Positions 1 to 64,000 of a DNA stretch of 64,000 nt are shown here, piece after piece. The notes beneath the pieces are model-generated. The model was not told the DNA's origin. It was given only the letters and a program-made list of their open reading frames with translations, and made no database searches. Both the position numbers and the translations under genes were made by a program. Source of the stretch: a virus; IMG/VR virus record IMGVR_UViG_3300045988_160394, positions 199,173 to 263,172 of that record, one strand, 5' to 3'. Positions within the stretch are counted from its first letter, which is position 1. Every line of letters begins with the position of its first letter.

Positions 1-2721
1 TTTAAATATACTATCTTTATTAAATGTCATTTCAAATGACACTCTCATACAATCATCTATAAATATTTCATTAGGTTTTAAAGGATTGTTTTTATCGTTC
101 TTACCTAATACTTCTTTTATGTTAGACCAGTCTTCATTATTTATAGATTCTAAATTTAACTTTAAGCTAAATTCCCATATAAGATGATATATATCATTAG
201 CATCTTTAGTTATTATTTCATTCATTGTTAAGTCTTTTAAATACTTAGGATTATTAAAGTCCCCTAATAAAGCATTTTGTAAAGGTAATATATAGTTCTT
301 AGTTACACTTGATAAAGCTTTGTCGTTTGTATCATAAATAAATATTCTAGACTTATCTGTATTACAAATATTCTCTTCTCTTGATCCATCTCCTACAAAT
401 AGAGGAGGATTCATCTTTATAAAATGCTTCTTCTTAACAGCATTACCTATTAAGTTTTCTATTGCTATATTAAACTTTTCATTCTTATAGTTCTCAACTG
501 AATCTAAAGCTAATGCTAATTCACTTAATGATTTAACGAATGTTTTAGCATCATCACTTAAATCTATTGAAGAAGTTGGTGTTAATAAGTTTTCATCTCT
601 ATCTTTTTTTATTTGAAGAGCATTCGCTAACCAGTTTTCATCTGGTATATAAAAACTTATTTCTCCTTTATTTACTTTAGGACCGCACTCATACCACCAT
701 GGACCAACAGTATTTTTATGAGTATAATATTGTAGATTATACTCATAGCTATTAAATTCCATAAGACTTAAGTTCGTTCCAGCTATTATAGATCTTTGAT
801 AGTAATATCTGAATATCTCCCAGTTAAAACTTTTTGCGAACATAGGAGGCATTTCTGCTAGTTTTTCATTATCTTCTTTACCTGTATCTTTATCTATAGG
901 TATATCTGGCATATAAACTTTATAGTTAAATTCTTTTAAAGTTAATATTACTTTTAATAGTCTAGGGAAACCTTCTACGTTTTGAATACTCATATTTGAT
1001 AAAGCAACAGCTTCTATTCCTAATACATCATTTATATAACCGTTCTCTATAGGCAAGAAAGGAGCTATTTTGAATTGGGCTATTAAACTTCTTAAGCCAT
1101 CCATTTTATATTCAAAAGATGTTCCATTAGGACTTGTATAAACATAGTCTATTCCATTTATACCAACGTCTTCGTAAAAGTATAATGTTAGTTCTAACAT
1201 TTGCTCATTATGTCCTTTATGTTTAGCTTGAGTACCTTTACTTCTCATATTAGGTATTCTTTCATAAGTACATTGAGTAATGTTTCTTATACTTTCTGGC
1301 GGTATAAGCATTAAAGTATCTCCTATGAATAATGCACAATTTCTAACTTTAGTAAAATCTATTCCTGTTAATTCTTTATGAAGTTTTAATCTATCTTCAT
1401 AAGATTTTTCTGATATCTTATTGAAACTATCTAACCATTCTATATTATTTCTATCATATGACCATAAATTAAATGAATCAGATATTCCTGAACCAATAGC
1501 TTGTAATTCTGGAGAGCTATTAAATTTAGGATTAGCTATAGTTGATTCTGTATTACATAAAACATATTTATTTAAGTTTATCCATTTACCTTCATATTTT
1601 ACATAAACAACTCCTAGAGATCTTTTATAGTTATCCATTCCATATGGTATATAATTATAATTTGTTATAGGAAGGTCTCCATAATACATATCCCATTCTT
1701 TAATCATAAAATCGACAGTATCTTTTAAATAATAAATGCTGTTAAAAGTTCTATCATCATTATCTGAATTAGTTTTACTTGCTTTAATTCCGTTTGCATT
1801 TAAAACTAGAACTATCTCTTCAGATTTTTCTAAAACTTTTCTAGCAGCTTCTTGAGCTTTATAAGCATCTTTAATAGTGTTAGAAGTAGATTCGTCTTTT
1901 TGCCCCATAACAATAAAGTACTTATATCCATCTTTTTTATTTATATATGGATTAGCACTCATTCTAGTTATTATTTCAGTGTATAAAGTTTTATCTCCAC
2001 TTTCTCCTACTTTTCATAAAGTTACTTTGTCGTCATTTTTTCTTTCTGTAACTTTACCACTTTTTCTATCGTAATTTAAGTTTTCATAAGTTATAAGAGT
2101 TTTACCATTAATCATCTCTTTCATTTTACCGAAGGTTGTTTCTGTTACTCTTTTATCATAGTCTTCTTCTCTGCATAGTTGTACTTCATAGTGAGGTATT
2201 TCCATAGAGTCTATACCTAATGCTCTGACTTGTATTGATTGTCCTCCACCCATCTTTTTAAAGAAGTCTCTAAAGTTATTGTACTTTACACTTTCAGAAC
2301 CATTAGTAAACATTATAGGTTGATTACCATCATTTATATCTTCTAATCTAAAAGACCATGTATCTCCGTCAAACTTATTTAAATCTCAAGTAGACCCATT
2401 TTTATCTATATCAGCTTTATTAGCTTTTAATACGAAAGCTCCTTCTTCTGAATAATGTCCTGGATTAGTAGAGAACGGTGCTTCTACATAAAAGTATGAA
2501 TCTAATATTTCTTTATCAGAATATTCACCATCTGTATTTTTATCTACGTATTGTTGATAAATTTCTGACATTAAATCTTCTTGCATCATTTCATCCATAT
2601 CAGGAGTTAAAAACTTTTTAGGATTTACAGTATTAAAGTCGCTTCTATTATTAGCCATACTAATATATTTTTCTTTATTCTCTTTTAGTTTTTTTAGTAT
2701 GTCTTTATTATCTTGACCCAT
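1..2721 (-). CDS. Large virion-associated protein, first 907 codons (continues beyond left edge); needs TGA=sense
   Basis: ATG 2719-2721 lies behind AAAGGAG. The frame stays open to position 1; I scanned every codon and found no TAA/TAG. The only breaks are in-frame TGA at 2386-2388 and 2014-2016. These join track ORFs 2386..2721 and 2014..2313 to an unlisted open frame 1..2013. Weak staphylococcal-nuclease-like motif QVRALGIDSMEIPH. Confidence 0.75.
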
Positions 2722-2769
2722 AGTAGTCTCCTTTCTATTTATAATAGGTGCAACTTAATGCACCTATCA

Positions 2770-5700
2770 TTAAAAATTCCTATTTATATAATTCTCGATA
2801 TCTCTATCTGTTACTGGCTGATCTTTTTTATTTTTTATATTCATGTTTATATTAACAGCTCCACCTACTGTAGCTTCTGCTGCTTTTGCCATGATCTTCT
2901 CCATATACTTTCTACCTTTTTTAGTATCCGCCTTTATATTTATTATATAACCTTGTTGAGTATTCCCTGTCACATAACCGCTATCTTTTTCCATGAATTC
3001 AGGAATGCTCATAATTTGTTGTGATTTATTTTCTTTGCTAACTTCACTAGCTTGTTTATCATTTAAAGGATTACCAGAAGCATAGCCTCCAATCATTAAT
3101 CCAGCTGCTAAACCTAATACTGCTTTACCCATTCCTCCTACTCTTACATTTTTAACTCCATCAGCTAAAGATTCTGTCATACTTTCAGATAAACGTTTTA
3201 TTTCTGCGTCATATTGTCCAGAGTTCATTAGTTTGTTTTTTGCAATATTACTTTCTTGTTGAGCCATGCTTCTTTGAGCTATTTCATCTAAAGCATTTTG
3301 TAAGAAAGCAGGATCTCCATATCCCATTAAAGCTTGGTGTCTAGTTGCAAAAGTACTAGCTTCTTCAGCAGCTGCTCCAATAGAACCATTATACCAAAGT
3401 TTTTCAGTTCTTGCTCCATTTCTTCCAGTAGCTTCTATAGATGCTTTATAAGATAATGCTAGTTTGTCATGAGACATTTCTTTCATTCTTCCTAAGAATT
3501 TTTGTTTCATTGCATTAGCTCCACTTATCATAGGGTCAGCTTGTTTTTCTATATTAGCTCTTTCTTCTTTGCTTAATATAAGATGTCCCATATGTTCATA
3601 TGATTTCTTAAATATATCATCACCATAATCATCTAACCAACTGCCTAATTCATTTAATGATTCTGTAGATGCTACTGTTCCTTTATTATTAAAAATATCA
3701 TTCATTGCTTTTTTGAAGTTTTTAATTCTATTATCATCATATACTCCACCAGCTAATTTTTTAGAAGAGATTACTCCTTGTTCAGCTGTATCTAAAGCAT
3801 TCCAAACATAGTTATTAAAAGCTATTTCTTCAGGAGAAGTATTTCTAAATACATCAGCTAACTTAACAGCATTTAAAGCTTGGTTAACTGAACCTGTTGC
3901 AGCTAGTCCTGTTTTAGCCATCATTTCTTGTGCATACTTATCTACAGACATTCTTTTAATAGCTGTAGCTTCTAATTTACTAAACGTATCATCATCAACA
4001 TTACCTTTTATAACAGTTAAAGCTTCGTCTAGTATTTTGCCAGGCTCTGATGCTTTATTTAAATCTATATCAAATTTTTCATCTTTAGTTATGTCTTTAG
4101 CCAAACTTAATAAATTAGTTGTATCTTCACTTAGCTTATTAAACTCTTTTACAGTAGGCATATGAGCAACAGTTGTAAAAGTCTTTTTACCTAGAATAGA
4201 TTCTCCGCCTGGAACTAAAACCATGTTATCTGGATTAGATAAGTTTTGATTTTTTATAAAATCTTCTTTAATAGTTTTAGCTGCTTTATCTTGCCAATAT
4301 TTATTATCTGTAACAGCAACACTATACATAGCTCTTTCTTGTGCAGCAAAATAATCATATACTTCACCTGACATTAAATTGTTTTCTATTGCATAGTTTC
4401 TACCACCATTTTTATTAGCTAATTCATATAAAGCTCCATCTACTACTTTCCCATCTTTATCTCTATATTCAATTCTGAATGAAGATAAAGAGTCACCGTC
4501 TTGGTCGGCATTAGCTTTTAACATTGTAGATACAGATATCTTAGTTTGATTACCTTGTAATCTTTTATCTAAGAATACTCTAGTTTGGTTTATAGAATTA
4601 TTCCTTGTATTTGGATAACGGTCAGTTATATCAAAAGTACCATATTCTAATAAGAAATCATCCATTTCACTTTCTGTTTTAAATCCAAACTTCTTTAATG
4701 TTTCTGGTTTATAATATCCCATCTTTTCCATCTGTTCTTTTGATACGTATTTATAATCAAAATAAGCTTCACCATTAGCTTCTCATTCAGCTATTGTTTT
4801 ACCCATTATTTTAGATTTTTTAGTAAGATCATCTCCAACAGTTACATCTATACCTGCCTCTTTAGCTGCCTCTACTAACTCTTTAGTCGTAGTATCAGTT
4901 ATTAATCCAGATGATTTAAGTCTATAAGCAGTTGCATTTATTTCTATTTTACTAGCATTATGATGCATACCATTCTTACCAAATATAGAATCTCTTATAC
5001 CTTCTATAGCTTCTGTTCTATTTCCTAAAACTCTTTGGAATAGTCTTTCATATTCATCATCTTGTTTCCCAGATAAAGATTCTAATTCTTCTATACTATG
5101 TTTAAGCTTATTTAATTTTTGATGTCCTACATCTCTAACTTCCTCATCTGCTATTTTCATACCAGTACCAGGGACAGCTAGATATCTATTCTCCTGACCA
5201 AACTTTTCACCTAAATCTACAACTATGTTTCTTTCTACTAAATCATCAACTTTAAAGTTAACATCTTTGATATCAATAACTTCAAAGCCTTTTTGTTTCA
5301 TATCTTCTAAACTTAAGTTATATCCTCTATTAAAGCTATTAGCTTTCATAGCCATTTGTATTTTATATTCTTTTTCTGCACCTTCTACACCTAATTTAAT
5401 CTTATATTTTTTAGCGTATTCATGAATGTCTTTTAAATGAGCGTATCTTTCTGTTTTAACCATATTATCTGTTAGTAGTTCATCAGTGTATGGATTAAAG
5501 AATTGATCATCTTTAAATTGGTCTAATAAACCTTTTAATGATTTCTCTCCTATAATATCTTTAGAAAAAGTAACAGTACCATCAGCATTTTCTGTTAAAT
5601 GATCTTTGAAGGCATGTGAGCTTAACAATGTTTTAGTATCTAGTTCTCCATTATTAATCATTTTTTCAATTTGTTCTGCATGAGCTTCTGTCAAGGATAC

Positions 5701-8700
5701 CCTTTCTAATATAGATAATTCTTGGTCTCCAAACCTCATAGTTTTCATAGTGCCAGCTTTAGAATCTATATCTTCTAACATAGAATCTATTTTCATTATT
5801 TGTTGTTGAATAGCACTTTTCTCACTAGGGTCGGTAGACTTAATCATTTGCTTTTCTAGTCCTATTCTTTCTTTTTTTAATTCTTTTTTTGTTTTTAACA
5901 TTTCAAAGTATTCTGCTGTTACACCTGTTTGTGTTTCTGCATCTCTAACATATTTTACGTTCTCTCTAGTATTAGTACCTATAGCAACTTTAGCATCTTT
6001 TATAAACTTACCATCAACAGTTATATCTTTTTGTATAGTAGCATATGAACCAATAGCTTCTTTTTTGTATTCATATTTACCATCTTTATTCATAATATAA
6101 ATATCTTTAGCTACTAATCTATCATTTTCATCCATATCTTCTAATTCTTCATCTAAAGATTTTATTAATGCTGTAAACTTATCTTTATCTAATGATGTAG
6201 TTTTATTAACAGAATAAAATTTATCATCTATAAAGAATCTACCTTTCTTTTGTTTAACGCCTATAGATTCATAGCTTTTAGTGTCTTTATTTAAATCATA
6301 TTGTTCTATAAATTGAAATGCTTTATTAGAATTTATTTTATCTACAATAAAATCTACAGCATCTTTCTCTGAACCATATTTCTTACCTAAGCTGTTAATA
6401 GCTTTAGATAATAATCCTTCATACATTTGTCCTATATTACCGTGCTTAGCTACGGCATCATTAGCTAATAAATGAGTTTTATTTTTTAGTATCTTATCGA
6501 ATAATAATGCAGAATGCATATTTCTTTCTACAGTTATAGCTTTCTTTAAATCATCTAAAGATTCAAAACCTATTTTCTTAAGTGTACTTTCAGATAAATC
6601 TTTGTTTTTAAAGAATATAGCATCTACAGTTTCATTAGTAATTACTTTGTCTTTTACTATGTCCCAAGAATCTGTTTCTTTAAAAAATTGTTTTATCTTA
6701 TTGTTGTATGATCCAGTAGAAGCATAAACTATATCTGTCATACCTTTTTCTGCACCAGATGTCATTGTTTTAACATACCCCATAGCAGATATATCTTCTA
6801 TAGCATATTGTCCAGTAATACCTTCTTTAGATAGTATCTTCTCTAACTTAGCAGCCATTTCTGCTTGAGTAAGAGGTTGATTGTTTTTATCTAAAAATTT
6901 AGATAAGTTCTTTCTTATTATTTTATTTATATCTTCGTCTCTTAATTTAGTTCCATCACTTTCATAGAAGTTAAAATTGAAAACTCCATAATGCATTTTA
7001 GAAGCAAAGTCTACATTTCTTTCAGCAAAGCCTTTCCATTTAACAGCTGATTCACCTCTGCTTACTAATTTACCAGGAGAAGAATTGAATACTAATTCTC
7101 CATTTTTAAATTCAAAATTACCTCTATAGTTTAGTAATGCTTCTTGTTGTTTCTTTAAATCATTTCCTACTAATTCATTTAATAAAGCACTAACGTCATA
7201 ATTTTTACTAAGCTTCTGAGTACTAGCTGTTCTTAATCCATAAGCAGCTTCATGCACTCTTGAATCTATAATTCTCTCTTGCTCAAAAGTAGATATTGAA
7301 TTTCTTATATAGTTATAAGCTTTTTTCTCTATATCTTTTGTTTTTTCATCTACATTAGAATCTTTCATTACCTTAGCAAAGTTATTATCTATTAAAACTT
7401 GTAAAGCGTTGCTACTAACATATGTTGTATCCATCATTACATCCGTAGTTGTTTTACCTAATCCAAAATAATTTCTCATAGTTCTTTTATCCATAATATC
7501 AGAACTTAAAGTATTACCAGCAGTAATTCCTAGTTTGGATTTCTTTATATCATCTACTCTTAATTGTAGAGCATTACCAGACTGAGTTATAGGTGGTCTT
7601 TGAGAATTATCAAAGATAGAGAATGTAGAGTTTCCTGGTCTATATCCTCTTATTCCTATAAGTGCAGATGTTTTATTTTCTTGACCAGTAAAACCTAATT
7701 CTTTAGTTAAAAAAGCAAATTCATTAGATACGTTTTTGTCTTCTTTAATTTTATCTAATACAAAGTTAATATTCTTAATCAAATCTCTAGTCATTTCTGG
7801 ATTAATATCTTCTAATGCTTTCTCTTCTTTTACATAATATTTAAGATGTTGTTTCATATTATCTAAGAATTCTTTATCAGCAAAATCTATTCCATCTACT
7901 ATATGATTTAATTTTTGATTTTCTCCAAACAAATCTACTAATACATTTTTTATATCTGATATATCTACTCCATAGTTTGAATCTATATCGTTACCTCCAA
8001 AACCATTTATGGTAGATCTACTTCTTAATGAAGCATTATTTAAAGATACTAATCCTACTAATCTATCAAAACCTTCATCTTGGCCTTTCTTCTCTACTAC
8101 TCTTTGTACGTTATTACTTATACTATATCTATTAAGATTATCTAAAGATGAAGCAGAACCTCCTTTTACTTTTCTACCGTCAGCTTTGAAAGTTAACTTA
8201 TTATTTACTTGTATTTTCATAGAACCTAATTCTAAATACATAGTCTCAGAAGGATCATTGTATTTTATTTTAGGCATAATTAATTCCTCTGATCTACCAT
8301 TTTTAAATAATAATAAAGAACCATCTTCTTGTACAGATATAGATGCTCCAAGTTTATCGGCAGTATGAACTACATCTTTTACATAAGTATTTAAATCTTT
8401 ATATAAGTTGTCATACAATATCTGTTTAGTCCTATCACCTTTTTTTATTACATTTCTATTAGGTATATAATACTTTTCAACTAAACTTTTAGCATATCTT
8501 TCAGCAGATTTCTTAGTACCATCTAGAACATTTATATTTGTTCTTTCAACTATATTATTTGCTATTTGTTGAATTATTGGTTTCATATTTTCACTATTTA
8601 AGTATCTAACAAATTCAGTATTACCTTCTAATGCTTTCATAAATGTTCTGCTACCATTTAATATTCCATTTGTAACATTAGACTCTTTAGCTTCTCTCAT

Positions 8701-11610
8701 TCCTTCAATTATAGCTTCTGCTATTTGATACGGATGATAATCTTTATCTTTAAAGCTATTTTTTGAACTAAACTTAAATTGTTTCTTTATATTTTTAAAA
8801 GCCTTTGTATCTTTTAAAACCTCATCTTCTTGTAACATAGCAAATAGTTTTTCAACTGCATCTTTTTCGTAAATTAAATTACCTTTTTTATCTTTACCAT
8901 GAACAGCCTCTGTAGCTGTTTTTATTATTGAGTAAGGGCTATTAACATCATTAAGATTAATCTTTAATATGTTTGCTGTATCTAATGATTTAGCAGTATC
9001 TATATAATTAATTCTTTTTCCTCTAATTATCTTATCGTATTTTATTTCATATAGATTTTTAAAAGTATTAAAATCTGTTTGTAAATTAACGTCGCCTAAT
9101 TTAATCATATCGGCAATATCATCATTACCGCCTCTAAATTTGTTATTAAATATTCATTCAGCAGTCGTTCCTTTTACTTCTTTAACTGTTCTATTAAATA
9201 ATTCTTGTTTAACACTTTCAGCCGTTTTAGGATCTTTAAATACTTCAGTAGCTTCTAAAGCTTCTATTATATTTTTAAACATATTACCATAGCTATTAAC
9301 CATTTCTAATCCTGTAGCATTATTATCAACAGTTGATTGTAATAATCTCATTACATCATTTTTACTATGTCCTAAAGTAGCTATAATCATTTCTTGTGAT
9401 TTTATTAATTGAGCATTACTAAGTTCCATAGCCATTTGCCCTTTAGAAACTCTTTCTGCCATGATAAGAGATATATCTCTACCTGTAATATCCATGTTCA
9501 ATTCTTTAGATAAGTTTTCTTGTAGATCAAGTACATTCTTTATTTTCTTATAAGAATTATCTCTAAACATAGAGTTGTCTGCTCTAGAAATTAATTTCTT
9601 TTCATTATCAGCTAATACAACTCTATTAAATAACTCAGTATCAGAAAGACCTTCTTCATTAACTGGTTTAAAGACAACTTTATTAGTTTCTTTATTTTTG
9701 TTAATTTCTCTAATATCAAATCTGTCTTTCATTCCTTTTTTGATTTGAATTCCATTATCTGTTCTTTCTGCAACAATATCAAAGTTACCGCTTAAAAAAG
9801 CATTCATCTCTTTTTCTGATTTAAATATTAGATTTTGTGTTAAATCTCCTAGTCTTGTTGTAGTTGCGTAATCATCATGTACTGCCATGTTTAATTGAAC
9901 TTGATAAAGTTTTTTACCAGAATATTCAGGGGCTATATCTCCCATCATTGTTCTCAATTCATCTGTTAGTTCTATTTCTCTTATATTAGATATATCGTAA
10001 AAAGAACCTTTATTAATTCCGAAACCTGCACTAAAGTTTTCATGCATAGCTCCACCAGCTGCTTGTAAGGCTTCATCTCCTTTACCTAGTAAATGATTAT
10101 CAGCTGTATATATAGTTCCTGTACTTTTACTTTGTGCAAAGTTGAAATAATTTCTTCCACCATAACTAGTACTAACTCCTTTTTTAGCTTGAAGTATTTG
10201 CTTACCAGGAGTTAATACTGTATCTTCTGTTTTTATATTTTCTATTAAATTGTTTATGTGCTCTATAACAGATACATTCCCTGGAAGACTTTCTGATTTC
10301 TTTGTAAAAAACCATGATAATCCAGTAACGTCATCTTCAGCCATATGAGGTTTTAGTCCTTCACTATTAAACAAACCTCCATAATGTTTTTGTAATAAGT
10401 ATTCCTGTCCTCTTACTTTATCTATATCTCCTATTTTTGCATTTCCATATACAGAAGATAATGAATTATAATCTGTTGCTAATTTAACTCCACCTAAAAC
10501 ATCTAGATCTGCATAAGATGGAATATTAAAGCCAACTCTTTTACTTTCGAAATAATTATTTAATTTTCCATTATAATCGTTATTCCATTTTAATAACATA
10601 TTATTTAAAATAAGTTCGTCAAACGCATTACTGTTAAAACCAGAAATCATTGCTTTTTTATTATTAACAGCTGTTTGAGCTTTACTTATAGTTTGTGTAA
10701 CTTTTAATATATCTGCTTTTATTCCATCAATTTCTCCTGTTTGATGATAAACATTATTTAAAACTTCTGCTCCTTTTTCTATAACTGAAATATCTTTATA
10801 GTTATTTCTATCTACATTAGGGAAATTAGTTGCTTTAAAATATTTTTCTCCTTTAACTTTTTCATATTTAAAATCTTTATCTGCATATTTAGCTAAACGC
10901 ATAGCTGTTACTTTTAATTCTTCGTCACTATCTATAGTTCCATTTTCTATAGCCTTTCTTATTTTATTTACAGTTTCTTCTTTTTCTTTATCTGACATTC
11001 CTATAAGTACACTTACATTATCTATTACCTTACCTGTTTTAACGTCATATTCTTGCATAGCAAATTCTGTAATAGCATTAGGTCTTCATATATTATTTTT
11101 ATCTTTTCCTCCAAGAGTTTCTAAGTCCCAAACAAAAAGACTTCCTCCATTACTTTTTAGAGAGTTAAAATATTTATAAGATTCTTTTCATGAATTGATA
11201 GATTCATTAGCAGAACCTCTTTGTTTACTATGAACAACATTACCTAAATTCTTTATTGTTAATCCTAACATATTCTCTGATGAATTAGATTTATCACCTA
11301 TTATTTCAAAGAAGTTTAATCCTTTATCTCCGATGTTGGTTAATTGTCTAAGCTTTTCTGTTATTACATCTATATCGCCAGTAGCAACTTTTTTATTTCA
11401 TGTATACTTATGCTTATTAATAAACATATGGTCAGAATCTTTTATTAAATACTTACCACTATGTAATAATTCTATTGTTCTATTTATTTCTTCTATAGCC
11501 GCATTTTCTTTATTTATATCTACTTTTTTTGAAGCTTCAATGTTACGTTGAGCTATACGGATTCTATCCATAGTAGTTCCAACTATATTAGTTGATTTAT
11601 TATTAGCCAT
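2770..11610 (-). CDS. Giant 2946-aa protein: N-terminal DEDDh (DnaQ-like) exonuclease motifs plus RNA polymerase beta-like and beta-prime-like (NADxDGD) motifs; candidate virion-packaged RNA polymerase
   Basis: Track ORFs 11398..11610, 9154..11058, 4783..9108 and 2770..4731 lie in one frame. They are separated only by TGA at 11398, 11188, 11086, 9154 and 4783; the gaps were scanned and hold no TAA/TAG. ATG 11608-11610 lies behind GAGGTGG; TAA at 2770. Motifs: LFVWDLETLGG, NSNAFDELIL, KPHMAEDDV (Exo I-III, ca 10320-11130); AKHGNIGQMYE (ca 6430-6447); DRYPNTRNNSI...KANADQDGDS (NADQDGD = 4492-4512). Confidence 0.75.
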
Positions 11611-11659
11611 TATTCCACCTCTTTAAATACACTTATTTCATTATTAATTATTATATTAT

Positions 11660-11693
11660 ATAAAAATAAGACCGCCTTGTATAAGACGATCTT
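11660..11693 (-). terminator. Rho-independent-type terminator between the small membrane-protein gene and the giant gene
   Basis: On the minus-strand RNA: AAGAUCGUCUU-AUAC-AAGGCGGUCUU (11-bp stem including two G-U pairs) followed by AUUUUUA. Confidence 0.5.
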
Positions 11694-11701
11694 AAAAATA
11701 A

Positions 11702-12016
11702 TTATAATACAATACCTAGTTTAATCAGGATACTGTTCATTCTATTAACTTCTTTTCTAAGTTCAGAATTTTCTTTTGTCAAAGTTTCTATCTTTTCTTC
11801 TAGAATCTTTGTTTGTTTAGCATATTCTTCTTTAACTTTTGAGTTTTCTATTGAAAGCTTTTCTATCATCAACATAAGTTGTTCGTTAGCTGTTAAAATA
11901 AGATCTTGCTTTTTATTATTTTTGTTAATTCATAAACCATACATAGTTCCGATTAAAGTTATTAATGCAACAATAATAGTAGCATCAATTGAATTTAAAC
12001 TAGTTAGAATATCCAT
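11702..12016 (-). CDS. 104-aa protein with N-terminal transmembrane segment and coiled-coil tail (holin/spanin-like architecture, function unknown)
   Basis: Absent from the ORF track because of an in-frame TGA at 11930-11932. ATG 12014-12016 lies behind AAGGGGTG; TAA at 11702. Sequence MDILTSLNSIDATIIVALITLIGTMYGL(TGA)INKNNKK, then heptad-like EKLSIENSKVKEEYAKQTKILEEKIETLTKENSELRKEV. Confidence 0.55.
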
Positions 12017-12037
12017 AAAAACACCCCTTAGTTAATA

Positions 12038-15000
12038 TTAAAATAACATTGAAACCAATCCTTGAATACCTGATTGGACACCGTATTCGCCTATTTTTTT
12101 AACATCACTAGCAGTTTGACTTATGTCTCCAACTATTCATAGTCCTGGTGCACTAGTAGGACTCATAGATATATTTTGTAAAGAAACTCCTAATCCAGAC
12201 ATTGCTGTTACCATATTAGAAGCATATTTGATACCACCTGTACCTTTATCAAATTTATGAATGTCTGGTGCATCTTGATATTGAGCTTTTCCTTTCTCTG
12301 ATTCGTAATATCCGAAATCAGATAATAACATACCTTCGTTCTGAATAGTTTTCATTTTAACATGTTTCAAATTAACGTTAGGTTTCCAACCTCTTCAGTT
12401 CATACCAGGTAGTTTATGCTTTTTGAAAAACTTCCTGTTACTATCTACTTTTTTTACTTTCTCTCTTCAAGCTATTTGTAGAGGTTTCCTTAAATATTCT
12501 GGTAAAGATTTAAGGATTTTTTTTCTTTCGTTCTTATCAGTTTCATTCATAAAGTTTATAAAATAATCTTTATATTGATCTGGTATTGACGCTAAGATTT
12601 CATCTTGTGTAGCTCCTTCTGATAATCCATAAATAGTAGATTCCATTGCTTTCTTGTAAGCAACTGCTGCCTTAGTATACTTACCACCTTTAAGCATGGT
12701 TTGTTGTGATTGTAAAGCCTGTATCTTATTGTTAATCTTCATCATTTGTTGATCATATTCATATCCACCAGCTGTATATTTATTACTCAACTTTTCGGCC
12801 TTTTTAATCAATTTAGCAACTTTTTCTTTATTTTTATCTATTTTTCTAAAAGCTTTCTTTATATTTACGCTTCCTTCGAAAACAAAAGCTCTTAAAGCAG
12901 CTTGATTATATAAGCCTTTATATTTCACATATTCTAATCTATCAAAATATTCATCTAGTTCAAATTTCTTTTCAACTTTCTTAGGTATTCATTTTCTTCT
13001 AAACATGTCTTTATCAAAATCAGGATTCTTAATAGCTGATACACCTAATCCAACTAAAGCACCTATAGCTGCACCTTTACCATGTCCTAATTCATCTAAT
13101 TTTAAATATCTAGATAATGTTTCTCCAGCAAAAGCAAATGATGCTGTTGCTTTCAATGGATTTTCAGCATTATTTCATCCTCATGCTAAAGACCCTAAAA
13201 CTGCTCCAACTTCTGCTCCTACTTCTATATTAGTTTTCTTTCTTATATTAGTAGTTCTAACTCCTAAGTTCCATAAAGCAGCAGTACCCATTCCAAGTAA
13301 AGCTGTAGGGTTAGTTGCAGCCATTAATGCTCCTGCTCCATATTTTAAATAAGATTCACTAGTTAGTTTCCCTATATTCATAAATAAAGCAGCGGAAGCT
13401 ACTGCACCTGCATGTTGTAACATAGACTGTCCTGATATTCTATTAAACGCAGGTTTTACGAATCCTTCAATAGGATGATCCCAAGTAGTTAATGAGTTAC
13501 CATAAATTTGTTCATTCATGAAAGATTCTCTAGCTGTTTCTATTTTTAAATACTTATTATGAAGGAATGGAATATTAGCATGACCAATAACTTCTTGAAT
13601 AGCTCCTAATGTTTCTTGCATAGCTGAAACATTTGCTAAATAACCTATGGCACTTGTATCTTCTTTATCTTTAGTTGCCATTCCTCTTTCTATTAATGTC
13701 TTGTTAATATTAGTTCCTAATCCATCTGTATCATATATAACAGCATTAGTAATTAATCCATCTTCTAATCTTTTTATAGCATTAGCTGATGTTCTATAGT
13801 TAATATGTTGACCTACATCTAATACATCATGGACATCAGCATCTTTATCTAAAACAATACCTCCAAGATTAAGTTTTTCTCCTGAAGCTAATTCTACAAT
13901 AGAACCATTGATGCTTTTAACTACACCTTTTTTCATTTTTACATTATTACGTATATATCTGTAATTAAAGAATTCATGGTTCCCTGACATTTTATTAGCC
14001 CTTTGTTGAATCTCTTTCATCTCTTCTATTAACTCAGGGTCTTTTACAGTATTTCTAGCAATGTTTCTCCATATCTTATATTCTTGTGATGATGGTGCTA
14101 TGTCTGCTAATATTTTAAATCTATCAAATGCACCATATTCACCAAACTCATCTGAATGAAGTTTATTAAGAGTTTCGTATCCTTTACCAGGTAATCTCAT
14201 TTCTCCTTTAGGTAATGAAGTAAATGGGTCCCCTGTTAAGAATCTTTCAGGTAATCATTCAGGCATATTATTTCTTAATGGATTATATCTAATAATAGAC
14301 TTATCTTCTGATGGAAAGAAACGTCTAGCTATCTCCATTAATTCTCCACCAAAACCACCTATTTGAGAATCTCAGAATCCTCTAGAGAAACTTGTCATTG
14401 CTCCTGCATCAGCATATCTCATTTTATAGCTATCTTCTCCAAAAGCAAAGTCTCCTAAGAATCCATATATACCAGATAGCTGTTTAGCAGAATATATTCC
14501 ATCTTGCATAAAATTAGTTACAAGACTTTTATTAACCAAACCAGGGTCATATATATCACTATAATATTCTGAATTTCTAACATTCATTTGATTAACAAGA
14601 TTAGTGTATACATAAGTACCTTTAGTCTTATCAGGTAATACACCTTTATTGTATGCTGGGTTAGATTCATAACCAGTTAAATAATTCGCTGCTTTTTTAA
14701 TATACTTATTTAATCCAGAAACTATTTGTCTAGCTATTACTCCTGTTTCTTGAGATTGGCTAGATATTGTTTGTACAATAGGGCTATTAGGATCTATTGC
14801 TTGTGTTTTATCGAATGCTGGATTAACATCTCCATTAGGAACATTTAAATGATTAAAAGATTCAACATCATTTTCTACAAAACCTACTCCAGGAGAAGAA
14901 ACTTCTCCATGAGAAATGTTTATATTCATATGGCCGTCTCCTGGATTACCATATGGAACATACTTAGCATTTCTTACATCAGTACCTTCAAAAATTAAAA

Positions 15001-18000
15001 CATCATCATTTTTATTTCCTCTAGCTTTAATTTTTTCGTTAATGTGTTTTAGTACCGTTCTTATATCTCTTCCATCACTACCTAATCTTTTCTTTACTTC
15101 AGGAAGCATTCTTACTGGTTTTATCATTTCTCCTAAAGTTGGATTAAGTATAGCTCCTCAAGGAGTACCTTCAGTAAATAGTTTTCCTGTTAAAGGATAA
15201 GGTCTATCATCCATATGTTTTTTCTCTAACCAATATGGATCTAAGAATGCTCTTATAGGACTTAGAGGATGTCTAATTGTTGGTATTCAACTATGTTTCC
15301 ATTTTTCATTTTCTGAACCATATATACTAACGTCTTTATAATTACTATGAGCTCTTCTTAAATAGTTAGGTTGATAGTATTGAACTGATCCTCCTCTAAA
15401 TTCATTAGCTGAACCAAAGCCCCAGAAACGTCCTCTTCTAACAACTGATACTCCATTTTCATATCATTCTTTTCTTTCATCAGCATCTTGAAATTCATTT
15501 GTTCCTGTCCAATACTCTCCTATTATAGATGATTCTTTAGCTCAGTTAATAGCTTGACCTATACCAGTAGCATAAGCTAATTTTCTTGCTGCTATATCTA
15601 CATTGGAAACTGCATTAGCTGCTGCTCCAGTAATAGAAACTCCAGTAAAGTTTTCTGATTCAAAATTAAGATAATCATATAGCTTATAAGCAGCCATTAC
15701 TGGCAATACTCTTTTAAGACCTATATTTTTAATTAATTCTAAAGTAGAACCTGTATTTTCTGATGATAGATTTAATCCTACTCCTTCTAATCCTCACATT
15801 AATCTTGCAACCATAAATTGAGGTATTTGAGTAAGGGATGTGTAGTTGCTTAAATCACCATTTCTACTAGCTAGTATTTCCTTACCTGCTTGGCCTGCTA
15901 ATTTAATAGCATCGTTTATTGATTTGATTTGTCCTAATCTTGATAAAGCAGATTCTCTATTAAAAGTATAGTTGTCATACTCATTTATATAAGTTTCATT
16001 TAAACTACCAAAAGTCTTATCATAAATATTAGTTCTAGATCCTAAATCGTCTATCATATTTATGTATTCTTGTTTAAACGTAGGACTAGTAGTTAATAAG
16101 TCATCTAGTTTTTTTAATGGAGAACCTTCTCCTATTAATTGATTAAGATGCAAATCCTGGTCAAAGTCATTATAGATTTCTAAGTTCTTTTGCATAATAG
16201 ACCAGTTAGCAAGATATCTTAAATTCTTTTGTTGTTCTAAAGTTAAGTTAGAGTTTTGTAGAACCTTTTCTAAATTAACTATTCCAGATTTAACTCCACC
16301 ATTAGATTCTCTTAACATAACTTCTTTAAGAGCTTCTCTTCTAATAACGTTTTCTGCATCTAATACATTAGTAGACGAAACAGAATATCCAAATATACTT
16401 TTACTATCTACTTGAGATATGTTTTGCATATTCATTAAATGGTCTATATTAGATAAACCTTTATTAAATATATTGTTTAAATCCTGATTAAAGAAATTAC
16501 TTTCTCCTGAATTATTTATTAAATGTAATAATTCTTCAGCATTTTCATACTCTTTATTATTTAAAATATTAAGTATTCTTAACGATTCTTTATCTGTTAT
16601 TGCTCCAGAATGTATCAATGAAGATATAGAAGAATCAGTCACTTGTTGAGAAGCAGTTATATCATTTAATATAGATGATAATTTTTTATTATCTTCTAAT
16701 ACCATATTTGCTATATTTGCAGAAGCTTCTAATAAACTTTCTTCTGAAAAATCCATTCCTTTTGCTTCAGCATAAACGTAAGATAGTTGATCTATTTTTT
16801 CTTCTGTACTTAAATCACTACCTATAAATCTTTTTACTCTTAATAGCTTGTCTTTAACTCTATCTTGGTCTTTCTTACTATTGCCAGTAAAAATGTCTTT
16901 TATTTTATTAAACATAGTATAGGAACCAGTTTGATCAATGTCTAATTTTTTAGCAAGCTCATTATCACTTGCTGTTAATATGTCTTTATTAGTACCTAAG
17001 AACTCTTTTGTTAATCTAGCCCCTTTACCATGCATATTATTATTTATAATACCATCTGCTATCTTATCTGAAAGAACTAAATTGCCTTGTTCATCTAAAA
17101 CAGTTTCAAACAACTTTGCTTTTTTAGTACTAGCGTTACCTATAGCTATTTTAGAAGTGAAAGCAGTTGTACTAGTATTTCCTTCTTCATAAGCTCCTAA
17201 TAATGAAGTATTTAAAGCTTTAAAGTTAACGAATATAGGATTACTCTTTTTTAATTTTATAGCATCTGTTAATCCAAATATTCTACCTAGAGTACTTACT
17301 GAAAAGTCATCTATAGCTTTATTAGCCATATCTCTTACTTCGGCCGTACTATATATTTCACCATTTCTATTTATTCTAATAGCTTTATCAAAGATAGTAT
17401 TGTCATCTAATTCAGGCATTTTATCAATAAAGTCTTTTAAATTCTTTTTGACTAATCTACCATTTTCATCTTTAGTTACATAATCAAACATTCTAGGATT
17501 ATAGTCTTTAGACTCAGTAAACTTTTTAAAGTCTCCAAGAGTCATTGCTTTATCTCCAGAAAATAATAGTTCACTATCTATTTCTAAACCTAAAACATTC
17601 TTTGCGAATTTATCTACTTTACCAAAGATAGTATCACTTGTTTTCTTATTATCTAATAAGCTATTTCTTAATTCTTTATCTACTTGTTCTCTTATCTTTC
17701 TAGTCTTAGAAAAGTTATTTCTTACTTTTTCAGATATATCTTTTTTAGAATTATATATATATTCTAAGAATTCTTGTTTCTCTTCATTAGAGAAATTCAT
17801 CTTATTGAAATGCTTATCTAAGAAATTAGAAAAAGCTATCTTATTATCTTTAGATACTACTGCATTTTCATTTATTTTTTCATAAGCCTCTAAAGCAGTA
17901 TTTTTAATCGTAACTGGATTTCTTTCGATGTTTTCTTTTTTTGTATATTTAGCAATAAGCTTAAATACTTCTTGTTTCTTTAATTCAGTTTCATAGTTAG

Positions 18001-18403
18001 CTTTAATACCTCTAATAGCATCTGAAGCTCTTACTTGATCTATGTTTTTTATTTGACCAAATAAATTATTTTTTCTAGTACTGTTAAATTTAAAAGAATC
18101 TTTTCTAAGTTTTCTTTCTTCTTCAAAAGTCTTTTTGCCTAATCGGAAAGCATCTCTTAAATCTTCACCAATAGTTCTTTTATCTAATCCTGTTCTAGTT
18201 GCTTTTAAATCTCTAAGCTCTTTATTAGCTTTTTTAATAGCCGTTTTAGCAGAAGGAATAAATTCACTTGATAAAGTTCTTTTTAAAGATGTATTATTAA
18301 AAACAGCTGCACCGCCTCCTATGGCTAATGCAGCTGCTCCAACTTTGGCGACTTTACTAACTGTAGAAGAATCTCTTTCTTTATCTCTTCTTTTTTTAGC
18401 CAA
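12038..18403 (-). CDS. 2121-aa tape-measure-like giant tail protein
   Basis: Track ORFs 15794..18403, 14372..15127, 13181..14200, 12467..12928 and 12137..12370 are one frame. There are 13 in-frame TGA (15794, 15542, 15464, 15287, 15158, 14372, 14255, 13181, 13175, 12989, 12467, 12395, 12137) and no TAA/TAG until 12038. Basic N-terminus, long helical body, Gly/Ala-rich hydrophobic segments near the C-terminus. It sits directly after the chaperone pair, downstream of sheath and tube. Confidence 0.7.
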
Positions 18404-18425
18404 GTATTATCACCTCTTTATTGTT

Positions 18426-19220
18426 TTATCTCAAAGCCACTGGTACTGTACTAGCAGATTGACTTTCATATCCAGTAAACATAGCATCGGCATCCCAATC
18501 TATATCTGGATACATTTTTCTAAAATCTAAGTATTGTTTATACTCACTTTCAGTCATTTCTCTTGATCCAACTTTTATTTTAGCAGAGCCATCTGAATAA
18601 TGTTGAGATGCTTTTTGTTCTACATGCTCTTCATCATTTTCATCATGGTCTTCATAATATTCTTCTTCATCATCTGTTTCTATATTAGCTCTTAAGAAAT
18701 CTGCTAAATCATTTTGTAATTCAAGATTTCTAAATGTAGTTAAGTTATATTCTGCTTTTACAAACATCTTGCAGAATTTAATCATATCTCATTCTTCTAT
18801 TTCTTCTATTCTATAATTAGGGAAAGCTTCTGCTATTATACAAGTCATTTGTGAATCCATCTCTTGTAATTCTTCCCTAAAAGAATTTAATAACTGTAGT
18901 ATCTGATCTGCTCTTAAAAATGAGTTATCTAATATTTGTTCGTAAAGTAAGCTAGGAATGCCTGCTTCTATTTCATCCAAATCAATTTCAGTAGGATATA
19001 AAAGGGTAGCTTCAATTATTTCATCTTCTTTCTCTATTTGTTCAAGCTGATTATTTAATATAATGCTTTTATATTCTTTTCTATTAAGAGGTCTATATAT
19101 GAAGTTATATCCTCCTATATCAGCAAAAAAAATAACTTCATGTTTAGACATTAAATCTTTAACTACTGCATCGAAATCAGCTTCTTGTTGTCTATTTTTA
19201 GAAGCGTTTGATATTTTCAT
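18426..19220 (-). CDS. Chaperone-position protein, 264 aa if TGA 18789-18791 is decoded (143-aa chaperone-like domain plus 120-aa extension)
   Basis: Track ORFs 18789..19220 (ends TGA) and 18426..18785 are in the same frame with only 2 codons between them. The N-terminal part is a paralog of 19224..19640. It lies immediately upstream of the tape-measure-like gene. Confidence 0.6.
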
Positions 19221-19223
19221 ATT

Positions 19224-19640
19224 TTATACCGCCTTTGTGCTTGTTATACCAAATCCAGTCTTTATCATTGTTTCGGATGCTATATAGTCAGATATACCTG
19301 CAAAGTCTTCTATTAATTCGTCTACATTCTCAGGATAAAGTATTACCTTCTTTGCAAAAGCTTCTTGTTTTTCATAAAAAGCTAAATCTGGATCTTCAGA
19401 ATAAGTATCAGTTAATATCTCTTTATATTCACTTCTCTTTAATCTTTTCCATATGATTTGTAAATCTGTACCAGATATTTCAGTTATGAATACTTCTTTT
19501 AATTTATATTTTTCTTTTAATTCCTCAGCTATCATTTCTATTGGTTTTGTTTTCTCAACCTTAACTTCTTCAGAAGTTACTTGATCTTTTATAACTTCTT
19601 CTTTTTTTGTATTATTTTTTTTCATTCTTAAATCCTCCAT
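19224..19640 (-). CDS. Tail-assembly-chaperone-position protein (138 aa), paralog of 18789..19220
   Basis: Intact ORF with TAA stop and no TGA. Shared blocks: VFITEISGTDLQIIWKRLKRSEYKEIL vs VIFFADIGGYNFIYRPLNRKEYKSII; ILYPENVDELIEDFAGI vs LLYPTEIDLDEIEAGI. Confidence 0.6.
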   Translation of the reverse strand: MEDLRMKKNNTKKEEVIKDQVTSEEVKVEKTKPIEMIAEELKEKYKLKEVFITEISGTDLQIIWKRLKRSEYKEILTDTYSEDPDLAFYEKQEAFAKKVILYPENVDELIEDFAGISDYIASETMIKTGFGITSTKAV

Positions 19641-19668
19641 TTTTATTTATTTTCTAATAATTAGTATA

Positions 19669-20733
19669 TTAAGATTTGCTTATATACATAGTACAACTTT
19701 TATTAACTTTAAATACTGTATCTATTTCTGTTCTATATAAGCTGAATTCTAGAGAACAATTTATACCTTTTCCAGAATTAATTTTAGAATTTAGTTTTTC
19801 TATGTCACTTTTATCAGTTATTCTGCATACTCATCCTTGATCACAATAAGTTAGCGTATATGTTTTAGATAAGTTTATTTTACTATCAGAAATAGTTAAT
19901 TTAATATTATTAATCTTATCTCCGCTTTTCTTATTTATTATTTCAGGAAATGCTACAGAAATTAAACAATTATCTTTGTCTAATTTTCTTAATGCAATAT
20001 TAGTAACGATAGCTAAATAATTTTGATTACCTAACGCTTTACTCTTTGCAGTATCAACATCACTTTTATTTTTCTCTTCTACAACAACATAATCATATTT
20101 ATTATTTGCTGATTTTAAATTAGGATTAGGAGTTGGAGTATTATCTTTAACATTGCCATCTTCTTCAGTCTTTTTATAAGATAAGTTTCTTGCTATAAAA
20201 CTATATACTTCTGCTATAGGTTCTCCACTAGTGTCAAGAACTTGTTGATACCCTGTTATATAAACTCCTTCTATAACTTGGAATGTTGCATTATATGATG
20301 TTTCATTACTTACGTTATATCCACCATATCCTATCACTATATCAAAACACTTTCTAAATAAAGCTGCATTTAATGGATCACATGAAACTCCAACTTTGTC
20401 ATAAGGATTCGCTATAGATGATTCTGGTATACGTTCTAATAAATTAGCTATATAACCTACTTCTGTAAAGTTAATTATAAAAGTACCTTCTACTAATTTC
20501 TGTCCAATAATTATTCTAGATGGAAGAAAGCTATTAAAACCATATATGGGTTTTTTCTGTTCAGTATAAGTAAAATCAATTCTAGCTATATCTATTATTC
20601 TTTCTCCACCAATAAACATTTCTGCATCTATTGAAGAGAAATACCTTTTATGTGTTCCAGCATATTTAGTTGTACTAGTAATTAAGTCTCTATCACTAGC
20701 TTGTACTCCATACGTAAAATAAGGCTTAGCCAT
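19669..20733 (-). CDS. Tail-tube-fold paralog 3 (354 aa with TGA 19831 decoded)
   Basis: Track ORF 19831..20733 ends in TGA; the frame continues 53 codons to TAA 19669. FSSIDAEMFIGGERIIDIARIDFTYTEQKKPIYGFNSF...GQKLVEGTFIINF...FDIVIGYGGYN...YSFIARNL parallels the tube protein 23375..24040. Confidence 0.6.
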
Positions 20734-23288
20734 TAAATCACCTCCAAATCTATTGAATAAGCTTTTGTATTTAGATTATCCATTATTACAAATCCTGATT
20801 TTATTACAGGATTACTATCTATCATATAAAAAATATTTATATCATAATTGTCATTTATAATTGCTGAGTTAGAATCATAATGATACACATTATAACTATC
20901 TTTTTTAATGCATATTTGAATAAGTTGAGAATCGTTTGCTTTATCAAAAATGATTGTTTTATTTTTAGAATCATATATTGCTTTTTTATACTTTTCTTTA
21001 TTTATACATTTTTCATTAAAGATAGTCTTATATAATTCATAAAGCAAATCAAAACTATCACTTTTTAATGATAAGATATTTTGAGCATAAGATGGCTCAA
21101 CATTTTTTACAAATGTATTCTCACTATTTACTATAGATGATACATCTGATAAATATCCTTTTTTATTTATATTGCTTTCTATTTTTTTTGTAATCATATT
21201 ACAATCGTTATTCTTTAAATAATTATTAACATCATTACTATCTTCTAATAAAGATACAAAACCTACATCTGAAATAATACTGTACTGTTCGTTTTCTATT
21301 CATAATGCAAATATATCATCTTTATTAATAGCTGTTAAATACTTATTTAATACTAAAGTTTTATCTTTATCTGTAAATTTTATTTTTCTAAAAGTTGTAG
21401 TATCTAAACATTCACTTAATTTAGATATGCATAAATAATATATATTATCTTTGTTTCCTAAGTTTTCTATATAATCAACATCGGCTATTAAATCTAAAGA
21501 TTCATTTATATATCCACCAGGAGCTTTTAATAAATATATATCTTTATCTTTGTTTTCTTTAGCTGTTAAACATTTTAAAGATAAATTAGATAATTTAGAA
21601 TTACTTAAAGACGGTGTATCGTATTTTTCTAATGTATTAACACTATTATATATATTTTTTAAGAAACCTTTGTCATTGTCTGAAAAAGAATAAAAACAAT
21701 ATCTTGGTGATTTAATATTGTTATTATTTATACCTATTACATTATACAATGTATTACTTTTTCCAGTGTATGTTACTTCAGTAGGATAAGAAAGTGTAGA
21801 TTCATAATAATTTTTATTATTTCTATCTATAAAAACATTTGCTTTTATAACACCATTATTAAATTTAAATGTATTGCCAAATACATTATCTATTTTTTTT
21901 GTTGGCATGTAATCATAATTATCACTATTAATAGAAGATATAAATTCGTTATTATATTTTACTGCCATTAACATTAGTTCTTTTGATTTTATATCTTTCT
22001 TACTACTAAGAGTATTTATAAAGTTTTCATCTTTTAATTCATCTAAAATAGGAATATATGAATTGAAATCACTTGCTAATAACATTTTATTGTTCTTTAC
22101 ATATTCTTTGTATTGATTAACAAAACTATCTTTAACTTCTAAAGTTCTTACTTTAACACTTTTACTAAAGTTATTATCTAGTTTTGTATATATAAGATAA
22201 TCTTGATTACTTTCTAAATTATTAAAAGTACATCTTCTAGATATTAACTCTTGTTCTATCTTTTTATTAGTAGCAATATCAATACAAACACATGTATCAT
22301 GGCTACTATTGTTAGACATAACTTTTATAGAACTATTAGTAACTAATTCTATAATAGGAGCATCATCTGATATTGTATTAAACACAATAACTTTATTAAC
22401 AGCAAAAGTAGCTGTATTTGATAATGTTTGACCTTTATTATGATATCAAGCGGAATACTCTCCAGGTTTCATATAAGCATAATGTGTTTTACTTTTTTCA
22501 TTTATTTGTACTTCTTTAACTATATTATTAGTTTTTCTATCAGATATAGATATAGTACCTACTACTTGATTTGGCGAAAGATAAAACTTAACCAAACCTT
22601 CATCTTCATTTGAAGAAGGTTGTTCAACTATTGCTGATAAGTATATCTTTTTAAAATTGTTTGAATTAGTTATATTATTTATATCATGAATAGACTCTCC
22701 TAGATTGTTAGGCTTAGATATATTTCTATTTGGATGAGTAGAAATAACTTTATTATTTTTATTAGATTGATTACTTCCTACTTCTATTCCTTTTCTTAAT
22801 GGTTCCATAGCTGTAGCTACAAATTGATAAGTATTTTCTGTATATAAATCGTTGATTGACATAACTTGTCCTTCATTAATTATTCTTAATCCATATATAG
22901 CCATTCTAGAAGTTCTTCCGTATTCGTTAGCAAATGTTATAGTAATATCTAAAGCAGGTAATTCATCAGGAAGAAAGAATTCTTTACCTGTAGCGGTTTT
23001 TAAATCATCAAACATCTCTGTTGCAAAATGCTGATCGAAAACAGCAAATACTAAAGATCCAGCAATTGTTCTTTGACCTAATGTATAATCTAGAGCATTA
23101 GCACTTCCAATAACTCTAACTGGTTTTTTATCTTGGTGAGTAGAAACAGATAAAGTTTGAATAGAGCCTAATGTATAAACTTTTTCAGCAACGTTACCAT
23201 TAGCTCCAGTTACAACATTTAATCTAGCAGTAACAACTATATCACAACCAGAATAACTGTCATATCCTTTTATTTCGAATTTAGCCAT
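20733..23288 (-). CDS. Tail-tube-fold paralog 2 with long C-terminal extension (851 aa if TGA 22446 and 21300 are decoded)
   Basis: Track ORFs 22446..23288, 21300..22385 and 20733..21197 are one frame. They are joined by TGA at 22446 and 21300, and the gaps hold no TAA/TAG. The downstream pieces lack convincing RBS/ATG starts. The N-terminal 165 aa resemble the tube protein (CDIVVTARL...VYTLGSIQTLSVS...RTIAGSLVFAVFD...LDITITFANEYGR...YQFVA). Confidence 0.6.
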
Positions 23289-23335
23289 TATATATCCTCC
23301 TTTTTTATTTTAGATATAGCTTTAATATATGTTTA

Positions 23336-23368
23336 CAAAAAAAAGAGGAAGTACTGAGACTTCCTCTT
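23336..23368 (-). terminator. Rho-independent terminator after tube gene 1
   Basis: Minus-strand RNA: AAGAGGAAGU-CUCAGU-ACUUCCUCUU (10-bp perfect stem) followed by a run of 8 U. Confidence 0.75.
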
Positions 23369-23374
23369 AAAAAA

Positions 23375-24040
23375 CTACCAAGTAGTACTTATGAAACCTT
23401 TGTTATTATCATCAATAGGCTTCATTGAATCTACTGATCTACAAACGAAAGTATAAGCTTTTTCAGATGTAGGAGCATCAATAGAGAAACCTGTTCCTTC
23501 ATTCAATAACTCTACTCCATATAAAACAGTAGAAGCTTTATTACCATATTCATTAGCAAAAGTGATTGTAATATCGAATGGTAATAGTTCATCAGCGTAT
23601 CTTGGTTTAACATTTTCTGCAACTAGGTCAGAAGGAGTTTTACCTGTAACACCAGCTCCAGTATTAGTACCAGAAGATAGACTAGTCATGTGCTTATCCC
23701 ATTCTTCAACTGAAGTAAATTGTAAAGCACCATTATCATCTGAAGTTTTGAATACATTTGCATGGTATTTACTGATTCCTGGACCATCTGATAATTCAAC
23801 CATTAATGCGTCTCTATTGAAAGTAATGAATACTAAGTTACCAGCTATACCTCTTTTACCTCTTGAGAAAGATCTAGGCTCTGCACTACCCATAGTGTAA
23901 ACAGGAACCTTTTCTCTAGTAATTGAGTATGTTATGGCCTGTAACTCACCAATTGTTTTACCATTGAATGTAGCAACAATATCGCTACCTCCAAAAGTAG
24001 TATAAGTCTTCTTATATTGTTCTGTGGACATGTTAGCCAT
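23375..24040 (-). CDS. Tail tube protein (221 aa)
   Basis: Lies directly downstream of the sheath gene. Intact ORF, TAG stop, no TGA, strong RBS AAGGAGGAA. Bracketed by hairpins, consistent with high expression. Confidence 0.7.
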   Translation of the reverse strand: MANMSTEQYKKTYTTFGGSDIVATFNGKTIGELQAITYSITREKVPVYTMGSAEPRSFSRGKRGIAGNLVFITFNRDALMVELSDGPGISKYHANVFKTSDDNGALQFTSVEEWDKHMTSLSSGTNTGAGVTGKTPSDLVAENVKPRYADELLPFDITITFANEYGNKASTVLYGVELLNEGTGFSIDAPTSEKAYTFVCRSVDSMKPIDDNNKGFISTTW

Positions 24041-24087
24041 TAGAACATTCCTCCTTTATTATATTCATAAACAATATATTTAATTAT

Positions 24088-24108
24088 AAGAGGGGATATA
24101 CCCCTCTT
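24088..24108 (-). terminator. GC-rich hairpin after sheath gene (weak terminator or RNA-stabilising hairpin)
   Basis: AAGAGGGG-UAUAU-CCCCUCUU on the minus RNA. The following tract AUAAUUAAAU is only weakly U-rich. Confidence 0.4.
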
Positions 24109-24113
24109 ACATA

Positions 24114-27044
24114 TTAGTTGCTTTCTTGTACAGAAACAGTGTTTCTAACTTCTTTGATTTCGTTATAAGGGATAACAACGTATTGTATCTTGATTATACC
24201 TAATCTAGCAGAAGCAGCATCTGTTACTATATTGAATTTGTAGTAGCTGATTAATGATTCTTTTAACTTATTTAACATAGATGTTATAGCTGTAGTCATA
24301 GAGTTTCTGTTAGCTAAGTTATCTTGTAATCCAATAAATGGTTGAATTACTTCTCTTAAACTAGCATCAACTATATTTATAACCTTAGCTGTAGATAATC
24401 TTCTGTAAGCAGAATCAACTGGTGCCATTGTTATACCATCTGTTATAACAGTACCATTAGTTGTATTCTTAACAGTAACTATACCTTTACCTGTTAATTG
24501 GCTTAATTGATAGTTTGATAATTCAAACGCTAAAGTTGGTAAGCTTATAGGTTGGTTAGTTGAAGATCTATCAGCTGCTAAAGTAGAAACCATACCAGCG
24601 TATCCAGCTGCACCATTAGATACATAGTTATATCCGTTACCAGTTGTAACTACATATTGCATGAATGGAACTGAGATTCTCATTCCTATTGGATGAGGCA
24701 TGTTATTGTTGTTTAACATGTTATTACCGTTAGGTCTCTTAGCATATAAGTCTAAGTCTAAAGATAATACTTCATTAACTCTTGCTGCTACTGTTGATAA
24801 GTTAACACCATTTAACTTAGCACATCCTATTATTCCGTGAGTTGGGAATGTTTTTAAAGATGTATAAGTACAGTGTTGAGCTAAATGTCTAGCAAAGTTA
24901 TCTGTAGTAGTGTAAGGAATATACATAGTAGTATCGTAGAAAGTATCTCCTTTATCCTTACCTGTACCTTTACAGCTAGCTCCAACTTCTTTATCTGGAG
25001 ATAAAGCTTTTGCTTTAAAGTATTCAGAGAATATTGGGTTTTCATTTAACTTGTCTACTAACTCTCCATAAGTCATCCATTGAGCTTCTGTTGAGAATAC
25101 TACAAGGTTTAATCCTGAAGCAAGATCTTCTACAAAACATATAGTATAATCTTCTTCTAATTCTTTATTAGCTATTTGAGATAATTCTGCTACAGGAGTG
25201 ATTACATTGTTTTCACCAGCAATATATACGTTAGCTATATCTCCATTAGTAGCTATTAAAGTTGTATGTTGAGGAACTTCTTTAACTGTTGCATTACCGT
25301 TTTTAGCTTGTACTAATTTAACATGGCTAGATGTTGATCCTAAAGTATCAGCTTGTAATGCTCTACCATCTTCTGATTGCATTAAAGCACTAGCTTCAGT
25401 TTCTACTAGTTTAACAGTTTCTCCTTTTTGAACTAAGAATAAACCGTCTTCTTTAGTAGATACAACTAACTTACCATTAACTACTTGCTTAATAGTAACA
25501 GTAGTAAAGTCTCCTTCTATTACGGCTACTAAAGTTCCTTCAGGGAATTTAGCACTATCCTCTTGTTCTTTTGTTATACTAACTATTCTTCTAGCTTTTA
25601 AATCAGTATCTATTGAGCTTAATATCTTATTTTGGTCTATGCCTTCTTCTATAGATTTAATTTCAATAGTACAGTCTTTAGCTTCTGAGAAGTCTTTGCT
25701 ATCTATTTTAGCTACTACTTCTATCATGTTAGAAAGATTTTCTTGTAAATTGAAAGTTCCTGCTTTTCTCTTTTTGAAAGCGTCTTTTCTAGGAAGTTTT
25801 CCATTTACTTTAGTTTCTGCATTAACCATACCAGTTAATACTGTATAGTTAGTTGAATGGTTTTCTAACATAGAATAAATACCATCCATTATACCAACTA
25901 CTCTATTAGGATCGTTAGACTCAGGTACAGCAACTTTGTAACCTCTAACTTCTCCATGAGTTCCTTTTAAAGCAACTACTTGAGCAGTTTGAGCGAAACC
26001 AGAACCTAATCTTTTGTATAAATCGAATTCATCTAATTCTACTTCTTCGTAATCCTTTTTATTCTTAACAGCTATTTTATCTATTACTCCAGATGGTTTT
26101 AACCAATCTCCTTGGATATCTGTAGCAATAGGCAATAAAGCACTTAAGTCATTACTTGATTTACCGAAGATAGGATAATCAGCTTTTACATCAGAGTTTA
26201 TAATTAACTCTTTCCAAACTGATTCTTGGTAATTAGAATGAGGTTTTTCATGAGCAGATAAAACATAATTTACATCAGTTTTAGTTTTAACTCCTTCTGC
26301 TGCATGATCTCTACCTATAGTATAAAGACCAGGGAACATTACACCTAAACATAAAGATTGAGCTTCTTTAGATGATGCAGTTACATCTCCACCTTCTTCA
26401 TTAACTATAGCTAATCTTATAACATTATTAGCTTCTAAGTTGTTAACGATATTAATAACGTCAACAAGTCTAGAATCTTTAGTTATACCATAGCCAGCTA
26501 ATTTTATTTCATTAACTAGTAATTCAGATTGGTTAAAAACTAATCCTTGGATTTTTTCTTTCATGTTAGATCTGTCGATAGGTTTGTATATTCTTATAAC
26601 TCCAGCATCACTATTTTGTGCTTGGTTAGCAGAGTAGTTTAAGAATACATCTTTGTTTAAGTTTGATGGGAATATACCGCTTACTCTTAACTTAAGTTTA
26701 GTTTCTGTAGCTAATTGATAGTCTTTGTAAATTTCTTTACCAGAAACTCTTATTGCGTATATTGTTCTACAACCTCTATCTCAAGCATCAAATATTTCAG
26801 CAACTAAAGTAGCTTCTCTTCTTGTTTTAGTATCAAATGAATCACCGAAAATATATTTCGCATGTTCAGGTGAAAAGATAGGAACTACTTTACCAACTGG
26901 ACCATTAAAAGCTGTACCTATTATAGTTACAGATTCAGTTGTATTGAATTTACTTGTGTCGTAATCCTGAGCATAATCAGGGATAATCTCAGTTATTACT
27001 CCAGGAAGGATAAGATCATTGTCAAATATTCCTGTGTTTGCCAT
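24114..27044 (-). CDS. Contractile tail sheath protein (976 aa with TGA 26781 decoded)
   Basis: Track ORFs 26781..27044 and 24114..26564 are in-frame, and the 72 intervening codons hold no TAA/TAG. The N-terminus is sheath-like: MANTGIFDNDLILPGVITEI...TIIGTAFNGPVGKVVPIFSPEHAKYIFGDS...LVAEIFDA(TGA)DRGCRTIYAIRVSG. Followed by tube genes. Confidence 0.8.
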
Positions 27045-27068
27045 TATAGCATTCCTCCTTGATTGTTT

Positions 27069-27749
27069 TTATTTTTTTTCAACAGTATCTCCGTATACTT
27101 CTATGTCATCTAGTCTTCTATTGAATATTACTCTTAATTTTTCTATTTTTACATAGTAACGAAGATTTCTTACTGATAAAGTTTCCCTAAAGTTATTATA
27201 TTCACTGTCCGTAACTTGTTCTTTAAAATATATCTCACTTACACCTTCTTTTTTTAAATAACCTGTATAATTTAATATTAATTCTTCAAAATCTTCCATT
27301 ATTTTATCGGCTATTATACTTTCTGTAGCAAAGATGTTAAATTGAACTATACAATCAAAGAACTGTCCAAAAACAGTACCCCCTCTTTGTTCATTATATT
27401 CATCACATTCATTAGTATTTTCTCTTACTATAGGCTTGTACTCATTTGAAGGTTTTCTACTAACTACTTTATACGATATATATGGATGATTGACTGGAAT
27501 TTCTGGATCAGTAATTTTTATTTGATGTTCATCATTTGTAAATACAACATCATCTTTTTTCATATCATAATCAACTATTGTTCCAATCATTCTTATACAA
27601 TCTATTAAACTAGCATTTTTATCTGCTCTTTGCATTTTCTTTGCTGTTCCACCATGAGGCAATTTACAATTATCTTCTTTTGGAGTTGTCTCTTCTAATC
27701 CATTTATACTATCTAAAGTATTAAGCATGCTTTCTAAATCGTCTCTCAT
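27069..27749 (-). CDS. Hypothetical structural protein (226 aa; neck/tail-completion position)
   Basis: Intact ORF with TAA stop. Tightly packed between structural genes, upstream of the sheath gene. Confidence 0.6.
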   Translation of the reverse strand: MRDDLESMLNTLDSINGLEETTPKEDNCKLPHGGTAKKMQRADKNASLIDCIRMIGTIVDYDMKKDDVVFTNDEHQIKITDPEIPVNHPYISYKVVSRKPSNEYKPIVRENTNECDEYNEQRGGTVFGQFFDCIVQFNIFATESIIADKIMEDFEELILNYTGYLKKEGVSEIYFKEQVTDSEYNNFRETLSVRNLRYYVKIEKLRVIFNRRLDDIEVYGDTVEKK

Positions 27750-27750
27750 T

Positions 27751-28812
27751 TTATACCGCCCCCATTATAATGTTTATATCTTCAATAGTTCCGTAAGGCA
27801 CTATACTATAATCAGCTATTATATATCCAGATGATTCATCAGTCTTTTTGAAAATAACTTTATTAACATGGTATTTTTTTATTAGCTTTCCTTTTAATCT
27901 ATTTAAGCTTTTTGTTATATCGTCTTTTATTTGCATAGATGTATATGGAGTAAATAATTTACCTTTGTATTTACTCATATCTATATTTTTTATAGTAAGC
28001 TTTATTACATCATCTACTAATGCATTAGAATATATATCGTGAGGTTCTTTAAAGTTAAAAGGATTTTCTAAAGTTACTTTATCTATATAAAAATTATATT
28101 TAAAATACATAGCTCTTAATCCTTTTACATCTATATTATCTATATTAAAAACAACTTTTAAATCATTTAATCCTCTAAAGTATTCTGCATAATTTCTTGT
28201 AGAATATAAACCAGCTAATAAAACATTTGAATATGGAATATCTTCTACATTGTTATAAACAAAGTTTAAGTTATTACCGTATTCTTTTAAAAAGCTTTTA
28301 TTCTTTATATTCATTGAAACTACAAAATCATTTTCTATATCACCCATCTCTGTTAGATAACTATCAAAGTTTTCGTATAGACTAGCATGCCTTTCTGTCA
28401 TTAAAATTGTAGTTAAGCTATTAACAGAAGCAAATTGTTTTAAAAAGTAATTTGCATAATATTCATTTGTATCTTCTATAGGGTTATAAAATTTATCACT
28501 TAAATAAATACCAATAGGTACTAAGAGATCAAAATCATAATGGATTAATTTATCTATAACTCTTATATAATCTGATTCGTAAAAGCAATTAGAAGTATAA
28601 ATATTATTAGCTCCCATATCAAACAATAAACAATAAGCTTTATATAATTCACTATTACCATATAGAGATAATGCTTCTTCTTTATTTTTAGGAAAAAGTA
28701 TTTCTCTATTTTTATAATCTGATGAAGCTTCGCCTAATAATATTACTTTTCTATCTTTATTAATATCAGTTGAAAACTTCTTTATATTTTGACTACTTAC
28801 GTTTATACTCAT
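27751..28812 (-). CDS. Hypothetical structural protein (353 aa)
   Basis: Intact ORF with TAA stop. Its start overlaps the upstream gene's end by 20 nt. Confidence 0.6.
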   Translation of the reverse strand: MSINVSSQNIKKFSTDINKDRKVILLGEASSDYKNREILFPKNKEEALSLYGNSELYKAYCLLFDMGANNIYTSNCFYESDYIRVIDKLIHYDFDLLVPIGIYLSDKFYNPIEDTNEYYANYFLKQFASVNSLTTILMTERHASLYENFDSYLTEMGDIENDFVVSMNIKNKSFLKEYGNNLNFVYNNVEDIPYSNVLLAGLYSTRNYAEYFRGLNDLKVVFNIDNIDVKGLRAMYFKYNFYIDKVTLENPFNFKEPHDIYSNALVDDVIKLTIKNIDMSKYKGKLFTPYTSMQIKDDITKSLNRLKGKLIKKYHVNKVIFKKTDESSGYIIADYSIVPYGTIEDINIIMGAV

Positions 28813-29245
28813 GAATTATCTCCTTAAAGTTTTTAATTATTTGCTTATTATTATTCTTTTGAGATGGGCATACGCATCTAGTAAATTTAAATTCTCCATT
28901 AAGTCCTCTATGGAATTGTATAGCATATACTCTATACATATTTTCTCTATCTATTATTAAGTCGTCTTTTTCTATAAATAATTTATTTTTTATATAAAAT
29001 ATCTTAGGAGTAACAGTAGGGAACTCAGCTCTTAAAGCTTCGAATTCCCTAGACTCTCTAGATGTTCCTTCTACTTGAAATATCTTTATTTTATAGCCTA
29101 AACCTAAACAACTTTTACATGTAAGCTTAGGTTGTTTTGTTACAGGATCAACGCATTTGCATTTAATATTGCCTATTTTCTTCACTATTCAAAATTTATA
29201 TTTTCAACTATCTATTACTTCTTGTGCAAAACTATGGTCAATCAT
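28793..29245 (-). CDS. Hypothetical 150-aa protein with Cys-rich (zinc-ribbon-like) N-terminal region
   Basis: ATG 29243-29245 lies 8 nt after AAGGAG. Two in-frame TGA (29204, 29189) precede track ORF 28793..29185. Motif CKCVDPVTKQPKLTCKSCLGLG; TAG stop. Confidence 0.6.
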
Positions 29246-29247
29246 AT

Positions 29248-29991
29248 TTAAAATCTCCTTCCAAATCTGCTAGAGAAATTATTGTACAAACGATTATATC
29301 CATCCATACCATTTGGTCTATAATAAGGAGCTCCTAAGTTTATATCTACAGGCATAGCTGTTCTTCCTCTAAGAGCAAATACTGGATCAGCAAATGTCAT
29401 TAATCTATTTAAGATATCTTCAAAATCTTTTTTAAATCTATCTAATAAGTCTTTTATAGCTGATAAATTATACTGAAATTCTTTAGACAAATCTGATAAA
29501 ACTTCTTTAACCTTTTCAGGTTTAGTTACCATGCATATATATAAAGTACTTAAAGCTTCATAACAAGTTTTATATATTACAAAATGCCAAACTAAACTAT
29601 GTGTATTTTTTAATTCTTCTACATTATCTCTTAATATTAATAAGTCTTCTTTTGAAAAATGTACGTTCTGTTTCTCATAAGCTTTTTGTACTATTACCTC
29701 TACTAATCTAGAAGCTTCTTTTAAATGATATAATATTACTTCATCATTTATATCTATATCTCCTAGTTTATTTTTTATATCATCTATAGATGCATACATA
29801 ATACTAGGTTTAGAAATGTATTTTATTTTTTGAGCTTTTAAGAAAGTACCATTAGTAGCATATATGTTAGGTAATTTAAATTCATATACACTATTATCAT
29901 CAAAGTCTTTTAAATGGAATGGTTTTATAATTAACACATTAGGCTCTATTTCGTCTACAGATATACTACAGCTTACTCTTTCTCTATTCAT
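29248..29991 (-). CDS. Hypothetical head-tail connector-position protein (247 aa)
   Basis: Intact ORF with RBS GGAGTG and TAA stop. Its start overlaps the upstream stop (TAATG). Confidence 0.6.
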   Translation of the reverse strand: MNRERVSCSISVDEIEPNVLIIKPFHLKDFDDNSVYEFKLPNIYATNGTFLKAQKIKYISKPSIMYASIDDIKNKLGDIDINDEVILYHLKEASRLVEVIVQKAYEKQNVHFSKEDLLILRDNVEELKNTHSLVWHFVIYKTCYEALSTLYICMVTKPEKVKEVLSDLSKEFQYNLSAIKDLLDRFKKDFEDILNRLMTFADPVFALRGRTAMPVDINLGAPYYRPNGMDGYNRLYNNFSSRFGRRF

Positions 29992-30920
29992 TAAAAATCA
30001 CTCCTATACGCTATAATCTTTTCAGGTAGTTTACTTGCATCTATATCTAAATTAAACTCTATATAAAATTCAGGATATGTTTCACCATTTTGGCTTCTTG
30101 AAACTATTTTAAGTTCTGTTTCGTCTTCTAAGAAAAATTCTACTGGAGCTAATACTTCTTCTAAATAATCTTTTTCAGCTTCAGTTAAAATATTGTTTTC
30201 ACAATCTTTTCCGTTAGGTACTACAGAAAAAGTTATAGTATCACTTCAATCTCCATCCATATCTTCTTTTTCTTTTACTCTGGCTCTCATGTAATATTGA
30301 CCATTATCTAATTGAATTAATCCATCTGTAAATTTAGAAACATAAGATTGAACTATATCAAAAAAAGCTACATCAGAAGCAAATTGGAATTCATATTGTA
30401 TCCCTGATTCGCTTTCTAATATAGCTTCTTTCATATTAGAATCCCTTAGTTTAGAGTTATAAGTTGGCAGACTTATAATATCTTTTAACTCTGTATTTGG
30501 TTTAACTGTAATAGTTCCATCTTCATTAATTCTATTAATTGAAAAATAAAATAAATTATGTTCTGTTAACACGGCTTCATTATTTACAGGTGATGTTATA
30601 ACAGCTTTATATTTAGAATCTGCTGAAAACTTTATATCTTTAGATATGTTATTAGTTAATTCACGTCCTAACATATCTTTAATGTCTTTAACATTAATTT
30701 GATAAAAGCCTTCAAGATTTGGTCATTCTTTTAAAGTTATTATTATTTTATTATCATCAACAGATAACTTATATATTACAACGGTGCCAGATGATGCATC
30801 TACAACATTAACATTCTTCTTATTTACTGTTTCAGGATTGACAGTAAAATTAGTTAATATAGTGATTTTCTTGTTAGTATATTCTCCATATATACTAGTA
30901 ACATTAAAAATGCTTTGCAT
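29991..30920 (-). CDS. Hypothetical structural protein (309 aa with TGA 30723 and 30246 decoded)
   Basis: Track ORFs 30723..30920 and 30246..30674 plus 85 further codons are one frame ending at TAA 29991. ATG 30918-30920 lies behind GAGGTGA. Confidence 0.65.
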
Positions 30921-30941
30921 TATCTATCACCTCATATTTTA

Positions 30942-31331
30942 TTATTTAGTTGTTTCTGTTTCTTCTACTTTTTTAGTAGATTTCTTTTTAGTAGTTTTTT
31001 TAGCTGGTTTCTTTTCTTCTTCAACTACTTCTTTTTCTTCTGGTTCCACTACTGGAACTTCTTCTTTTACTTCTTCAACAACAGGTTCTTCAATGACCTC
31101 TCTTACTGGTTCTTCACTTACAACAGGATTAGATTGAACTTCATTGTAATCAAGTTCACCTTCTACCACATAGATTAATTTATGAGATATACCTATTTTA
31201 ATATTAGTTGTGTTTGCTCCTTCATAAATAAGAGCTTCTGGTCTAGTAATTGTAAGGTGTGTATTAGTAAGAGGGTCATACCATCCTGGATTACCTGCTG
31301 ATATTTTTATTCTAGCTATTGGTGCTCTCAT
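30942..31331 (-). CDS. Hypothetical 129-aa protein with E/K/V-rich C-terminal tail (capsid-module position)
   Basis: Intact ORF immediately downstream of the capsid gene. Low-complexity tail EEPVVEEVKEEVPVVEPEEKEVVEEEKKPAKKTTKKK. Confidence 0.55.
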   Translation of the reverse strand: MRAPIARIKISAGNPGWYDPLTNTHLTITRPEALIYEGANTTNIKIGISHKLIYVVEGELDYNEVQSNPVVSEEPVREVIEEPVVEEVKEEVPVVEPEEKEVVEEEKKPAKKTTKKKSTKKVEETETTK

Positions 31332-31382
31332 GTGGTACGACCTCCTTTATAATTTATTCTTTTATTTAATTTTTAAACTATA

Positions 31383-32609
31383 CTATTTTGTAGCTGGTGT
31401 ATTAGTTATATTGATAACTGGAGCAGCTGGGTATGATGGAGCTACAGCTATGTTTCTAGCAACAGTGATTGCTCTACCATTATTTAAGATACCTATTCCA
31501 TATCTTTCTTTAGCTTTTAAAGATCTGATATCTTTTTCTGGTTCTGTCCAGTTTCCGTTTGATAAACCTTCTCTTTGAGCGATTATACCTACTTCTGAAC
31601 TATCTAATACATACATATCAAATCTCTTTGTAAGTTTATCAAAGTTTACCCATGGTGAGAAGTTTATAGATAGAGGTACAGGTAATCTGTTTTGAACTTG
31701 TTCTGGCTTCATTATCATTTTTTGACCATTACCGTTATTAGCCATACCAAATGCAGCTGGTGTTCCTTGGATTCCTCCGTTAGGATGAACGTTATTTCCA
31801 CCTAAAGCACCGAAAGTTAATCCGTTACCTATCATTGAGTTTCTTGCGAAGATAACCCAAGTTAATGGATGCATGATAACATCTGTTGGGTTATATCCAT
31901 TACCCATTAATGCTAATGTTAAATCTAAGAAGTCTTCTACTGATAAAGTATCATTGTAGTTACCATCTTTACCAAGTCCAGTTGTTCCTGCTGCTGGGAT
32001 TATTCCTCTCTTAGCATTATCGAAAACAACATGTCCATGTGTAGAGAATGCATTAAATATTAATTCTTCTTTATATCTAGCCATTGCTCTACCCATTTTT
32101 CTTAAGTTGATTCCTAAGATATCCCATGAGCTATCAGCTATAGCTTCTTCTGTTATAGAAACTTTAACTCCGATCTTTTTAACTCTTACTTCTAGAGTAG
32201 CGTTTTCTAGTGTAGTTTGATCGAATCCAGTTTCTTTGTATCTAGTACCTTCTCCAACTTCGTATGCTGTTACTTCCCCAACTATCGGAATAACATATAC
32301 TGCTGAACTTCCTCCGTCAACTTTTACAGTTTGGAAGAACTTAGTTCCTAAATACTCAGGCTCAGCTGCTTCTCTTAATTTACCTTCTATAACTTTTGGG
32401 ATTAATTTAACAGCGTCAGTACTTGAGATTGCTTCTTTTATAGATGCTCTTCCTTTGCTGAAATCTCCGTATAAGTTTCTAGTCATGTTTTCAACTAAAT
32501 CTATAGCTTCTTCAGTTATATTAACTGTTTTCTTATCTTTTTTAGCTAATGCTACTTGTTCTTTTAACTCATTAAGTTGCATTAGAGTTTCTTGTAATTG
32601 AATACTCAT
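31383..32609 (-). CDS. Major capsid protein, HK97-fold type (408 aa)
   Basis: Its position follows the protease/scaffold gene. The sequence pattern is typical of the Phage_capsid family: VYVIPIVGEVTAYEVGEGTRYKETGFDQTTLENATLEVRVKKIGVKVSITEEAIADSSWDILGINLRKMGRAMARYKEELIFNAF. Coiled-coil N-terminal segment; no TGA. Confidence 0.8.
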   Translation of the reverse strand: MSIQLQETLMQLNELKEQVALAKKDKKTVNITEEAIDLVENMTRNLYGDFSKGRASIKEAISSTDAVKLIPKVIEGKLREAAEPEYLGTKFFQTVKVDGGSSAVYVIPIVGEVTAYEVGEGTRYKETGFDQTTLENATLEVRVKKIGVKVSITEEAIADSSWDILGINLRKMGRAMARYKEELIFNAFSTHGHVVFDNAKRGIIPAAGTTGLGKDGNYNDTLSVEDFLDLTLALMGNGYNPTDVIMHPLTWVIFARNSMIGNGLTFGALGGNNVHPNGGIQGTPAAFGMANNGNGQKMIMKPEQVQNRLPVPLSINFSPWVNFDKLTKRFDMYVLDSSEVGIIAQREGLSNGNWTEPEKDIRSLKAKERYGIGILNNGRAITVARNIAVAPSYPAAPVINITNTPATK

Positions 32610-32652
32610 TATTCAAATTCCTCCTCAAAGAATCTTATTTTCTATTTTTTTT

Positions 32653-32675
32653 GAGGGAGCTTTTTAAACTCCCTC
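32653..32675 (-). promoter_or_regulatory. GC-rich hairpin in the 115-nt spacer upstream of the capsid gene
   Basis: GAGGGAG-(9 nt)-CTCCCTC. On the minus RNA it is followed by an A-run, so it is not a classic terminator. It may be a processing or stability element. Confidence 0.3.
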
Positions 32676-32724
32676 TTTCTATTTTTTATTATATAAAAGA
32701 TATACCAATAATTTTCACAATTGA

Positions 32725-34188
32725 TTAAAGTTGTAATAAGATTGATGCAGTACCTACACATCCATCCCAGTCTACCATAGTTGGCATACCAGCTATTAAA
32801 CCTTTTTTCTTATAAGATATATTTACTGGTTGAGCTTGTCCATCTCCGCCACCTCTTGTTTGCTTAATAGCAAATAATCCTTTATGCATATCAGCATAAA
32901 CTACTGTAAATTGTGCTGAACCTACTGTAATAGTAGCATTATCTGTAATAGATACAGCATCTCCTGAACCTATTTTAACTTTAGCTGATTCTAAAGCTGT
33001 ATCAGGTAATCTTAAGATCATTTCATCTTCTGAAGCTTCTTTACCAACAATAACATGGCTTATAGTTAAAGTTTCACCTTTTCCTAATTCTTGAGCAGCG
33101 TGGTTTCCACCATCCATAAGTCCTGGAATACCTCTGTCTAATCTCATAGCTTCGTCTAATCTTGGATCAAATGCACCTTCTCTTGATGAAGCTAACATGT
33201 GTAAATCATTAGAAATGTAGTTCTTATCGTAAGGATATCCTGGATAAGTAAAGTCTGATTGATAAGCAGTTGGAGGATTAGTTACGAAATCTTCTCCAGC
33301 TCTTCCTGAATTAGGCCAGATTTGTGGATTGAAGTCGCTGAAGTTTCTTCTATCTTCTAAGCTCCATTGAGCAAATCTAGCAGCACCTTCTGGTAATAAT
33401 GATTTATCAGTTGCGTAAACTGTTCCTATAACTTGTTGTCTTTCTGCTTCTATTTCAGCAGCTGTCATATCTGCCATTCCTTTTGGTTTGTTATCTTTAG
33501 GGAAAGATAAAGGTGAGATAGTTATTCTACCATTAGCGTCAGCTTTTAATTTGTGTCCTGGTTTTAATTCTCCATATACACATCCCCATGGGTTTCCTTC
33601 TGCTTTATCTTTTTGTTCGAACCATGGTAAATCAACTAATTTATCTGTCCAGATTGGTCCTGGCATGATACCATTGAATGCATCTGCATTTCTAGTATAT
33701 TCGTTTCTTCCTAACATACCTAATGGTAAGTTAGCATCTCTTAATGTTTCAGGTTTACTTTGGTCTTTACCGTTTAAAGTATTAACTTGGAAAGTATCTT
33801 CTACTTCTTTCCATGTGTTACCTTCTTGTAATTCTACTACTTTACCACCGTTTGCTAAAGTAACAGCATTGAAGAAGTGTTGAGTTTCAGTATCCATTAC
33901 AGTTAAGTGTGGATCAGCAGCTACTATTCTTCCTTTTGGAATTACAATTTGGTTATATCCGTATGCCCATCCATATCTGAATAATGGTTTTAATCTTGGG
34001 TCCATAACGTATTTAATATTTAACGTATCATGTTCACTCACAATTAATGAGTTATTAGTTCTATTTATTCTTTGGTCGTCGGTTCTATGTCCTGGTATAC
34101 CGTTATTTTGGAACATGTCCCCTCTTGCACCAGGTTGTAATACCTCTCTTGATGAGAAGCTATATGGTTGTAATGCCATTGTATTCAC
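32725..34188 (-). CDS. Hypothetical capsid-module protein (487 aa)
   Basis: Intact ORF between the protease/scaffold and major capsid genes. TAA stop, no TGA, no family recognised by eye. Confidence 0.6.
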   Translation of the reverse strand: MNTMALQPYSFSSREVLQPGARGDMFQNNGIPGHRTDDQRINRTNNSLIVSEHDTLNIKYVMDPRLKPLFRYGWAYGYNQIVIPKGRIVAADPHLTVMDTETQHFFNAVTLANGGKVVELQEGNTWKEVEDTFQVNTLNGKDQSKPETLRDANLPLGMLGRNEYTRNADAFNGIMPGPIWTDKLVDLPWFEQKDKAEGNPWGCVYGELKPGHKLKADANGRITISPLSFPKDNKPKGMADMTAAEIEAERQQVIGTVYATDKSLLPEGAARFAQWSLEDRRNFSDFNPQIWPNSGRAGEDFVTNPPTAYQSDFTYPGYPYDKNYISNDLHMLASSREGAFDPRLDEAMRLDRGIPGLMDGGNHAAQELGKGETLTISHVIVGKEASEDEMILRLPDTALESAKVKIGSGDAVSITDNATITVGSAQFTVVYADMHKGLFAIKQTRGGGDGQAQPVNISYKKKGLIAGMPTMVDWDGCVGTASILLQL

Positions 34189-34284
34189 TCCTTGTATTTA
34201 ATTTCTTTTTAATGATTTCTTATTTTAGTATATTCATACATTTGAAAATATTATCTTTTCGTTGCTTTTATTATATTAAAGAGA

Positions 34285-35736
34285 TTATTCTAGACCAAAT
34301 ATGTTACCTAATTTAGCTTTAAAGTCTACGCTCTCTTTTAAGTTTCTTGCAGCAGTAGTTGATCCTGAATCAACAATAGTATTATCTCTTTCATCAGATA
34401 CACTTACAGGAGATTCTATTACACTCATTTGTCTAATAGCATTTAAATTAGATTCTTTACATTCTGTATAAGTTTTTAAACTAACTTGTAAAGACTCAAC
34501 TGAACTCTCCATTAAAGATGCTACATCTTGAGCTTTTAATCCAATATCAGTTCTAAGCTTATTAACTCTTTCTACTAGGTCAACTTTTCTTTCTTGTTGT
34601 ACTTTTACTAATTCTACTTCAGCAGATTCTTTTAATTTCTTTTCTACTTCTACAGATTTCTTTAATGAAGCATTTTCTGCTTTTAATTTCTCTATTTCAG
34701 CTTTTAACTCTTTTATTTCATTTCCTTCTGTCTTTTTGTCTTTACCTTCGTTAGTTTTATCGTCGTTTACTTCGCCTTCTTTAGAACCTTCATCTGATTT
34801 AGGATCTTCTTTTGGTTTTTCTTCTCCTTCATCGTTCTTAGGATTCTTTTCATCATCTTTTTGTTCAGGAGTTTCTTCAGGCTTTTGCTCAGGATCTTTC
34901 TTTCCTTCTTCACCTTCAGTTTCACCTTCTTCTTTTCCTTGCTTATTTTCTTCTTCAATTTTTCCAGTTTGATTTGCGTTTTCTCCATCTTTTACTTCTT
35001 CATCTAAAGGAGAACCTTCTGCGATAGCAGCTTTAGTTGATTCTATTAAATCAGCAAATATATTATTTGTTCCAAATGCCATTGATTCATTCACCTCATT
35101 ATTTTTATTTTTTTTAACAGCTGGGTATACTCTAGTACTATGAGCATATATATCAGATGGTACAATTACGAAAGATAATTCTTTAGGTTCAATTCTTTTT
35201 ACTATCCAATAACATCTTTTGCCATCATATATTTCACCTTTAGAATGTTCGCATAGTCCTTCTTCTACCAAATTCCTATTACAAATAGAACATCTTATAT
35301 CATGAGCTATAGCTCCTATAGATACAGTAGCTAATGTTCCATTTTTAATTCCTGTTTTACCTTCTTCGTCTCCTATATTAGTAACAAATTCAAGAGCAGC
35401 TGTTCCACTTCTTTCACTCTTACTAATATAATTAGCACTTTTAATTCTACCTATTATCTTTCCATCTCTTTCATTATGATGCATTATTACTGGTCTTTCA
35501 TAAGGAGATGTCCAATAAGGTACTGATTCTTTTAAACAGTCTGGTGCATAATAAGTATCATTTCTGGTTATAATAGAATGGATTCCTTCTATATCTACCA
35601 TCAACGAATTCTCATCTATATAAGTTTGTGTATAGCCCTCGGATAACAAAGCAATTTCGTTATCCTTGGACTTTACATTTAAAGCTACAGCACCGACATA
35701 TTCTTTTAATTCAAATGCCATACTATGCTTTTTCAC
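34285..35736 (-). CDS. Prohead protease fused to acidic/coiled-coil scaffold-like domain (483 aa)
   Basis: Lies immediately after the portal gene. N-terminal block RPVIMHHNERDGKIIGRI resembles the prohead serine protease family. It is followed by a very acidic K/E-rich stretch and then a heptad-like C-terminus (ELKAEIEKLKAENASLKK). Confidence 0.65.
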   Translation of the reverse strand: MKKHSMAFELKEYVGAVALNVKSKDNEIALLSEGYTQTYIDENSLMVDIEGIHSIITRNDTYYAPDCLKESVPYWTSPYERPVIMHHNERDGKIIGRIKSANYISKSERSGTAALEFVTNIGDEEGKTGIKNGTLATVSIGAIAHDIRCSICNRNLVEEGLCEHSKGEIYDGKRCYWIVKRIEPKELSFVIVPSDIYAHSTRVYPAVKKNKNNEVNESMAFGTNNIFADLIESTKAAIAEGSPLDEEVKDGENANQTGKIEEENKQGKEEGETEGEEGKKDPEQKPEETPEQKDDEKNPKNDEGEEKPKEDPKSDEGSKEGEVNDDKTNEGKDKKTEGNEIKELKAEIEKLKAENASLKKSVEVEKKLKESAEVELVKVQQERKVDLVERVNKLRTDIGLKAQDVASLMESSVESLQVSLKTYTECKESNLNAIRQMSVIESPVSVSDERDNTIVDSGSTTAARNLKESVDFKAKLGNIFGLE

Positions 35737-37858
35737 CTGCCTTTGGTTTTGTATATGTTATTTCACAATTACAGAAAGAATGATAAGCTGGTATTTCTTC
35801 TACTGTAAAAGCTTTTGTATCTATAACGTCTTTATTTTCATTAGCGTCTTTATCGCTGCTAAATTTAATATATGCTTTATCTATTCCAACAAACGCTCCT
35901 GTTTTTACATATGAATACCAATAAGATTTTCTAGCATAATAATCTTCTAAGAATCTAACTTTATACTCATATTTGTTGAAAGCTTGTTCTACATCAGCAT
36001 CTTCTTTATCTAAATCTTTAACTATGTTTTTAAATATATGTTTTAAATCATTAGAAAACTCTTCATAGAATTTAGTTAATACTATTTTATCTTTAGGCAT
36101 AGATACTTTCTTAACATTAGTATTTATATCTTTTAAAGCATCTACCATACCTTGATTTGAATTCATATCAACTATTCTTTCTAATAAAGTAGATATTGTT
36201 TCAGCTGTTAATGGAAGTATTAAATCATTATCTTCTCCATTCATTATGTCATCGCAAGCATCCATATATATAGAATAGATTTCTTTTGTATATACCTTTT
36301 TATTATATTCACTATTAAACGCTTCTTTTATTTTTGCAGATGTTTTACCATGTTGATTAGCAGGTCTATTATTATTATCTACAGCTTTATTAGGGCTTGA
36401 ACTCTTAGAGCTTCTTGGAGATTTATTAGCTGTTGATCCTTTTGATGCAGAACCACTATTATTAGCATTTCTACTTTGAATGCTCATTTTAGCAATCTCT
36501 TTTTGATGTTCTGCTGTTCTATCAATTTCTTTCATTCTTGCTTTAGTATCAATGTAGTTTTTATATAATTTTTCTTCATCATCAGGACTATCTTTGTATC
36601 CCATTTTTCTTCTAGATTCACTAATGCTTGTAACATTAGATTGATACTTAAGCATTTCATGATTTTCTTTTTTAACTTTAGTCTCTAATGAGATTTCTTC
36701 AAATTCATAATCTACTATATCTTCTTCATTTAATATAGGATTAAATCCATTTTCTAATAGTAATTCACTTAATATATATTCTCTAATAAAGATTTCCATT
36801 ATTCTTTGAATATATTTAACAGTATCATGTATTTGAGCTTCCATAGAATCTGCATCTTGTTTAGCTCCTCCTCTACCCATTTGAGAAGCAGATACTCCTA
36901 ATGCAGAGAATACTCTATTTTCAAAATAAGTTAAATATCCTTGTGCATTTAAAGCAGTTCCTTCAGCTCCTATAGCTTTTATAGTTGTTCTTTCATTAGT
37001 AATTAATATTCCATCCAATGTTGAATTTTCTACTTCTCTTTGTGCCTTTTGTATTTCTGGATCAGTTCCTCCCATACCTGGTTGAGGTAATCCTATTATC
37101 CATTGATATAAAGGCATAGAAAATCTATATATTAATGCACTGACGTTACCTTCTATTTTTCTTAATAGCTTAACGTCTTCTAATGCTGCTATTACTCTAG
37201 GTGTACCAAAAGAGTTATTTGCATCTTTATCTAAATACATATGAATAACATCTCTAGGATAAAATTGTTTTTTATTTTTACCATATCCTTGTTCGTATTT
37301 TAATACGTTACCATTTAAATCTCTTTTAATTCTTATAGACGCAGGATCAACTCTAAAATATCCACCAACTATTTTATCAGCAAATATAGGTTGTAATCCT
37401 GGCATACCAGGAATAGCATCTACTCTTTTCTTTATTAAAAAAGCATTAGAATATTTAACTAAGTCGTCTGCTATTTCTTGAAAAAGTATATCCATTGGTT
37501 TTTGAGTAGCAAAAGACATCATTCTAAATCTTTTTTCTAAATACTCAACTCTATCGTCTTGACCTTTTAAAGATGCTCCTTCTTTATATATTAAATAAGA
37601 ATATTTACTAAAAGATATTTTTATATAAGAATCAGCCTCTGAAGCTTCTTTTATTTCTCAAAGATTATATTCAGGTCTTTCAAATCTTTCTCTACTATCA
37701 GATTGATTAGCTATAGCACCTATGGCTTTAACAACAAAATCTTTTATTTTAGCCTTATTTATTTTTATAGGTCTGGATGTAGTTACTTTTTCTTCAACAG
37801 GAGTTTCATCTAAATCAATACTTTCTTTTCGTTTGAACAGCTTGTCAAACAAATCCAT
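35723..37858 (-). CDS. Portal protein (711 aa with TGA 37658 decoded)
   Basis: Track ORFs 37658..37858 and 35723..37522 are in-frame, and the 45 intervening codons hold no TAA/TAG. ATG 37856-37858 lies behind AGGTGA. Position (terminase, portal, protease, capsid) and size fit a portal. Confidence 0.75.
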
Positions 37859-37883
37859 GTTATCACCTGTCTTTCATATTTAA

Positions 37884-38186
37884 TTATTTAACTCTTGCTA
37901 ATATATCAGTCTCTTTTAATAGCAAGTATTTTTTATTATCAAATTGTATTTCAGTTCCAGCATATTTATTGTATAATACTTGATCTCCTACATTAACTGA
38001 AGGAATTAATAACTGTCCATTGTTTAGCATTCTTCCTTCTCCGATTGCAACAACTCTTGCCATATCTGTTCTTAAAGATTGTTCAGTTCCTTCATTAAGT
38101 AAGATTAATCCACCTTCTGTTTTTTCTTCTTTTTGTTTAACCTCTATTTCTAATAATAAATTATCTCCCATTGGTTGTAGATTCAT
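37884..38186 (-). CDS. groES: GroES/Cpn10-family co-chaperonin (100 aa)
   Basis: Aligns by eye along its whole length with bacterial GroES. MNLQPMGDNLLLEIEVKQKEEKTEGGLIL / ARVVAIGEGRMLNNGQLLIPSVNVGDQVLYNKYAGTEIQFDNKKYLLLKETDILARV versus [27 protein letters not shown] / [30 protein letters not shown]...LIMSESDILAIV. Confidence 0.85.
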   Translation of the reverse strand: MNLQPMGDNLLLEIEVKQKEEKTEGGLILLNEGTEQSLRTDMARVVAIGEGRMLNNGQLLIPSVNVGDQVLYNKYAGTEIQFDNKKYLLLKETDILARVK

Positions 38187-39162
38187 GTTTTATACCTTCC
38201 CTTTCTATTAATGTTTGTTTTGACTTTATTTCTTGAACTCAACTTTGAAAACTATCCTTTATAACTTTATTTGAGCTATTAAGATAACGATATAAGTTTT
38301 CATAAGCTATATCATATTTCTTATCGTATGATATTAATGATGCTGTTAATACATTATTGTTATATTGATTTGATTTCGTTCCACCGTCAGTTTTTTCTAT
38401 ATTAGCATATCTAATTCTAAACTCTTGTGTGGCTTTTAATTGTTTTAAATTTATTATTGTTGATTCTAAGTTAAACATAAGTTTGTGATAATCTAGTTTC
38501 ATATCTTTTATTATTTGTTGTCTAACAGCAGAATCTAACAAATGCTTAGCATTATCTATAATATCGTTACTATTAAATAGTATATTATTAATTATTAATC
38601 CAATTTCACTGTCTGTTTTATTACTAGTTGCTAAAATATAATCTCTTCAAAATTCAGTAATTATATTTTGTAACTCAATATTATAATAATAAAATAAGTC
38701 TACTAAATTCTTTATATATTCTTTTTCGTATATATCTTTTTTTGTATACTCTTCTTCTTCTGTTGGAAAGAAGTCATCTGTTCCTCACATATTATCAACA
38801 TCTTCATTATTGTTATTATCATCATTTTCGTTATCACTATTTTCATTGTTGTCAGTATCAGCATAATTCCAATCATCTTCATCAGGAATAGGTTCTACAA
38901 CTTTATCTTTTAATTCTTCATTTATAAAATCTAAGACTGGATCAAACACTTCTTTTATTGTATTAGAAGCTTCATTTGGCAATTTAGAAATCAATGTGTT
39001 TAATACATTCATATTATTTATCAAATTGTCTATGATTTCTTTACCTTCGTCTTTTTCATCTGGTGCATTATTGTCTATTTCACTATATTCTATTTCTGAA
39101 TAATAATCATCAGTGTAATTAAGCTCAGGAACATAACCTATTCGTTTTTTATTTTCATCCAT
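38161..39162 (-). CDS. Hypothetical acidic protein (333 aa with TGA 38785, 38647, 38239 decoded)
   Basis: Track ORFs 38785..39162 and 38239..38541 plus the connecting codons are one frame ending at TAA 38161, which is 26 nt inside groES. ATG 39160-39162 lies behind AAAGGAG. Confidence 0.6.
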
Positions 39163-39227
39163 TATTAACAGCTCCTTTCATATAAAAGTATATTAGCGAT
39201 GATATAATAGAATACCATCGCTAATTA

Positions 39228-42200
39228 CTATCTACTAAATCCACCTCTTCTACCAAAACCTCCAGAACGAGAACCTCAACCACTACTCCTTCCACCAAAT
39301 CTATTAGACATAGCTTTAGCTGATCTATAATCCATATCAACCTCTACTCATGTTTGTCTATCTCCAGGTAAATCATCTCAATCATTATTAGCATAAAAAT
39401 CAGATATTCTAGAGTCTGTATTAATTCTATTAACAGAAGTAGCATACATTCCTGCTCCACCCATTTGTTTATTAGATATATGGAAGTCTGAAGTAGTTTT
39501 TATATCTTCAACGACACCTGTTAGTTCTTTAAATTCCATAACCATTGCTAAGTGAGCTAAACCTAAAGCGTCGACAAAGTGTTCGTTTTCTGATGTATAT
39601 TGAGGTATACCTGCTTTAGACATTTGAACAACTTCGTAATCTGTTAATTGTTTAGCTAATACATCGTCGTAAGGAGATAATATAATTCTATCTCTTTCAA
39701 AAGCTATTTGTAGTTGGTTAACCATAAATGGTTTAAAAGGTTTGCTATCTAATTCTTTAGTTATAGGGTCCATTATTTGAAGCTTAGTAGAAAAGTTACA
39801 CTTCTTAACTTTAGCTTTTAATCCTGTTTGTGGATTTTCATCACCTATGATATGCAAGCGTTCTATTTGATATTCTCCTGCTCCTGCATCACAATATATT
39901 CAGCTAGGATTATATAGAGCATTTAATTCAACTATTAAATTAACAGCTGCATCATAAGAATATTCACTTCTAGGAACTTCTACTCTTTTTAATACTTTAA
40001 ATTTATTAAAGTTTACATCATAATCTAATATTAAAATAGAAGATGAAGCTCCATATTTATCTCAGTCAACCCCCATAGTTCTAAAAACATTTCTAGGAGG
40101 AGGATTTGTTCTGTCATACAATTCCATGAAGGGGTATAATCCTGTTTCTTGTAGTTTTTCTTTTTGGAAATAATCTAATTCATTATAAGCATAATTATAA
40201 AACTTTTGAGCAGCATCTAATTTATTCTTATCAAATACCCCTGTTTCTTGTGTACCGAACTCAGCTAAAACTTCATGCACATAACCTTCAGCTGTTAATT
40301 GAGCTTTAAGTTCTGCTTCCATTTGAGCATTCCAGTTAGGGTTATGTGTAGATGGATGATAATGTTGAGAATATCCCATACTCTTATCTGTACACATTTG
40401 ATAGAACTTACTACGTTTACCTAAAGGTGTAGATGAAACTGTTATACCTATTTCAGGTCTCTCTATAGCAACAGCAGCAACAACTTCGAAACAATATTCA
40501 CTCATGAAGTCAACCTCATCTATGAATATCCAGTCTGCTTTTTGTCCTCTTATAGAAGCTGCATCATCACCAGTAGTAAATCCTAGTATCATAGATCCGT
40601 TAGCAAATTCTATTTTTGCAGGGTTCTTTGTAGAAGCAACTACTGTTTGTTTTAATAATGGAGATTCTGCTATTAACTCATTTAATCTTGTAAACATGTT
40701 TCTGATTTGGTTTTCATATGGAGCAGCCATAAGTATTCTAAAGTTCTTATTACTACTAGCCATATATAACATCTCAACTACCATTGTTTCAGTATTATGA
40801 GTTATAAAGTCTTCTGCTACAAAGTTCATTGTTAATGGTATAGATAAATTATATGTTTGCATCTCTCCTAAGGATTGTATTGAAACTATTTCATCAAAGA
40901 TAAATTCACCATCTGCAAAAGCTTTTAAATCTTCATTATCTAATACATTAGCGAATTCTTTTAATCTACTCCTTTGGATATCATAATTCATTCTTAATCT
41001 AACATTAGGATTTGTTTTACACAAATCAGCTTTAGATAATCCTTGTTTAATTCTATCTTCTTCTACGAATTCTAATATCTCTTTTGGTAGATAAGTATCG
41101 TATTTATTATTTATTAAAGCTAATTCATAAGCTTCTTTCATAACTTTCTCTTTAGAGAAAATACCAATCTCTTTATAGAACTTAATAACGTTTATAGAAT
41201 CTGTTATTAAAAGCTGATAACAAACTTTAATTGTTCCATTATATTTATTTTTCTTAGTTACAACATAGCTATTAATTCCAAACTTTAATAATAAATGTTG
41301 TATATCAGAAATAAGTTCTCTTGATACAGAACTATATCCTATTTGTTGTTTATTATTTCTAGCATATGCTCAACCATCTGTAGCGTATAATCTAGATAAG
41401 AATAAAGCTGTATCGTTTTTACTTAATTTAAATATATCTTTAGGAACGAATTTAGTATGAGATGTTTTCCCAAACAATTCGTGCTTTTCTAAAATCTCTT
41501 TAATATTGTTAGGATAGATTCTATTATTCCTGTTATGTTTTTTTACAATATTATAATCTATGTTTCTATTGCTTTTATATTGTACTAATTCACAGTCAAA
41601 ATAGTTAACTGCTCTTTCTAATTCACTTCTTATCTCTTCAGAAGCTGTACAGAATCTAATAGCCTTTGTAGAGCAATTACCGTCACCAATCATGTAAGCT
41701 AATAGTTTTATTTCATTTTCGCTCATGTAGTGATTACCGAAATATCCTAAGTTACCAGCTAATGCTACTCTATCTCCTGGTTTTAAGAAATCTATTGCTT
41801 GTCATCCTTTAGCAGTAAATAATGGGTGATTTCCCGTAGCATCTATGTGCCTACCTGACTTTGTAGTAACTCTAAAGACTTCTTTAATTCCGTTATCTGT
41901 TATTTCATTAGTAAAGTGAGGACTCATCTTATAATCATCTGTCATAGTTACAAAATGAGCTCGACCTTGTTTATATAACTCTTCTGCTGTTACTCTTTCT
42001 CCTGTTTTAGGATTAAATACTCTAGTATGACCAGGGATACATTTCCCTATACGTCTTCCACATCTATATACTTTTCTAACACTTTTGTCTCTTAACATTT
42101 CAACTTGATATCATCTAGCTGTTCAAGGCACGTATTCTTTTTTTCTAGGATCGAAAGTTTTTAAAAAAGCTTGAGACCATAATATAGGGTCATCCATAAT

Positions 42201-42239
42201 TTCTTTAAGCTTCTTGGACTGAGCTCTATTTATTGCCAC
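39228..42239 (-). CDS. terL: Terminase large subunit precursor (1003 aa) interrupted by an intein in the Walker A motif
   Basis: One frame runs from GTG 42237-42239 (8 nt after AAGGAG) to TAG 39228. It passes through 9 in-frame TGA (42123, 42111, 41802, 41370, 40062, 39900, 39378, 39348, 39276). Exteins: ...VP(TGA)TAR(TGA)YQVEMLRDKSVRKVYRCGRRIGK | TETMVVEMLYMASS..., giving P-loop GRRIGKT. Walker B is DWIFIDEVDF. The nuclease-type C-terminal domain contains EHFVDALGLAH. Confidence 0.85.
40794..42041 (-). mobile_element. Intein (416 aa) with LAGLIDADG homing-endonuclease domain inside terL
   Basis: N-terminal splice block CIPGHTRVF...TGNHPLF. LAGLIDADG motifs LLAYMIGDGN and LYATDG(TGA). C-terminal block MNFVAEDFITHN followed by the +1 Thr. 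Inserted between K and T of the Walker A GKT. Confidence 0.8.
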
Positions 42240-42478
42240 TGTTTTCACTCCTTACATGTTGATTAGAAAAATAAGTCAAAAGGTTCATCATCAAATTCTA
42301 ATAATATTTCTCTTTTGTATGTTCTTTCATCTAAATACTTTTTAAATTCTTCTATTTCTGATTCATTATATGCTTCACTAGCTTTTGCTATATATCTAGT
42401 AATATAACAACTGCTACATAACTCTTTAGTTAATGGAGTTGTTCCTGCTATTGATATACTAACTTCTTCATTATTTGC

Positions 42479-42904
42479 TCATATAGTACTTAGTTTGAAA
42501 AATGATAGTAAATCATCAAAAGCTCTTCTAGAAAAATAAGGCTCGTCGACTTTTAAATGTTTTAATCTTAATCCTCTAGCGTCTCCTCTTTCTATTTCGT
42601 TAATACTTTTTATATACAATGTATTATCATTAATAATAACTTTGTCATTTACTAATTCATATTCGCAATCTAAAGCAGAGCATATTTCTTTAATAGTTTG
42701 TAAGATATGTTTTTTTTGTGCTACATAACTGCAACAGAATAACACATCAGATTCATTGTTCGCTTGCATATCTCTTACTGTTGATAAACATAAAGCAGAT
42801 GTTTTTCCAACTCTTCTACTTCCTAATAATATTTTTATTTTAGAATTGTTATCATATATAAAATTTCTAATAGTATCTTTACTTAAAATATCCATTACAT
42901 TCAT
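42479..42904 (-). CDS. Small P-loop NTPase (141 aa) resembling a terminase ATPase core
   Basis: ATG 42902-42904 lies 9 nt after AAAGGAG (the track start 42973 lacks an RBS). Walker A LLGSRRVGKTS, compare TerL GRRIGKT. Walker B-like LKHLKVDEPYF. TAG stop, no TGA. Confidence 0.55.
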   Translation of the reverse strand: MNVMDILSKDTIRNFIYDNNSKIKILLGSRRVGKTSALCLSTVRDMQANNESDVLFCCSYVAQKKHILQTIKEICSALDCEYELVNDKVIINDNTLYIKSINEIERGDARGLRLKHLKVDEPYFSRRAFDDLLSFFKLSTI

Positions 42905-42944
42905 TATTTTAATATCTCCTTTATTATCCTGTTTTTTATTTTTA

Positions 42945-43985
42945 CTATATGCGATGCATATATTGAGCTTCATTCCCCATAATTGATTGTTGTAAATTGT
43001 ATTGTGACATCTTAGCTAATTCCATACCAGCTTGTCTCATTGTAGCTAATTGTCGAGTATCATGAAATTCAGCTTCTCCAAATGTTTGAAATCTTTGAGA
43101 ACTATTCATTTCTCTAGTTACTTTTTGTAATGAGTCTACACTACTAACGACCATAGAAGGTAACTGTTTAGCTAACATTACAGGGAATGCTGCTCCTTGA
43201 AGAACCTCTCCCGTTACGAACATGGCCCCCGCTTTAGCAGCTGATTTAACAACACCATTACCTTGATTTCTAGCATCTTTATAATCAGAGATAGCCACAC
43301 CAGTGTTTATTATTACTCCGACGCTTCTTTTATTAAATATCTTTTTAAATACAGATTCTTCTAGTTTATCTTCTGCTTCATTCATTCCTTCTTTAGTTAC
43401 ATCTTCTATAACTTCTTTAGTTTCTTCTTTTATCTTTTCCTTAACTTTCTTTTTAGTTTGTTTTTTACTTTCTTTTTCTGCTTCTTTTCTAAAAACAACA
43501 TTATGCTCTTTATCATATTCTTTTGTAAATTTATTTATTTCAGAATCGACATCAAACAATTCTTCAGGCTTACTATATTTAATCCTTTCTCCTTCGTAAT
43601 CATAAAACAGTCCTTCATTTTCAGAAAGGAATCTTTTCATACTTTCAAGATCTTCATTACTTTCTATTACGCCACTTCTTCTTGCTCTATTAATAGCACC
43701 TTGTGCGTCAAAATAATCAGTATCTTCTCCTAATATATTGTTTATCTTTTCATACAAAGGATTGCCTTTAAGATTATTTAATTCATTATGTTCTAATAAA
43801 GAAGCTCGTTTCTCATTTATAGCTTTTTCTCTGTCTTTAAGCATCTTTTCATAAGCTTGATCTTCTTGTCTAGCATTTTTTCTCTTATCATTTTTTCTAT
43901 GTCTTCTTTTCCATTTAGAATAAGATAGCTTACCTCCACCAGCTACATACTCTTCATACAAGGCTTTTAATTCTTCTTCATTCAT
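42945..43985 (-). CDS. Hypothetical protein (346 aa), charged N-terminal half, hydrophobic Gly/Ala-rich C-terminal half
   Basis: Intact ORF with TAG stop and no TGA. Confidence 0.6.
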   Translation of the reverse strand: MNEEELKALYEEYVAGGGKLSYSKWKRRHRKNDKRKNARQEDQAYEKMLKDREKAINEKRASLLEHNELNNLKGNPLYEKINNILGEDTDYFDAQGAINRARRSGVIESNEDLESMKRFLSENEGLFYDYEGERIKYSKPEELFDVDSEINKFTKEYDKEHNVVFRKEAEKESKKQTKKKVKEKIKEETKEVIEDVTKEGMNEAEDKLEESVFKKIFNKRSVGVIINTGVAISDYKDARNQGNGVVKSAAKAGAMFVTGEVLQGAAFPVMLAKQLPSMVVSSVDSLQKVTREMNSSQRFQTFGEAEFHDTRQLATMRQAGMELAKMSQYNLQQSIMGNEAQYMHRI

Positions 43986-43986
43986 A

Positions 43987-44664
43987 CTACATCATTCCTC
44001 CATGTCTTAAATTGTTTAAAGCAAATACTAAATCACCAGTAGCTCCACCGTCTTGTGCATAAGCAGGAACTCTTGGAGCGGAAGTAGTAACTTGACCATC
44101 AGGATTTATTCCTTTTCTATCTTCTATAAATTGTTTAGCTGCATCAGGAGTTCCTATAATAGCCATACCTGCACCTGCTAATAAAACACCTCTTTTAGTA
44201 GCTTTATATCCTACTAAACTTTCTTCATCTTTTCTTATAAGCTGTAATGGGTTTTTGACCTTATGGCCGTCAACGATATTATAGTCTCTTGATATAGTAT
44301 CAAAAACAGCAGCTCCATTATTTACGAACTGTTTTCCTCTTCTACTTAAATCATCTAAGAATAAAGGCTTTCTACTAATACCAACTTTACCTACAATATT
44401 ATAAGAAGAATCATCAGATAATATTGTTGTGCTTGTTTTCCCTATTCCTCTTTTAACAGCTCTTTTTACAGAACCATCTTTTATTTTGCCAATAAAGTCT
44501 TTCCCCATATGAATTCCTTTATCAGCGGCCCCAGCTCCTCCTTCAATTAATCCAGGAACATGTTTAAAGATTTTATTAGTAATCTTACCTACTTTAGCAG
44601 CGATACCAATAGATACATCATTAATGTTACCCATAAGTTTATTTACTCTACCTAATAACGACAT
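43987..44664 (-). CDS. Hypothetical protein (225 aa), Gly-rich
   Basis: Intact ORF with TAG stop, packed 1 nt from the next gene. Confidence 0.6.
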   Translation of the reverse strand: MSLLGRVNKLMGNINDVSIGIAAKVGKITNKIFKHVPGLIEGGAGAADKGIHMGKDFIGKIKDGSVKRAVKRGIGKTSTTILSDDSSYNIVGKVGISRKPLFLDDLSRRGKQFVNNGAAVFDTISRDYNIVDGHKVKNPLQLIRKDEESLVGYKATKRGVLLAGAGMAIIGTPDAAKQFIEDRKGINPDGQVTTSAPRVPAYAQDGGATGDLVFALNNLRHGGMM

Positions 44665-44722
44665 TTAATCAACTCCTTATGTTTATAGTAATAAAGTGCA
44701 GCTATTAAACTGCACTTATAAA

Positions 44723-45172
44723 TTAGATAAATGGTACTCCAGGTAAATTGAAGTTACCGTATCTATCTCTATATAATCCTCCACCAGTAACAACTCTACC
44801 AGCAACTCCTACAGTAAACGCAGTTCCAGCAACTTTCTTTGCACTGATATGACCATTAACCATATGCCCCTTTTTAATAGCTTCTAAAGCAGTAGCACCA
44901 GACTCTCTTGCTTTAAAAGAATCAGTTATCCCTTTAAATACTTTTGCATTACCAACAGCTGCTCCCATTTTATAGCTTTCTTTTTGCATAAGTTCATTAG
45001 TTAATTCATGCCCCATCTTTAAAGCTTCTCTTTTAGATTTAGTAACTCCTTGTGCTAAAATCCCTGCTGCTGATCTTTTAGCAAGTCTACTTTCAGCTTT
45101 ATTACTCGCTGCTGAAAATAAACCAGCCGCAAATTCAGTCATACCTTCAGCTATTTTTCTTCCTTTACTCAT
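44723..45172 (-). CDS. Hypothetical protein (149 aa), Ala/Gly-rich
   Basis: Intact ORF with TAA stop. Followed by hairpin AGTGCAG-(9 nt)-CTGCACT at ca 44694-44718. Confidence 0.55.
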   Translation of the reverse strand: MSKGRKIAEGMTEFAAGLFSAASNKAESRLAKRSAAGILAQGVTKSKREALKMGHELTNELMQKESYKMGAAVGNAKVFKGITDSFKARESGATALEAIKKGHMVNGHISAKKVAGTAFTVGVAGRVVTGGGLYRDRYGNFNLPGVPFI

Positions 45173-45184
45173 TTAAATCACCTC

Positions 45185-45847
45185 TTATAAATTATCTGGT
45201 CTTTCCTCTACAATAAATTCAGTACTAATAGCATTATCAAGCATCTCATTAACAGATAAAGTATTACCTTGTTGTCCTTTTTGTGATCTTCTAGTTCCAA
45301 GCATATTATCAAGAATCTTATCTTTTCTATTTAAACATCTTTCATATAGTTCATAAGCTTTAGATACTTCTGGTCTAGTATATTCTTCTCCTGATTCAGT
45401 CATACCTGCAACTACATCTGTTATAGGCAATTGTTCTTTAGACAATATAGCTTTACATCTTTCTAACATTACATCTATATTAATTAATTCAGCTACTAAT
45501 GTTTGATCAGTAAAGCTGGCTTCGTCTAGATTGTAATCTTCCATATAATAGTTTCATCTTGTTTCTATCATGGCCGTTTCTACTGGACATTTTTCTCCTA
45601 AAGGAGCTAAATCATATTCCAATAAACCACAAGTAGCCGCATATGGACAATCACTTTGTTTACAAACAATTGGCACTTTAGCAAATAGGCCTGTCTTAGT
45701 AGATAACATTGCCATAGCTGCTTTTTTAGCCTCTACTCCAACAACACTATGTCCTCAAAAGTTATTTGACATAGCTTGTATGAAACCTTCTTTTTTAGCT
45801 ATTGCATCCTCTCTTTCTTGTAGAGAAATCTCCTTATTTATTTCCAT
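45185..45847 (-). CDS. Hypothetical 220-aa protein with Cys cluster (small-terminase position; function not established)
   Basis: ATG 45845-45847 lies behind GGGGGTGAG. Two in-frame TGA (45755, 45554) precede track ORF 45185..45544. Motif VCKQSDCPYAATCGLLEYDLAPLGEKCP. The antisense track ORF 45570..46088 is a shadow. Confidence 0.6.
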
Positions 45848-45853
45848 AATATA

Positions 45854-46219
45854 TTACTCACCCCCTTCCCATAATTTACTATCATCATCTTTATATATTT
45901 CTTTTTCTAATTTTTCAACCATTTCTTCTGATAAGTTCGTTTCTCCATTTTTTATAGAATATTCTTCAGCAGTAAAGTTATATAAGATATTAAAATCTTC
46001 TGATCCAAATACTTCATTAAAAACCTTGACGTTTTTTAAAACATATCTACTACTTTCTATTTTATTAATATCATCTATATATCTATGAGTTGTCATGCTA
46101 CCTGTTATTAATATTTCTTCTTCTCCATTTTCATTCTCTATTAATTTAGTTTCAAACGTAAGACGCCCTTTGACTCTCTTTAATTGTTTATCTCCTGTTA
46201 CTATCTTTAGGTTCGCCAT
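45854..46219 (-). CDS. Hypothetical protein (121 aa), first gene of the minus-strand operon
   Basis: Intact ORF with TAA stop, preceded by the 290-nt AT-rich divergent spacer. Confidence 0.55.
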   Translation of the reverse strand: MANLKIVTGDKQLKRVKGRLTFETKLIENENGEEEILITGSMTTHRYIDDINKIESSRYVLKNVKVFNEVFGSEDFNILYNFTAEEYSIKNGETNLSEEMVEKLEKEIYKDDDSKLWEGGE

Positions 46220-46286
46220 AAAATTGTCCTCCTTATATATTTTTCCTATATATTAATATATTCTAGTATTTTATTTATTTTAAATT

Positions 46287-46300
46287 GTCAGAAAATTCTG
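46287..46300. promoter_or_regulatory. Perfect palindrome TCAGAA-AA-TTCTGA in the divergent control region
   Basis: Read directly in the 46220-46508 spacer between the two opposed gene blocks. Candidate operator; I could not call confident -35/-10 boxes. Confidence 0.25.
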
Positions 46301-46517
46301 AAAACTTTCATCATATATATTTTTATATATTTTTCTACACCAATTTACAAATTTTTCCTATATAGAGCAAAATTTTTATAATTTTTCGAAGCAGTACCTA
46401 GTTATTGATAATAGATAAAAAGCTAAGAATTTTAGCCCCAGGTCTATTAAGTTAAACAAAATAAAAATAAACGAAAGGGTCTAATGATAAAAGATTGATT
46501 AGACAGAGGTGAATAAA

Positions 46518-46856
46518 ATGGAAAACTTAAAAGAAGTAAAAGCAACAAGAGTAAACGGAAGATTAATGGCTTCAGGTAAAGTAAAGTCATTAAATGAAAA
46601 GAGAAGAGAACAAGGAGTGAATATTATGAAACAAGAACAAGTAGTAGAAGTAAAAGAAGAAAGAATAGATACATCTATGTTTGATAAATTAAGTGCTAAT
46701 AAAGCAGCTTATAATAAGCACTTAGAGGATCTAGCTTATGACAAATGGTTAGATGAACAATTCGATCAAGAAGACAAGGAAAAGAAGCTATCATATAAGA
46801 TATCAAAGTTGTTTAAAATGATGGCTAGAGACTTGCAAGGAAAGAAAATAAAATAA
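46518..46856 (+). CDS. Hypothetical early protein (112 aa)
   Basis: ATG 46518 lies 7 nt after GAGGTG (the track starts at GTG 46509). TAA stop. Confidence 0.6.
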   Translation: MENLKEVKATRVNGRLMASGKVKSLNEKRREQGVNIMKQEQVVEVKEERIDTSMFDKLSANKAAYNKHLEDLAYDKWLDEQFDQEDKEKKLSYKISKLFKMMARDLQGKKIK

Positions 46857-46878
46857 ATAAACAGTAGGAGGTAAAGTG

Positions 46879-47283
46879 ATGAAGAAATCAAACAATTATA
46901 GACATGAGTTAGAGAGGTTAAAACCATTTAATAACTTCATAGTAGAAGGTAAGGTAGAGTGTATTAGTAGTAAGTTCACTGATAGTTTCTCAGGAGGATA
47001 TAAGACTAAGACTATGTTATTAACTAATGTAGGAATAGCATTAAGATCTAAGAAAGATAAGAAACTACACATAGTTATGAGAATAGATCACATATGGATA
47101 GCAGAGGATACTAATACAATACCTAGAGATAAAAATACAAAAATAGGAGATATAGTTAAGTTCAGAGGTAAAGTATATGAGTATAAATATAGTCATGGAG
47201 GTATACAATTAGGCATTAAACAGAGCATGAAAGGACATGTGAATGTAACCAAAGGAATAAGCTATAAAATATTGTATAAATAA
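46879..47283 (+). CDS. Hypothetical early protein (134 aa)
   Basis: ATG lies after AGGAGG. TAA stop. Followed by the AT-rich 9-bp hairpin CCTATATAT-(9 nt)-ATATATAGG at ca 47295-47321. Confidence 0.6.
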   Translation: MKKSNNYRHELERLKPFNNFIVEGKVECISSKFTDSFSGGYKTKTMLLTNVGIALRSKKDKKLHIVMRIDHIWIAEDTNTIPRDKNTKIGDIVKFRGKVYEYKYSHGGIQLGIKQSMKGHVNVTKGISYKILYK

Positions 47284-47404
47284 TATAGATTATGCCTATA
47301 TATGCATTACGTATATATAGGTATAAATGTGTATTATTCATACACTATGCACAGAGTATGTGGCATTATGGTCAACGAACCGCCCGCTCAATGGAGGTGC
47401 AATT

Positions 47405-49663
47405 ATGTCAAATTTAAACAACGTATTAGGGAACAACAATAATGTAGAAGGAGGAAGCAATATGAAAAAAGTAGTAATCAAAGCTACAAACAACAATAGC
47501 AGAAAGGCTGCTAAAATGAACAAGGAGTTACATGATGTAATGGCTAAGAGATTTATGAAACAAAATCTATATAACTGGGCTCCAGTTATCAGAATGATTA
47601 CTATAACAGGAGTAGATGATTTAGAAAACTTAGTGTTTGATATGTACAATACTATAGGAGGTAACAGCCCTGTAATGAGAGAGTTCGTTAAAAGAAATGG
47701 ATCCGTTACAGAAGGGGAGGTAGATGTCGTTCAAGTATTACCAGATGGAAGAAAAACAACTAGAAAGGTTGTTTGTGGAGAAGTTAAAGGTAAGATGAGA
47801 CATGATTATGTGGAGGATATATTCCTTATCCAATTTAAGGATTTAGAAAAGAATTTTAAAGGTATAACTAAGAAAGAAAAGAAAGAAGCTAGTGAATTAT
47901 TAGTTGCTTCCGTTCTTGATAATGGATTATCCATAGTAACAGATGTTAATGGATATCCTGCTGTTAGAATAAAAGGCCAAGAGATGGAAGGAGATGTAGT
48001 TAATAAAACTATTTCACCATTCATATGGACACCTTCAAACGAAAGAAATGGTCAAATACTAATGACTAGTATAGACCATAATGAAGCTTGGGACATATTA
48101 GAGACTGTTGGTGGAAGAACAGTTAGCAAGCTATTAGAAAAAGGAGAAGAGATGCCAATAGCTAAATTCAAGAAGTTAGCTTCAAGAATAGGTTTATTCG
48201 CAACTCCAGCTATTAAGTTCGGAAAAATAGGTACAGCTAAACATGGCCTATTATTAATAAACAGGACCATAGCTGGTGCTGATGATTTTGATAAAATTGC
48301 TAAGGAAGTGTTAGACTCTGTAGGAGTTGAAATAGATGATAACCAATATGATGGAGCTGTTTGGTTCTCAGCAGAATGGTTATCAGATTGTTTCAAAGAA
48401 AATGGATTTAACATTTCACCAGCTCAAGCCATCTGGTTTTCAGCTCAGCTAAGAGTCAATAAGATATATGCTAAAGTATTTGGAGAAGCATTTATTCAAG
48501 AGCTAGTTAATGTAATGGCTCACAAATTAATTGAAAACTTAGTAGAAGGTAGAGATTATACTATCATAGGTAATAGAGACAATATCTCAATGATACTAGA
48601 TAGTAATGGTGCTAAGTTATTGGATTTAAACTTAAAAGATAAATGTGATGTTTATCTATTAGATATAGCTAAAGGCACACAATCAGGTACAGCCATACAA
48701 ATGACAGATAAAATGGCTGTAAAAGATAAAGAAGCTACTTGCAACTTCTTATACAAAAGAGGTATAGAAGAATGTCACAATTATGTAAATGCTATAGGTG
48801 ATACAACTAAATCATTAGTAGAAGATGATATAAATGTATCAGAGTACTTAATAAATGTTGCAAAACATAATGGAGGAGCAATTGCTTCTAAAGTATTCTC
48901 TGATCAATATATCGTATCAGGTATATTAAGAGATGCAACTAAGAAACATGAAGCTGCTTATAGAAGAGGTAGAGTAGAATTAAACTCACTATTCCAAAGA
49001 GCTTTATTTGATAATACTTATGTATTTACTAGTGGTAAATTAGACTCAGTATTAAGAGTTGATAGTAGAGGTGCTATAGAATGCTATTCAACTGATGTTT
49101 TAGAATTAAATAGAGAAGTAATAGATGCTATAGAAAATGATAATACATTAAATGATTATGAGAAGGATATGAAATTAAGAGAAGTATTATCTGCTTGTAT
49201 TATTAAATACCCTACTCCGGGTACAGAGGAAATAGAACTTGTAGTCTTCTTAACAGAGAAACAAATAAATAGAAGACTACAAGGTTATGTGAAATCAGGT
49301 ATGATAACTAAAGAAGAAGCTTTAGTTCTATATAAATATTTTGTATACTCATCATACGGTACAATAAAAATAGCTGCTGATAATAGTGTAAAACACAAAT
49401 TAGCAGGATTTGATACAGATTACGACGGATTCGCAGTCGTATTCGAAAAAGAATTGGTCACTATAATAGAAGGAGTGTATGTTGAAAGAACTGAATCATT
49501 CCAAGAATCAACAGGTTCAATAGCTACACATGGTGGTGTTACTCCATTTATTGATTGTGGACATGATGCTAAGAACTATATAGAGCTAAATAATAAAAAT
49601 GTTAATATGAAAGATAAATCAGTACAGGACGAAATAAGTATTTGGAATAACTTATTCGAGTAG
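47405..49663 (+). CDS. 752-aa protein with two-barrel RNA-polymerase-like catalytic loop (DxDxD); paralogous to the C-terminal region of the giant 2770..11610
   Basis: ATG 47405 lies behind GGAGGTG (the track start 47327 has no RBS). IIKYPTPGTEEIELVVFLTEKQINRRLQGY...LAGFDTDYDGFAVVF aligns with the giant's ITDRYPNTRNNSINQTRVFLDKRLQGN...KANADQDGDSLSSF. DTDYDG = 49412-49429. Confidence 0.65.
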   Translation: MSNLNNVLGNNNNVEGGSNMKKVVIKATNNNSRKAAKMNKELHDVMAKRFMKQNLYNWAPVIRMITITGVDDLENLVFDMYNTIGGNSPVMREFVKRNGSVTEGEVDVVQVLPDGRKTTRKVVCGEVKGKMRHDYVEDIFLIQFKDLEKNFKGITKKEKKEASELLVASVLDNGLSIVTDVNGYPAVRIKGQEMEGDVVNKTISPFIWTPSNERNGQILMTSIDHNEAWDILETVGGRTVSKLLEKGEEMPIAKFKKLASRIGLFATPAIKFGKIGTAKHGLLLINRTIAGADDFDKIAKEVLDSVGVEIDDNQYDGAVWFSAEWLSDCFKENGFNISPAQAIWFSAQLRVNKIYAKVFGEAFIQELVNVMAHKLIENLVEGRDYTIIGNRDNISMILDSNGAKLLDLNLKDKCDVYLLDIAKGTQSGTAIQMTDKMAVKDKEATCNFLYKRGIEECHNYVNAIGDTTKSLVEDDINVSEYLINVAKHNGGAIASKVFSDQYIVSGILRDATKKHEAAYRRGRVELNSLFQRALFDNTYVFTSGKLDSVLRVDSRGAIECYSTDVLELNREVIDAIENDNTLNDYEKDMKLREVLSACIIKYPTPGTEEIELVVFLTEKQINRRLQGYVKSGMITKEEALVLYKYFVYSSYGTIKIAADNSVKHKLAGFDTDYDGFAVVFEKELVTIIEGVYVERTESFQESTGSIATHGGVTPFIDCGHDAKNYIELNNKNVNMKDKSVQDEISIWNNLFE

Positions 49664-49692
49664 TATTGATTGAGTAATTGTGTAATAGGTTC

Positions 49693-49728
49693 GGTGAGTG
49701 TATACCTTTAAAACTCACCATTTAAATT
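49693..49728 (+). terminator. Terminator-like hairpin after the RNAP-like gene
   Basis: GGTGAGT-(13 nt)-ACTCACC followed by ATTTAAATT. Confidence 0.45.
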
Positions 49729-49795
49729 AAAATATAAAAATAAAAGATAAAAAATTAAGGAAATCTTCAAAGAGTGAAGATATTAGGAGGAAACA

Positions 49796-51646
49796 ATGAT
49801 GAAAATATTATTAAACAACAACAACAATGGAGCAAATACTTTAATGGAGGCTGTTTCAAACGAAATGATGAAAATAACAGAAGCATCTAAGTTTAATGTT
49901 GCTAATGGTGTAGCAGGATTATATAACAGTGAAAAGAGAATAGATAAGAGAATGTTAGATTATTTAACAAAAGTAGATACTAGAAAGCTAGATAACATAC
50001 AAAGAGCTTTCGCAGTAACATCTTTTGCGACAGGTTCAATGGTAGGTATAACTACTATTGGTATAGAAGCAGCTTTAACTTTAGCTACTTCAACTTATCA
50101 ATATTTAGATAAAGATGGGAAGGTAAATGCTAAGAAAGTTGAAAGAGTTGTTAAGAACATAGGTGAAAAGCCAGAAGCTGGATATAGATATGTATCAGTG
50201 TTTAATTACAATGTAAACAAGGCTTTAGCTATATCTAAGTTCAGCAGAGCTTCAATATTTATAAGAGTATCTGCTCATGAAATAAAAGAGTTCCAAAAGA
50301 GAATAAGAAAGATTGATATGACAGCTATCCAACCAGAAGATCTTGTTACAATAGCATATGACATGGATATCATAGGTAGAGCTCTTCAAGAGTTATCTAT
50401 AGACGTTACTAAGGATAAATCAAAAGATATTGGTTATGATATCAATTCATTAATCAATATGACTAATAAAACAAAGTCTAACATTATTAAGAATACAGTT
50501 GTTAAAAACAACATAGAAGATATAATATCAGAAAAGATATTTAAAGGAACAGTTTCTAAAAAATACTCAATGGAAGCTATAATAGATGGTAAACCAATGA
50601 GTGAAGTAGATGTTAATGATAAAGATGAATTAAATAGTGCTTACATCGATAATTTAGGTGGAGATTGTAAAGACGCTATAAATGCTGGTTACATGAAAGG
50701 ATTCGAGCCTATTGTTGAGTTATTAAAAGTAAGCAATAATGATGCTTACCAAGTATTCAAGAACAGAGTAGTAACAGCTTCTCAAAACTCTAACCAAAAG
50801 GATGTTATTATGAATCAAATAATAACTGCTGCTAGAGTTGCTATGGATATCATTAATAATCTATATGGTAAGAAGCAATATGACAATACTATAACAAGCA
50901 GCTATATCAAAGAAGTTGCTGCTAAATTAAGAAATGCTATATACACTGTAGGAGCTAAATATGGAGTAGATCCAGTTAACACAGTTAAGATAGCTATGTC
51001 AGCTCCATTTGCTAAAATAGTTAACGGAGAATTAAAAGTAAAAGAAAGACCAACTAGCTTAAGAGCTATATTAGACATCTTCCCAAAAGAATTTGTAGTA
51101 GAATATGTATGTAATCCATATGATACAGAACAAAGCAAAAGAGAAGTAGCTGAATCAGCTTGTTACTTAACTGTTACATTCTCTGATTATGATTTATGCT
51201 TAGGAGATGAATTAGATTTCGAAGATAGTTTATCTATGACTGAGTATGGTATGGTTTCAATTAAAGAAAAATTCTCAGGTAAAGCTGTTGTTACAGAAGA
51301 AGGATTAAAAGCTGTTGTTGATATATACGCATTTGAATATACTGATGCTGTATTCTTAAGTGAAATATATACAAATAACGAACAAAGTTTTAATGCTCCA
51401 TTTGTACAACCAGTTTGCTTTACAAAAAATAGTGATGAATCTAATATAGAAACATCAATAGAAATGAACGCTATAAGAGAGAAAATAGACACTTGCTTAG
51501 ACGCAGGTACTAACGGTGTTCTATTATGTGTAAAAACAAAAGAGGGGAACTTATCAAAGATAGGTAGATTAGCTTTCCCTTATCAAGGAAAAATTAGAAT
51601 AAAAGATTATATAATAAATACATCTTGTGGAGTTGTATTATTATAA
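49796..51646 (+). CDS. Hypothetical early protein (616 aa)
   Basis: Intact ORF with RBS AGGAGG and TAA stop. No family recognised by eye. Confidence 0.65.
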   Translation: MMKILLNNNNNGANTLMEAVSNEMMKITEASKFNVANGVAGLYNSEKRIDKRMLDYLTKVDTRKLDNIQRAFAVTSFATGSMVGITTIGIEAALTLATSTYQYLDKDGKVNAKKVERVVKNIGEKPEAGYRYVSVFNYNVNKALAISKFSRASIFIRVSAHEIKEFQKRIRKIDMTAIQPEDLVTIAYDMDIIGRALQELSIDVTKDKSKDIGYDINSLINMTNKTKSNIIKNTVVKNNIEDIISEKIFKGTVSKKYSMEAIIDGKPMSEVDVNDKDELNSAYIDNLGGDCKDAINAGYMKGFEPIVELLKVSNNDAYQVFKNRVVTASQNSNQKDVIMNQIITAARVAMDIINNLYGKKQYDNTITSSYIKEVAAKLRNAIYTVGAKYGVDPVNTVKIAMSAPFAKIVNGELKVKERPTSLRAILDIFPKEFVVEYVCNPYDTEQSKREVAESACYLTVTFSDYDLCLGDELDFEDSLSMTEYGMVSIKEKFSGKAVVTEEGLKAVVDIYAFEYTDAVFLSEIYTNNEQSFNAPFVQPVCFTKNSDESNIETSIEMNAIREKIDTCLDAGTNGVLLCVKTKEGNLSKIGRLAFPYQGKIRIKDYIINTSCGVVLL

Positions 51647-51655
51647 GATAAAGAT

Positions 51656-51690
51656 AAGGCATGACTTACATAGTTGTGCCTTTTATTATA
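51656..51690 (+). terminator. Rho-independent-type terminator
   Basis: AAGGCA-(15 nt)-TGCCTT followed by TTTATTAT. Confidence 0.5.
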
Positions 51691-51744
51691 CTCAAAGATA
51701 TAAAATAAGAATGCAAAGAAAATAATAAAGTGAGGTAAAGAAAG

Positions 51745-52908
51745 ATGAAAAAGATAGCAATAGAAATAATGGAAAGACAATTACAAGAAAGAAAGGAAGC
51801 TGCAACTAGTATTATAAACAACACAATAGAAGCATTAAAAGTATTAGGACAAGAAGAGTTATTATCTTCAAATGTAGTAGAAGTAGAGAAAGAAAAAATA
51901 GTAGAAGTTAAAGTTCCAGTTGAAGTAGATAAGAGTGAATTAGAAGCTTTAAAAGTAAAAAATGCAGAAGCTGAAGCTATTATCAAATCATTAAAGAAAG
52001 AATTAGCTAATGAAAAGAGAAAGGCTACTAACAGTAACAAGAGAGTAGATAAATTAAAAGAACAAGTTTCTGAATTAAAATCAGATGTTAAAGGTTTATC
52101 TAAGATAGCTGATAAAAATAAAGAGCTTGTAGAAGAGAATAAATACTTAAAAGATATGATTACAAAATTAGAAGCTAAATTAAACATGAAAACAAATGCT
52201 GAATTTAAAGTACCAGTGAAGAATAAAGAAACAGTTAAGAAGCAAACTCCTGTTCAAATTAATAGCGATTTGAAAATTTATTCAAACAATAACATAAGTA
52301 TATTAGCTCAATATAAAAATGTTATATTTGAAGCTTCTAAAAGAATGGATGCAATAACCATATATGATCCAAGTATGTACGGTATGAAAGAAGAAATAAA
52401 AGCTGCACTAGAATCAGCTAAATTATTTACTCAAGCTAGAGATGTAAAAGACCATGACAGAATAGAAACTGAAATAGGTTCATGTCATGCTATATCTAAG
52501 ACTAAGTATATGGGATTCGTTATGGATAACGGTAAAGCTATTTGTTATGTATACGAACCAAGTAAATATGATACAGCTAAAGCTATTTTAATAAACAAAA
52601 GATTAAATAACACTAGTATTAAATATGAACCAGCTACAGAATCTCAACAAGCTCTTATTAACAATTTAGTAGCTCAACATGTAGCTGCTAATAATAAGAG
52701 AATGGAGCAACTTTCTCAAGATGCATATACTGGTTTAGGGTTAGATTTCTTAGATGGAAATAATAATCAACAAACAGTTAGTAATAGTGCTCCTAGTGTT
52801 AGCTTAAACTTTACAAAACAACCTGAACAAACTGCACCTTCAACTAATAGTCCTGAAGAGGATATGATGGCTGAATTTGCTAGAATGTTAGATGGTTTAA
52901 ATGCATAA
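51745..52908 (+). CDS. Hypothetical protein (387 aa) with N-terminal coiled coil
   Basis: Intact ORF with RBS GAGGT. Heptad-rich residues 1-150. TAA stop. Confidence 0.65.
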   Translation: MKKIAIEIMERQLQERKEAATSIINNTIEALKVLGQEELLSSNVVEVEKEKIVEVKVPVEVDKSELEALKVKNAEAEAIIKSLKKELANEKRKATNSNKRVDKLKEQVSELKSDVKGLSKIADKNKELVEENKYLKDMITKLEAKLNMKTNAEFKVPVKNKETVKKQTPVQINSDLKIYSNNNISILAQYKNVIFEASKRMDAITIYDPSMYGMKEEIKAALESAKLFTQARDVKDHDRIETEIGSCHAISKTKYMGFVMDNGKAICYVYEPSKYDTAKAILINKRLNNTSIKYEPATESQQALINNLVAQHVAANNKRMEQLSQDAYTGLGLDFLDGNNNQQTVSNSAPSVSLNFTKQPEQTAPSTNSPEEDMMAEFARMLDGLNA

Positions 52909-53205
52909 GCGTTACCTTTCCCCTGCGGGGGTAGTTTCTCACGTTAAGCCCTACGGGTTTGAGTTAAAAGTAACTACCTTCGGTTATCGAGAAATTAGAA
53001 ATATTTCTTTCTATGACAAGTTAGCTCCGCTTCGCTACGCTAACTGTTAGAAAGAAGAAAACTCGCTTCGCTCGTAAGAAATAGAGCGTTTTGTGAGTAT
53101 TCGTGAGAAGAGTGCTTCTCTTTGGTGGGTAAAACCACCAACGGTTGTACTTAGCTCTACGAGTGCCATAAGAAATCATAAAAGAAATAGTACTTCTTTT
53201 TGATT
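52909..53205 (+). ncRNA. Unclassified GC-rich structured RNA island (about 300 nt, at least 6 hairpins, several UNCG tetraloops)
   Basis: Noncoding in all frames and far more GC-rich than its flanks. Hairpins and helices read directly:
- CCCC-UGCG-GGGG;
- GGUAGUU...AACUACC enclosing CUCA[..AAGCCC-UAC-GGGUUU..]UGAG;
- C-UUCG-G;
- a 16-bp bipartite helix UUCUUUCUA..AGUUAGC-(13 nt)-GCUAACU..UAGAAAGAA (53005-53056);
- CGCUC-(10 nt)-GAGCG;
- GAGAAG-AGUG-CUUCUC;
- GGUGG-GUAAAA-CCACC.
The stable loops are UNCG only on the plus strand. Confidence 0.6.
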
Positions 53206-53247
53206 ATAAACTAAATCAATTATATTAAATTAAAGGAGGTATTCACA

Positions 53248-53730
53248 ATGAATACAAATACAACTATCAAGAAAAGAATATTTACTATGGCTATGAGAGG
53301 CAACACTGCTATCTTAACAGACAGTAGTAATCCTCAATCTACTATCTCATTTAAAGGAGAAAACTTATCTATTATTGGCTTACAACTATTAAATAAGCTA
53401 TTAGAAAGTATGCCAACTCAAAGATTAAACTATAAAGTAGCAGTATTATTACCACATACTGTAGTTATTCCTACATTCGAAAATACTAGAAATGCATGGA
53501 TTGCTAATGGTAAAACTAAGACTGGTAATGATATAGAACCTGCTAAGCTTCATGAAGTTATTAGACTTAATGAGCTATTAAGAGTTAAAGGTCATAACGT
53601 AGAAATCTTTGACCAAAGCAAACTAACTAGTGTAATGTATAAATCATTTACTAGAAAGACATGGGAGCTTATGGATAAGATAGTACCAAAAGCAGAGGCA
53701 GAAGATTGCAATGCATTTATGGTTCAATAA
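53248..53730 (+). CDS. Hypothetical early protein (160 aa), distant paralog of 55406..56248
   Basis: Intact ORF with RBS AAAGGAGG. Shared block ANGKTKTGNDIEPAKLHEVIRLNELL vs RTGKTKSGTQLTGQEMQAFKDVYKMI. Confidence 0.6.
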   Translation: MNTNTTIKKRIFTMAMRGNTAILTDSSNPQSTISFKGENLSIIGLQLLNKLLESMPTQRLNYKVAVLLPHTVVIPTFENTRNAWIANGKTKTGNDIEPAKLHEVIRLNELLRVKGHNVEIFDQSKLTSVMYKSFTRKTWELMDKIVPKAEAEDCNAFMVQ

Positions 53731-53760
53731 TATTATTATGAGTCAGTGAAATATCTGGCT

Positions 53761-53821
53761 CTTTCTGTCGTGGAAGATACAGTCCACCTGATGATGGCTA
53801 TTAGGTAGCCGAAACAGAAAT
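53761..53821 (+). ncRNA. Hammerhead ribozyme, type III (open stem III)
   Basis: Layout: UUUCUGU-C^ (stem III 5' strand, GUC triplet, cleavage after C53769); GUGGA-AGAUACAG-UCCAC (stem I); CUGAUGA; extra U; GGCUA-UUAGG-UAGCC (stem II); GAAA; CAGAAA (stem III 3' strand). All invariant core nucleotides are present. Confidence 0.85.
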
Positions 53822-53846
53822 ATTATTACATTATGAGGTGATTGAT

Positions 53847-54269
53847 ATGAAAATATTTATACCAGCTTACGAAGGAATATCTGGATTATATACTGTAGAA
53901 GAAATAAGAGAAGGAGAAAACTTCTATTATGATAATGGATCTATGGTAAACATATATGACAACTATTTTATTGTTATCAATAACAATGGAATAATCGAGT
54001 ACGAAAGTGATGAAGGATTATACAGCATATTTGTTATGTGTTCTGATGAAGAAATAAAATTCTTAGAACAATTTACAGATATAGGATCTAAAAAGATTTT
54101 AGAGAGAATGTTAGAGCGTAGAATGTATTACGCTAATCTTAAAAAATCTGTAGATGGTAAAACATGTCCTGTATGTGGAAAGAAACTATCCGAATCTAAT
54201 ATAGATGCTGGAATAAGAAATCTATTCTGCAATAATTGTAAGCATAGTGAAACTATTTGCATAGATTAG
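53847..54269 (+). CDS. Hypothetical early protein (140 aa) with C-terminal zinc ribbon
   Basis: ATG lies after GAGGTGATTGAT. Motif CPVCGKKL...FCNNCKH. The G of the TAG stop is the first nt of the next ribozyme. Confidence 0.6.
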   Translation: MKIFIPAYEGISGLYTVEEIREGENFYYDNGSMVNIYDNYFIVINNNGIIEYESDEGLYSIFVMCSDEEIKFLEQFTDIGSKKILERMLERRMYYANLKKSVDGKTCPVCGKKLSESNIDAGIRNLFCNNCKHSETICID

Positions 54270-54329
54270 TCGAAACGGTAGAAATACCGTCGTACAGGGA
54301 TGGCTTCCTGTGCCTGATGATGACAAGCC
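54269..54329 (+). ncRNA. Hammerhead ribozyme, type II (open stem II) with loop I pseudoknot
   Basis: Layout: GUC-GAAA; ACGGUA-GAAA-UACCGU (stem III with GNRA loop); C^ (cleavage after C54291); GUACAGG-GAUGGCUU-CCUGUGC (stem I); CUGAUGA; extra U; GAC (pairs with the 5' GUC); AAGCC, which is complementary to GGCUU in loop I. Confidence 0.8.
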
Positions 54330-54363
54330 AAACTATATTTGAATTTAAAGGAGATTGATTGAT

Positions 54364-54921
54364 ATGAAAACAAAATTCACATTAAAAGGATTAGAAATAG
54401 GAAACATTAAGATAGGAGATATCGTTGTTGAAGGCGAATACTTTGTTAAAGAGGCATGGGGTATGAAAAACCTAATTAAAGGAACAGTTGAAGATTTGTT
54501 ACACAACATGCCAAAATATCTTGATCAAGTATCTACAATAAACAACAAGTACGAAGAACTATCTAGAAAAGAATTCTTAAAGAAAGTAGACCATATTCGT
54601 ACTAGAATTAATGGAGCTAAAACTATAGAAGAATTAGATAGTATCTGTAAATGCTATTACGAAATATGTCCATTTAGTATGCATAGTGAAATAGATGCTC
54701 TTCATAACCAAAGATATCATGAGTTAAGAAGATATTCTGATGATGAAATTAAAGAGCTAAAAAAAGAAATAGAGTCTTCAGGTACAATTACAGGTATTGC
54801 AAGACTTATCAATATTGTTAAGAGTGAAGTTATTCCTGATAAATATAGAGACGAATTGTTAGCTATGGTTGACAGGAAACACTCAGAAATATTATTTAAA
54901 TATACAACAAGTATGAATTAG
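54364..54921 (+). CDS. Hypothetical early protein (185 aa)
   Basis: ATG lies after AAAGGAGATTGATTGAT. The TAG stop overlaps the start of the next ribozyme. Confidence 0.6.
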   Translation: MKTKFTLKGLEIGNIKIGDIVVEGEYFVKEAWGMKNLIKGTVEDLLHNMPKYLDQVSTINNKYEELSRKEFLKKVDHIRTRINGAKTIEELDSICKCYYEICPFSMHSEIDALHNQRYHELRRYSDDEIKELKKEIESSGTITGIARLINIVKSEVIPDKYRDELLAMVDRKHSEILFKYTTSMN

Positions 54922-54986
54922 TCGAAACGGTATAGAAATATGCCGTCGTGTAGAGATAGCCTACTACACCTGATGATGACAGGCTA
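54921..54986 (+). ncRNA. Hammerhead ribozyme, type II with loop I pseudoknot (second copy)
   Basis: Layout: GUC-GAAA; ACGGUAUA-GAAA-UAUGCCGU (stem III, 2 bp longer than copy 1); C^ (cleavage after C54947); GUGUAG-AGAUAGCCUA-CUACAC (stem I); CUGAUGA; extra U; GAC; AGGCUA, which is complementary to UAGCCU in loop I. Stems I and III and the pseudoknot all covary relative to 54269..54329. Confidence 0.8.
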
Positions 54987-55019
54987 AATAATATTTTAAT
55001 TTAAAGGAGATTGATTAAT

Positions 55020-55280
55020 ATGACAAATTGGAAAATTACAAAAATAACAACAGGAGTAGCAACTGAAGAAGAGGTAAAAGGATGGGAAGAAATAGAAAAT
55101 GATGACATCTGTCCTGTATGTGGATCAAAAATGATTGATGATGAAGAAGAACAATTATTACAACATACTGAATGTCCTATATGTGGTTACTTTGAAAACA
55201 TCTACGGTAATGCTATAGATTTCTATGGTAAAGAATGTTTCGAAGAAAAGAAAAAAGAAATAGGTCTTTTAAATGAATAA
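55020..55280 (+). CDS. Hypothetical early zinc-ribbon protein (86 aa)
   Basis: ATG lies after AAAGGAGATTGATTAAT. Motif CPVCGSKM...ECPICGY. TAA stop. Confidence 0.6.
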   Translation: MTNWKITKITTGVATEEEVKGWEEIENDDICPVCGSKMIDDEEEQLLQHTECPICGYFENIYGNAIDFYGKECFEEKKKEIGLLNE

Positions 55281-55297
55281 TTAGGGAGTTCTCTCCC

Positions 55298-55356
55298 TTC
55301 TTCTAATGTAGCCAATGACGGTCACAAGCCCGTATAAGAAATACAGAGTGGAAGAA
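55298..55356 (+). ncRNA. Twister ribozyme (P1-type arrangement)
   Basis: Sequence: UUCUUC U^AA UGUA GCCAAUG ACGG UCACAAGC CCGU AUAAGAAA UACA GA GUG GAAGAA. Pairings: P1 UUCUUC/GAAGAA, P2 UGUA/UACA, P4 ACGG/CCGU, pseudoknot CAC/GUG. Conserved blocks UAA, GCCAAUG, UC.CAAGC and AUAA match the rice twister as I remember it (..CUAACACUGCCAAUGCCGGUCCCAAGCCCGGAUAAAAGUGGAGGGGG..), with compensatory changes in every helix. Predicted cleavage between U55304 and A55305. Preceded by hairpin AGGGAG-UUCU-CUCCCU. Confidence 0.85.
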
Positions 55357-55405
55357 AATAATATTATGGGTTAAGCTTCCCTAAAAAGCATAGGAGGAAA
55401 CAATT

Positions 55406-56248
55406 ATGAAAAATGTAGTATTAGTATTCAAAGGAAATCACGCTTTAGCATTAGACAATGCTGGAACAGTTATTAAGAAGACTTCAACTGGTAGCTTTTT
55501 AGCTAACTTAGAAACTTTAGCAGAAGTTCTTAACACTATCCCTGTAGGAGATGTAGCTCCAGAAGTTACAACTATTCATATCCCTGACTTTATTCAAGGT
55601 ATAGCTTCAGGTACAGCTTTAGATTATATTAGAACTGGTAAGACTAAATCTGGTACACAATTAACTGGTCAAGAAATGCAAGCTTTTAAAGATGTGTATA
55701 AGATGATAGCAGAAAGAATCTATAACGTTAGATTAAGCTTAGCTAAGTTCATACCAAAGACTAATACAGAGTTAATAGCTTTAAGAACAAACGCTTATAA
55801 TGCTTTAACTAATTATGTTGCAAGTACTGGTGGAATGGTAATGGGAGGAATGGCTCCAGCTTCACAAGTAATTGACCCTGATAAAGCTTTAAGAGAAGCA
55901 TTAGATGCTCAAATCATAGAAGCTATTAATAAGGGAGATATGGATAAGATAATGCAATTAAAAGCTATGAGAGATACATTAAAGCAACCAACTATGGTTC
56001 AAGGTACTGCTCCTGTAGCTCAACCAACTAATAGTTATGTGCCTACACCAAACTTTGGAATGGAAAGCACTACAGCTCCAACAGAAAATAATACTGCTGT
56101 TGCACAAGATAGTAATAACCAACCAATAGCTACACCTGAAGAAACTCAACAACAAGCTCAAGCTCCAGTAGAAAATGCAGGTACTGATGTTAGTTTCACT
56201 AATACAACTACAACTGATGCAAGTAACATCAACTGGGCTAATGTTTAA
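55406..56248 (+). CDS. Hypothetical early protein (280 aa), Q/T/P/A-rich C-terminal half
   Basis: Intact ORF with RBS AGGAGG and TAA stop. Confidence 0.65.
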   Translation: MKNVVLVFKGNHALALDNAGTVIKKTSTGSFLANLETLAEVLNTIPVGDVAPEVTTIHIPDFIQGIASGTALDYIRTGKTKSGTQLTGQEMQAFKDVYKMIAERIYNVRLSLAKFIPKTNTELIALRTNAYNALTNYVASTGGMVMGGMAPASQVIDPDKALREALDAQIIEAINKGDMDKIMQLKAMRDTLKQPTMVQGTAPVAQPTNSYVPTPNFGMESTTAPTENNTAVAQDSNNQPIATPEETQQQAQAPVENAGTDVSFTNTTTTDASNINWANV

Positions 56249-56261
56249 TTAATAGCTAATA

Positions 56262-56294
56262 AAGCCTCTATTAATATAGGGGCTTCTTTATATT
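56262..56294 (+). terminator. Rho-independent-type terminator
   Basis: AAGCCUCU-(8 nt)-AGGGGCUU followed by CUUUAUAUU. Confidence 0.55.
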
Positions 56295-56335
56295 ATCAAA
56301 AATAAAATTATAAGAAGAAAAAGGAGACGATTGAA

Positions 56336-57097
56336 ATGAAAATTATAAAAGGATCACAAAAAATGTTAGAGGAATTACAAGCAAACTTATTTAATATGTT
56401 ATCAGAAGAAGGACATGAATTAAACGGAAGTGAAGCAGACGGATATGCATTAAAGATAGACGAGGAAGTATTTAATGATAACCAAAGAAGAATAATTGAA
56501 GTAGCTATGAAAGCTAGAATAAACGCAGGAGTATTAGATCCATCAGCTTATACAATAGATGAAGAATTAGTTAAGAATAGTTTCTCATTAATAGCTGACT
56601 CTCAAGAAAAGATGGAAATAATCCAAACAGATATATTAAGAGGAGCTAAGATACCAGAAGAAAATATAGTAATATTATTACAACCATGGGCTCCAGAAAT
56701 GTATAGTACATTCTCATACTTAGTAATAGCATTTGGTTTAAGTAACGATCAAATGAAGGCAGTACAATTATCAGCTAAAGCAGCTAAGACTGGATTAAAG
56801 ATAACACAAGCTACTAAGAAAGCAGCTATGATAGCAGGTTCTACTGGTAATGTTGTAAACAGAGTAGGTAGAGAAGTAACTTTAGCTGGTGTTGAAATAG
56901 GAGCTACTATTGGTGCAGGTATGGTTAAGACTGGTATAGAAGCAGCTGCATGTGCTGTTAATATAGGCATTAGAGATCTTAATCCTAGAGAGTTAGCTAA
57001 AGGAGAAAATGTACAAAGATTAGGTAAAACAATTAAAAGTTTATTTAAGAAGAACGGTGAATCACAACAAATAACTAATGGATTTGCTGCTCTATAG
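56336..57097 (+). CDS. Hypothetical protein (253 aa) with Gly/Ala-rich hydrophobic C-terminal region
   Basis: Intact ORF with RBS AAAGGAG and TAG stop. Confidence 0.65.
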   Translation: MKIIKGSQKMLEELQANLFNMLSEEGHELNGSEADGYALKIDEEVFNDNQRRIIEVAMKARINAGVLDPSAYTIDEELVKNSFSLIADSQEKMEIIQTDILRGAKIPEENIVILLQPWAPEMYSTFSYLVIAFGLSNDQMKAVQLSAKAAKTGLKITQATKKAAMIAGSTGNVVNRVGREVTLAGVEIGATIGAGMVKTGIEAAACAVNIGIRDLNPRELAKGENVQRLGKTIKSLFKKNGESQQITNGFAAL

Positions 57098-57105
57098 TTT
57101 ACATA

Positions 57106-57131
57106 AGAGAGTCTATATGGCTCTCTTTTTA
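57106..57131 (+). terminator. Rho-independent terminator
   Basis: AGAGAGUC-UAUAU-GGCUCUCU followed by UUUUU. Confidence 0.65.
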
Positions 57132-57161
57132 TTATTATTAATATAAGGGAGATTGATTGAT

Positions 57162-57308
57162 ATGGATAGAATAATTAATAGCAGATTAACGCTTATAAAG
57201 AAAATAGATAAGGCATGGGATGATAAACGTGACTTATATGGAGTTAAATATGATGTAGATAAAGGTTATATCGCCTATAGAAATGCAATAATGAATCTAT
57301 TATATTAG
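57162..57308 (+). CDS. Small hypothetical protein (48 aa)
   Basis: Below the track cutoff. ATG lies after AAGGGAGATTGATTGAT, the same initiation module as the ribozyme-flanked genes. TAG stop. Confidence 0.45.
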   Translation: MDRIINSRLTLIKKIDKAWDDKRDLYGVKYDVDKGYIAYRNAIMNLLY

Positions 57309-57515
57309 GTGATATATGTGATTAATATAGATATAAAATCTAAGAATAGAAAAGAATTAATTAAAGCATATAAAAGAGCTTTACATATGATAAAAGAGTA
57401 TGAATATGGTCTTAATAGCTTAACAGCTAAAGAAATAGATACAATAAATGATATAAAGAAACAAATAAGAGATGAAATAGCTATAAAAGATTGTATAAAT
57501 AAAGGTGCTTATTAA
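57309..57515 (+). CDS. Small hypothetical protein (68 aa)
   Basis: Track ORF with a GTG start abutting the previous stop (TAGGTG). TAA stop. Confidence 0.4.
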   Translation: MIYVINIDIKSKNRKELIKAYKRALHMIKEYEYGLNSLTAKEIDTINDIKKQIRDEIAIKDCINKGAY

Positions 57516-57561
57516 TAGAATTGTTATTTGAAAATTATATATTTGAGAGGAGATTAATAAT

Positions 57562-57720
57562 ATGAGTAAAGAAGCATTACAATTAGTTAATAGAATAGCA
57601 GGATTAAAGGATGATTTTGTTATAGACAAGATAATATGTGCAGCAATAGAACAAGGTTTAGATGTTAGTCCTGAAGCTGGTATAGAAGAAGATATGGATG
57701 AGATAGTATTAGAGTTATAG
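57562..57720 (+). CDS. Small hypothetical acidic protein (52 aa)
   Basis: Below the track cutoff. ATG lies after GAGAGGAGATTAATAAT. TAG stop. Confidence 0.45.
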   Translation: MSKEALQLVNRIAGLKDDFVIDKIICAAIEQGLDVSPEAGIEEDMDEIVLEL

Positions 57721-58075
57721 AGTATATATAAGGGAGGGGCGTAAGCCCCGACCGATTTAAAAAGTATTTATATCTACGAGCTAATATATATATTGCGAGC
57801 GTCAGCGAGCAACCATATAACATTATATATTATTACTCAGAAATAGAAATATCTTTTAGAAATATAACTATTTTTGCTTATATTTTTATCTACTTATTGT
57901 GATATGAAGTTTATTACAACTAAACTTTTACGAAAAAAGTGTTTAACTTTTACGTACTTTTGTTTGGTATTACTAAACTTTTACCCTTTTTCTGCTTTTT
58001 TAGTTACCCTCGTTTTAAATAATATTATTGAAATTTATTATTTTGTCGAGGAGGAACTACCCCCGCCCGTATGTT
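57721..58075 (+). other. Noncoding region: two GC-rich structured ends flanking an AT-rich core with direct repeats
   Basis: Left end: GGGGC-GUAA-GCCCC (GNRA hairpin) and GCGAGC-GUCA-GCGAGC. Right end: UAGUUACCCUCG-(34 nt)-CGAGGAGGAACUA hairpin, then CCCCCGCCCG. Track ORF 57874..58077 has no RBS and is low-complexity. Confidence 0.5.
57919..57985 (+). repeat. Three direct repeats (A/G)(C/T)T(A/T)AACTTTTAC(G/C) in the AT-rich noncoding core
   Basis: ACTAAACTTTTACG (57919-57932), GTTTAACTTTTACG (57941-57954) and ACTAAACTTTTACC (57972-57985), spaced 22 and 31 nt start to start. Confidence 0.6.
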
Positions 58076-58271
58076 AAAGTCATATATGGAAATAAGGATG
58101 AAAGTTCCGTTTTGAAGAAATGAGCTATATCAAGGGATAAGAAGGCACTTTTCAGCATAAATACTATAAAAACCGCTATTTTAGGTATAAATGTCTAATA
58201 AGTAAATAAAACAAAAACAAATATAATTACATACGTATATCTATGTATATACACATAAGGAGGTAAATAAA

Positions 58272-58877
58272 ATGATTGAAAACCTATATTATGAATGTCA
58301 ATATTGGGTTAAAGTAAGAAAAGAGAAATTAAAGATATTTAAATGGATATTATCAAGTCAACATGGTTTAGATTATAGAGCAAAGAGATTAGATGAAAAA
58401 GATTTATTCTTGTGTAGAAATGTACAAAGTGATGAAAATAAAGTAGAAATATTGATAATAAGTGCATGGATAAGAGTAGACAGAGAATATTTAGAAGTAA
58501 TTAAACCAGAAGGTAAAGCATACATAACATATGTATTAAAGAACTTTAAAGATAGTATAAAGTTAAACCATTATTATGAGATAGTAGCAGAAGGTACTAA
58601 TGGATATTATATAATTGATGAAGATGGAGATCTAATATATTATGATAGTGATTGTTTAACCATAATAAAAGATGATAAAAGTAATGAGTATAAGTTAATA
58701 GACATAATAAAGAAGAATATATCTGATATAGAGTTTAGTACAATAGATAATAATAATAAGTTTATGTTAGATAAAGATAATAGATTAATAATATACTTAC
58801 CAGAAGAGATAAGTAGTAAATGTAATAAGAAGAGATTAGTAATAGATTTAAATAGTATATGTGTAATAGATAAATAA
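58272..58877 (+). CDS. Hypothetical protein (201 aa)
   Basis: Intact ORF with RBS AAGGAGG and TAA stop. Confidence 0.6.
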   Translation: MIENLYYECQYWVKVRKEKLKIFKWILSSQHGLDYRAKRLDEKDLFLCRNVQSDENKVEILIISAWIRVDREYLEVIKPEGKAYITYVLKNFKDSIKLNHYYEIVAEGTNGYYIIDEDGDLIYYDSDCLTIIKDDKSNEYKLIDIIKKNISDIEFSTIDNNNKFMLDKDNRLIIYLPEEISSKCNKKRLVIDLNSICVIDK

Positions 58878-58901
58878 GAGTTCGAGTCTTTAAGGCTAAA
58901 C

Positions 58902-58918
58902 AATAGGAGCCAATTTAA
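58902..58918 (+). promoter_or_regulatory. Motif AATAGGAGCCAATTTAA (copy 1), 40 nt upstream of the next start codon
   Basis: A 17-mer repeated at 60080-60096 with one R difference. It is not the RBS; the real RBS GAAGGAGAG follows downstream. Confidence 0.35.
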
Positions 58919-58957
58919 TATAAGTATAGACAATAAAGAGAAGGAGAGAAAAAAGAA

Positions 58958-59377
58958 ATGAAGAATGTAATAAGTAATGAGAGATTAATAGAGCTATTAG
59001 AAGAAGGATATTATCCAGTAAATATAGATAAAGGAACAACAGGTATATTTGTTAATATAGAAGAAGAAATAACATATTTAGTATTAAGTGATGAAGTTAC
59101 TATACAAATAAAGAATGAAGAGAGTATAAGATCTACTAATAATAAAGATATAGAAGAATTTAAAGAATGGATGGAAGGATATTGGAATACATATAGTTAT
59201 AGAGAGTTTATAGAATCAATAAGAGAATTTAGAGAGAATACAGAATATTATGAAGAGAATGTAGAATTTATAATAAACTGTTTAGAAAAAGATGATTGGG
59301 ATAAATTAAATCTTTTTATAGATTTAGCAATGAATGATAATTTAAGTTTACCTATATCTAGAATAATAGAAGATTAA
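58958..59377 (+). CDS. Hypothetical acidic protein (139 aa)
   Basis: Intact ORF with RBS GAAGGAGAG and TAA stop. Confidence 0.6.
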   Translation: MKNVISNERLIELLEEGYYPVNIDKGTTGIFVNIEEEITYLVLSDEVTIQIKNEESIRSTNNKDIEEFKEWMEGYWNTYSYREFIESIREFRENTEYYEENVEFIINCLEKDDWDKLNLFIDLAMNDNLSLPISRIIED

Positions 59378-59410
59378 TATATATATTATTATAAATTAGG
59401 AGGATTAATT

Positions 59411-59569
59411 ATGATAAAGAAAATAAAAGCACACATAACAGGAACACTTAATAAAGGAAATATGTTATATGGATTAGCAGGAGCTATAGAAGCTATTAAT
59501 GATTTAACAGATAAAGTTAATGAGTTAGTAGATGCAGTTAATGAATTAAAGAAAGAAAAGGAGAGCTAA
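59411..59569 (+). CDS. Small hypothetical protein (52 aa)
   Basis: Below the track cutoff. ATG lies after AGGAGG. TAA stop. Confidence 0.45.
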   Translation: MIKKIKAHITGTLNKGNMLYGLAGAIEAINDLTDKVNELVDAVNELKKEKES

Positions 59570-59573
59570 TAAT

Positions 59574-59756
59574 ATGTATAAGTATTTTGTAGCATATGAT
59601 GCTGTAGATCAATATGCAAACTTTAAAGGTAATTGTTGTGTTGATATAGAGCATAAGATAGGATCAGAAGATATTAAAAAGATAGAAAAAGAATTGGCCC
59701 AAAAGTTATCAGTAACAAAGATAATTATTAATAACTTTATATTAATAGATAATTAG
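59574..59756 (+). CDS. Small hypothetical protein (60 aa)
   Basis: Track ORF with RBS AAAGGAGAG and TAG stop. Confidence 0.5.
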   Translation: MYKYFVAYDAVDQYANFKGNCCVDIEHKIGSEDIKKIEKELAQKLSVTKIIINNFILIDN

Positions 59757-59766
59757 AAAGAGAGTT

Positions 59767-60054
59767 GTGATATATATGAGATGTAATATAGAATCAATAG
59801 ATAGAAATATAACTGTAGGAGATTTAATATTATATAGAAATAATAAAGTTATAATTGAAAATGATAATAGAAAATGCTTAATTGTATTCAAAAGTATTAA
59901 AAATACAGTTATAGAACTATTAGATATAGAAACTATGGATATAATAGCGGAGTTTCAAAGTGTTATGGATATAATTAAAGACCCTAATTATATTAAGTTA
60001 ATATGTAGAGGAGAAGAATTAGAATTAAAGAGAATAGAAGAGCTAACATCTTAG
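59767..60054 (+). CDS. Hypothetical protein (95 aa), paralog of 63360..63617
   Basis: Track ORF; an ATG at 59776 is an alternative start. Shared pattern: ITVGDLILYRNNKVI...ELLDIETMDIIAEF vs NIGLGDIVRYNNVID...RLVNLETGLTVDSF. Confidence 0.5.
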   Translation: MIYMRCNIESIDRNITVGDLILYRNNKVIIENDNRKCLIVFKSIKNTVIELLDIETMDIIAEFQSVMDIIKDPNYIKLICRGEELELKRIEELTS

Positions 60055-60079
60055 TTAGCTCGTTTCTTTATGTTTAAAA

Positions 60080-60096
60080 AATAGGAGCCGATTTAA
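60080..60096 (+). promoter_or_regulatory. Motif AATAGGAGCCGATTTAA (copy 2), 59 nt upstream of the next start codon; degenerate third copy at 60103-60119
   Basis: Matches 58902-58918 at 16 of 17 positions. AATAGGAGTGTATTAAA follows 7 nt later. Confidence 0.35.
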
Positions 60097-60154
60097 ATGA
60101 TGAATAGGAGTGTATTAAATATAAAAAACAAGTAAAAGAGAGGTTTAAATTGTA

Positions 60155-60406
60155 ATGAGTGAACATAAGTGTATTAATAAATTTGATAATGATAGATTAG
60201 GTTTATATAAAATAGCATTAAGAAAGTATGATGAATTATATTGTAAGTATGATATTTATATAATAAAAGATAAAGATGATGAAGAATTATATTGCTTAAT
60301 GAGTAGAGATAGATCTGATAAAACATTGTTCTGGAATATTTATAAAGAACTAAAAACACAAGCAACTTTAATAGAATATGTATTAAAAAAGAATGGAGTG
60401 ATCTAG
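60155..60406 (+). CDS. Hypothetical protein (83 aa)
   Basis: Track ORF with RBS AGAGAGG and TAG stop. Confidence 0.5.
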   Translation: MSEHKCINKFDNDRLGLYKIALRKYDELYCKYDIYIIKDKDDEELYCLMSRDRSDKTLFWNIYKELKTQATLIEYVLKKNGVI

Positions 60407-61102
60407 ATGTTAACCAGAGATTATTCTTATTATGAAGTATTGAAAGAGATTAGGTTTAATAGATCAGCTTATAAATATGCAAAAGGAGATATAATAAGAG
60501 TAAATTTTAATATATATCGTGAAAAAGTAATAGATACAACTGTATTGAATAGATATTATAGAGATCAGATATGGGGAATAGATGATCAGAAAGAATTCTT
60601 TAATCAATTAGATAAGAAGGCTATAAAGATAACTAATATATTAGACTATCCATTAGTTATGAAAGATATTAAAGAGATAGCTCTTAAAAGATTAGATTAT
60701 AAAGATAAAAAGTTAGGTTATTACAAAGCATTAAATATAATGAATCAAGCAATAGATAATATAGCTAAAGAAAAGGGCCCTCGTTGTAAATTAAAAGCTT
60801 ATGATGATGAAACTATAGGATGTAAAGTTACTACAAGTGATTGTGGTTTATGTACATTATTTAGAGATTTAGACTCAAATCGTCATGATATAGAAGATTA
60901 TCCGTGTCCTTTTGATAAAAGTGCAGATGCCTATATAGATAACATAGAAGATAGAATAAAATCTATGAAGTATATTAAATATGAATGGCAAGGCTGTTAT
61001 TACAGATGTAAATTAAAGAATGGGTTAACCATAGAAAAAGGCAGAAATATTATAGATAATTATAAAGATAAAATATATAAACAAATAAACAAGGAGAAAT
61101 AA
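60407..61102 (+). CDS. Cys-rich hypothetical protein (231 aa), paralog of 62698..63348
   Basis: Shared blocks: YPLVMKDIKEIALKRLDYKDKKLGYYKALNIMNQAIDNIAKEKG / CGLC / YPCPFD / CYYRCKL versus YPIVLEDIKEFNKYRLDYNDKRMGYLRALNLANERLDEIINEKG / CGMC / YPCPFD / CYKRCKL. Confidence 0.65.
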   Translation: MLTRDYSYYEVLKEIRFNRSAYKYAKGDIIRVNFNIYREKVIDTTVLNRYYRDQIWGIDDQKEFFNQLDKKAIKITNILDYPLVMKDIKEIALKRLDYKDKKLGYYKALNIMNQAIDNIAKEKGPRCKLKAYDDETIGCKVTTSDCGLCTLFRDLDSNRHDIEDYPCPFDKSADAYIDNIEDRIKSMKYIKYEWQGCYYRCKLKNGLTIEKGRNIIDNYKDKIYKQINKEK

Positions 61103-61105
61103 AAT

Positions 61106-61297
61106 ATGTTATATACAACAGTTAAATGTGATTGTGGAAGATATGCATCAGCTGATGATTTAATGGAATCAGAGGCTAGTAGTATAATCATTTGCCCAGA
61201 ATGTTCAGCAACTTGCCCTAATTGTGGTAGAATAATTTGTGAAGATGAAATACTATGGAATACAAAGAAATGTCCAATGTGTGATCCAGATTATTAA
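61106..61297 (+). CDS. Small zinc-ribbon protein (63 aa)
   Basis: Motifs CDCG...CPECSATCPNCG...CPMC. RBS AAGGAG. Confidence 0.55.
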   Translation: MLYTTVKCDCGRYASADDLMESEASSIIICPECSATCPNCGRIICEDEILWNTKKCPMCDPDY

Positions 61298-61313
61298 AAA
61301 GGAGAGATTTAAT

Positions 61314-61625
61314 ATGAAATGTTTAAAATGTGGTCATGAAATAGAAGTGGAAAAAATAGAATTAAATAACGGTAAGACTTTTAAGATATTTAAAAAGTGT
61401 TCTATTTGCAATACTGTTAATAATGCCAGAGATTATTATCCACTTATGTATAAGAATACTATCCTTAATTACCTTAAAGATAGATTGCATAAAGAAGAGG
61501 ATAGAGAAATAATAGGTGTAGATAAAGATTATGATGATGAAGTGAATATGAAATATGGAGCAATCAATATTTTAGAAGAAGTTATTCATCATATTGAAAC
61601 TAGTATGCCTGTAAAAGGAGAGTAA
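61314..61625 (+). CDS. Small zinc-ribbon protein (103 aa)
   Basis: ATG 61314 lies after AAAGGAGAG (the track start 61239 overlaps the previous gene). Motif CLKCGH...CSICN. Confidence 0.55.
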   Translation: MKCLKCGHEIEVEKIELNNGKTFKIFKKCSICNTVNNARDYYPLMYKNTILNYLKDRLHKEEDREIIGVDKDYDDEVNMKYGAINILEEVIHHIETSMPVKGE

Positions 61626-61630
61626 TTATT

Positions 61631-61876
61631 ATGTTTGGTTGCAAAAGAGAATCTAGTGAACAAATAAGAGAAAGATTGCTTAAATTGTGTAAAGAAGAAG
61701 GACGTGAATCATGTCCTCCATGCTTAGATGCAGATGTTGCATTAAATGAGTTAGCGGATCATTTGCTGGGTAAAGACTGGTATGTTGTTGGTCCTATTCA
61801 TGCTAAACAAGTTAATTTTGAAATAGTAAAAGCTATAGAAGAAAAATATAAGAGGGTGAAAAGTAATGGCTATTAG
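61631..61876 (+). CDS. Hypothetical protein (81 aa)
   Basis: Track ORF with RBS AAAGGAGAG and TAG stop. Confidence 0.5.
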   Translation: MFGCKRESSEQIRERLLKLCKEEGRESCPPCLDADVALNELADHLLGKDWYVVGPIHAKQVNFEIVKAIEEKYKRVKSNGY

Positions 61877-62156
61877 AAGATGGAATGGACCTATCATAAT
61901 AGACAAAGAAACTGCTAAAGAAATGGCTAAAAAAGAACCATGTAGTGAATATCAAAAACGTTGTGCTGATTTTGTTAGTAAATTCCCTAGTCCTATATTA
62001 CATAGGTCAGCTTTAATGTCATCTATAGAAAAAGAAATAGATAAATTTGAAAAAGAATGTTGTAATGAATGTGATCCTTATAACATAGCTTATGGAGAAG
62101 GTATAGTAAAAGGATTATATATTGCTTTAGGTATAGTTGAAAAAGGTAAATTATAA
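61866..62156 (+). CDS. Hypothetical protein (96 aa)
   Basis: Track ORF with RBS GAGGGTG. It overlaps the previous gene by 11 nt. Confidence 0.5.
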   Translation: MAIRRWNGPIIIDKETAKEMAKKEPCSEYQKRCADFVSKFPSPILHRSALMSSIEKEIDKFEKECCNECDPYNIAYGEGIVKGLYIALGIVEKGKL

Positions 62157-62191
62157 TAATTAATATTAAAAATGAAAGTGAGGAAATTGAT

Positions 62192-62356
62192 ATGAAAAAT
62201 AATGAATTAAGAGCAAGAGGTATGAAAAACTTAGAGGAGGCTATAAAAGATATATCTAAAATGGAATGTAAATGTTCAGAAATGGATACAGTTTGTGATA
62301 GATGTAGAGCTTTAAGTTCTGCTATTCATGCTAAAGACTCATTAGAAAGATTATAA
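62192..62356 (+). CDS. Small Cys-containing protein (54 aa)
   Basis: Below the track cutoff. ATG lies after GTGAGGAAA. Motif CKCSEMDTVCDRC. TAA stop. Confidence 0.4.
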   Translation: MKNNELRARGMKNLEEAIKDISKMECKCSEMDTVCDRCRALSSAIHAKDSLERL

Positions 62357-62378
62357 TATAATTAATGGAGAGAGAAAG

Positions 62379-62540
62379 ATGAAATATTGTAGTAATTGTG
62401 GTAAAGAATTAAAGACAACTGTAGACTTTGATAGAACCATTATTGGCAATTTTAAAAAAGGTATTAAATTAAGCAAAAAATGTTTCTATTGTGGAGCAAT
62501 ATTAAATGTTGCATATATAGAAGAAAAGAGTAATAGATAG
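62379..62540 (+). CDS. Small zinc-ribbon protein (53 aa)
   Basis: Below the track cutoff. ATG lies after GGAGAGAGAAAG. Motif CSNCGKEL...CFYCG. TAG stop. Confidence 0.4.
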   Translation: MKYCSNCGKELKTTVDFDRTIIGNFKKGIKLSKKCFYCGAILNVAYIEEKSNR

Positions 62541-62542
62541 CT

Positions 62543-62686
62543 ATGGATATAGTATTTTTTATATTATGTATGGCTATTATAATAGGAATGGGAGTTATTA
62601 GTATTACATCTGGAGATAATATTTCAGGAGTTGCTTATATATTAATAGCTCTCTTTTTTATTTTATTACTATTAAGTACTTTATAG
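62543..62686 (+). CDS. Small two-helix membrane protein (47 aa)
   Basis: Below the track cutoff. Almost entirely hydrophobic (MDIVFFILCMAIIIGMGVISI...YILIALFFILLLLSTL). TAG stop. Confidence 0.35.
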   Translation: MDIVFFILCMAIIIGMGVISITSGDNISGVAYILIALFFILLLLSTL

Positions 62687-62697
62687 GAGGTATATAT

Positions 62698-63348
62698 GTG
62701 TTTGGTTTTAAAAAAGAATACAAGTATTATATAGTTGATAATATAGATAGGAACTTTGATTTTAAACTAGGAGAAATAATTAGAGTCGTTCGAGAAAATA
62801 AAAGTTTATATCTATATAGTATTTTCGATAAAAGAACTGAAAGTGCATGTGGTAATTCTAGATTTAAATATTTGAAGTTTATAAAGAAAAACTGCTCACT
62901 TTTATGTGATTTAGAATATTATCCAATAGTATTAGAAGATATAAAAGAGTTTAATAAATATAGATTGGATTATAATGATAAAAGAATGGGTTATTTAAGA
63001 GCATTGAATCTAGCAAATGAAAGATTAGATGAAATAATTAATGAAAAAGGTGAAAATATATTATTAAACCGTTTCGAGAATAATTGTGGAATGTGTTCAA
63101 GAAGAAAAAAGTTAGGTTATTTTTTCTTTATAGATTTAGATGGTTATCCTTGCCCATTCGATACTGATTCAAAGGATTTTTTAAAAGATAGTAAGGTATT
63201 TAATGAAATAGAAGATATTAATTACAATTGTTATAGCTGTTATAAAAGATGTAAATTATCAAAATTAACAGCTAAGGAAGCAAAGAAAATATTAAATGAT
63301 ACTGAAAAAGTAGTAAAAGAAGCTATATTAAAAGAAAAAAGATTGTAG
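62698..63348 (+). CDS. Cys-rich hypothetical protein (216 aa), paralog of 60407..61102
   Basis: GTG start 7 nt after AGGAGG. See the shared blocks listed for 60407..61102. Confidence 0.65.
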   Translation: MFGFKKEYKYYIVDNIDRNFDFKLGEIIRVVRENKSLYLYSIFDKRTESACGNSRFKYLKFIKKNCSLLCDLEYYPIVLEDIKEFNKYRLDYNDKRMGYLRALNLANERLDEIINEKGENILLNRFENNCGMCSRRKKLGYFFFIDLDGYPCPFDTDSKDFLKDSKVFNEIEDINYNCYSCYKRCKLSKLTAKEAKKILNDTEKVVKEAILKEKRL

Positions 63349-63359
63349 GAGGCATTATT

Positions 63360-63617
63360 ATGAGATTAGCATTAGAAGAAAAACCTAAAAATATAGGATT
63401 AGGAGACATAGTTAGATACAATAACGTAATAGATTGTTTAGTTATAAAATTAAATGGTGAAGACGATTTATATAATGATATTAGAGTAATTAGATTAGTA
63501 AATTTAGAAACTGGTTTAACAGTAGACTCATTTATAAGTTTAGAAGAGCTTAATAAGTTTACTTTAGTTAAATTAATAGCTAAGTCAAATGAAGTAAAGA
63601 TAGGATGGGATAGATAA
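63360..63617 (+). CDS. Hypothetical protein (85 aa), paralog of 59767..60054
   Basis: Track ORF with RBS AGGAGG and TAA stop. Confidence 0.5.
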   Translation: MRLALEEKPKNIGLGDIVRYNNVIDCLVIKLNGEDDLYNDIRVIRLVNLETGLTVDSFISLEELNKFTLVKLIAKSNEVKIGWDR

Positions 63618-63844
63618 TGAAAAAAAGAATATTAGGAATTATATCAACTGTAGTCATTTGTACTACAGTTTTTATTAGTTGTTCAAACAATACTGTTCAT
63701 TCTGAACAAAAAGAATGTTTAAAACTTTTAGGAAATAGAGGAGGCATTTATGTTTATGAAGATGTCATGAATGGCAATATTGTATATGAATGTTATCAAC
63801 ATGGAATAGCTGTAGTGCCTAAACATGAAGTAAAAGGAGAATAA
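63617..63844 (+). CDS. Predicted small lipoprotein (75 aa)
   Basis: Signal peptide plus lipobox: MKKRILGIISTVVICTTVFISC|SNN. Its start overlaps the previous stop (TAATG). Confidence 0.55.
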   Translation: MKKRILGIISTVVICTTVFISCSNNTVHSEQKECLKLLGNRGGIYVYEDVMNGNIVYECYQHGIAVVPKHEVKGE

Positions 63845-63845
63845 T

Positions 63846-64000
63846 ATGAAATATATAGAACTAATAGTTTTAATAATATTTTATATATTAGTTGTTATAT
63901 TATGGGGTATATCAACAATGAGTTTAGTAATAGCTATTAAAAGCAATAATGATGTATTGATGTTATTATCTGGCTTTTATTTAATATTATCTGTAATATG
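63846..64000 (+). CDS. Small membrane protein, N-terminal part (runs off right edge)
   Basis: ATG lies after AAAGGAG. The frame is open to the end of the window and the sequence is hydrophobic. Confidence 0.4.
   Translation, partial: MKYIELIVLIIFYILVVILWGISTMSLVIAIKSNNDVLMLLSGFYLILSVI

What the first reader, a model, noticed from the sequence alone, without database searches (positions are those of the whole stretch)
1..46219. TGA is a sense codon throughout the late (minus-strand) operon
By hand I count 45 in-frame TGA codons in 14 of the 29 minus-strand genes. In every case the next track ORF continues in exactly the same frame. No TAA/TAG and no frameshift lies between the pieces, and the downstream piece usually has no RBS or ATG of its own.

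Joining the pieces gives sensible full-length proteins:
- TerL regains its N-terminus, P-loop, Walker B and nuclease domain.
- The portal and the sheath regain their N-termini.
- Two giants of 2121 and 2946 aa appear.

All 28 complete minus-strand genes, and every plus-strand gene, end in TAA or TAG; none ends in TGA. Local contexts look Trp-like: VP-x-TAR-x-YQ in TerL, MPE-x-LPERF, FDA-x-DRG, LA-x-G-x-NN. The genome also still uses TGG.

This matches the known phenomenon of stop-codon recoding in phages (TGA to Trp, table 4). TGA to Gly (table 25) is the alternative reading.
Basis: partly seen in the sequence, partly recalled or inferred. Interest (0 to 1): 0.9.

Follow-up and report, generated by a model that had tools for sequence, protein, structure and literature searches.

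The report
Phage late genes read TGA as tryptophan
The virion-gene block of this roughly 263-kb gut jumbo phage, probably a Clostridium phage, uses the stop codon TGA to encode tryptophan, while its other genes still use TGA as a stop; this is real, but it is an already described kind of phage code switching.

Summary
On the minus strand (1-46219) I find 29 genes with 46 in-frame TGA codons in 15 genes. There is no in-frame TAA or TAG in 15,082 codons. The 21 plus-strand genes have no TGA at all.

TGA means tryptophan, not glycine:
- Standard-code relatives carry W opposite TGA in 26 of 49 aligned cells. Opposite TGG the figure is 39 of 76. Background W is 1.2%, and G appears in 0 of 49 cells.
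- Closer uncultured relatives carry TGG at 128 of 194 cells.
- Strains of the same phage swap TGA and TGG.

This is not a genome-wide table 4. Beyond the window, four non-structural genes end in TGA, and one ortholog has TAA at that codon. The CCA-adding enzyme and the CRISPR repeats point to a standard-code Clostridium host.

The closest relatives by sequence are the jumbo myoviruses Bacillus phage 0305phi8-36 and Moorella phage MTATph1.

The pattern matches published TGA-recoded phages (Borges et al.; Mgcod), so this is a new member of a known kind.

The decoding agent is unresolved. I found no tRNA, RF1 or TrpRS in about 166 of 263 kb. The remaining 97 kb could not be reached.

The parts
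1..46219 (-). Recoded late (virion) gene block: 29 genes with 46 in-frame TGA in 15 genes. All complete genes end in TAA or TAG.
   Evidence: In frame 0 there are 0 TAA, 0 TAG and 46 TGA in 15,082 codons. The block continues at least about 37 kb beyond window position 1, with many more TGA.
39228..42239 (-). Large terminase, 1003 aa, with 9 TGA (aa 39, 43, 146, 290, 726, 780, 954, 964, 988) and 3 TGG. It is interrupted by an intein with a LAGLIDADG endonuclease (about aa 67-482).
   Evidence: Pfam Terminase_6N, Intein_splicing and LAGLIDADG_3. Standard-code relatives carry W at aa 43, 146, 290 and 726. IMG/VR relatives carry TGG at 8 of the 9 sites.
38161..39162 (-). Gene of 333 aa with 3 TGA (aa 126, 172, 308).
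   Evidence: Relatives carry TGG, or TAT/TAC, at these sites.
35723..37858 (-). Portal protein, 711 aa, with 1 TGA at aa 67.
   Evidence: tblastn to the portal genes of MTATph1, 0305phi8-36 and KLEB27-3 (E = 3e-94 for MTATph1). The site is TGG in 6 IMG/VR relatives, GAA in 5 and GCT in 1. It is N in the three distant relatives.
31383..35721 (-). Head genes without any TGA: major capsid protein (31383-32609), a decoration-like protein (32725-34179) and protease/scaffold (34285-35721). Together they have 14 TGG and 0 TGA.
   Evidence: Pfam Phage_capsid_4. Homology to 0305phi8-36 gp123-125. P(0 of 14) = 3.5e-4 at the block-wide TGA share.
24114..27044 (-). Tail sheath, 976 aa, with 1 TGA at aa 88.
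   Evidence: tblastn to annotated sheath genes. The site is TGG in 10 of 10 IMG/VR relatives.
18426..23288 (-). Genes g05 to g08. g07 and g08 are tube-like and g05 matches the relatives' tail regions. Sense TGA: g05 18426-19220 (1), g07 19669-20733 (1), g08 20733-23288 (2). g06 19224-19625 has none.
   Evidence: g05 aa 144 aligns with W in MTATph1 and 0305phi8-36. g08 aa 281 is TGG or TTC/TTT in relatives.
28793..30920 (-). g13 (28793-29245, 2 TGA) and g15 (29991-30920, 2 TGA, Ig-like Big_5 domain).
   Evidence: TGG or TAT/TTT in relatives.
12038..18403 (-). Giant of 2121 aa, in the tape-measure position, with 13 TGA and 9 TGG.
   Evidence: It has a TTG start with a GAGG Shine-Dalgarno site. 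Eleven of its TGA sites align to relatives. At six of these, every aligned relative has W (aa 1039, 1344, 1383, 1805, 1979, 2003). Aa 1082 has W in one relative, and aa 980 has Y in all.
11702..12016 (-). Small gene of 104 aa with 1 TGA (aa 29).
2770..11610 (-). Giant of 2946 aa with 5 TGA (aa 71, 141, 175, 819, 2276). No database family matched.
   Evidence: Aa 71 and aa 819 are TGG in other strains of the same phage.
1..2721 (-). N-terminal 907 aa of a baseplate-hub giant. Its open frame spans about 2,995 codons and runs off the window. It has 2 TGA inside the window and 7 in all.
   Evidence: It is homologous to MTATph1 CDS0032, 0305phi8-36 gp147 and KLEB27-3 gp035.
42263..45847 (-). Genes upstream of TerL with sense TGA: g24 42263-42904 (1) and g28 45185-45847 (2).
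   Evidence: g28 aa 98 aligns with Y in two relatives.
46220..46517 (.). Divergent intergenic region at the 5' end of the recoded block. It holds no tRNA.
   Evidence: ARAGORN and Rfam were negative. The sequence was read. Promoter-like matches are not above chance.
46518..63617 (+). Block compatible with the standard code: 21 non-structural genes of unknown function with 0 TGA (neither sense nor stop) and 29 TGG.
   Evidence: Pfam and PHROGs found nothing meaningful. I infer that these are early genes from the layout, not from function.

Best explanation
The window is the late (virion) module, plus part of the non-structural module, of a phage genome of about 263 kb. The phage is a jumbo myovirus related to Bacillus phage 0305phi8-36 and Moorella phage MTATph1. 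Its host is most likely a Clostridium that uses the standard code.

Shown:
- In the late module, UGA is translated as tryptophan. About 43% of Trp codons there have drifted from TGG to TGA.
- The non-structural genes avoid sense TGA almost entirely, and a few still use TGA as their stop.

Inferred:
- Early genes can be read by the unmodified host ribosome under the standard code.
- The late proteins (terminase, portal, sheath, tape-measure-like and hub giants) can be completed only once a UGA-decoding, Trp-inserting activity is present. The code change therefore acts as a translational gate on late genes.
- That activity must compete with RF2 and be less efficient than UGG decoding. This would explain why the most abundant virion proteins (capsid, decoration, scaffold, tube) keep only TGG.

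My best guess for the decoding agent is a phage-encoded suppressor tRNA with anticodon UCA, charged by the host TrpRS and encoded in the 37% of the genome I could not read. I put this step at only about 0.45.
For: Decoding as Trp:
- In local tblastn against standard-code relatives, W stands opposite TGA in 26 of 49 cells. Opposite TGG the figure is 39 of 76. Background W is 1.2%, binomial P = 4e-37, and G is 0 of 49.
- IMG/VR relatives (69-90% capsid identity) have no in-frame TGA. At the window's TGA sites they carry TGG at 128 of 194 cells, and aromatic codons at most of the rest.
- Strains at 98% identity swap TGA and TGG at 3 sites.
- A 177-aa protein found on 37 contigs is identical to the read-through product of L024:21350-21883, with W at both TGA positions.
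- Purifying selection runs across the TGA codons.

Two codes in one genome:
- TGA:TGG is 46:60 in late genes and 0:29 in early genes.
- Beyond the window, four non-structural genes end in TGA. One ortholog has TAA at that codon, and one has an ATGA stop/start overlap preceded by a GGAGGG site.

Standard-code host:
- The phage CCA-adding enzyme has its best named matches in Clostridium perfringens (60% identity) and other Clostridium species.
- The phage's CRISPR repeats belong to a type that the scan found almost only in Clostridium and other Clostridia, among one genome each of 185,579 bacterial and archaeal species.
- The GC content is 29% and the genes have strong AGGAGG ribosome-binding sites.

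Inefficient decoding:
- The head genes have 0 TGA against 14 TGG (P = 3.5e-4).

Precedent:
- Borges et al. (bioRxiv 10.1101/2021.08.26.457843) describe the same pattern in TGA-recoded Agate and Jade phages. That includes close standard-code relatives, rare TGA stops and low GC.
- Mgcod (10.1101/2022.06.29.495998) describes genomes with separate code-11 and code-4 blocks.
Against: - No tRNA of any kind was found by ARAGORN or by Rfam (E <= 1) across about 166 kb. That stretch includes the 5' end of the recoded block, where Mgcod reports that amber suppressor tRNAs usually sit.
- No RF1 or TrpRS domain appears among the precomputed Pfam hits of the called genes in that stretch.
- The timing of expression (early versus late) is inferred from gene layout only.
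- The host is inferred, not demonstrated. None of 921 Clostridium spacers matches the phage.
- The separation is not absolute. A P-loop gene (2 TGA) and ThyX (1 TGA) in the non-structural arm carry sense TGA.
Confidence: 0.85

Rival explanations
1. The decoding outcome is the same (UGA = Trp in late genes, standard-code host), but the phage carries no suppressor tRNA. Instead it would make the host's own tRNA-Trp(CCA) read UGA. It could do this by antagonising or depleting RF2, by modifying or editing the tRNA, or by both. Firmicutes already read UGA as Trp at a low level (my own knowledge: Bacillus subtilis).
For: - No tRNA was found in 63% of the genome, including the 5' end of the recoded block.
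- Mgcod found a Sup-TCA tRNA in only 3 of 17 complete code 11+4 phages. Borges et al. found one in 35%.
- Near-cognate tRNA-Trp(CCA) variants can read UGA (PMC13092985).
- The phage encodes a CCA-adding enzyme, although no tRNA has been seen so far.
- Abundant proteins avoid TGA, which fits inefficient decoding.
Against: - 97 kb remain unread, so the absence of a tRNA is not established.
- No candidate RF2 antagonist or tRNA-modifying enzyme was identified.
- Nine UGA codons in TerL and 13 in one giant would demand very efficient read-through.
Confidence: 0.3
2. The host itself uses code 4 (a Mollicutes-like bacterium), and the phage simply follows its host. There is no code switch.
For: The GC content is low (29%). 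No gene in the window ends in TGA.
Against: - Sense TGA is absent from all 21 window genes on the plus strand (0 of 29 Trp codons) and nearly absent from a further ~66 kb of that arm. Under a host code 4 with AT pressure it should be everywhere.
- TGA ends four non-structural genes, and one ortholog has TAA at that codon.
- The host signals point to Clostridium, which uses code 11.
- The closest relatives do not use sense TGA at all, and some end genes in TGA.
Confidence: 0.05
3. TGA encodes glycine (table 25), as in Absconditabacteria or Gracilibacteria and their phages.
For: At one site, in the Gly/Arg-rich C-terminal tail of TerL (aa 988), 5 relatives have GGT and 4 have TGG.
Against: - G stands opposite TGA in 0 of 49 cells against distant relatives, although background G is 6.4%. 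W stands there in 26 of 49.
- TGG is the dominant partner in close relatives and in strains of the same phage.
Confidence: 0.01
4. The TGA codons are real stops. The pieces would then be pseudogenes, separate genes, assembly errors, selenocysteine sites or sporadic programmed read-through.
For: A standard gene caller splits these genes into fragments.
Against: - The frame is always kept, and no TAA or TAG interrupts it over 15,082 codons.
- Conserved domains span the TGA codons.
- The same TGA codons appear in independent assemblies.
- The synonymous to non-synonymous ratio is about 5:1 on both sides of the TGA codons.
- The sites align with W, not with Cys, which argues against selenocysteine.
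Confidence: 0.01

Closest known systems
TGA-recoded (code 4) gut phages, clades Agate and Jade (Borges et al., bioRxiv 10.1101/2021.08.26.457843; published 2022)
   Same: - TGA aligns with Trp.
- Recoding is concentrated in structural and late genes, and replication or early genes are mostly standard.
- The predicted hosts are standard-code Firmicutes.
- Very close standard-code relatives exist.
- TGA stops are rare in those relatives (here 5 of 175; 2.7% in their example).
- GC content is low and genomes are large.
   Different: - This lineage is a phage of about 263 kb whose virion genes resemble those of 0305phi8-36 and MTATph1.
- No suppressor tRNA, RF1 or TrpRS was seen in the 63% of the genome I read. 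Two Jade genomes carry a tRNA, TrpRS and RF1 operon.
Phage genomes with blocks of two genetic codes (crAss-like phages; Mgcod, bioRxiv 10.1101/2022.06.29.495998)
   Same: - One block is readable under the standard code and one block needs the reassigned stop.
- The recoded block holds the late genes.
- In code 11+4 genomes, in-frame TGA aligns with TGA itself or with TGG.
- Most code 11+4 genomes lack a detectable Sup-TCA tRNA (3 of 17 have one).
   Different: - The contigs that study names are mostly crAss-like phages, and amber (TAG) recoding is far more common there than opal. This phage is a contractile-tailed jumbo phage, probably of Clostridium.
- Here TGA is shown directly as a working stop in the standard block, through a TGA/TAA ortholog pair and an ATGA overlap.
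Bacillus phage 0305phi8-36, Moorella phage MTATph1 and Bacillus phage vB_BauM_KLEB27-3
   Same: - They are the closest characterised relatives: the major capsid protein is 37-52% identical.
- Terminase, portal, protease/scaffold, sheath, tube, tape-measure-like giant and baseplate hub all match, in the same order.
- The KLEB27-3 TerL also carries the intein.
   Different: - They use the standard code throughout, with W (TGG) where this phage has TGA.
- Their GC content is higher (37-47%).
- The 2946-aa protein of this phage has no counterpart in them.
Cellular code 4 (Mycoplasma, Spiroplasma)
   Same: UGA = Trp, in an AT-rich genome where TGG drifts to TGA.
   Different: - In those bacteria the reassignment is genome-wide, RF2 is lost and a tRNA-Trp(UCA) is present (my own knowledge).
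- Here only part of the genome uses it, TGA still ends some genes, and only 43% of late Trp codons are TGA.

Membership tests
Stop-codon-recoded phage, code 11 + code 4 (TGA to Trp) | In-frame TGA inside conserved genes, aligned with Trp in homologs | tested here: met
   W stands opposite TGA in 26 of 49 cells against standard-code relatives, the same rate as opposite TGG. Close relatives carry TGG at 128 of 194 cells. Strains differ by TGA/TGG.
Stop-codon-recoded phage, code 11 + code 4 (TGA to Trp) | Recoded codons concentrated in late or structural genes, with the other block readable under the standard code | tested here: met
   There are 46 TGA in the 29 late genes and 0 in the 21 plus-strand genes. 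In a further ~66 kb of the non-structural arm only 2 genes carry sense TGA, and 4 genes end in TGA.
Stop-codon-recoded phage, code 11 + code 4 (TGA to Trp) | Host uses the standard code | tested here: inconclusive
   The evidence is indirect. The CCA-adding enzyme is closest to Clostridium perfringens (60%). The phage's CRISPR repeat type is found almost only in Clostridium and other Clostridia. TGA is a working stop in early genes. No spacer match or prophage links the phage to a host.
Stop-codon-recoded phage, code 11 + code 4 (TGA to Trp) | Phage-encoded suppressor tRNA with anticodon UCA (present in only a minority of published code-4 phages) | tested here: inconclusive
   ARAGORN and Rfam found no tRNA in about 166 of 263 kb. 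The remaining 97 kb could not be reached.
Stop-codon-recoded phage, code 11 + code 4 (TGA to Trp) | Close standard-code relatives with few TGA stops and low GC | tested here: met
   Fifteen IMG/VR loci have 69-90% capsid identity, no sense TGA, TGA as the stop in 5 of 175 cases, and GC of 30-35%.
Code 25 phage (TGA to Gly) | TGA aligned with Gly in homologs | tested here: not met
   G stands opposite TGA in 0 of 49 cells. Only one low-complexity site shows GGT in some relatives.
0305phi8-36-like jumbo myoviruses | Homologous virion genes in the same order (TerL, portal, protease/scaffold, decoration, capsid, sheath, tube, tape-measure-like giant, baseplate hub) | tested here: met
   tblastn of the window proteins against OR602862, EF583821 and OM634661.
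Jade or Agate clades of Borges et al. | Placement in their terminase tree | not testable with these tools
   Their genome sequences are not in the collections I could search by name.

The most novel reading that the evidence does not exclude
This phage turns UGA into a Trp codon in a standard-code Clostridium without carrying a suppressor tRNA of its own. It would do so by acting on the host machinery late in infection, for example by disabling RF2 or by altering host tRNA-Trp(CCA). If so, it would offer a tractable example for the many code-4 phages in which no Sup-UCA tRNA has been found.
Probability: 0.25. Interest if true: 0.75.

Novelty: new member of a known kind. Interest (0 to 1): 0.35.

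Why it matters
**Annotation.** Under table 11, public gene calls cut this phage's terminase, portal, sheath and three giants of 2,100-3,000 aa into fragments. Any catalogue that uses those calls misdescribes a phage that is common in public metagenomes. One of its genes is listed in 105 blocks of the sequence collection.

**Biology.** This is a clean, young case of the known late-gene code switch:
- Standard-code relatives exist at 69-90% capsid identity.
- TGA and TGG are still polymorphic within the species.
- TGA is still a working stop in early genes.
- The most abundant virion proteins are kept free of TGA.

These features, together with a likely Clostridium host, make the phage a reasonable system for asking how UGA is decoded when no suppressor tRNA is evident. 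It does not change what is already known about recoding in phages.

Tried and rejected
**Known phage.** A megablast of 22 kb against GenBank phages gave no match. Only distant protein-level relatives exist.

**Hunt for the suppressor tRNA.** I walked outwards from both ends of the window with the look-up of encoding contigs. I used window proteins, hits of the search for homologous proteins, and members returned by the listing of cluster members.
- This reached about 166 kb of the genome, partly through strains 95-98% identical.
- ARAGORN found no tRNA in any piece.
- Rfam at E <= 1 found no tRNA, tmRNA or HDV-like ribozyme.

**Jump to the replication module.** I queried with the MTATph1 DNA polymerase. 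The result was swamped by bacterial DnaE, and no hit lay on a 263-kb contig.

**Walking through relatives in IMG/VR.** Four non-structural proteins used as queries found no relatives.

**Dispersed repeat to pull many tiles of the contig from the metagenome collection.** No 16-mer recurs four or more times.

**Host by CRISPR.**
- The exact phage repeat has no match in the GTDB representative genomes.
- A degenerate repeat pattern hits Clostridium arrays.
- None of their 921 spacers matches the phage beyond 15-21 nt chance matches.

**Function of the plus-strand genes and of the 2946-aa giant.** Pfam, PHROGs and PDB sequence searches found nothing.

**Residue at the P-loop gene's TGA sites.** A PDB search was uninformative.

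**Context effect at sense TGA.** The following base is A or G in 40 of 46 cases. That is close to what follows TGG in this AT-rich genome, so I draw no conclusion.

**Absence of TGA stops in the window as evidence.** I rejected this. Relatives use TGA stops at only about 3%, so 0 of 50 is not significant.

Full report
**1. What is in the window**

The window has 29% GC. Reading between TAA/TAG stops only gives two blocks that diverge from a 298-bp spacer at 46220-46517.

- The minus strand (1-46219) carries 29 genes with strong AGGAGG-type ribosome-binding sites.
- The plus strand (46518-63617) carries 21 mostly small genes.

Several minus-strand genes could be identified:
- The large terminase (39228-42239) matches Pfam Terminase_6N. 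It is interrupted by an intein with a LAGLIDADG endonuclease.
- The major capsid protein is at 31383-32609 (Pfam Phage_capsid_4).
- Portal, protease/scaffold, decoration protein, sheath, tube proteins, a tape-measure-like giant and a baseplate hub are identified by homology.
- That homology, and the shared gene order, are with Moorella phage MTATph1, Bacillus phage 0305phi8-36 and Bacillus phage vB_BauM_KLEB27-3.

Nothing close exists among GenBank phages at the DNA level.

**2. The observation**

I count 46 in-frame TGA in 15 of the 29 minus-strand genes. The joined proteins of 2946 and 2121 aa are reproduced exactly.

- In the coding frame of these genes, 15,082 codons hold no TAA, no TAG and 46 TGA.
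- The two other frames hold TAA or TAG at roughly one codon in ten. The long frames are therefore real, and TGA does not end them.
- All 28 complete minus-strand genes and all 21 plus-strand genes end in TAA or TAG.
- The plus-strand genes contain no TGA at all, against 29 TGG. Late genes have 46 TGA to 60 TGG (Fisher p = 1e-6).
- With TGA counted as Trp, Trp content is 0.70% in the late genes and 0.66% in the early genes.

**3. Which amino acid**

Three independent comparisons agree on tryptophan.

(a) Distant relatives that use the standard code (MTATph1, 0305phi8-36, KLEB27-3):
- Twenty TGA sites fall in aligned regions.
- The residue opposite is W in 26 of 49 cells. The rest are Y 8, N 5, E 3, A 2, L 2, and H, Q and V once each. 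G never appears.
- The window's own TGG codons align with W in 39 of 76 cells, so the profile is the same.
- Background W is 1.2% and background G is 6.4% (P = 4e-37).

(b) Fifteen uncultured relatives from IMG/VR (69-90% capsid identity):
- They have no in-frame TGA in the aligned regions.
- At the window's TGA sites they carry TGG in 128 of 194 cells, and aromatic codons in most of the rest.

(c) Strains of the same phage (about 98% identity):
- They differ by TGA/TGG at three sites.
- A 177-aa protein recorded on 37 contigs is identical to the product of L024:21350-21883 of this genome, except that it has W at both positions where this genome has TGA.

Glycine (table 25) is therefore rejected. 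Selenocysteine, pseudogenes and assembly errors are also rejected:
- The TGA codons recur in independent assemblies.
- Substitutions between strains are 258 synonymous to 54 non-synonymous. By codon position they number 47 (first), 18 (second) and 255 (third). This holds on both sides of the TGA codons.

**4. The genome beyond the window**

Over the overlaps I fetched, the window is identical to ENA contig ERZ1756024 NODE_19 (263,172 bp). Contigs of 261-265 kb from other samples start at different points, which suggests a complete, circularly permuted or circular assembly.

I walked outwards from both ends of the window.

*Late block.* It continues for at least another ~37 kb and is dense in TGA. 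Examples are a frame of 1,858 codons with 8 TGA and a hub frame of about 2,995 codons with 7.

*Non-structural arm.* It continues for about 66 kb on the same strand. It encodes a CCA-adding enzyme, an NAD-dependent ligase, a DHH phosphoesterase, a PemK toxin, TnpB with small CRISPR-like arrays, ferritin, NUDIX, FolD, ThyX and a GroEL-like protein with an intein.

In that arm TGA is almost never a sense codon, and it ends four genes:
- L021:15978-16373 ends in TGA. A GGAGGG site lies just before the stop and the next ATG lies one codon after it. The ortholog in a related strain (L031) has TAA at exactly that codon.
- L139:2538-2834 ends in an ATGA stop/start overlap preceded by GGAGGG.
- L139:2348-2530 ends in TGA.
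- L021:11384-11731 ends in TGA. Reading through would add 15 codons, two of which are further TGA.

Two genes in that arm are exceptions and carry sense TGA:
- A P-loop protein (L021:18980-19456) has 2 TGA, conserved in three strains. A Pfam AAA_18 match spans the first one.
- ThyX (L139:14331-15062) has 1 TGA upstream of the part that aligns to solved ThyX structures.

The genome therefore uses two codes, not table 4 throughout.

**5. Host**

- The phage CCA-adding enzyme has its best named matches in Clostridium perfringens (60% identity) and other Clostridium species.
- The phage carries CRISPR-type repeats. A degenerate form of the repeat was scanned against one genome each of 185,579 bacterial and archaeal species. 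It occurs almost only in Clostridium and other Clostridia.
- GC content and Shine-Dalgarno usage fit such a host.
- No spacer match was found, so the host remains an inference. Clostridium uses the standard code.

**6. How it most likely works**

*Shown:* UGA means Trp in the late block. TGA is a stop in some non-structural genes. Relatives use the standard code.

*Inferred:*
- Early genes are readable by the host ribosome as it is.
- Late proteins can be finished only after a UGA-reading, Trp-inserting activity appears. The recoding therefore gates late translation, as Borges et al. proposed for such phages.
- The capsid, decoration and scaffold genes have 14 TGG and 0 TGA (P = 3.5e-4), and the tube gene has none either. 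This suggests that UGA decoding is less efficient than UGG decoding. That fits suppression in competition with RF2 rather than a complete reassignment.

*The agent is unknown.* I found no tRNA in the window or in any fetched piece. That is about 166 of 263 kb, and it includes the 5' end of the recoded block. I also found no RF1 or TrpRS domain among the called genes there. About 97 kb remain unread.

- I put a phage-encoded tRNA(UCA) in the unread part at about 0.45.
- I put a tRNA-free route at about 0.3. That route would use host tRNA-Trp(CCA) together with action on RF2 or on the tRNA.
- The literature keeps the second option open. Only 35% (Borges et al.) or 3 of 17 (Mgcod) code-4 phages have a detectable Sup-TCA tRNA. 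Near-cognate tRNA-Trp(CCA) variants can read UGA (PMC13092985).

**7. Comparison with what is known, and verdict**

The published descriptions of TGA-recoded Agate and Jade phages and of two-code phage genomes list these features:
- Trp at TGA;
- recoding of structural and late genes;
- a block compatible with the standard code;
- close standard-code relatives;
- few TGA stops (here 5 of 175 in relatives);
- low GC.

All of these are present here. What is specific to this case is the lineage (a Clostridium-type jumbo phage with 0305phi8-36/MTATph1-like virion genes), the evident youth of the recoding, the direct evidence that TGA still terminates early genes, and the lack of a suppressor tRNA in nearly two thirds of the genome.

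The phenomenon is already known, so I rate this a new member of a known kind, with interest 0.35.

Noticed in passing
window 39228-42239 (-), intein at about aa 67-482 of TerL: The large terminase is split by an intein with a LAGLIDADG homing endonuclease (Pfam Intein_splicing and LAGLIDADG_3). Two of its TGA codons (aa 146 and 290) lie inside the intein. The KLEB27-3 TerL aligns across the intein region, with W at both positions.
   Followed up: partly
window 54268-54333 (+): A type II hammerhead ribozyme match (40.4 bits, gathering score 37, E = 9e-5) lies in the spacer between two plus-strand genes. The default gathering-threshold scan missed it, and the more permissive scan found it.
   Followed up: partly
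window 55300-55354 (+): A twister-P1-like ribozyme match (49.1 bits, below the gathering score of 67.2, E = 7e-8) lies in the next intergenic spacer but one. One hairpin of the model is missing.
   Followed up: no
window 31383-35721 (-) and 23375-24040 (-): The most abundant virion proteins (capsid, decoration-like protein, protease/scaffold, tube) contain only TGG (16 TGG, 0 TGA). Low-copy proteins such as TerL have 9 TGA to 3 TGG. This suggests selection against TGA where high translation yield is needed.
   Followed up: partly
window 2770-11610 (-): The 2946-aa protein has a DEDD/DnaQ-like motif (FVWDLETLG, near aa 160). It also has DRYPNTR...KANADQDGDS near aa 2325-2375, which resembles the catalytic NADFDGD loop of the multisubunit RNA polymerase beta' subunit. 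It could be a virion RNA polymerase of the YonO or crAss gp66 kind. Pfam, PHROGs and PDB sequence searches found nothing, and the 0305phi8-36-like relatives have no homolog.
   Followed up: partly
L021 15978-16643 (beyond the window's right end): The early gene that ends in TGA is followed, one codon later and in the same frame, by the next gene (TGA TTA ATG). Once UGA is read as Trp, a 131 + 88 aa fusion protein would be made late in infection. The strain with TAA at this codon would not make it.
   Followed up: no
L021 18980-19456 and L139 14331-15062 (outside the window): Two isolated recoded genes lie inside the otherwise standard non-structural arm. One is a P-loop (AAA_18-like) protein with 2 TGA. 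The other is ThyX with 1 TGA near its N-terminus.
   Followed up: partly
L139 6693-7111 and L039 18364-18790 (outside the window): The phage carries short CRISPR-like arrays next to a TnpB (OrfB_IS605/Cas12f-like) gene. The repeats are GTTTAATATTAACATAGGATGTATTTAAAT and GTTGAACTTTAACAAGAATTGTATTTAAAG. This repeat type is found almost only in Clostridium and other Clostridia.
   Followed up: partly
L031 10001-11347 and L027 18368-19714 (outside the window): The phage encodes a CCA-adding enzyme that is 60% identical to that of Clostridium perfringens, yet no tRNA gene was found in the 166 kb examined.
   Followed up: partly
L139 15062-17692 (outside the window): A GroEL-like (Cpn60) gene is interrupted by a homing-endonuclease-type intein (Pfam Hom_end, weak hit). 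With the TerL intein this would be a second intein in the genome.
   Followed up: no
window 47272-47347 (+): A long, perfect, AT-rich hairpin (16-bp stem at 47290-47326) lies between two plus-strand genes. It looks like a terminator but has no clear T tract.
   Followed up: no
window 39276-39278 (TerL aa 988): In the Gly/Arg-rich C-terminal tail of TerL, one TGA aligns with GGT in 5 relatives and with TGG in 4. This is the only site that hints at Gly, and it lies in low-complexity sequence.
   Followed up: yes

What the first reader, a model, noticed from the sequence alone, without database searches (positions are those of the whole stretch)
2770..11610. 2946-aa single polypeptide combining DEDDh exonuclease motifs with RNA-polymerase beta- and beta-prime-like motifs
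With TGA decoded, four track ORFs fuse into one 8.8-kb gene located after the tape-measure-like gene.

The N-terminal 400 aa carry the three DnaQ-type exonuclease motifs in the correct order: D-x-E in FVWDLETLGG, NAFDELIL, and H-x-A-x-D-D in HMAEDDV.

About 1500 aa further on, AKHGNIGQMYE resembles the RpoB block GRHGNKG/SRMNIGQ. About 660 aa after that, DRYPNTRNNSI...(28 aa)...KANADQDGD mirrors the RpoC active-site segment RQPSLHRMSI...YNADFDGD. The beta-to-beta-prime spacing is similar to that in cellular enzymes.

Giant virion-packaged two-barrel RNAPs are known in crAss-like phages, and split multisubunit RNAPs are known in phiKZ-like phages. A fused beta/beta-prime-like enzyme with an N-terminal proofreading-type exonuclease in a sheathed phage is not something I recognise.
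Basis: partly seen in the sequence, partly recalled or inferred. Interest (0 to 1): 0.85.

Follow-up and report, generated by a model that had tools for sequence, protein, structure and literature searches.

The report
Tail-locus giant exonuclease–RNA polymerase fusion
A 2,946-residue late-gene protein of a TGA-recoded jumbo contractile-tailed phage, encoded where relatives have their "tape-measure" gene, joins an intact DnaQ-type 3'-5' exonuclease to the catalytic core of a cellular-type (two-barrel) RNA polymerase; it most likely belongs to an unannotated family of injected transcription enzymes that also occurs in cultured Bacillus and Acinetobacter jumbo phages.

Summary
Window 2770-11610 (minus strand) is one 2,946-codon gene interrupted only by five in-frame TGA codons that encode Trp. 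Full-length homologues of 2.6-3.3 kaa exist.

**Exonuclease.** The N-terminal DEDDh exonuclease is supported by catalytic residues conserved in all 66 alignable family representatives, a confident AlphaFold model whose Foldseek hits are Orn/REXO2/TREX1/ERI/ExoI, and a PDB profile hit.

**Beta-prime-type active site.** RYP...DQDGD is present in 85 of 85 full-length representatives. The predicted fold hits only RNAP beta-prime chains in the PDB. A family profile hits phiKZ RNAP gp55 at its NADFDGD barrel.

**Beta-like barrel.** This remains inferred.

**Context.** The gene is flanked by orthologues of 0305phi8-36 ORF145 and the baseplate hub. It is therefore the positional counterpart of that phage's "tape measure protein". 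It shares that protein's C-terminal domain, and it shares exonuclease and RNAP blocks with the "virion structural proteins" of Bacillus phages WH1 and KLEB27-3.

**Best reading.** It is a tail-borne, ejected virion RNA polymerase with a fused active exonuclease. This is a new variant of a known kind, and I found no description of it in the literature searched.

The parts
2770..11610 (-). Whole gene: 2,946-aa protein, five in-frame TGA = Trp, TAA stop
10261..11193 (-). DEDDh (DnaQ-like) 3'-5' exonuclease domain, residues ~140-450. Catalytic residues D162, E164, (N326) D331, H422, D427. A large helical insertion lies between motifs I and II.
   Evidence: Residues invariant. AF2 model pLDDT 80, pTM 0.78. 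Foldseek top hits REXO2/Orn/TREX1/ERI/ExoI. PDB profile hit 9mrd_A, E 0.002, with all three motifs colinear.
6331..7098 (-). Candidate beta-type (second) barrel region, residues 1505-1760.
   Evidence: Conservation. Motif-level resemblance to E. coli beta K1065/K1073 and SRMNIGQ. No PDB profile hit. Low pLDDT around both motifs. Inferred only.
4411..4668 (-). Beta-prime-type catalytic double-psi barrel, residues 2315-2400. R2331-Y-P2333 ... D2369-Q-D2371-G-D2373 form the Mg2+-binding triad.
   Evidence: 85/85 full-length representatives keep R, P, D, D, D. Family profile hits phiKZ RNAP gp55 at HRNP...NADFDGD, E 0.0023. Foldseek top 50 PDB hits are all RNAP beta-prime. Meets the published filter [RK]xPx{20,100}DxDxD.
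3751..3948 (-). Bridge-helix-like segment (EMMAKTGLAATGSVNQALNAVKLADVF, residues 2559-2588) and conserved AEQGVISSKK (residues 2609-2618)
   Evidence: K2566, G2573, N2576, E2610, S2615 and K2617 are conserved. A long helix is predicted in the model. ISSKK is also present in WH1 and KLEB27-3. Pairwise similarity to the E. coli bridge helix is not significant.
3073..3138 (-). Gly/Ala-rich hydrophobic (glycine-zipper-like) segment, residues 2825-2846
   Evidence: Read from the sequence. Equivalent segments precede the C-terminal domain in WH1 gp095, KLEB27-3 gp034, 0305phi8-36 gp146 and ME3_36.
2773..2958 (-). Small conserved C-terminal domain (residues ~2885-2946), shared with the tape-measure-locus proteins of Bacillus jumbo phages
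   Evidence: hhalign of the family C-termini against WH1 + KLEB27-3 + 0305phi8-36 gp146: E 9.8e-6, probability 82%
12038..17800 (-). Upstream neighbour, 1,920 aa (13 TGA): homologue of WH1 gp096 / 0305phi8-36 ORF145 virion structural protein
   Evidence: BLASTP E 8e-54 to WH1 gp096 and 4e-15 to ME3_35. ORF145 was identified in virions by mass spectrometry, per the record.
1..2721 (-). Downstream neighbour (runs off the window): homologue of the baseplate-hub giant protein (WH1 gp094, KLEB27-3 gp035)
   Evidence: BLASTP E 1.5e-31 and 1.5e-28

Best explanation
The gene encodes one giant late protein of a TGA-recoded, 0305phi8-36/ME3-like jumbo myovirus. It sits at the tape-measure locus, after the tail chaperonins and the ORF145 homologue and before the baseplate hub.

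**Parts.**
- An active-looking DEDDh 3'-5' exonuclease (residues ~140-450).
- About 1,000 residues of unknown function.
- A two-barrel-type RNA polymerase catalytic module (~1500-2700), with the Mg2+-binding RYP...DQDGD barrel, a candidate lysine pair K1614/K1622 and a bridge-helix-like helix.
- A hydrophobic glycine-zipper segment.
- A small C-terminal domain shared with the relatives' tape-measure protein.

**Most likely mechanism.**
1. It is built into the tail through its tape-measure-like C-terminus.
2. It is expelled into the cell with the leading DNA end when the sheath contracts.
3. It then acts as a virion RNA polymerase that transcribes the divergently oriented, TGA-free early genes (46-64 kb, plus strand) without host RNA polymerase.
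4. The fused exonuclease works on nucleic-acid 3' ends at the same site: host DNA or RNA degradation, trimming of the entering DNA end to expose template, or removal of RNA 3' ends.

**Shown.** The ORF, TGA = Trp, domain folds and motifs, family-wide conservation, synteny.

**Inferred.** Virion location, ejection, the second barrel, polymerase and nuclease activities, and the role of the exonuclease.
For: **Gene and recoding.** ORF and recoding.

**Exonuclease.**
- D/E/D/H/D is conserved in all 66 HMM-detectable full-length representatives (clusters at 50% identity) and in most of the 19 others.
- AF2 model: pLDDT 80.
- Foldseek hits are DEDDh enzymes only, with probabilities up to 0.94.
- PDB profile hit E 0.002 with the three motifs in order.

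**Polymerase.**
- R2331, P2333, D2369, D2371 and D2373 are present in 85/85 representatives.
- The AF2 model (pLDDT 71) hits only RNAP beta-prime chains among the top 50 PDB matches, best E 4e-4.
- In BFVD it hits viral RNAP large subunits, LEF-9 and a protein chunk of a crAss-like phage (uncultured phage cr272_1).
- A family profile hits phiKZ RNAP gp55 exactly at RxP...NADFDGD, E 0.0023.
- Pfam RNA_pol_Rpb1_2 is a sub-threshold hit on the WH1 homologue.
- K1614/K1622, spaced like Rpb2 K979/K987, and H1723 are invariant (invariant list of two-barrel RNAPs from PMC2919709).

**Virion and tail context.**
- Flanking genes and the whole structural module are homologous to WH1, KLEB27-3, 0305phi8-36 and ME3.
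- The same slot holds WH1 gp095 'virion structural protein', KLEB27-3 gp034 'structural protein' and 0305phi8-36 gp146 'hypothetical tape measure protein; identified as virion protein by mass spectrometry'.
- hhalign links the family to WH1/KLEB27-3 in three colinear blocks: exonuclease E 1e-4, catalytic barrel E 3e-5, C-terminal domain E 1e-5.

**Precedents.** The tape-measure-fused virion RNAP of P23-45 (PMC10770324). The HD-nuclease-fused virion RNAP subunits of AR9/PBS1 (PMC7598289).

**Early genes.** They contain no TGA at all, so they are translatable before any recoding is established.
Against: - No Pfam, PHROG or PDB sequence hit for the protein itself.
- The RNAP assignment rests on one barrel, moderate Foldseek E-values with low TM-scores, and a marginal profile hit.
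- The second barrel is not demonstrated.
- The structures were predicted for a 72%-identical homologue, not the window protein.
- No direct proteomic evidence exists for this phage. The 0305phi8-36 protein that was detected in virions lacks both enzyme motif sets and shares only the C-terminus.
- No repeated promoter-like motif was found upstream of the early genes.
- A globular ~3,000-aa protein must be unfolded or flat to pass through a tail tube.
Confidence: 0.65

Rival explanations
1. It is essentially a tape-measure or tail-lumen structural protein. Its enzyme-derived domains no longer polymerise RNA. They might serve as DNA-end binding or pilot modules, or as membrane-channel formers.
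For: It occupies the locus annotated as tape measure in 0305phi8-36 and shares that protein's C-terminal domain and hydrophobic segment. The 0305phi8-36 protein works without either enzyme motif set. Much of the protein is helical.
Against: All five Mg-site/RxP residues (85/85) and all DEDDh catalytic residues (66/66) are kept in representatives that differ by more than 50%. That pattern is what is expected for active enzymes, not relics.
Confidence: 0.12
2. It is a phage RNA polymerase that is not injected. It is made late and used inside the cell, for example for late transcription or a second round, with the tail-gene neighbourhood being incidental.
For: The gene is expressed with late genes and needs TGA decoding. 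No proteomics exists for this phage.
Against: A polymerase encoded among late genes cannot start the late programme. Synteny places it strictly between tail chaperonins/ORF145 and the hub in four divergent phage groups. Its C-terminal domain is shared with a mass-spectrometry-verified virion protein. A separate early ORF with an invariant KxP...DTDYDG motif is a better candidate for an intracellular enzyme.
Confidence: 0.1
3. It is a two-barrel DNA polymerase or primase with a fused DnaQ-type proofreading exonuclease. That would make it a functional analogue of archaeal PolD (two-barrel DP2 plus exonuclease DP1).
For: DEDDh exonucleases are the classic proofreaders of DNA polymerases. PolD shows that the two-barrel core can make DNA (abstracts of PMC7708050 and PMC6355029). 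No recognisable DNA polymerase was seen in the 64-kb window.
Against: Top 50 PDB fold hits are RNAP beta-prime, with no PolD DP2. The profile hit is to a phage RNAP. The gene lies in the tail module, not among replication genes. The nearest exonuclease folds are oligoribonuclease, REXO2 and ERI. The window is only about a quarter of a ~260-kb genome, so a replication module may lie elsewhere.
Confidence: 0.07
4. The motifs are chance matches in a long low-complexity protein and the TGA codons are real stops, so there are several separate genes.
For: AT-rich, Lys/Asn-rich sequence. No curated-family hits.
Against: Homologues read through as single proteins. TGA and TGG interchange reciprocally at aligned Trp positions. 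The motifs are invariant across 85 representatives. Independent fold evidence supports both domains.
Confidence: 0.01

Closest known systems
Tape-measure-fused virion RNA polymerase gp96 of Thermus phage P23-45 (Chaban et al. 2024, PMC10770324)
   Same: Single-polypeptide two-barrel RNAP physically joined to the tail tape-measure locus. Presumed to be ejected through the tail to transcribe the first genes. That phage also has a second, early-expressed small RNAP; a candidate exists here at 47327-49663.
   Different: P23-45 is a siphovirus. Its RNAP is the N-terminal 1,200 residues of a 5,002-aa tape measure. Here the polymerase module is in the C-terminal third of a myovirus protein, preceded by a DEDDh exonuclease that gp96 lacks. 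No gp96 structure appeared among the top PDB fold or profile hits.
crAss-like phage virion RNAP (phi14:2 gp66, PDB 6VR4)
   Same: Giant (~2,200 aa) virion-packaged single-chain two-barrel RNAP with a DxDxD site. A protein chunk of a crAss-like phage (uncultured phage cr272_1) is a weak BFVD fold hit (E 7e-3).
   Different: crAss-like phages are podoviruses and, to my knowledge, carry the enzyme as capsid cargo. There is no exonuclease. hhalign of the family against gp66 finds nothing. The gene context is different.
Multisubunit virion RNAPs of phiKZ/AR9-type jumbo phages
   Same: Virion-delivered two-barrel RNAPs of jumbo myoviruses. The family profile hits the phiKZ non-virion gp55 catalytic barrel. 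AR9, PBS1 and BpSp virion RNAPs carry a fused nuclease-type (HD) domain of unknown role (PMC7598289).
   Different: Those enzymes are split into 4-5 polypeptides, are clearly beta/beta-prime-derived and are not encoded at the tape-measure locus. Their fused domain is an HD phosphohydrolase, not DEDDh.
Tape-measure-locus giant proteins of 0305phi8-36-like phages (0305phi8-36 gp146; WH1 gp095; KLEB27-3 gp034; ME3 gp36)
   Same: Same genomic slot, with flanking orthologues. The C-terminal domain is shared. WH1 and KLEB27-3 also have DEDDh and RYP...DHDGD blocks. ME3 gp36 has REP...DHDQD and is a fold hit.
   Different: They are annotated only as tape measure, virion structural or hypothetical proteins. 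BLAST-level similarity to the window protein is absent. 0305phi8-36 gp146 lacks both enzyme motif sets. No DEDDh motif set was noted in ME3 gp36, which at 1,603 aa has no room for the ~450-aa N-terminal domain.
DEDDh exonucleases (oligoribonuclease/REXO2, TREX1, ERI1/3, ExoI, DnaQ epsilon)
   Same: All three motifs (DxE, NxxxD, Hx4D) and the fold.
   Different: About 310 residues instead of about 180, with a ~90-residue helical insertion between motifs I and II. Fused to a polymerase of the two-barrel class, whereas known polymerase-linked DEDD domains belong to palm-type DNA polymerases.
Archaeal PolD (DP2 two-barrel core plus DP1 exonuclease)
   Same: The only known two-barrel polymerase that works with a dedicated 3'-5' exonuclease.
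   Different: PolD's exonuclease is a separate Mre11-like phosphodiesterase subunit and the enzyme makes DNA. No fold or sequence hit to DP2 was seen here.

Membership tests
Two-barrel (double-psi beta-barrel) RNA polymerase superfamily | Beta-prime/Rpb1-type barrel with invariant R-x-P followed by the D-x-D-x-D Mg2+ triad (Rpb1 R446, P448, D481/483/485; PMC2919709) | tested here: met
   R2331, P2333, D2369, D2371 and D2373 are present in 85/85 full-length representatives. Profile alignment to phiKZ gp55 HRNP...NADFDGD, E 0.0023. Meets the published filter.
Two-barrel (double-psi beta-barrel) RNA polymerase superfamily | Overall fold of the catalytic region resembles RNAP large subunits | tested here: met
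   AF2 model of a 72%-identical homologue (pLDDT 71). Top 50 PDB Foldseek hits are all RNAP beta-prime (E 4e-4 to 1e-2, probability up to 0.85). TM-scores are low because of the multi-domain model. BFVD hits include NCLDV RNAP subunits, LEF-9 and a protein chunk of a crAss-like phage.
Two-barrel (double-psi beta-barrel) RNA polymerase superfamily | Second (beta/Rpb2-type) barrel supplying two invariant lysines (Rpb2 K979, K987) | tested here: inconclusive
   K1614 and K1622 are invariant and eight residues apart, as in Rpb2 and E. coli beta. However, model confidence there is below 50, there is no PDB profile hit, and hhalign to E. coli beta is not significant.
Two-barrel (double-psi beta-barrel) RNA polymerase superfamily | Invariant acidic residue of the beta subunit (Rpb2 D837) | tested here: inconclusive
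   Candidates are E1443 and D1449 in the conserved STFEQERIxDSR block. The alignment to NFEDS of E. coli beta is not significant.
Two-barrel (double-psi beta-barrel) RNA polymerase superfamily | Bridge helix and trigger-loop elements after the catalytic barrel | tested here: inconclusive
   A long conserved helix (residues 2559-2588) and a conserved EQxVISSKK block are present. Pairwise similarity to the E. coli bridge helix is at chance level (67/500 shuffles).
Two-barrel (double-psi beta-barrel) RNA polymerase superfamily | Template-dependent RNA synthesis | not testable with these tools
   Needs biochemistry.
DEDDh (DnaQ-like) 3'-5' exonucleases | Motifs I (DxE), II (NxxxD) and III (Hx4D) in order | tested here: met
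   D162/E164, N326/D331 and H422/D427 are invariant in 66/66 HMM-detectable representatives. The same motifs are present in WH1 and KLEB27-3.
DEDDh (DnaQ-like) 3'-5' exonucleases | RNase H-like DnaQ fold | tested here: met
   AF2 pLDDT 80, pTM 0.78. Foldseek hits: REXO2, Orn, TREX1, ERI3, ERI1, ExoI, CRN-4; probability 0.85-0.94, target TM 0.42-0.53, E 0.01-0.1. PDB profile hit 9mrd_A, E 0.002.
crAss-like virion RNAP (gp66 family) | Detectable sequence homology to gp66 and crAss-type gene context | tested here: not met
   hhalign against gp66 found no hit. The phage has a sheath and 0305phi8-36-like structural genes.
Tail tape measure protein (locus and anchoring module) | Encoded after the tail chaperonins and before the baseplate hub; C-terminal module shared with the relatives' tape measure | tested here: met
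   Synteny. C-terminal domain hhalign E 1e-5, including 0305phi8-36 gp146.
Tail tape measure protein (locus and anchoring module) | Acts as the length ruler (extended helical protein whose length scales with the tail) | not testable with these tools
   No virion images are available. The neighbouring 1,920-aa ORF145 homologue is an alternative ruler.
PolD-type two-barrel DNA polymerase | Fold or sequence similarity to DP2 | tested here: not met
   No DP2 chain among the top 50 PDB fold hits or in the profile hits.

The most novel reading that the evidence does not exclude
The exonuclease acts on the polymerase's own product or template. This would be the first two-barrel polymerase with a covalently attached DnaQ-type 3'-5' exonuclease. 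It could be a self-proofreading or backtrack-resolving RNA polymerase that needs no Gre/TFIIS-like factor. It could instead be a PolD-like two-barrel DNA polymerase or primase delivered by a phage tail. On either reading, tape-measure genes in a whole lineage of jumbo myoviruses are carriers of injected nucleic-acid enzymes.
Probability: 0.15. Interest if true: 0.9.

Novelty: new variant of a known kind. Interest (0 to 1): 0.72.

Why it matters
Virion-delivered two-barrel RNA polymerases are known from crAss-like podoviruses, phiKZ-like jumbo phages and one siphovirus (P23-45).

This finding adds a large, sequence-isolated family: about 85 full-length clusters at 50% identity in public data.
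- It sits at the tape-measure locus of contractile-tailed jumbo phages.
- It carries an intact DnaQ-type exonuclease, a combination not described for this polymerase class.

It suggests how 0305phi8-36/ME3-like and TGA-recoded jumbo phages could start transcription independently of the host.

It also fits the observed code partition. Early genes are TGA-free and readable at once. Late genes, including this enzyme for the next round, are recoded.

It implies that 'tape measure' or 'virion structural protein' annotations in cultured phages (WH1 gp095, KLEB27-3 gp034, ME3 gp36) hide enzymes. Those phages make the hypothesis directly testable.

Tried and rejected
**Searches with the protein itself that returned nothing.**
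- Pfam and PHROGs on the whole protein.
- phmmer and a full-length family profile against PDB sequences.
- megablast and tblastn against GenBank phages.

**Profile comparisons.**
- hhalign of the core alignment against single sequences of E. coli beta, E. coli beta-prime and phi14:2 gp66: nothing.
- Profile of the candidate second-barrel region against the PDB: nothing.
- Relaxed hhalign to E. coli beta: expected register, but E 0.08-0.17.
- Pairwise shuffle tests. NIGQ block: 2/500 shuffles reach the score. DxDGD block: 1/500. K-x7-K, bridge-helix and FEDS blocks: at chance.

**Structure prediction.** Substrings of homologue P0001 (72% identity) were used instead.

**Neighbouring genes.** Pfam on the upstream 1,920-aa and downstream proteins: nothing useful.

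**Candidate early small RNAP (47327-49663).** No PHROG, Pfam or PDB support despite an invariant KxP...DTDYDG motif.

**Other negative searches.** No tRNA genes in the window, so no suppressor tRNA was seen. No over-represented 7-12-mers upstream of early genes relative to shuffles.

**Rejected idea.** I considered a crAss-like phage and rejected it, because of the sheath, tube and hub genes and the 0305phi8-36-like synteny.

Full report
**1. Observation**

The feature lies on the minus strand. Translating 11610 to 2770 gives a Met-initiated frame of 2,946 codons ending in TAA. It is interrupted only by five TGA codons.

Decoding TGA lengthens ORFs throughout the minus-strand block (1-46 kb). 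Every plus-strand ORF from 46 to 64 kb has no TGA at all, neither as sense codon nor as stop.

A search of 5.8 billion proteins returned homologues of 2,085-3,397 aa. Eight of them are 2,907-2,988 aa and cover 100% of the query.

At codon level, window TGA at residues 141, 175 and 2276 aligns with TGG in a homologous contig. A TGA of that contig aligns with a window TGG. So TGA encodes Trp.

Small corrections: there are five TGAs, and the spacings differ slightly from those quoted.

**2. What kind of phage**

PHROG hits identify the following:
- a tail sheath (24114-27044)
- tube paralogues
- a major capsid protein
- a portal
- an intein-containing large terminase

BLASTP shows that the whole late module is homologous to that of Acinetobacter phage ME3 and Bacillus phages WH1 and KLEB27-3, which belong to the 0305phi8-36 lineage (ORF145 link). 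The matches cover TerL, portal, capsid, sheath, tube and the two-gene tail chaperonin.

The 1,920-aa upstream gene matches WH1 gp096 (= 0305phi8-36 ORF145) at E 8e-54. The downstream gene that runs off the window matches the baseplate-hub giant protein at E 1e-31.

The linked early ORF occurs on contigs of 254-266 kb, so this is a jumbo phage. One homologous contig sits in an assembly labelled Paraclostridium dentum.

**3. The exonuclease**

Alignment of residues 100-520 across the family shows invariant D-x-E, N-x4-D and H-x4-D.

Across 85 full-length representatives (clusters at 50% identity) from an exhaustive HMMER search of 1.84 billion proteins, all 66 with an HMM-detectable domain keep all five catalytic residues. 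Most of the remaining 19 keep them too.

A profile of the domain hits a 195-aa DEDDh-type exonuclease in the PDB (9mrd_A, E 0.002) with the three motifs in order.

The AlphaFold model (pLDDT 80, pTM 0.78) retrieves REXO2, oligoribonuclease, TREX1, ERI1/3, ExoI and CRN-4. Probabilities reach 0.94 and target TM-scores are 0.42-0.53.

**4. The polymerase module**

*Conservation.* R2331-x-P2333 and D2369-x-D2371-G-D2373 are present in 85/85 representatives. They satisfy the filter [RK]xPx{20,100}DxDxD that Chaban et al. used for two-barrel RNAPs.

*Fold.* A 1,200-residue model was built for the homologue P0001, equivalent to window residues 1500-2697 (pLDDT 71).
- Its 50 best PDB matches are exclusively bacterial or plastid RNAP beta-prime chains. 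The best E is 4e-4. TM-scores are low, as expected for a flexible multi-domain model.
- In BFVD the best matches are two uncharacterised phage proteins, one of them from Acinetobacter phage ME3.
- These are followed by a protein chunk of a crAss-like phage (uncultured phage cr272_1), NCLDV RNAP large subunits, LEF-9 and pox/ASFV RPB1 homologues.

*Sequence profile.* A deeper profile of the catalytic region hits phiKZ RNAP gp55 at HRNP...NADFDGD (E 0.0023). Pfam RNA_pol_Rpb1_2 is a sub-threshold hit on the WH1 homologue.

The beta-prime-type barrel is therefore supported by conservation, fold and, marginally, by sequence profile.

**5. The beta-like half**

It is followed by a helix, as SRMNIGQ is in beta. 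The best local alignments to E. coli beta fall in that register. One is nominally unusual (2/500 shuffles) but the segment was chosen post hoc. hhalign is not significant.

I noted a stronger candidate for the two universal lysines. K1614 and K1622 are invariant and eight residues apart, like Rpb2 K979/K987 and E. coli beta K1065/K1073.

Three results leave the question open:
- The model has pLDDT below 50 around both motifs.
- A profile of residues 1505-1760 finds nothing in the PDB.
- hhalign to beta fails.

The second barrel is inferred, not shown.

**6. Relatives in cultured phages and the tape-measure locus**

The same slot, between the ORF145 homologue and the hub, holds four proteins in cultured phages:
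- WH1 gp095 (2,515 aa, 'virion structural protein')
- KLEB27-3 gp034 (2,434 aa, 'structural protein')
- ME3 gp36 (1,603 aa, hypothetical)
- 0305phi8-36 gp146 (2,537 aa, 'hypothetical tape measure protein; identified as virion protein by mass spectrometry')

WH1 and KLEB27-3 carry DEDDh motifs, RYP...DHDGD and ISSKK, all conserved between them at 31% identity. ME3 gp36 carries REP...DHDQD.

hhalign links the window's family to WH1/KLEB27-3 in three colinear blocks:
- exonuclease, E 1e-4
- catalytic barrel, E 3e-5
- C-terminal domain, E 1e-5

0305phi8-36 gp146 has neither enzyme motif set and shares only the C-terminal ~150 residues. This matches Hardies et al., who could align only the last 60 residues of gp146 with its prophage counterparts (PMC2147016).

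So the enzyme-bearing giant protein and a conventional tape measure are alternatives at one locus, joined by a common C-terminal anchoring module.

**7. Literature**

- Chaban et al. 2024 describe a tape-measure-fused virion RNAP in siphovirus P23-45, together with an early small RNAP.
- Drobysheva et al. describe the crAss virion RNAP.
- Sokolova et al. note HD-nuclease domains fused to virion RNAP subunits of AR9/PBS1.
- Iyer et al. 2021 list only a YonO-like RNAP for 0305phi8-36. They state that, apart from their group 1 phages and two group 3 phages, no jumbo phages encode RNAPs. ME3 is not among the named exceptions.

No paper found describes this family as a polymerase or exonuclease. 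The library is incomplete, so prior description cannot be excluded.

**8. Mechanism**

Best-supported reading: a tail-assembled, ejected protein whose polymerase transcribes the TGA-free early genes, with a fused active exonuclease acting on 3' ends.

- Shown: gene structure, domain identity, conservation, synteny.
- Inferred: virion residence (by positional orthology and the shared C-terminal domain), ejection, RNA synthesis, and the role of the exonuclease.

Rival readings are listed with their tests: an inactive structural relic, a non-injected RNAP, and a PolD-like DNA polymerase.

**9. Verdict**

The finding is real and largely correctly interpreted. It is a new variant of a known kind (virion two-barrel RNAPs), with an unprecedented exonuclease fusion and tail-locus context in myoviruses. 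It is testable in cultured relatives.

Noticed in passing
window 1-46300 (minus strand) versus 46500-64000 (plus strand): TGA recoding is partitioned. Late or structural genes on the minus strand carry up to 13 in-frame TGA each. The 22 plus-strand ORFs contain no TGA at all, neither as sense codon nor as stop. GC and AT skew flip at about 46 kb. No tRNA genes (hence no suppressor tRNA) are present in the window.
   Followed up: partly
window 47327-49663 (+): A 778-aa early ORF has a K627-Y-P629 ... D696-T-D698-Y-D700-G motif that is invariant in 17 aligned homologues, drawn from 91 homologues of mostly ~745 aa. It fits the two-barrel RNAP filter, so it may be a small non-virion RNAP, as in P23-45 or like YonO/0305phi8-36 gp99.
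   Followed up: partly
window 39228-42197 (-): The large terminase is 989 aa with nine TGA codons. It carries an insertion (about residues 34-477) that matches intein-bearing helicase and primase PHROGs, so it probably contains an intein or homing-endonuclease insertion.
   Followed up: no
window 19669-24040 (-): Three consecutive tail-tube paralogues (221, 851 and 354 aa) share an N-terminal tube domain. The PHROG they hit (phrog_9206) is labelled 'major head protein', apparently inherited from the mislabelled 0305phi8-36 gp140/141 records, whose notes say 'tail tube'.
   Followed up: partly
L007 (Bacillus phage 0305phi8-36) 20368-27981; L005 7007-14554; L006 8800-16104; L004 33172-37983: At one conserved locus, related jumbo phages encode different proteins. 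0305phi8-36 gp146 is motif-free and tape-measure-like. WH1 gp095 and KLEB27-3 gp034 are exonuclease + RNAP-motif giants. ME3 gp36 is shorter and has the RNAP motif only. All share a hydrophobic segment, and all except ME3 gp36 share a detectable C-terminal domain. This points to domain replacement inside tape-measure genes.
   Followed up: partly
window 12038-17800 (-): The 1,920-aa ORF145 homologue has several Gly/Ala-rich hydrophobic stretches near residues 1470-1600 (weak Gly-zipper Pfam hit) and no other recognisable domain. Whether it or the giant protein is the true length ruler is open.
   Followed up: no
L008 (NCBI GCA_051651445.1, contig JBOFSH010000242.1): A homologous phage contig of 117 kb is deposited within an assembly labelled Paraclostridium dentum. 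Its genes are fragmented by standard-code calling. This is a possible host hint (Peptostreptococcaceae) or a contaminant.
   Followed up: no

What the first reader, a model, noticed from the sequence alone, without database searches (positions are those of the whole stretch)
46509..64000. The opposed early block contains no in-frame TGA at all: code-neutral genes beside recoded genes
The 17.5 kb of plus-strand genes (about 35 ORFs) contain no in-frame TGA and no TGA terminator. They still encode at least two dozen Trp residues, all as TGG (for example YNWAPV, FIWTPS, AVWFSAEWLS, QYWVK, EWMEGYWNT).

These genes are therefore translated identically under the standard code and under table 4. The convergently organised late operon, by contrast, cannot be translated under the standard code.

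If the host natively used table 4 and the genome is this AT-rich, TGA-Trp would be expected everywhere. The strict strand partition instead suggests a temporal code switch. Under that model, early genes are read by an unmodified host translation system and late genes need a phage-delivered suppressor function. No suppressor tRNA is present in this window.
Basis: partly seen in the sequence, partly recalled or inferred. Interest (0 to 1): 0.8.

Follow-up and report, generated by a model that had tools for sequence, protein, structure and literature searches.

The report
Late-gene TGA recoding in jumbo phage
This is part of a ~263 kb gut phage that reads TGA as tryptophan in its virion genes, while a large opposed block of presumably early genes stays in the ordinary code; this split is real but has already been described for other gut phages.

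Summary
The plus-strand block 46518-64000 has 31 called genes, 31 Trp codons (all TGG), no in-frame TGA and no TGA stop. The opposed block 1-46219 is the virion module of a ~263 kb relative of Bacillus phage 0305phi8-36. In the window it has 47 in-frame TGA against 60 TGG, in 16 of 29 genes.

TGA means Trp: 16 of 19 aligned TGA sites are TGG in standard-code relatives that are about 65% identical.

I walked about 50 kb beyond the window on the plus side and about 27 kb on the late side. The split is strong but not strict:
- Plus block: 128 genes, 2 in-frame TGA (both in one kinase-like gene) against 159 TGG, and 5 apparent TGA terminators.
- Late block: 40 genes, 79 TGA against 103 TGG (p = 9e-24).

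Beyond the window the plus block is therefore standard-code, not just code-neutral. This argues against a host that natively uses table 4.

No tRNA was found in the ~140 kb examined, about half the genome.

The pattern and its interpretation (standard-code early genes, recoded late genes, a phage-driven switch) match Borges et al. on recoded gut phages. I rate it a new member of a known kind. Gene timing and the suppressor itself are inferred, not shown.

The parts
46518..64000 (+). Standard-code-compatible block: 31 called genes, mostly small ORFans. It continues for at least 50 kb beyond the window.
   Evidence: 0 in-frame TGA, 31 TGG, stops 18 TAA and 13 TAG. No PHROG hits, and no Pfam hit for most genes. 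No BLASTP homologues in MTATph1, 0305phi8-36 or L090. Terminator-like hairpins are enriched, 17 found against 4.4 expected. Strong SD sites.
1..46219 (-). TGA-recoded late (virion) module: 29 genes, of which the gene at 1-2721 runs off the window.
   Evidence: 47 in-frame TGA against 60 TGG in 16 genes. Homology and synteny with the structural modules of Moorella phage MTATph1 and Bacillus phage 0305phi8-36.
46220..46517 (.). Divergent intergenic region between the two blocks; presumed promoter region.
   Evidence: 298-nt gap between opposed first genes. The promoter scan is uninformative in this AT-rich DNA.
39228..42197 (-). Large terminase carrying a LAGLIDADG intein; the most heavily recoded conserved gene.
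   Evidence: Pfam Terminase_6N, Intein_splicing and LAGLIDADG_3. 9 TGA and 3 TGG. The orthologue in the closest IMG/VR relative has 12 TGG and no TGA. Residue 712 aligns with W in MTATph1 and 0305phi8-36.
31383..32609 (-). HK97-fold major capsid protein, free of TGA.
   Evidence: Pfam Phage_capsid_4, E = 3e-18. 0 TGA and 4 TGG. 52% identical to the MTATph1 major head protein.
32725..37858 (-). Head genes: a 484-aa protein homologous to 0305phi8-36 gp124 (annotated putative head decoration protein), a 478-aa protein homologous to gp123 (protease/scaffold), and the portal. Nearly free of TGA.
   Evidence: Together with the capsid protein these genes have 1 TGA in 17 Trp codons, against a late-block mean of 43% (binomial p = 9e-4). 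Homologues of MTATph1 and 0305phi8-36 proteins by BLASTP, matched to the records' annotation by coordinates.
12038..17800 (-). 1920-aa virion protein with 13 in-frame TGA.
   Evidence: 13 TGA and 9 TGG. TGA at residues 1143 and 1182 aligns with W in MTATph1.
2770..11610 (-). 2946-aa virion protein with 5 in-frame TGA.
   Evidence: It is called as fragments under code 11 in public assemblies.
24114..27044 (-). Tail-sheath-like protein.
   Evidence: Weak Pfam Phage_sheath_1C match. BLASTP to the annotated sheath genes of MTATph1 and 0305phi8-36. 1 TGA and 3 TGG.
61631..61876 (+). Tad8-family Thoeris inhibitor (anti-defence gene) in the plus block.
   Evidence: Pfam PF25189, E = 4e-14, 52.5 bits against a cut-off of 27. 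By general knowledge, anti-defence genes are usually expressed early.

Best explanation
The window is part of a ~263 kb jumbo myovirus, probably with a circular or circularly permuted genome, from the 0305phi8-36 / MTATph1 family. These phages infect Bacillota.

Its lineage has recently reassigned TGA from stop to tryptophan, but only in genes meant to be translated after a phage-imposed change of the cell's decoding. On entry, the host's unmodified standard-code ribosomes and RF2 translate the opposed block. That block is at least 66 kb long, has about 128 mostly ORFan genes including anti-defence and nucleic-acid-metabolism functions, contains essentially no in-frame TGA, and even ends some genes with TGA.

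Later, a phage-supplied suppressor function makes TGA readable as Trp. This is most likely a tRNA with anticodon UCA encoded in the unexamined half of the genome, possibly with helper factors. The change unlocks the roughly 73 kb virion module, where 43% of Trp codons are TGA.

The most abundant head proteins avoid TGA, probably because suppression is less efficient than ordinary decoding. Low-copy proteins such as terminase and the giant tail proteins have accumulated TGA through AT-biased TGG-to-TGA drift or through selection for late, limited expression.

Shown here: the codon distribution, TGA = Trp, standard-code relatives, and TGA terminators in the plus block. Inferred: the timing of the two blocks, the host's code, and the identity of the suppressor.
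For: Codon distribution:
- Window: 0 TGA and 31 TGG in the plus block against 47 TGA and 60 TGG in the late block.
- With about 77 kb of flanks: 2 and 159 against 79 and 103, p = 9e-24.

TGA = Trp:
- 16 W, 1 Y, 1 F and 1 G at 19 aligned sites in relatives about 65% identical. These relatives carry TGG there and have no in-frame TGA.
- 5 W, 3 Y and 2 N at 10 aligned sites in MTATph1 and 0305phi8-36.

Relatives use the standard code:
- Long-ORF coverage is essentially unchanged under code 4 in the closest relatives and rises by at most about 4 points in more distant ones, against 11 points for the window.
- They use TGA stops and show no TAG recoding.
- Terminase has 12 TGG in the closest relative, against 3 TGG and 9 TGA here.

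Standard-code reading of the plus block:
- 5 genes end in TGA with short or implausible read-through.
- One of them has a 121-aa paralogue that matches the TGA-terminated length.

Host type and gene class:
- Capsid protein, terminase, portal and sheath are homologous to phages of Bacillus and Moorella.
- AGGAGG-type SD sites.
- A capsid protein 72% identical lies on a fecal 'Bacilli bacterium' MAG contig.
- Tad8 anti-Thoeris gene, CCA-adding tRNA nucleotidyltransferase, and NAD-dependent ligase and DHH genes lie in the plus block.

The same architecture and model are published for recoded gut phages.
Against: - No suppressor tRNA, TrpRS or RF1 was found in the ~140 kb examined. About 123 kb remain unseen.
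- There are no expression data, so 'early' and 'late' rest on gene content and analogy.
- One plus-strand gene, kinase-like with a weak AAA_18 match, has two in-frame TGA.
- A glucosaminidase-domain gene with no TGA lies in the plus block. If it is the endolysin, the lysis-timing part of the published model would not apply here.
- The host is not identified directly.
Confidence: 0.8

Rival explanations
1. The host natively uses table 4 (for example a Mycoplasmatales-like member of Bacilli). The plus block lacks TGA only because it was recently acquired or because of codon bias, so there is no code switch.
For: The only genome-collection hit with a plausible host label is an unspecific 'Bacilli bacterium' fecal MAG, and class Bacilli includes table-4 lineages. 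The plus block is made of ORFans with no homologues in relatives, which is compatible with rapid turnover or acquisition.
Against: - Five plus-block genes end in TGA with junk read-through. They would be mis-extended or fused in a table-4 cell.
- That MAG contig itself is standard-code and uses a TGA stop.
- All relatives, down to 80% terminase identity, use the standard code.
- The family's cultured members infect Bacillus and Moorella.
- SD sites are strong.
- TGA makes up only 43% of late Trp codons and about 1% of plus-block Trp codons. By general knowledge, AT-rich native table-4 genomes use mostly TGA for Trp.
- Borges et al. report that about 90% of genes carry in-frame TGA in phages of natively recoded hosts. 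Here it is 1 of 128 in the plus block.
Confidence: 0.05
2. The split reflects expression level and translational efficiency rather than time. Suppression is available throughout infection but is inefficient, so TGA is purged wherever much protein is needed.
For: Within the late block the most abundant virion proteins (capsid, gp124-like, gp123-like and portal) have 1 TGA in 17 Trp codons, p = 9e-4. Low-copy terminase has 9 of 12.
Against: It cannot explain why about 127 of 128 plus-block genes avoid TGA as a sense codon, since most are small accessory ORFans unlikely all to be highly expressed. It also cannot explain why that block still uses TGA as a terminator. It fits better as a secondary effect layered on the temporal switch.
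Confidence: 0.1
3. The two blocks come from different genomes (a chimeric assembly), or TGA marks pseudogenes, frameshifts or selenocysteine sites rather than a reassignment.
For: None beyond the sharp boundary at 46.2-46.5 kb.
Against: - The same arrangement recurs in many independent assemblies of 261-265 kb from ENA, Logan and JGI, with circular permutation of the contig ends.
- All 20 aligned TGA sites are conserved across strains about 99% identical.
- 79 sites lie in intact, conserved virion genes and align with Trp.
- Some public pipelines already call these genes full-length under code 4.
Confidence: 0.01

Closest known systems
Stop-codon-recoded gut phages with standard-code early genes (Borges et al. 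2021/2022; code-4 members of the Jade, Sapphire and Agate clades; also TAG-recoded crAss-like and Lak phages)
   Same: - Low-GC genome.
- TGA read as Trp, concentrated in structural genes.
- Other gene blocks kept in the standard code.
- Very close standard-code relatives with few TGA stops.
- Probable Firmicutes host.
- Genome size within the Jade/Sapphire range given in the paper.
- A suppressor tRNA that is often not detectable: the paper reports one in only 35% of code-4 genomes.
   Different: - Membership of a named clade could not be tested, because no reference sequences were available.
- No suppressor tRNA or 'code-change module' (tRNA + TrpRS + RF1) has been located.
- The lysis cassette was not reached, so preferential recoding of lysis genes is untested.
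- The standard-code block here is unusually large (at least 66 kb) and almost entirely ORFan.
Bacillus phage 0305phi8-36 and Moorella phage MTATph1 (jumbo myoviruses of Bacillota)
   Same: Capsid protein 37-52% identical. Homologous terminase, portal, gp123-like (protease/scaffold), gp124-like, sheath, tube and giant tail proteins, in the same order. A structural block opposed to a long block of small genes.
   Different: Those phages use the standard code throughout the parts compared, with W (TGG) or Y at the window's TGA sites. Their opposed blocks share no detectable proteins with the first 66 kb of this phage's plus block.
Phages of natively recoded hosts (table 4 Mycoplasma/Spiroplasma phages; table 25 phages of Absconditabacteria)
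   Same: In-frame TGA in phage genes.
   Different: In those phages TGA is a sense codon in nearly all genes and never a terminator. Here 127 of 128 plus-block genes lack it and 5 end with it. TGA aligns with Trp, not Gly.

Membership tests
Phage stop-codon recoding, code 4, with partial (late-gene) use (Borges et al. type) | In-frame TGA in conserved phage genes that aligns with Trp in standard-code homologues | tested here: met
   16 W of 19 sites in relatives about 65% identical. 5 W, 3 Y and 2 N of 10 sites in MTATph1 and 0305phi8-36.
Phage stop-codon recoding, code 4, with partial (late-gene) use (Borges et al. type) | Coding density rises when genes are called with TGA as a sense codon | tested here: met
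   Long-ORF coverage rises from 0.737 to 0.847 in the window. It is essentially unchanged in the closest relatives and rises by at most about 4 points in more distant ones.
Phage stop-codon recoding, code 4, with partial (late-gene) use (Borges et al. type) | Recoded codons concentrated in structural and lysis genes, with another gene set kept in the standard code | tested here: met
   79 TGA and 103 TGG in 40 virion-module genes, against 2 and 159 in 128 opposed-block genes. The lysis cassette and core replication genes were not reached.
Phage stop-codon recoding, code 4, with partial (late-gene) use (Borges et al. type) | Phage-encoded suppressor tRNA (anticodon UCA) or other code-change factors (TrpRS, RF1) | tested here: inconclusive
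   None found by ARAGORN or Rfam in about 140 kb, roughly 53% of the genome. A CCA-adding enzyme gene is present.
Phage stop-codon recoding, code 4, with partial (late-gene) use (Borges et al. type) | Host uses the standard code | tested here: inconclusive
   The evidence is indirect only: 5 TGA terminators in the plus block, standard-code relatives, Bacillota-type SD sites, and a related contig in a Bacilli MAG. No CRISPR or isolate evidence.
Phage stop-codon recoding, code 4, with partial (late-gene) use (Borges et al. type) | Temporal separation: the standard-code genes are expressed before the recoded genes | not testable with these tools
   Needs transcriptomics or proteomics. The only support is gene content (Tad8, ORFans, terminators).
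0305phi8-36-like jumbo myoviruses | Homologous and syntenic head, packaging and tail module, and a genome larger than 200 kb | tested here: met
   tblastn and BLASTP hits to capsid protein, terminase, portal, gp123-like, gp124-like, sheath and tube proteins. Contigs of 261-265 kb.
Phages of natively table-4 hosts | TGA used as Trp across all gene classes and never as a terminator | tested here: not met
   1 of 128 plus-block genes has a sense TGA, and 5 end in TGA.
Code 25 phages (TGA = Gly) | TGA aligns with Gly | tested here: not met
   1 G of 19 aligned sites and 0 of 10.

The most novel reading that the evidence does not exclude
This lineage may decode TGA without a canonical phage suppressor tRNA. 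None was found in the half of the genome examined. One possibility is a phage factor that disables or diverts RF2 so that host tRNA-Trp reads UGA. By my recollection, Bacillota such as B. subtilis already read UGA as Trp at low efficiency; I did not check this here. The nearly ORFan 66 kb standard-code block, with its CCA-adding enzyme and self-cleaving ribozyme cluster, might encode that machinery. A natural 'before and after' pair exists: the terminase of an 80%-identical relative has 12 TGG, against 3 TGG and 9 TGA here. That pair would make the origin of a code change experimentally tractable.
Probability: 0.1. Interest if true: 0.7.

Novelty: new member of a known kind. Interest (0 to 1): 0.3.

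Why it matters
It adds a well-delimited, prevalent example of partial TGA-to-Trp recoding inside the 0305phi8-36-like jumbo phage family. The same phage appears in dozens of public gut assemblies.

Close relatives still use the standard code, so the steps of a recent code change can be compared gene by gene. Examples are TAA-only stops in the nearest relative, 75% of terminase Trp codons converted, and head genes spared.

There is also a practical point. Most public pipelines call this phage's virion genes as fragments under code 11, so annotation of such contigs needs mixed-code gene calling.

It does not change the current understanding of phage recoding.

Tried and rejected
- **Megablast to GenBank phages.** No match. 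PHROGs gave nothing for the plus-block genes.
- **Concatenated multi-protein query in the search for homologous proteins**, to jump to other genome regions. It returned nothing.
- **DnaB-based jump.** MTATph1 DnaB gave 296 hits, but this phage's copy could not be recognised. Look-ups of P0107, P0045 and P0038 landed on standard-code relatives or short contigs. These were still useful: they showed that relatives use the standard code, and that the family's lysis cassette lies at the end of the late block, just before primase and DnaB.
- **Other scans.** IMG/VR scans with an early protein and with P0107 or P0038 did not recover the closest relatives. The JGI metagenome scan found only 2-7 kb contigs. 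The DNA search returns only 4-7 kb loci.
- **Walking.** It worked only through protein ids from the listing of cluster members plus one homologue search.
- **Sigma-70 promoter scan.** Uninformative in 29% GC DNA: 118 sites found against 119 expected.
- **Test for purifying selection on TGG between strains** (L115 against L124). 0 of 18 Trp codons changed, against 9.2% A/G divergence at twofold sites, so about 1.7 changes were expected. Not significant.
- **TAG recoding in relatives.** Looked for and not found.
- **Rejected readings:** code 25 (Gly), selenocysteine, pseudogenes and chimeric assembly.


Full report
**What the window is**

The 64 kb window has 29% GC, and its compositional skews flip sign at about 46 kb. 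On the minus strand, positions 1-46219 hold a virion module:
- an HK97-type major capsid protein (31383-32609; Pfam Phage_capsid_4, E = 3e-18);
- a large terminase interrupted by a LAGLIDADG intein (39228-42197);
- a sheath-like protein;
- giant proteins of 1920 and 2946 aa.

The capsid protein is 52% identical to that of Moorella phage MTATph1 and 37% identical to that of Bacillus phage 0305phi8-36. By BLASTP and gene order, the proteins at 35723-37858, 34285-35721 and 32725-34179 correspond to the 0305phi8-36 portal, gp123 (protease/scaffold) and gp124 (putative head decoration protein). Sheath, tube and tail proteins follow in the same order.

Exact-protein look-ups place the window on many independent public gut-metagenome contigs of 261-265 kb, whose ends are circularly permuted. 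So this is a complete jumbo-phage genome of about 263 kb and not a chimera.

**Checking the observation**

The plus block 46518-64000 has 31 called genes covering about 89% of the block. They contain no in-frame TGA and 31 TGG. Stops are 18 TAA and 13 TAG. TGA is frequent out of frame (359 trinucleotides on that strand), so the sequence is not simply poor in TGA.

The late block in the window has 47 in-frame TGA against 60 TGG, in 16 of 29 genes (Fisher p = 5e-7). Long-ORF coverage of the window rises from 0.737 under code 11 to 0.847 under code 4. There is no tRNA in the window.

'No in-frame TGA' amounts to saying that the plus block is intact under the standard code. The non-trivial point is the contrast with the neighbouring block. 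'No TGA terminator' in 31 genes is not significant on its own. By my tally, standard-code relatives use TGA for only about 8% of stops, and the closest relatives use TAA 19 times out of 19.

**What TGA encodes**

I translated TGA as X and aligned the proteins.
- In IMG/VR relatives about 65% identical, 16 of 19 window TGA sites are W. The others are 1 Y, 1 F and 1 G. These relatives carry TGG at those sites and have no in-frame TGA.
- In the standard-code cultured phages, 10 aligned sites gave 5 W, 3 Y and 2 N.
- Strains about 99% identical keep all 20 aligned TGA sites, and one strain has an extra TGG-to-TGA change.

So TGA means Trp (code 4) and not Gly (code 25).

**Relatives**

None of the related loci examined gains coverage under code 4 as the window does. 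They use TGA stops and show no TAG recoding.

The closest group has a terminase 80% identical. It ends 19 of 19 genes with TAA, and its terminase has 12 TGG, where this phage has 3 TGG and 9 TGA. The recoding is therefore recent and specific to this lineage. This matches the published path: low GC, loss of TGA stops, then re-emergence of TGA as a sense codon.

**Beyond the window**

Protein ids from exact cluster look-ups were accepted as keys for contig look-ups. Using them I read about 50 kb further along the plus block (L001, L111, L113, L115, L124) and about 27 kb further along the late block (L026, L114, L116). These loci come from several strains of the same phage, and L124 is only about 94% identical in nucleotide sequence to the others.

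Integrated tally:

| Block | Genes | Codons | In-frame TGA | TGG | Stops (TAA / TAG / TGA) |
|---|---|---|---|---|---|
| Plus | 128 | 20,245 | 2 | 159 | 84 / 39 / 5 |
| Late | 40 | 23,671 | 79 (in 24 genes) | 103 | 30 / 10 / 0 |

The Fisher test gives p = 9e-24.

The two plus-block TGA lie in one gene, at window-equivalent 72339-72815. It is a P-loop kinase-like protein. A weak Pfam AAA_18 match (E = 2.3e-4, below the curated cut-off) runs across the first TGA.

The five TGA-terminated plus-block genes have short or nonsensical read-through. One has a 121-aa paralogue that matches the TGA-terminated length. So outside the window the block is not merely code-neutral: it relies on TGA as a stop. 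This is the strongest sequence-level argument that these genes are read by a standard-code system.

**Heterogeneity inside the late block**

The capsid protein, the gp124-like and gp123-like proteins and the portal together have 1 TGA in 17 Trp codons, against a block mean of 43% (p = 9e-4). Terminase has 9 of 12 (p = 0.03). This suggests an added efficiency or dosage effect: abundant proteins avoid the suppressed codon.

**Nature of the plus block**

Its proteins have no BLASTP homologues in MTATph1, 0305phi8-36 or a relative's replication region. They have almost no family matches.

Recognisable genes are:
- a Tad8 Thoeris inhibitor (61631-61876);
- an RNase H1 N-terminal domain protein;
- a CCA-adding tRNA nucleotidyltransferase;
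- a glucosaminidase-domain protein, a nucleoside deoxyribosyltransferase and an RlaP nucleotidyltransferase;
- a DHH phosphoesterase, an NAD-dependent DNA ligase, a PemK toxin and an NMN transporter.

Genes are preceded by strong AGGAGG-type Shine-Dalgarno sites. In the first 10 kb they are followed by terminator-like hairpins, 17 found against 4.4 expected. Together this fits an early or host-takeover and accessory region of a Bacillota phage, but the timing is inferred.

**Host**

The evidence is indirect:
- cultured family members infect Bacillus and Moorella;
- a capsid protein 72% identical lies on a fecal 'Bacilli bacterium' MAG contig that is itself standard-code and uses a TGA stop;
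- the SD sites are strong;
- the plus block uses TGA stops.

A native table-4 host is unlikely. I put it at about 5%.

**The suppressor**

ARAGORN found no tRNA in any locus of this phage. Rfam at gathering thresholds found nothing in about 140 kb of unique sequence.

This includes the end of the late block, the lysis cassette and the core replication genes. In a relative, the lysis cassette sits just before Rad52, primase and DnaB.

Borges et al. detected suppressor tRNAs in only 35% of code-4 phages. In Jade phages they found a module of tRNA, TrpRS and RF1 upstream of the lysis cassette. That region is not covered here. The CCA-adding enzyme gene hints at phage tRNAs elsewhere in the genome.

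**Comparison with what is known**

The finding corresponds point for point to the model of Borges et al. (bioRxiv 10.1101/2021.08.26.457843). In that model, recoded gut phages of standard-code Firmicutes or Bacteroidetes hosts keep early genes in the standard code. They use the reassigned stop in structural and lysis genes, have very close standard-code relatives, and are proposed to switch code part-way through infection.

A full-text search found no paper linking 0305phi8-36-like phages to recoding. Even so, the paper's Jade and Sapphire clades (about 200-210 kb, with code-4 members) may well be this group.

**Verdict**

I rate it a new member of a known kind, with interest 0.3.

Noticed in passing
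window 53731-55405 (+), intergenic regions: A cluster of candidate self-cleaving ribozymes lies between small plus-block genes. A type II hammerhead at 54268-54333 scores 40.4 bits (Rfam cut-off 37), matches the full model and has the CGAAAC and CUGAUGA cores. A near-identical second copy lies at about 54922-54990. A third CUGAUGA...GAAA element lies at 53790-53830. A twister-P1-like match at 55300-55354 scores 49.1 bits (cut-off 67.2), E = 2e-9, with the conserved core but no P3 stem. By general knowledge, ribozyme clusters in phage genomes are known, but their role is unexplained.
   Followed up: partly
L001 18980-19456 (window-equivalent 72339-72815, + strand): The only plus-block gene with sense TGA codons (two of them). 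It is a P-loop kinase-like protein with a weak AAA_18 match, and public code-11 annotations split it into fragments of 36 and 59 aa. It may be a delayed gene embedded in the standard-code block.
   Followed up: partly
L111 15145-16491 (window-equivalent 78149-79495, + strand): A phage-encoded CCA-adding tRNA nucleotidyltransferase (PolyA_pol + HD + tRNA_NucTran2_2) with no TGA. It suggests that tRNA maturation or repair matters to this phage, although no tRNA gene was found nearby.
   Followed up: no
window 39228-42197 (-): The terminase carries a LAGLIDADG intein (roughly residues 53-468). Two of the nine terminase TGA lie inside the intein (residues 132 and 276). The intein is shared with the closest standard-code relative, whose terminase is 1001 aa.
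   Followed up: partly
L113 10728-11492 (window-equivalent about 83.4-84.2 kb, + strand): A glucosaminidase-domain (PF01832) protein with no TGA lies in the standard-code block. If it is the endolysin, lysis would not be gated by recoding here. In a relative (L125), the amidase/glucosaminidase endolysin and holin lie at the end of the late block instead.
   Followed up: no
window 46518-64000 and L001, L111, L113, L115, L124: At least 66 kb (about 128 genes) of the plus block has no detectable homologue in the family's cultured members (MTATph1, 0305phi8-36) or in a related replication locus. It includes the Tad8 anti-Thoeris gene (61631-61876), a PemK toxin, and NMN-transporter and NADAR genes. 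This is an unusually large lineage-specific accessory region.
   Followed up: partly
window 58878-58957 and 60055-60154 (+), intergenic: A repeated motif, AATAGGAGCC(A/G)ATTTAA, lies upstream of two plus-block genes. It may be a regulatory or promoter element.
   Followed up: no
L054 and L038 (IMG/VR relatives, terminase 80% identical): All 19 genes in the 21 kb locus end in TAA, with neither TGA nor TAG. This is an extreme stop-codon bias in the nearest standard-code relatives of a recoded phage.
   Followed up: partly

What the first reader, a model, noticed from the sequence alone, without database searches (positions are those of the whole stretch)
47405..49663. Second, early-encoded RNAP-like protein paralogous to the giant's catalytic region
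The 752-aa early protein aligns by eye with the beta-prime-like segment of the giant. KYPTPGTEEIELVVFLTEKQINRRLQGY...GFDTDYDGF matches DRYPNTRNNSINQTRVFLDKRLQGN...ANADQDGDS. The shared features are [KR]YP, VFL, RLQG and a DxDxD triad. It also has an AKHG block (GTAKHGLLL), like the giant's AKHGNIG.

Its size and single-chain layout recall YonO-type single-subunit two-barrel RNAPs.

Together, the two genes suggest a phiKZ-like two-polymerase programme. In that model an injected enzyme (late gene, TGA-containing) transcribes early genes, and an early, code-neutral enzyme transcribes the recoded late operon.
Basis: partly seen in the sequence, partly recalled or inferred. Interest (0 to 1): 0.75.

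Follow-up and report, generated by a model that had tools for sequence, protein, structure and literature searches.

The report
Split YonO/QDE-1-like phage RNA polymerase subunit
The 752-aa early protein is a real but previously unannotated relative of the two-barrel RNA polymerases YonO and QDE-1, is probably only the catalytic half of an enzyme completed by the next gene, and shows no detectable specific relationship to the giant late protein.

Summary
The ORF is real (47405..49663, +, 752 aa, strong Shine-Dalgarno) and lies in a TGA-free early operon of a large TGA=Trp-recoded myovirus. Its AlphaFold model matches only two-barrel polymerases: QDE-1 and RDR2 (E~6e-9) and crAss phi14:2 gp66 (E=1.6e-5). 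The DTDYD triad, K-x-P and a basic cluster (R350, K357, K404) are invariant across a superfamily of 181 unnamed clusters. The superfamily profile specifically detects SPbeta YonO (E=6e-6), aligning DxDxD onto DNDGD. The RNAP-like, YonO-type reading is therefore supported.

Two claims fail. Second, p752 is probably not a complete single chain. The next gene, p616 (49796..51646), is homologous to the C-terminal half of 1,300-1,700-aa fused members (E=3.6e-36), and the gene pair recurs in related phages.

The giant's polymerase status rests only on an invariant DRYPN...N[AG]DxDGD block. The two-polymerase programme is plausible but untested.

The parts
47405..49663 (+). p752: N-terminal catalytic subunit of a YonO/QDE-1-like two-barrel polymerase (N-domain, basic-residue barrel, connector, DxDxD barrel)
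   Evidence: ORF and SD. AF2 model pLDDT 77, pTM 0.75. Foldseek PDB hits are only QDE-1, RDR2 and gp66. 97 close homologs and 181 clusters at 50% identity. YonO detected by the superfamily profile.
47393..47399 (+). Shine-Dalgarno GGAGGTG, 5 nt before ATG 47405
   Evidence: Read directly from the sequence.
49400..49429 (+). L666-A-G-F-D670-T-D672-Y-D674-G675: putative Mg2+-binding DxDxD loop
   Evidence: Invariant in 31 close homologs and in 67 diverse members. DxDxD present in 137 of 147 remote proteins. Aligned to YonO D535-N-D-G-D.
49205..49231 (+). K601-Y-P603-T-P-G-T-E-E609: first strand of the DxDxD barrel (R/K-x-P signature)
   Evidence: P603 invariant; K601 and E609 nearly invariant across the superfamily. 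Strand E596-601 in the model.
48446..48616 (+). Q348-x-R350...K357...K404: invariant basic cluster, candidate second-barrel active-site residues
   Evidence: Invariant in 67 diverse sequences. Q-x-R...K aligns with maize RDR2 'QIRYGGYKG', but at E=0.77, which is not significant on its own. Beta strands 346-351, 356-363 and 394-428 in the model.
49796..51646 (+). p616: probable C-terminal subunit of the same polymerase (homolog of the post-DxDxD half of fused family members)
   Evidence: phmmer against P0107 (1402 aa) gives E=3.6e-36, with p616 residues 72-564 aligned to 783-1308; 12 more fused proteins at E=1e-10 to 6e-6. The iterated profile recruits 31 long members. Collinear in 15 fused proteins; the downstream gene is a homolog in L001, L005 and L007. 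No in-frame TGA.
47290..47326 (+). 16-bp-stem palindrome carrying CCTATATA on both arms, directly upstream of p752
   Evidence: Function unknown (attenuator, terminator, or promoter/operator).
46325..46460 (+). Conserved non-coding block at the strand switch (CCTATATAG, TTATAATTTTTCG, ACCTAGTT, GCCC..GG..TA.TAAGT): candidate early promoter and leader
   Evidence: 78% mean column identity with L005 and L001, whose polymerases are only 40-47% identical to p752.
2770..11610 (-). Giant late protein, 2,946 aa with 5 in-frame TGA (=Trp); candidate but unproven polymerase-bearing protein
   Evidence: About 25 full-length homologs of 2,900-3,060 aa. Invariant residues listed. No Pfam, PHROG or PDB sequence hit. 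C-terminal model has no fold match.
4492..4623 (-). Giant DRYPN...NADQDGD block (aa 2330-2373 of the full-length protein)
   Evidence: D-R-x-P-N and D-x-D-G-D invariant in 23 homologs. The sub-profile's best hit in E. coli RpoC is NADFDGD at 455-466, with 3 of 500 shuffles reaching it. N[AG]DxDGD occurs once in all six-frame ORFs.

Best explanation
p752 is the catalytic N-terminal subunit of a two-barrel (double-psi beta-barrel) nucleotide polymerase. It belongs to the clade that contains SPbeta YonO, eukaryotic QDE-1/RDR enzymes and crAss gp66. It carries the N-terminal domain, a barrel with invariant basic residues (R350, K357, K404) and the barrel with the metal-binding D670-x-D672-x-D674 loop, then ends about 80 residues later.

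The rest of the enzyme is supplied by the next gene, p616. In related proteins this part is fused to the p752-like part. By position it corresponds to the region downstream of the DxDxD barrel in other two-barrel polymerases.

Both genes lie in the TGA-free early operon near the strand switch, so they can be translated before any change in decoding. By analogy with YonO (SPbeta late genes) and P23-45 gp64, the p752/p616 enzyme most likely acts as a non-virion DNA-dependent RNA polymerase that transcribes later phage genes.

Shown: the fold class, the conserved catalytic signature, the YonO relationship, the split/fused relationship, and the early, code-neutral location. Inferred: heterodimer formation, a DNA template, and which genes it transcribes.
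For: Fold: the AF2 model (pLDDT 77, pTM 0.75) has 17 significant PDB hits, all two-barrel polymerases. These are QDE-1 and RDR2 at E~6e-9 over about 590-740 columns, and phi14:2 gp66 at E=1.6e-5. BFVD hits include a phage protein annotated as RdRP.

Conservation: D670, D672, D674, G668, P603, Q348, R350, K357, K404 and D316-G317 are invariant in 67 sequences at 15-67% identity. DxDxD is kept in 137 of 147 remote members, including DFDGD, DVDGD and DIDGD forms.

Sequence link to known enzymes: the superfamily profile hits YonO in three collinear pieces at E=6.2e-6 in a 237-sequence control (next best 0.25); no shuffle of 300 reaches the score, and DxDxD aligns on DNDGD. The only PDB sequence hits are maize RDR2 at E~0.8, with motif-for-motif correspondence.

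Split enzyme: p616 matches the fused protein P0107 at E=3.6e-36, plus 12 others. The number of residues after DxDxD is bimodal: 10-94 in 72 proteins and 484-803 in 42. The two spans are collinear in 15 fused proteins, and a p616 homolog lies immediately downstream in L001, L005 and L007.

Early and code-neutral. Homologs are nearly all full length under standard gene calling.

Functional precedents: YonO is a DNA-dependent RNAP for SPbeta late genes (PMC5467207). P23-45 gp64 is an early-encoded two-barrel nvRNAP (PMC10770324). RdRPs and YonO are treated as one clade, and YonO-like enzymes are noted in two jumbo phages (PMC7824862).
Against: There is no biochemical or expression data. Pfam (including the RdRP family), PHROGs, NCBIfam and PDB sequences give no significant hit for p752.

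p616 has no detectable similarity to YonO's C-terminus, RpoC or any PDB chain. A by-eye bridge-helix resemblance failed its test. What p616 contributes structurally is therefore unknown.

The p752/p616 complex was not modelled. No distinctive promoter motif was found upstream of late genes. QDE-1-type enzymes can also copy RNA or ssDNA, so the template is not settled. Some 'short' remote members could be truncated gene calls.
Confidence: 0.6

Rival explanations
1. One reading: p752 is a complete single-chain RNAP that arose as a paralog of the giant's catalytic region. The two form a phiKZ-like programme in which the injected giant transcribes early genes and p752 transcribes the recoded late genes.
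For: Both families keep an invariant [KR]-x-P...DxDxD signature. The giant's block best matches E. coli beta' NADFDGD. The giant is late-encoded, TGA-containing and about 2,950 aa, like known virion RNAPs. p752 homologs and giant homologs share contigs, judging by matching contig lengths of 263,974 and 128,917. P23-45 has such a paralogous vRNAP/nvRNAP pair (PMC10770324). The conserved early block lacks canonical sigma70 spacing.
Against: No method detects similarity between p752 and the giant: BLASTP, two HMMs and two hhalign runs. RLQG and AKHG are not conserved. The single-chain idea conflicts with the p616 fusion evidence. The giant's fold is unconfirmed. Its 'beta-like' block fails a shuffle test, with 166 of 500 shuffles doing as well.
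Confidence: 0.15
2. p752/p616 is a QDE-1-like RNA- or ssDNA-templated polymerase used for something other than general transcription, such as priming replication, making dsRNA or antisense RNA, or countering host defence.
For: The best structural matches are RNA-dependent or dual-activity enzymes (QDE-1, RDR2). The only PDB sequence hits are RDR2. A related phage protein is auto-annotated as RdRP. No late promoter motif was found. No recognisable replication proteins were seen among the early neighbours.
Against: Every characterised phage member of the clade (YonO, gp66, P23-45 gp64 and gp96) is a DNA-dependent transcriptase (PMC5467207, PMC10770324, bioRxiv 10.1101/2020.03.07.982082). The sequence link to YonO is significant, whereas that to RDR2 is not.
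Confidence: 0.15
3. It is a PolD-like two-barrel DNA polymerase used in phage replication.
For: PolD shares the two-barrel core (PMC7708050, PMC7281927). The early-operon location would suit a replication enzyme.
Against: No PolD chain appears among the 17 PDB hits with E<=0.001. The family links by sequence to YonO, not to PolD.
Confidence: 0.05
4. It is an inactive or structural relic whose motif matches are coincidental.
For: A bare DxDxD is common in the window, with 10 occurrences. There is no Pfam hit.
Against: Eleven residues are invariant across 67 sequences down to 15% identity, including all three aspartates. The full-length fold match is confident. The family is large and under evident selection.
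Confidence: 0.03

Closest known systems
YonO of Bacillus prophage SPbeta (single-chain two-barrel DNA-dependent RNAP that transcribes late genes; PMC5467207)
   Same: It is a phage-encoded, non-virion, sigma-independent-type two-barrel enzyme. The p752-superfamily profile detects it specifically and collinearly, with DxDxD aligned on DNDGD and a shared Y-x-F-x-S-x-S/G-Q-x-R-type N-terminal motif. Sizes are comparable (839 vs 752 aa).
   Different: YonO is one chain with about 300 residues after the triad. p752 stops about 80 residues after it, and the remainder appears to be a separate protein. The close-family profile does not see YonO, and tblastn of p752 finds nothing in 50,697 phage genomes. 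The triad is DTDYD rather than DxDGD.
QDE-1 / RDR2 (eukaryotic RNA-silencing two-barrel polymerases)
   Same: These are the best structural matches: E~6e-9, probability 1.0, TM-score (query-normalised) about 0.4 over roughly 650-740 columns. Motifs correspond: SPSNER~FSASQLR, K..R.G~KCAARMGQ, DG~SDGIG, Q.R...K~QIRYGGYKG.
   Different: The Pfam RdRP family does not match p752, and the sequence E-value of 0.77 is not significant. The eukaryotic enzymes are single chains of 1,000 aa or more with an RNAi function. p752 is viral, shorter and split.
crAss-like phage phi14:2 gp66 virion RNAP (PDB 6VR4)
   Same: It has the same fold clade (Foldseek E=1.6e-5) and is a phage enzyme for host-independent transcription.
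   Different: gp66 is a 2,180-aa virion-packaged late protein of a podovirus. p752 is small, early-encoded and from a myovirus.
Thermus phage P23-45 gp96 (tape-measure-fused vRNAP) plus gp64 (nvRNAP) (PMC10770324)
   Same: It is a precedent for a giant structural protein hiding a two-barrel RNAP, recognised only by DFDGD, together with a small early-encoded two-barrel nvRNAP.
   Different: In P23-45 the two are demonstrable paralogs. Here no similarity between p752 and the giant is detectable. P23-45 structures were not among p752's significant fold hits. P23-45 late genes use host RNAP.
phiKZ/AR9-type jumbo-phage multisubunit vRNAP and nvRNAP (PMC7598289, PMC4666361)
   Same: These are two-polymerase programmes whose enzymes are split into several polypeptides.
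   Different: They are beta/beta'-like (cellular-type clade) and were not hit by p752's model. p752/p616 is a split of the YonO/RdRP-type clade.
YonO-like single-subunit enzymes noted in jumbo phages Bacillus 0305phi8-36 and Clostridium c-st (PMC7824862)
   Same: These are YonO-type enzymes in large Firmicutes phages. A BFVD hit of 1,218 aa (A7KVB1) may be the 0305phi8-36 protein; that identification rests on my own recollection of the accession range and was not checked.
   Different: They are described as having both barrels in a single subunit. tblastn of p752 and of two remote members finds no deposited phage.

Membership tests
Two-barrel (DPBB) polymerase superfamily | Overall fold with two double-psi beta-barrels forming the active-site cleft | tested here: met
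   The AF2 model matches only two-barrel polymerases at E<=1e-3 (17 of 17 hits).
Two-barrel (DPBB) polymerase superfamily | Invariant DxDxD metal-binding triad in one barrel | tested here: met
   D670, D672 and D674 are invariant. DxDxD is present in 137 of 147 remote members and is aligned to YonO DNDGD.
Two-barrel (DPBB) polymerase superfamily | Two conserved basic residues contributed by the second barrel | tested here: inconclusive
   R350, K357 and K404 are invariant and lie in beta-rich segment 346-428. Q.R...K pairs with RDR2 QIRYGGYKG only at E=0.77. Their spatial position was not verified.
Two-barrel (DPBB) polymerase superfamily | Bridge helix and trigger-loop region following the DxDxD barrel | tested here: inconclusive
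   p752 has only one helix (682-703) and a disordered tail after the triad. The region is presumably supplied by p616, but p616 shows no match to RpoC, YonO or PDB chains, and the bridge-helix lead failed.
Two-barrel (DPBB) polymerase superfamily | Templated RNA synthesis activity | not testable with these tools
   Requires biochemistry.
YonO-like phage RNAPs | Detectable sequence homology to YonO, including the catalytic loop | tested here: met
   The superfamily profile against YonO gives E=6.2e-6 in a 237-sequence control, with no shuffle of 300 reaching the score and three collinear segments. The close-family profile alone does not detect YonO.
YonO-like phage RNAPs | Both barrels and the downstream elements in one polypeptide | tested here: not met
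   p752 ends about 80 aa after the triad. The C-terminal half is a separate adjacent gene here and in L001, L005 and L007, and is fused in 30 or more other members.
Eukaryotic-type RdRP (Pfam PF05183; QDE-1/RDR) | Match to the family profile at its curated threshold | tested here: not met
   There is no Pfam hit at E<=1 for p752 or for 8 remote members. The similarity is structural only, plus a sub-threshold RDR2 alignment.
Paralog of the window's giant protein | Significant sequence or profile similarity between the two families | tested here: not met
   BLASTP E=24 and 1.5; HMM -2 bits; core profile finds no hit; hhalign probability 0.5% and 0.14%.
Virion-packaged giant RNAP (N4 / crAss gp66 / P23-45 gp96 type), tested for the giant rather than p752 | Two-barrel or other polymerase fold in the giant, and presence in virions | tested here: inconclusive
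   Invariant DRYPN...N[AG]DxDGD, with its best RpoC hit on NADFDGD (3 of 500 shuffles). The 653-aa C-terminal model (pLDDT 66) has no fold match, and there is no PDB or Pfam profile hit. Virion presence is not testable here.

The most novel reading that the evidence does not exclude
This phage lineage runs a fully self-contained two-polymerase programme coupled to a switch in genetic code. An injected ~2,950-aa giant with a cryptic two-barrel active site (N[AG]DxDGD) transcribes the TGA-free early operon from the conserved CCTATATAG/TTATAAT block. That operon encodes a split YonO/QDE-1-type polymerase (p752 + p616), which then transcribes the TGA=Trp-recoded late genes, including the giant itself. 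If so, the polymerase hand-over and the code change are two layers of one temporal switch.
Probability: 0.22. Interest if true: 0.85.

Novelty: new variant of a known kind. Interest (0 to 1): 0.62.

Why it matters
Phage-encoded two-barrel RNA polymerases of the YonO/QDE-1 clade are thought to resemble ancestral RNAPs and to be the source of eukaryotic RNAi polymerases, yet only a handful have been characterised. This finding exposes a large, entirely unannotated branch: 181 clusters at 50% identity, with no Pfam, PHROG or NCBIfam model and no relative in about 50,000 deposited phage genomes.

The branch exists in both fused and split forms. The break lies just after the catalytic barrel, which gives a natural experiment on which parts of the enzyme can be separated.

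It also places a phage polymerase in the code-neutral early module of a stop-codon-recoded phage. That makes the proposed link between recoding and late-gene control directly testable by asking which polymerase reads the recoded genes. For annotation, p752-like and p616-like genes should be called as a pair.

Tried and rejected
1. Sequence-library searches for p752 found nothing significant: Pfam, PHROGs, NCBIfam, PDB phmmer and the close-family profile against PDB.

2. tblastn of p752 and of two remote members against 50,697 phage genomes gave no match. Cluster look-up of 10 remote members returned no names.

3. Paralogy with the giant was tested five ways and all were negative.

4. I could not model a giant slice spanning both candidate barrel motifs, because the in-frame TGA made the sequence ineligible. 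The stop-free C-terminal 653 aa gave a mediocre model with no fold match. This is inconclusive, not negative.

5. I saw by eye a resemblance between the giant's KTMTSGAEKG/AKHGNIGQ blocks and RpoB DKMAGRHGNKG/SRMNIGQ. A shuffle test rejected it, with 166 of 500 shuffles doing as well. The full giant profile against RpoB, RpoC and PDB also found nothing.

6. I saw by eye a resemblance between p616's invariant RALxESxID..K and the beta' bridge helix. This was rejected: the best RpoC hit is at 943-969, not 769-805. The p616 profile against YonO, RpoC and PDB found nothing.

7. Promoter motif discovery in 9 late and 16 early spacers gave only a weak (T)ATATAATA(A) signal in 4 of 9 late spacers, which cannot be told apart from a generic -10-like element. 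CCTATATA is not enriched window-wide (5 found, 6 expected), though it clusters at 46.2-47.3 kb. The sigma70 scan is at background level.

8. The crAss-like identity implied by the gp66 comparison was rejected: the window encodes a tail sheath, so this is a myovirus.

9. The third syntenic gene, p387, shows no link to the polymerase family.
Full report
**What is at the coordinates**

The window is part of a large, AT-rich (~29% GC) tailed phage genome. Genes run on the minus strand up to ~46.2 kb and on the plus strand after that. The minus-strand block encodes terminase, portal, major head protein and a tail sheath. The phage is therefore a myovirus, not a crAss-like podovirus.

The ORF in the finding is real. 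ATG 47405 is preceded by GGAGGTG (47393-47399), and the ORF ends at TAG 49661-49663, giving 752 aa. The longer reading from ATG 47327 starts inside a 16-bp-stem palindrome and has no ribosome-binding site.

Every plus-strand ORF from 46.5 kb to the end of the window lacks in-frame TGA and stops at TAA or TAG. Many minus-strand ORFs contain in-frame TGA. The giant is one frame, 2770..11610, 2,946 aa with five TGAs.

**The claimed alignment with the giant**

The best HSP anywhere has E=1.5.
- An HMM of 31 p752 homologs scores the giant at -2 bits among only 234 ORFs.
- A profile of the catalytic core from 140 superfamily sequences does not report it.
- hhalign of the p752 family, or of a 67-sequence superfamily alignment, against a 23-sequence giant-family alignment gives probabilities of 0.5% and 0.14%. 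Neither hit is on the quoted segment.

Within p752's own family RLQG and AKHG are not conserved. A bare DxDxD occurs ten times in the window's ORFs. Only [KR]-x-P and DxDxD are invariant in both families, and their spacing differs (69 vs 37 residues). Specific paralogy is therefore not supported.

**What p752 is**

Sequence libraries are silent: Pfam, PHROGs, NCBIfam and PDB sequences all give nothing significant. The protein nevertheless has 97 close homologs at 36-93% identity, nearly all full length.

A profile search of 1.84 billion representatives finds 181 clusters. The remote ones match mainly the K-Y-P-T-P-G...D-T-D-Y-D-G segment. The triad is invariant in the close family and in 67 diverse members at 15-67% identity. 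The other invariant residues are G668, P603, Q348, R350, K357, K404 and D316-G317. Of the remote proteins, 137 of 147 keep DxDxD, including the classical DFDGD, DVDGD and DIDGD forms.

The AlphaFold2 model has pLDDT 77 and pTM 0.75. [quoted passage not shown] The next hit has E=0.1. Cellular multisubunit RNAPs, PolD and the P23-45 enzymes are not among the significant hits.

Two sequence-level results corroborate the fold:

- The superfamily profile's only PDB sequence hits are maize RDR2. At E~0.8 this is not significant alone, but the invariant residues pair with the RDR2 sequence: SPSNER~FSASQLR, K257..R261-G~KCAARMGQ, D316-G~SDGIG, Q348-x-R350...K357~QIRYGGYKG.
- The same profile detects SPbeta YonO in three collinear segments, with DxDxD aligned on YonO's D535-N-D-G-D. 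The E-value is 6.2e-6 in a control set of all window ORFs plus RpoB, RpoC and YonO, where the next best is 0.25. No shuffle of 300 reaches the score.

The literature treats RdRPs and YonO as one clade of the two-barrel superfamily and notes YonO-like enzymes in two jumbo Firmicutes phages (PMC7824862).

**p752 is probably half an enzyme**

In p752 the triad sits 78 residues from the C-terminus. The model shows one helix (682-703) and a disordered tail after it. YonO has about 300 residues after its triad.

Across 120 superfamily proteins the number of residues after DxDxD is bimodal: 10-94 in 72 proteins, 182-324 in 6, and 484-803 in 42.

The gene immediately downstream, p616 (49796..51646), has its own AGGAGGA ribosome-binding site after a 132-nt spacer and contains no TGA. 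It is homologous to exactly that long C-terminal extension:

- phmmer of p616 against P0107 (1,402 aa) gives E=3.6e-36, with p616 residues 72-564 aligned to P0107 783-1308. P0107's N-terminal part matches the p752 profile at E=7e-106.
- Twelve further 1,300-1,700-aa proteins match at E=1e-10 to 6e-6.
- An iterated p616 profile recruits 31 long members.
- In 15 fused proteins the p752-like span ends just after DxDxD and the p616-like span starts 7-188 residues later, under 110 in all but one.

In related phages a 560-642-aa gene follows the p752 homolog. It is a clear p616 homolog in L001 (E=6e-110), L005 (7e-94) and L007 (6e-19). The L008 neighbour is positionally equivalent but too divergent to score.

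This is a classic fused/split ('Rosetta stone') relationship. p752 and p616 are most likely two subunits of one polymerase, split just after the catalytic barrel.

What p616 contributes is inferred from position only. It has no detectable similarity to YonO's C-terminus, RpoC or any PDB chain. A by-eye bridge-helix resemblance of its invariant RALxESxID..K block failed a targeted test.

**The giant**

It has about 25 full-length homologs of 2,900-3,060 aa, some from Firmicutes-type sources. Invariant residues include D-R-x-P-N and, 35 residues later, D-x-D-G-D, with consensus KAN[AG]DxDGDS. N[AG]DxDGD occurs once in the whole window.

A sub-profile of this block finds E. coli beta' exactly at NADFDGD (455-466) as its best hit. 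The match is only 12 residues long, and 3 of 500 shuffles reach its score.

A second block that looked beta-like to me is not supported (166 of 500 shuffles). I could not model a slice spanning both blocks because of the in-frame TGA. The stop-free C-terminal 653 aa gave a mediocre model (pLDDT 66) with no fold match. Pfam, PHROGs and PDB sequence searches are negative.

The giant therefore carries a credible but unproven polymerase signature. The P23-45 precedent, where a tape-measure-fused vRNAP was recognisable only by DFDGD (PMC10770324), makes this worth testing. I put it at roughly even odds.

**How it most likely works**

- Shown: the fold class, the catalytic signature, the YonO relationship, the split/fused architecture, and the early, TGA-free position third in the operon after the strand switch, with conserved synteny.
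- Inferred: p752 and p616 assemble into a non-virion DNA-dependent RNA polymerase. It is made early and transcribes later phage genes, as YonO does for SPbeta late genes (PMC5467207) and gp64 does for P23-45 early and middle genes (PMC10770324).

I found no polymerase-specific promoter motif upstream of late genes. Who transcribes the early operon is open. A ~130-nt non-coding block at the strand switch is 78% conserved among phages whose polymerases are only 40-47% identical. It contains CCTATATAG and TTATAAT, but its TTGACA-like hexamer lies ~31 nt from TATAAT, which is not canonical sigma70 spacing. That leaves both host RNAP and an injected enzyme possible.

Rivals for p752/p616 are an RNA- or ssDNA-templated role like QDE-1 and a PolD-like DNA polymerase. 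Neither is excluded by computation, but the characterised phage relatives and the fold hits disfavour them.

**Novelty and verdict**

The kind of enzyme, a phage YonO/RdRP-type two-barrel polymerase, is known. This branch is unannotated, absent from deposited phage genomes and unnamed in all sources. Its split two-gene form has no description I could find in the literature available here. I therefore class it as a new variant of a known kind.

The protein is RNAP-like and YonO-type, and it is early and code-neutral. It is wrong on paralogy with the giant and on the single-chain layout. The two-polymerase programme remains an attractive, untested hypothesis.

Noticed in passing
window 54268-54333 (+); similar cores at 53731-53837, 54922-55010 and 61103-61238: A type II hammerhead ribozyme lies between early genes (Rfam RF02276, 40.4 bits, above its gathering score of 37, E=1.3e-5). 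It was found only in permissive mode; the whole-window gathering scan missed it. The CTGATGAT core recurs in 4 early spacers.
   Followed up: partly
window 55300-55354 (+): A twister-P1-like ribozyme candidate lies in another early intergenic spacer (RF03160, 49.1 bits, below the gathering score of 67.2, E=1e-8; the P1 stem is shortened). Together with the hammerheads this suggests the early polycistronic transcript is cut by self-cleaving ribozymes.
   Followed up: partly
window 46325-46460 (+); L005:2680-2860; L001:6915-7095: A ~130-nt non-coding block at the strand switch is 78% identical across phages whose proteins are only 40-47% identical. Invariant runs are CCTATATAG, TTATAATTTTTCG, ACCTAGTT and GCCC..GG..TA.TAAGT. 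It is a candidate early promoter plus leader or small RNA. Its spacing is not canonical for sigma70.
   Followed up: partly
window 47290-47326 (+): A perfect-looking 16-bp-stem palindrome (TTATGCCTATATATGCATTACGTATATATAGGTATAA) sits directly upstream of p752 and carries the same CCTATATA motif on both arms. It is not conserved upstream of the L001 homolog.
   Followed up: partly
window 9.9-11.6 kb (-), giant aa ~160-430: The giant's N-terminus shows DnaQ-like 3'-5' exonuclease motifs by eye: WDLETLGG at aa 161, HMAEDDV at aa 422, and GxNxxxxDxPI in homologs. Pfam does not recognise a domain there.
   Followed up: no
window 2770-3300 (-), giant C-terminus: A conserved glycine-rich hydrophobic segment (GGMGKAVLGLAAGLMIGGYASGNPLND) is followed by a conserved ~100-aa C-terminal domain. 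It looks membrane-inserting or ejection-protein-like.
   Followed up: no
window 12038-18403 (-): Under code 4 this becomes a single 2,121-aa ORF with 13 in-frame TGAs, a second giant late protein. Under code 11 it is fragmented.
   Followed up: no
L001:321-2363 (-): The large terminase of the related 266-kb phage carries intein-splicing Pfam hits, so it appears to be interrupted by an intein.
   Followed up: no
window 49664-49795 (+): The 132-nt spacer between p752 and p616 contains a stem-loop (GGTGAGTGTATACCTTTAAAACTCACC) and then AGGAGGA before the p616 start. It could attenuate or process the transcript between the two subunit genes.
   Followed up: no
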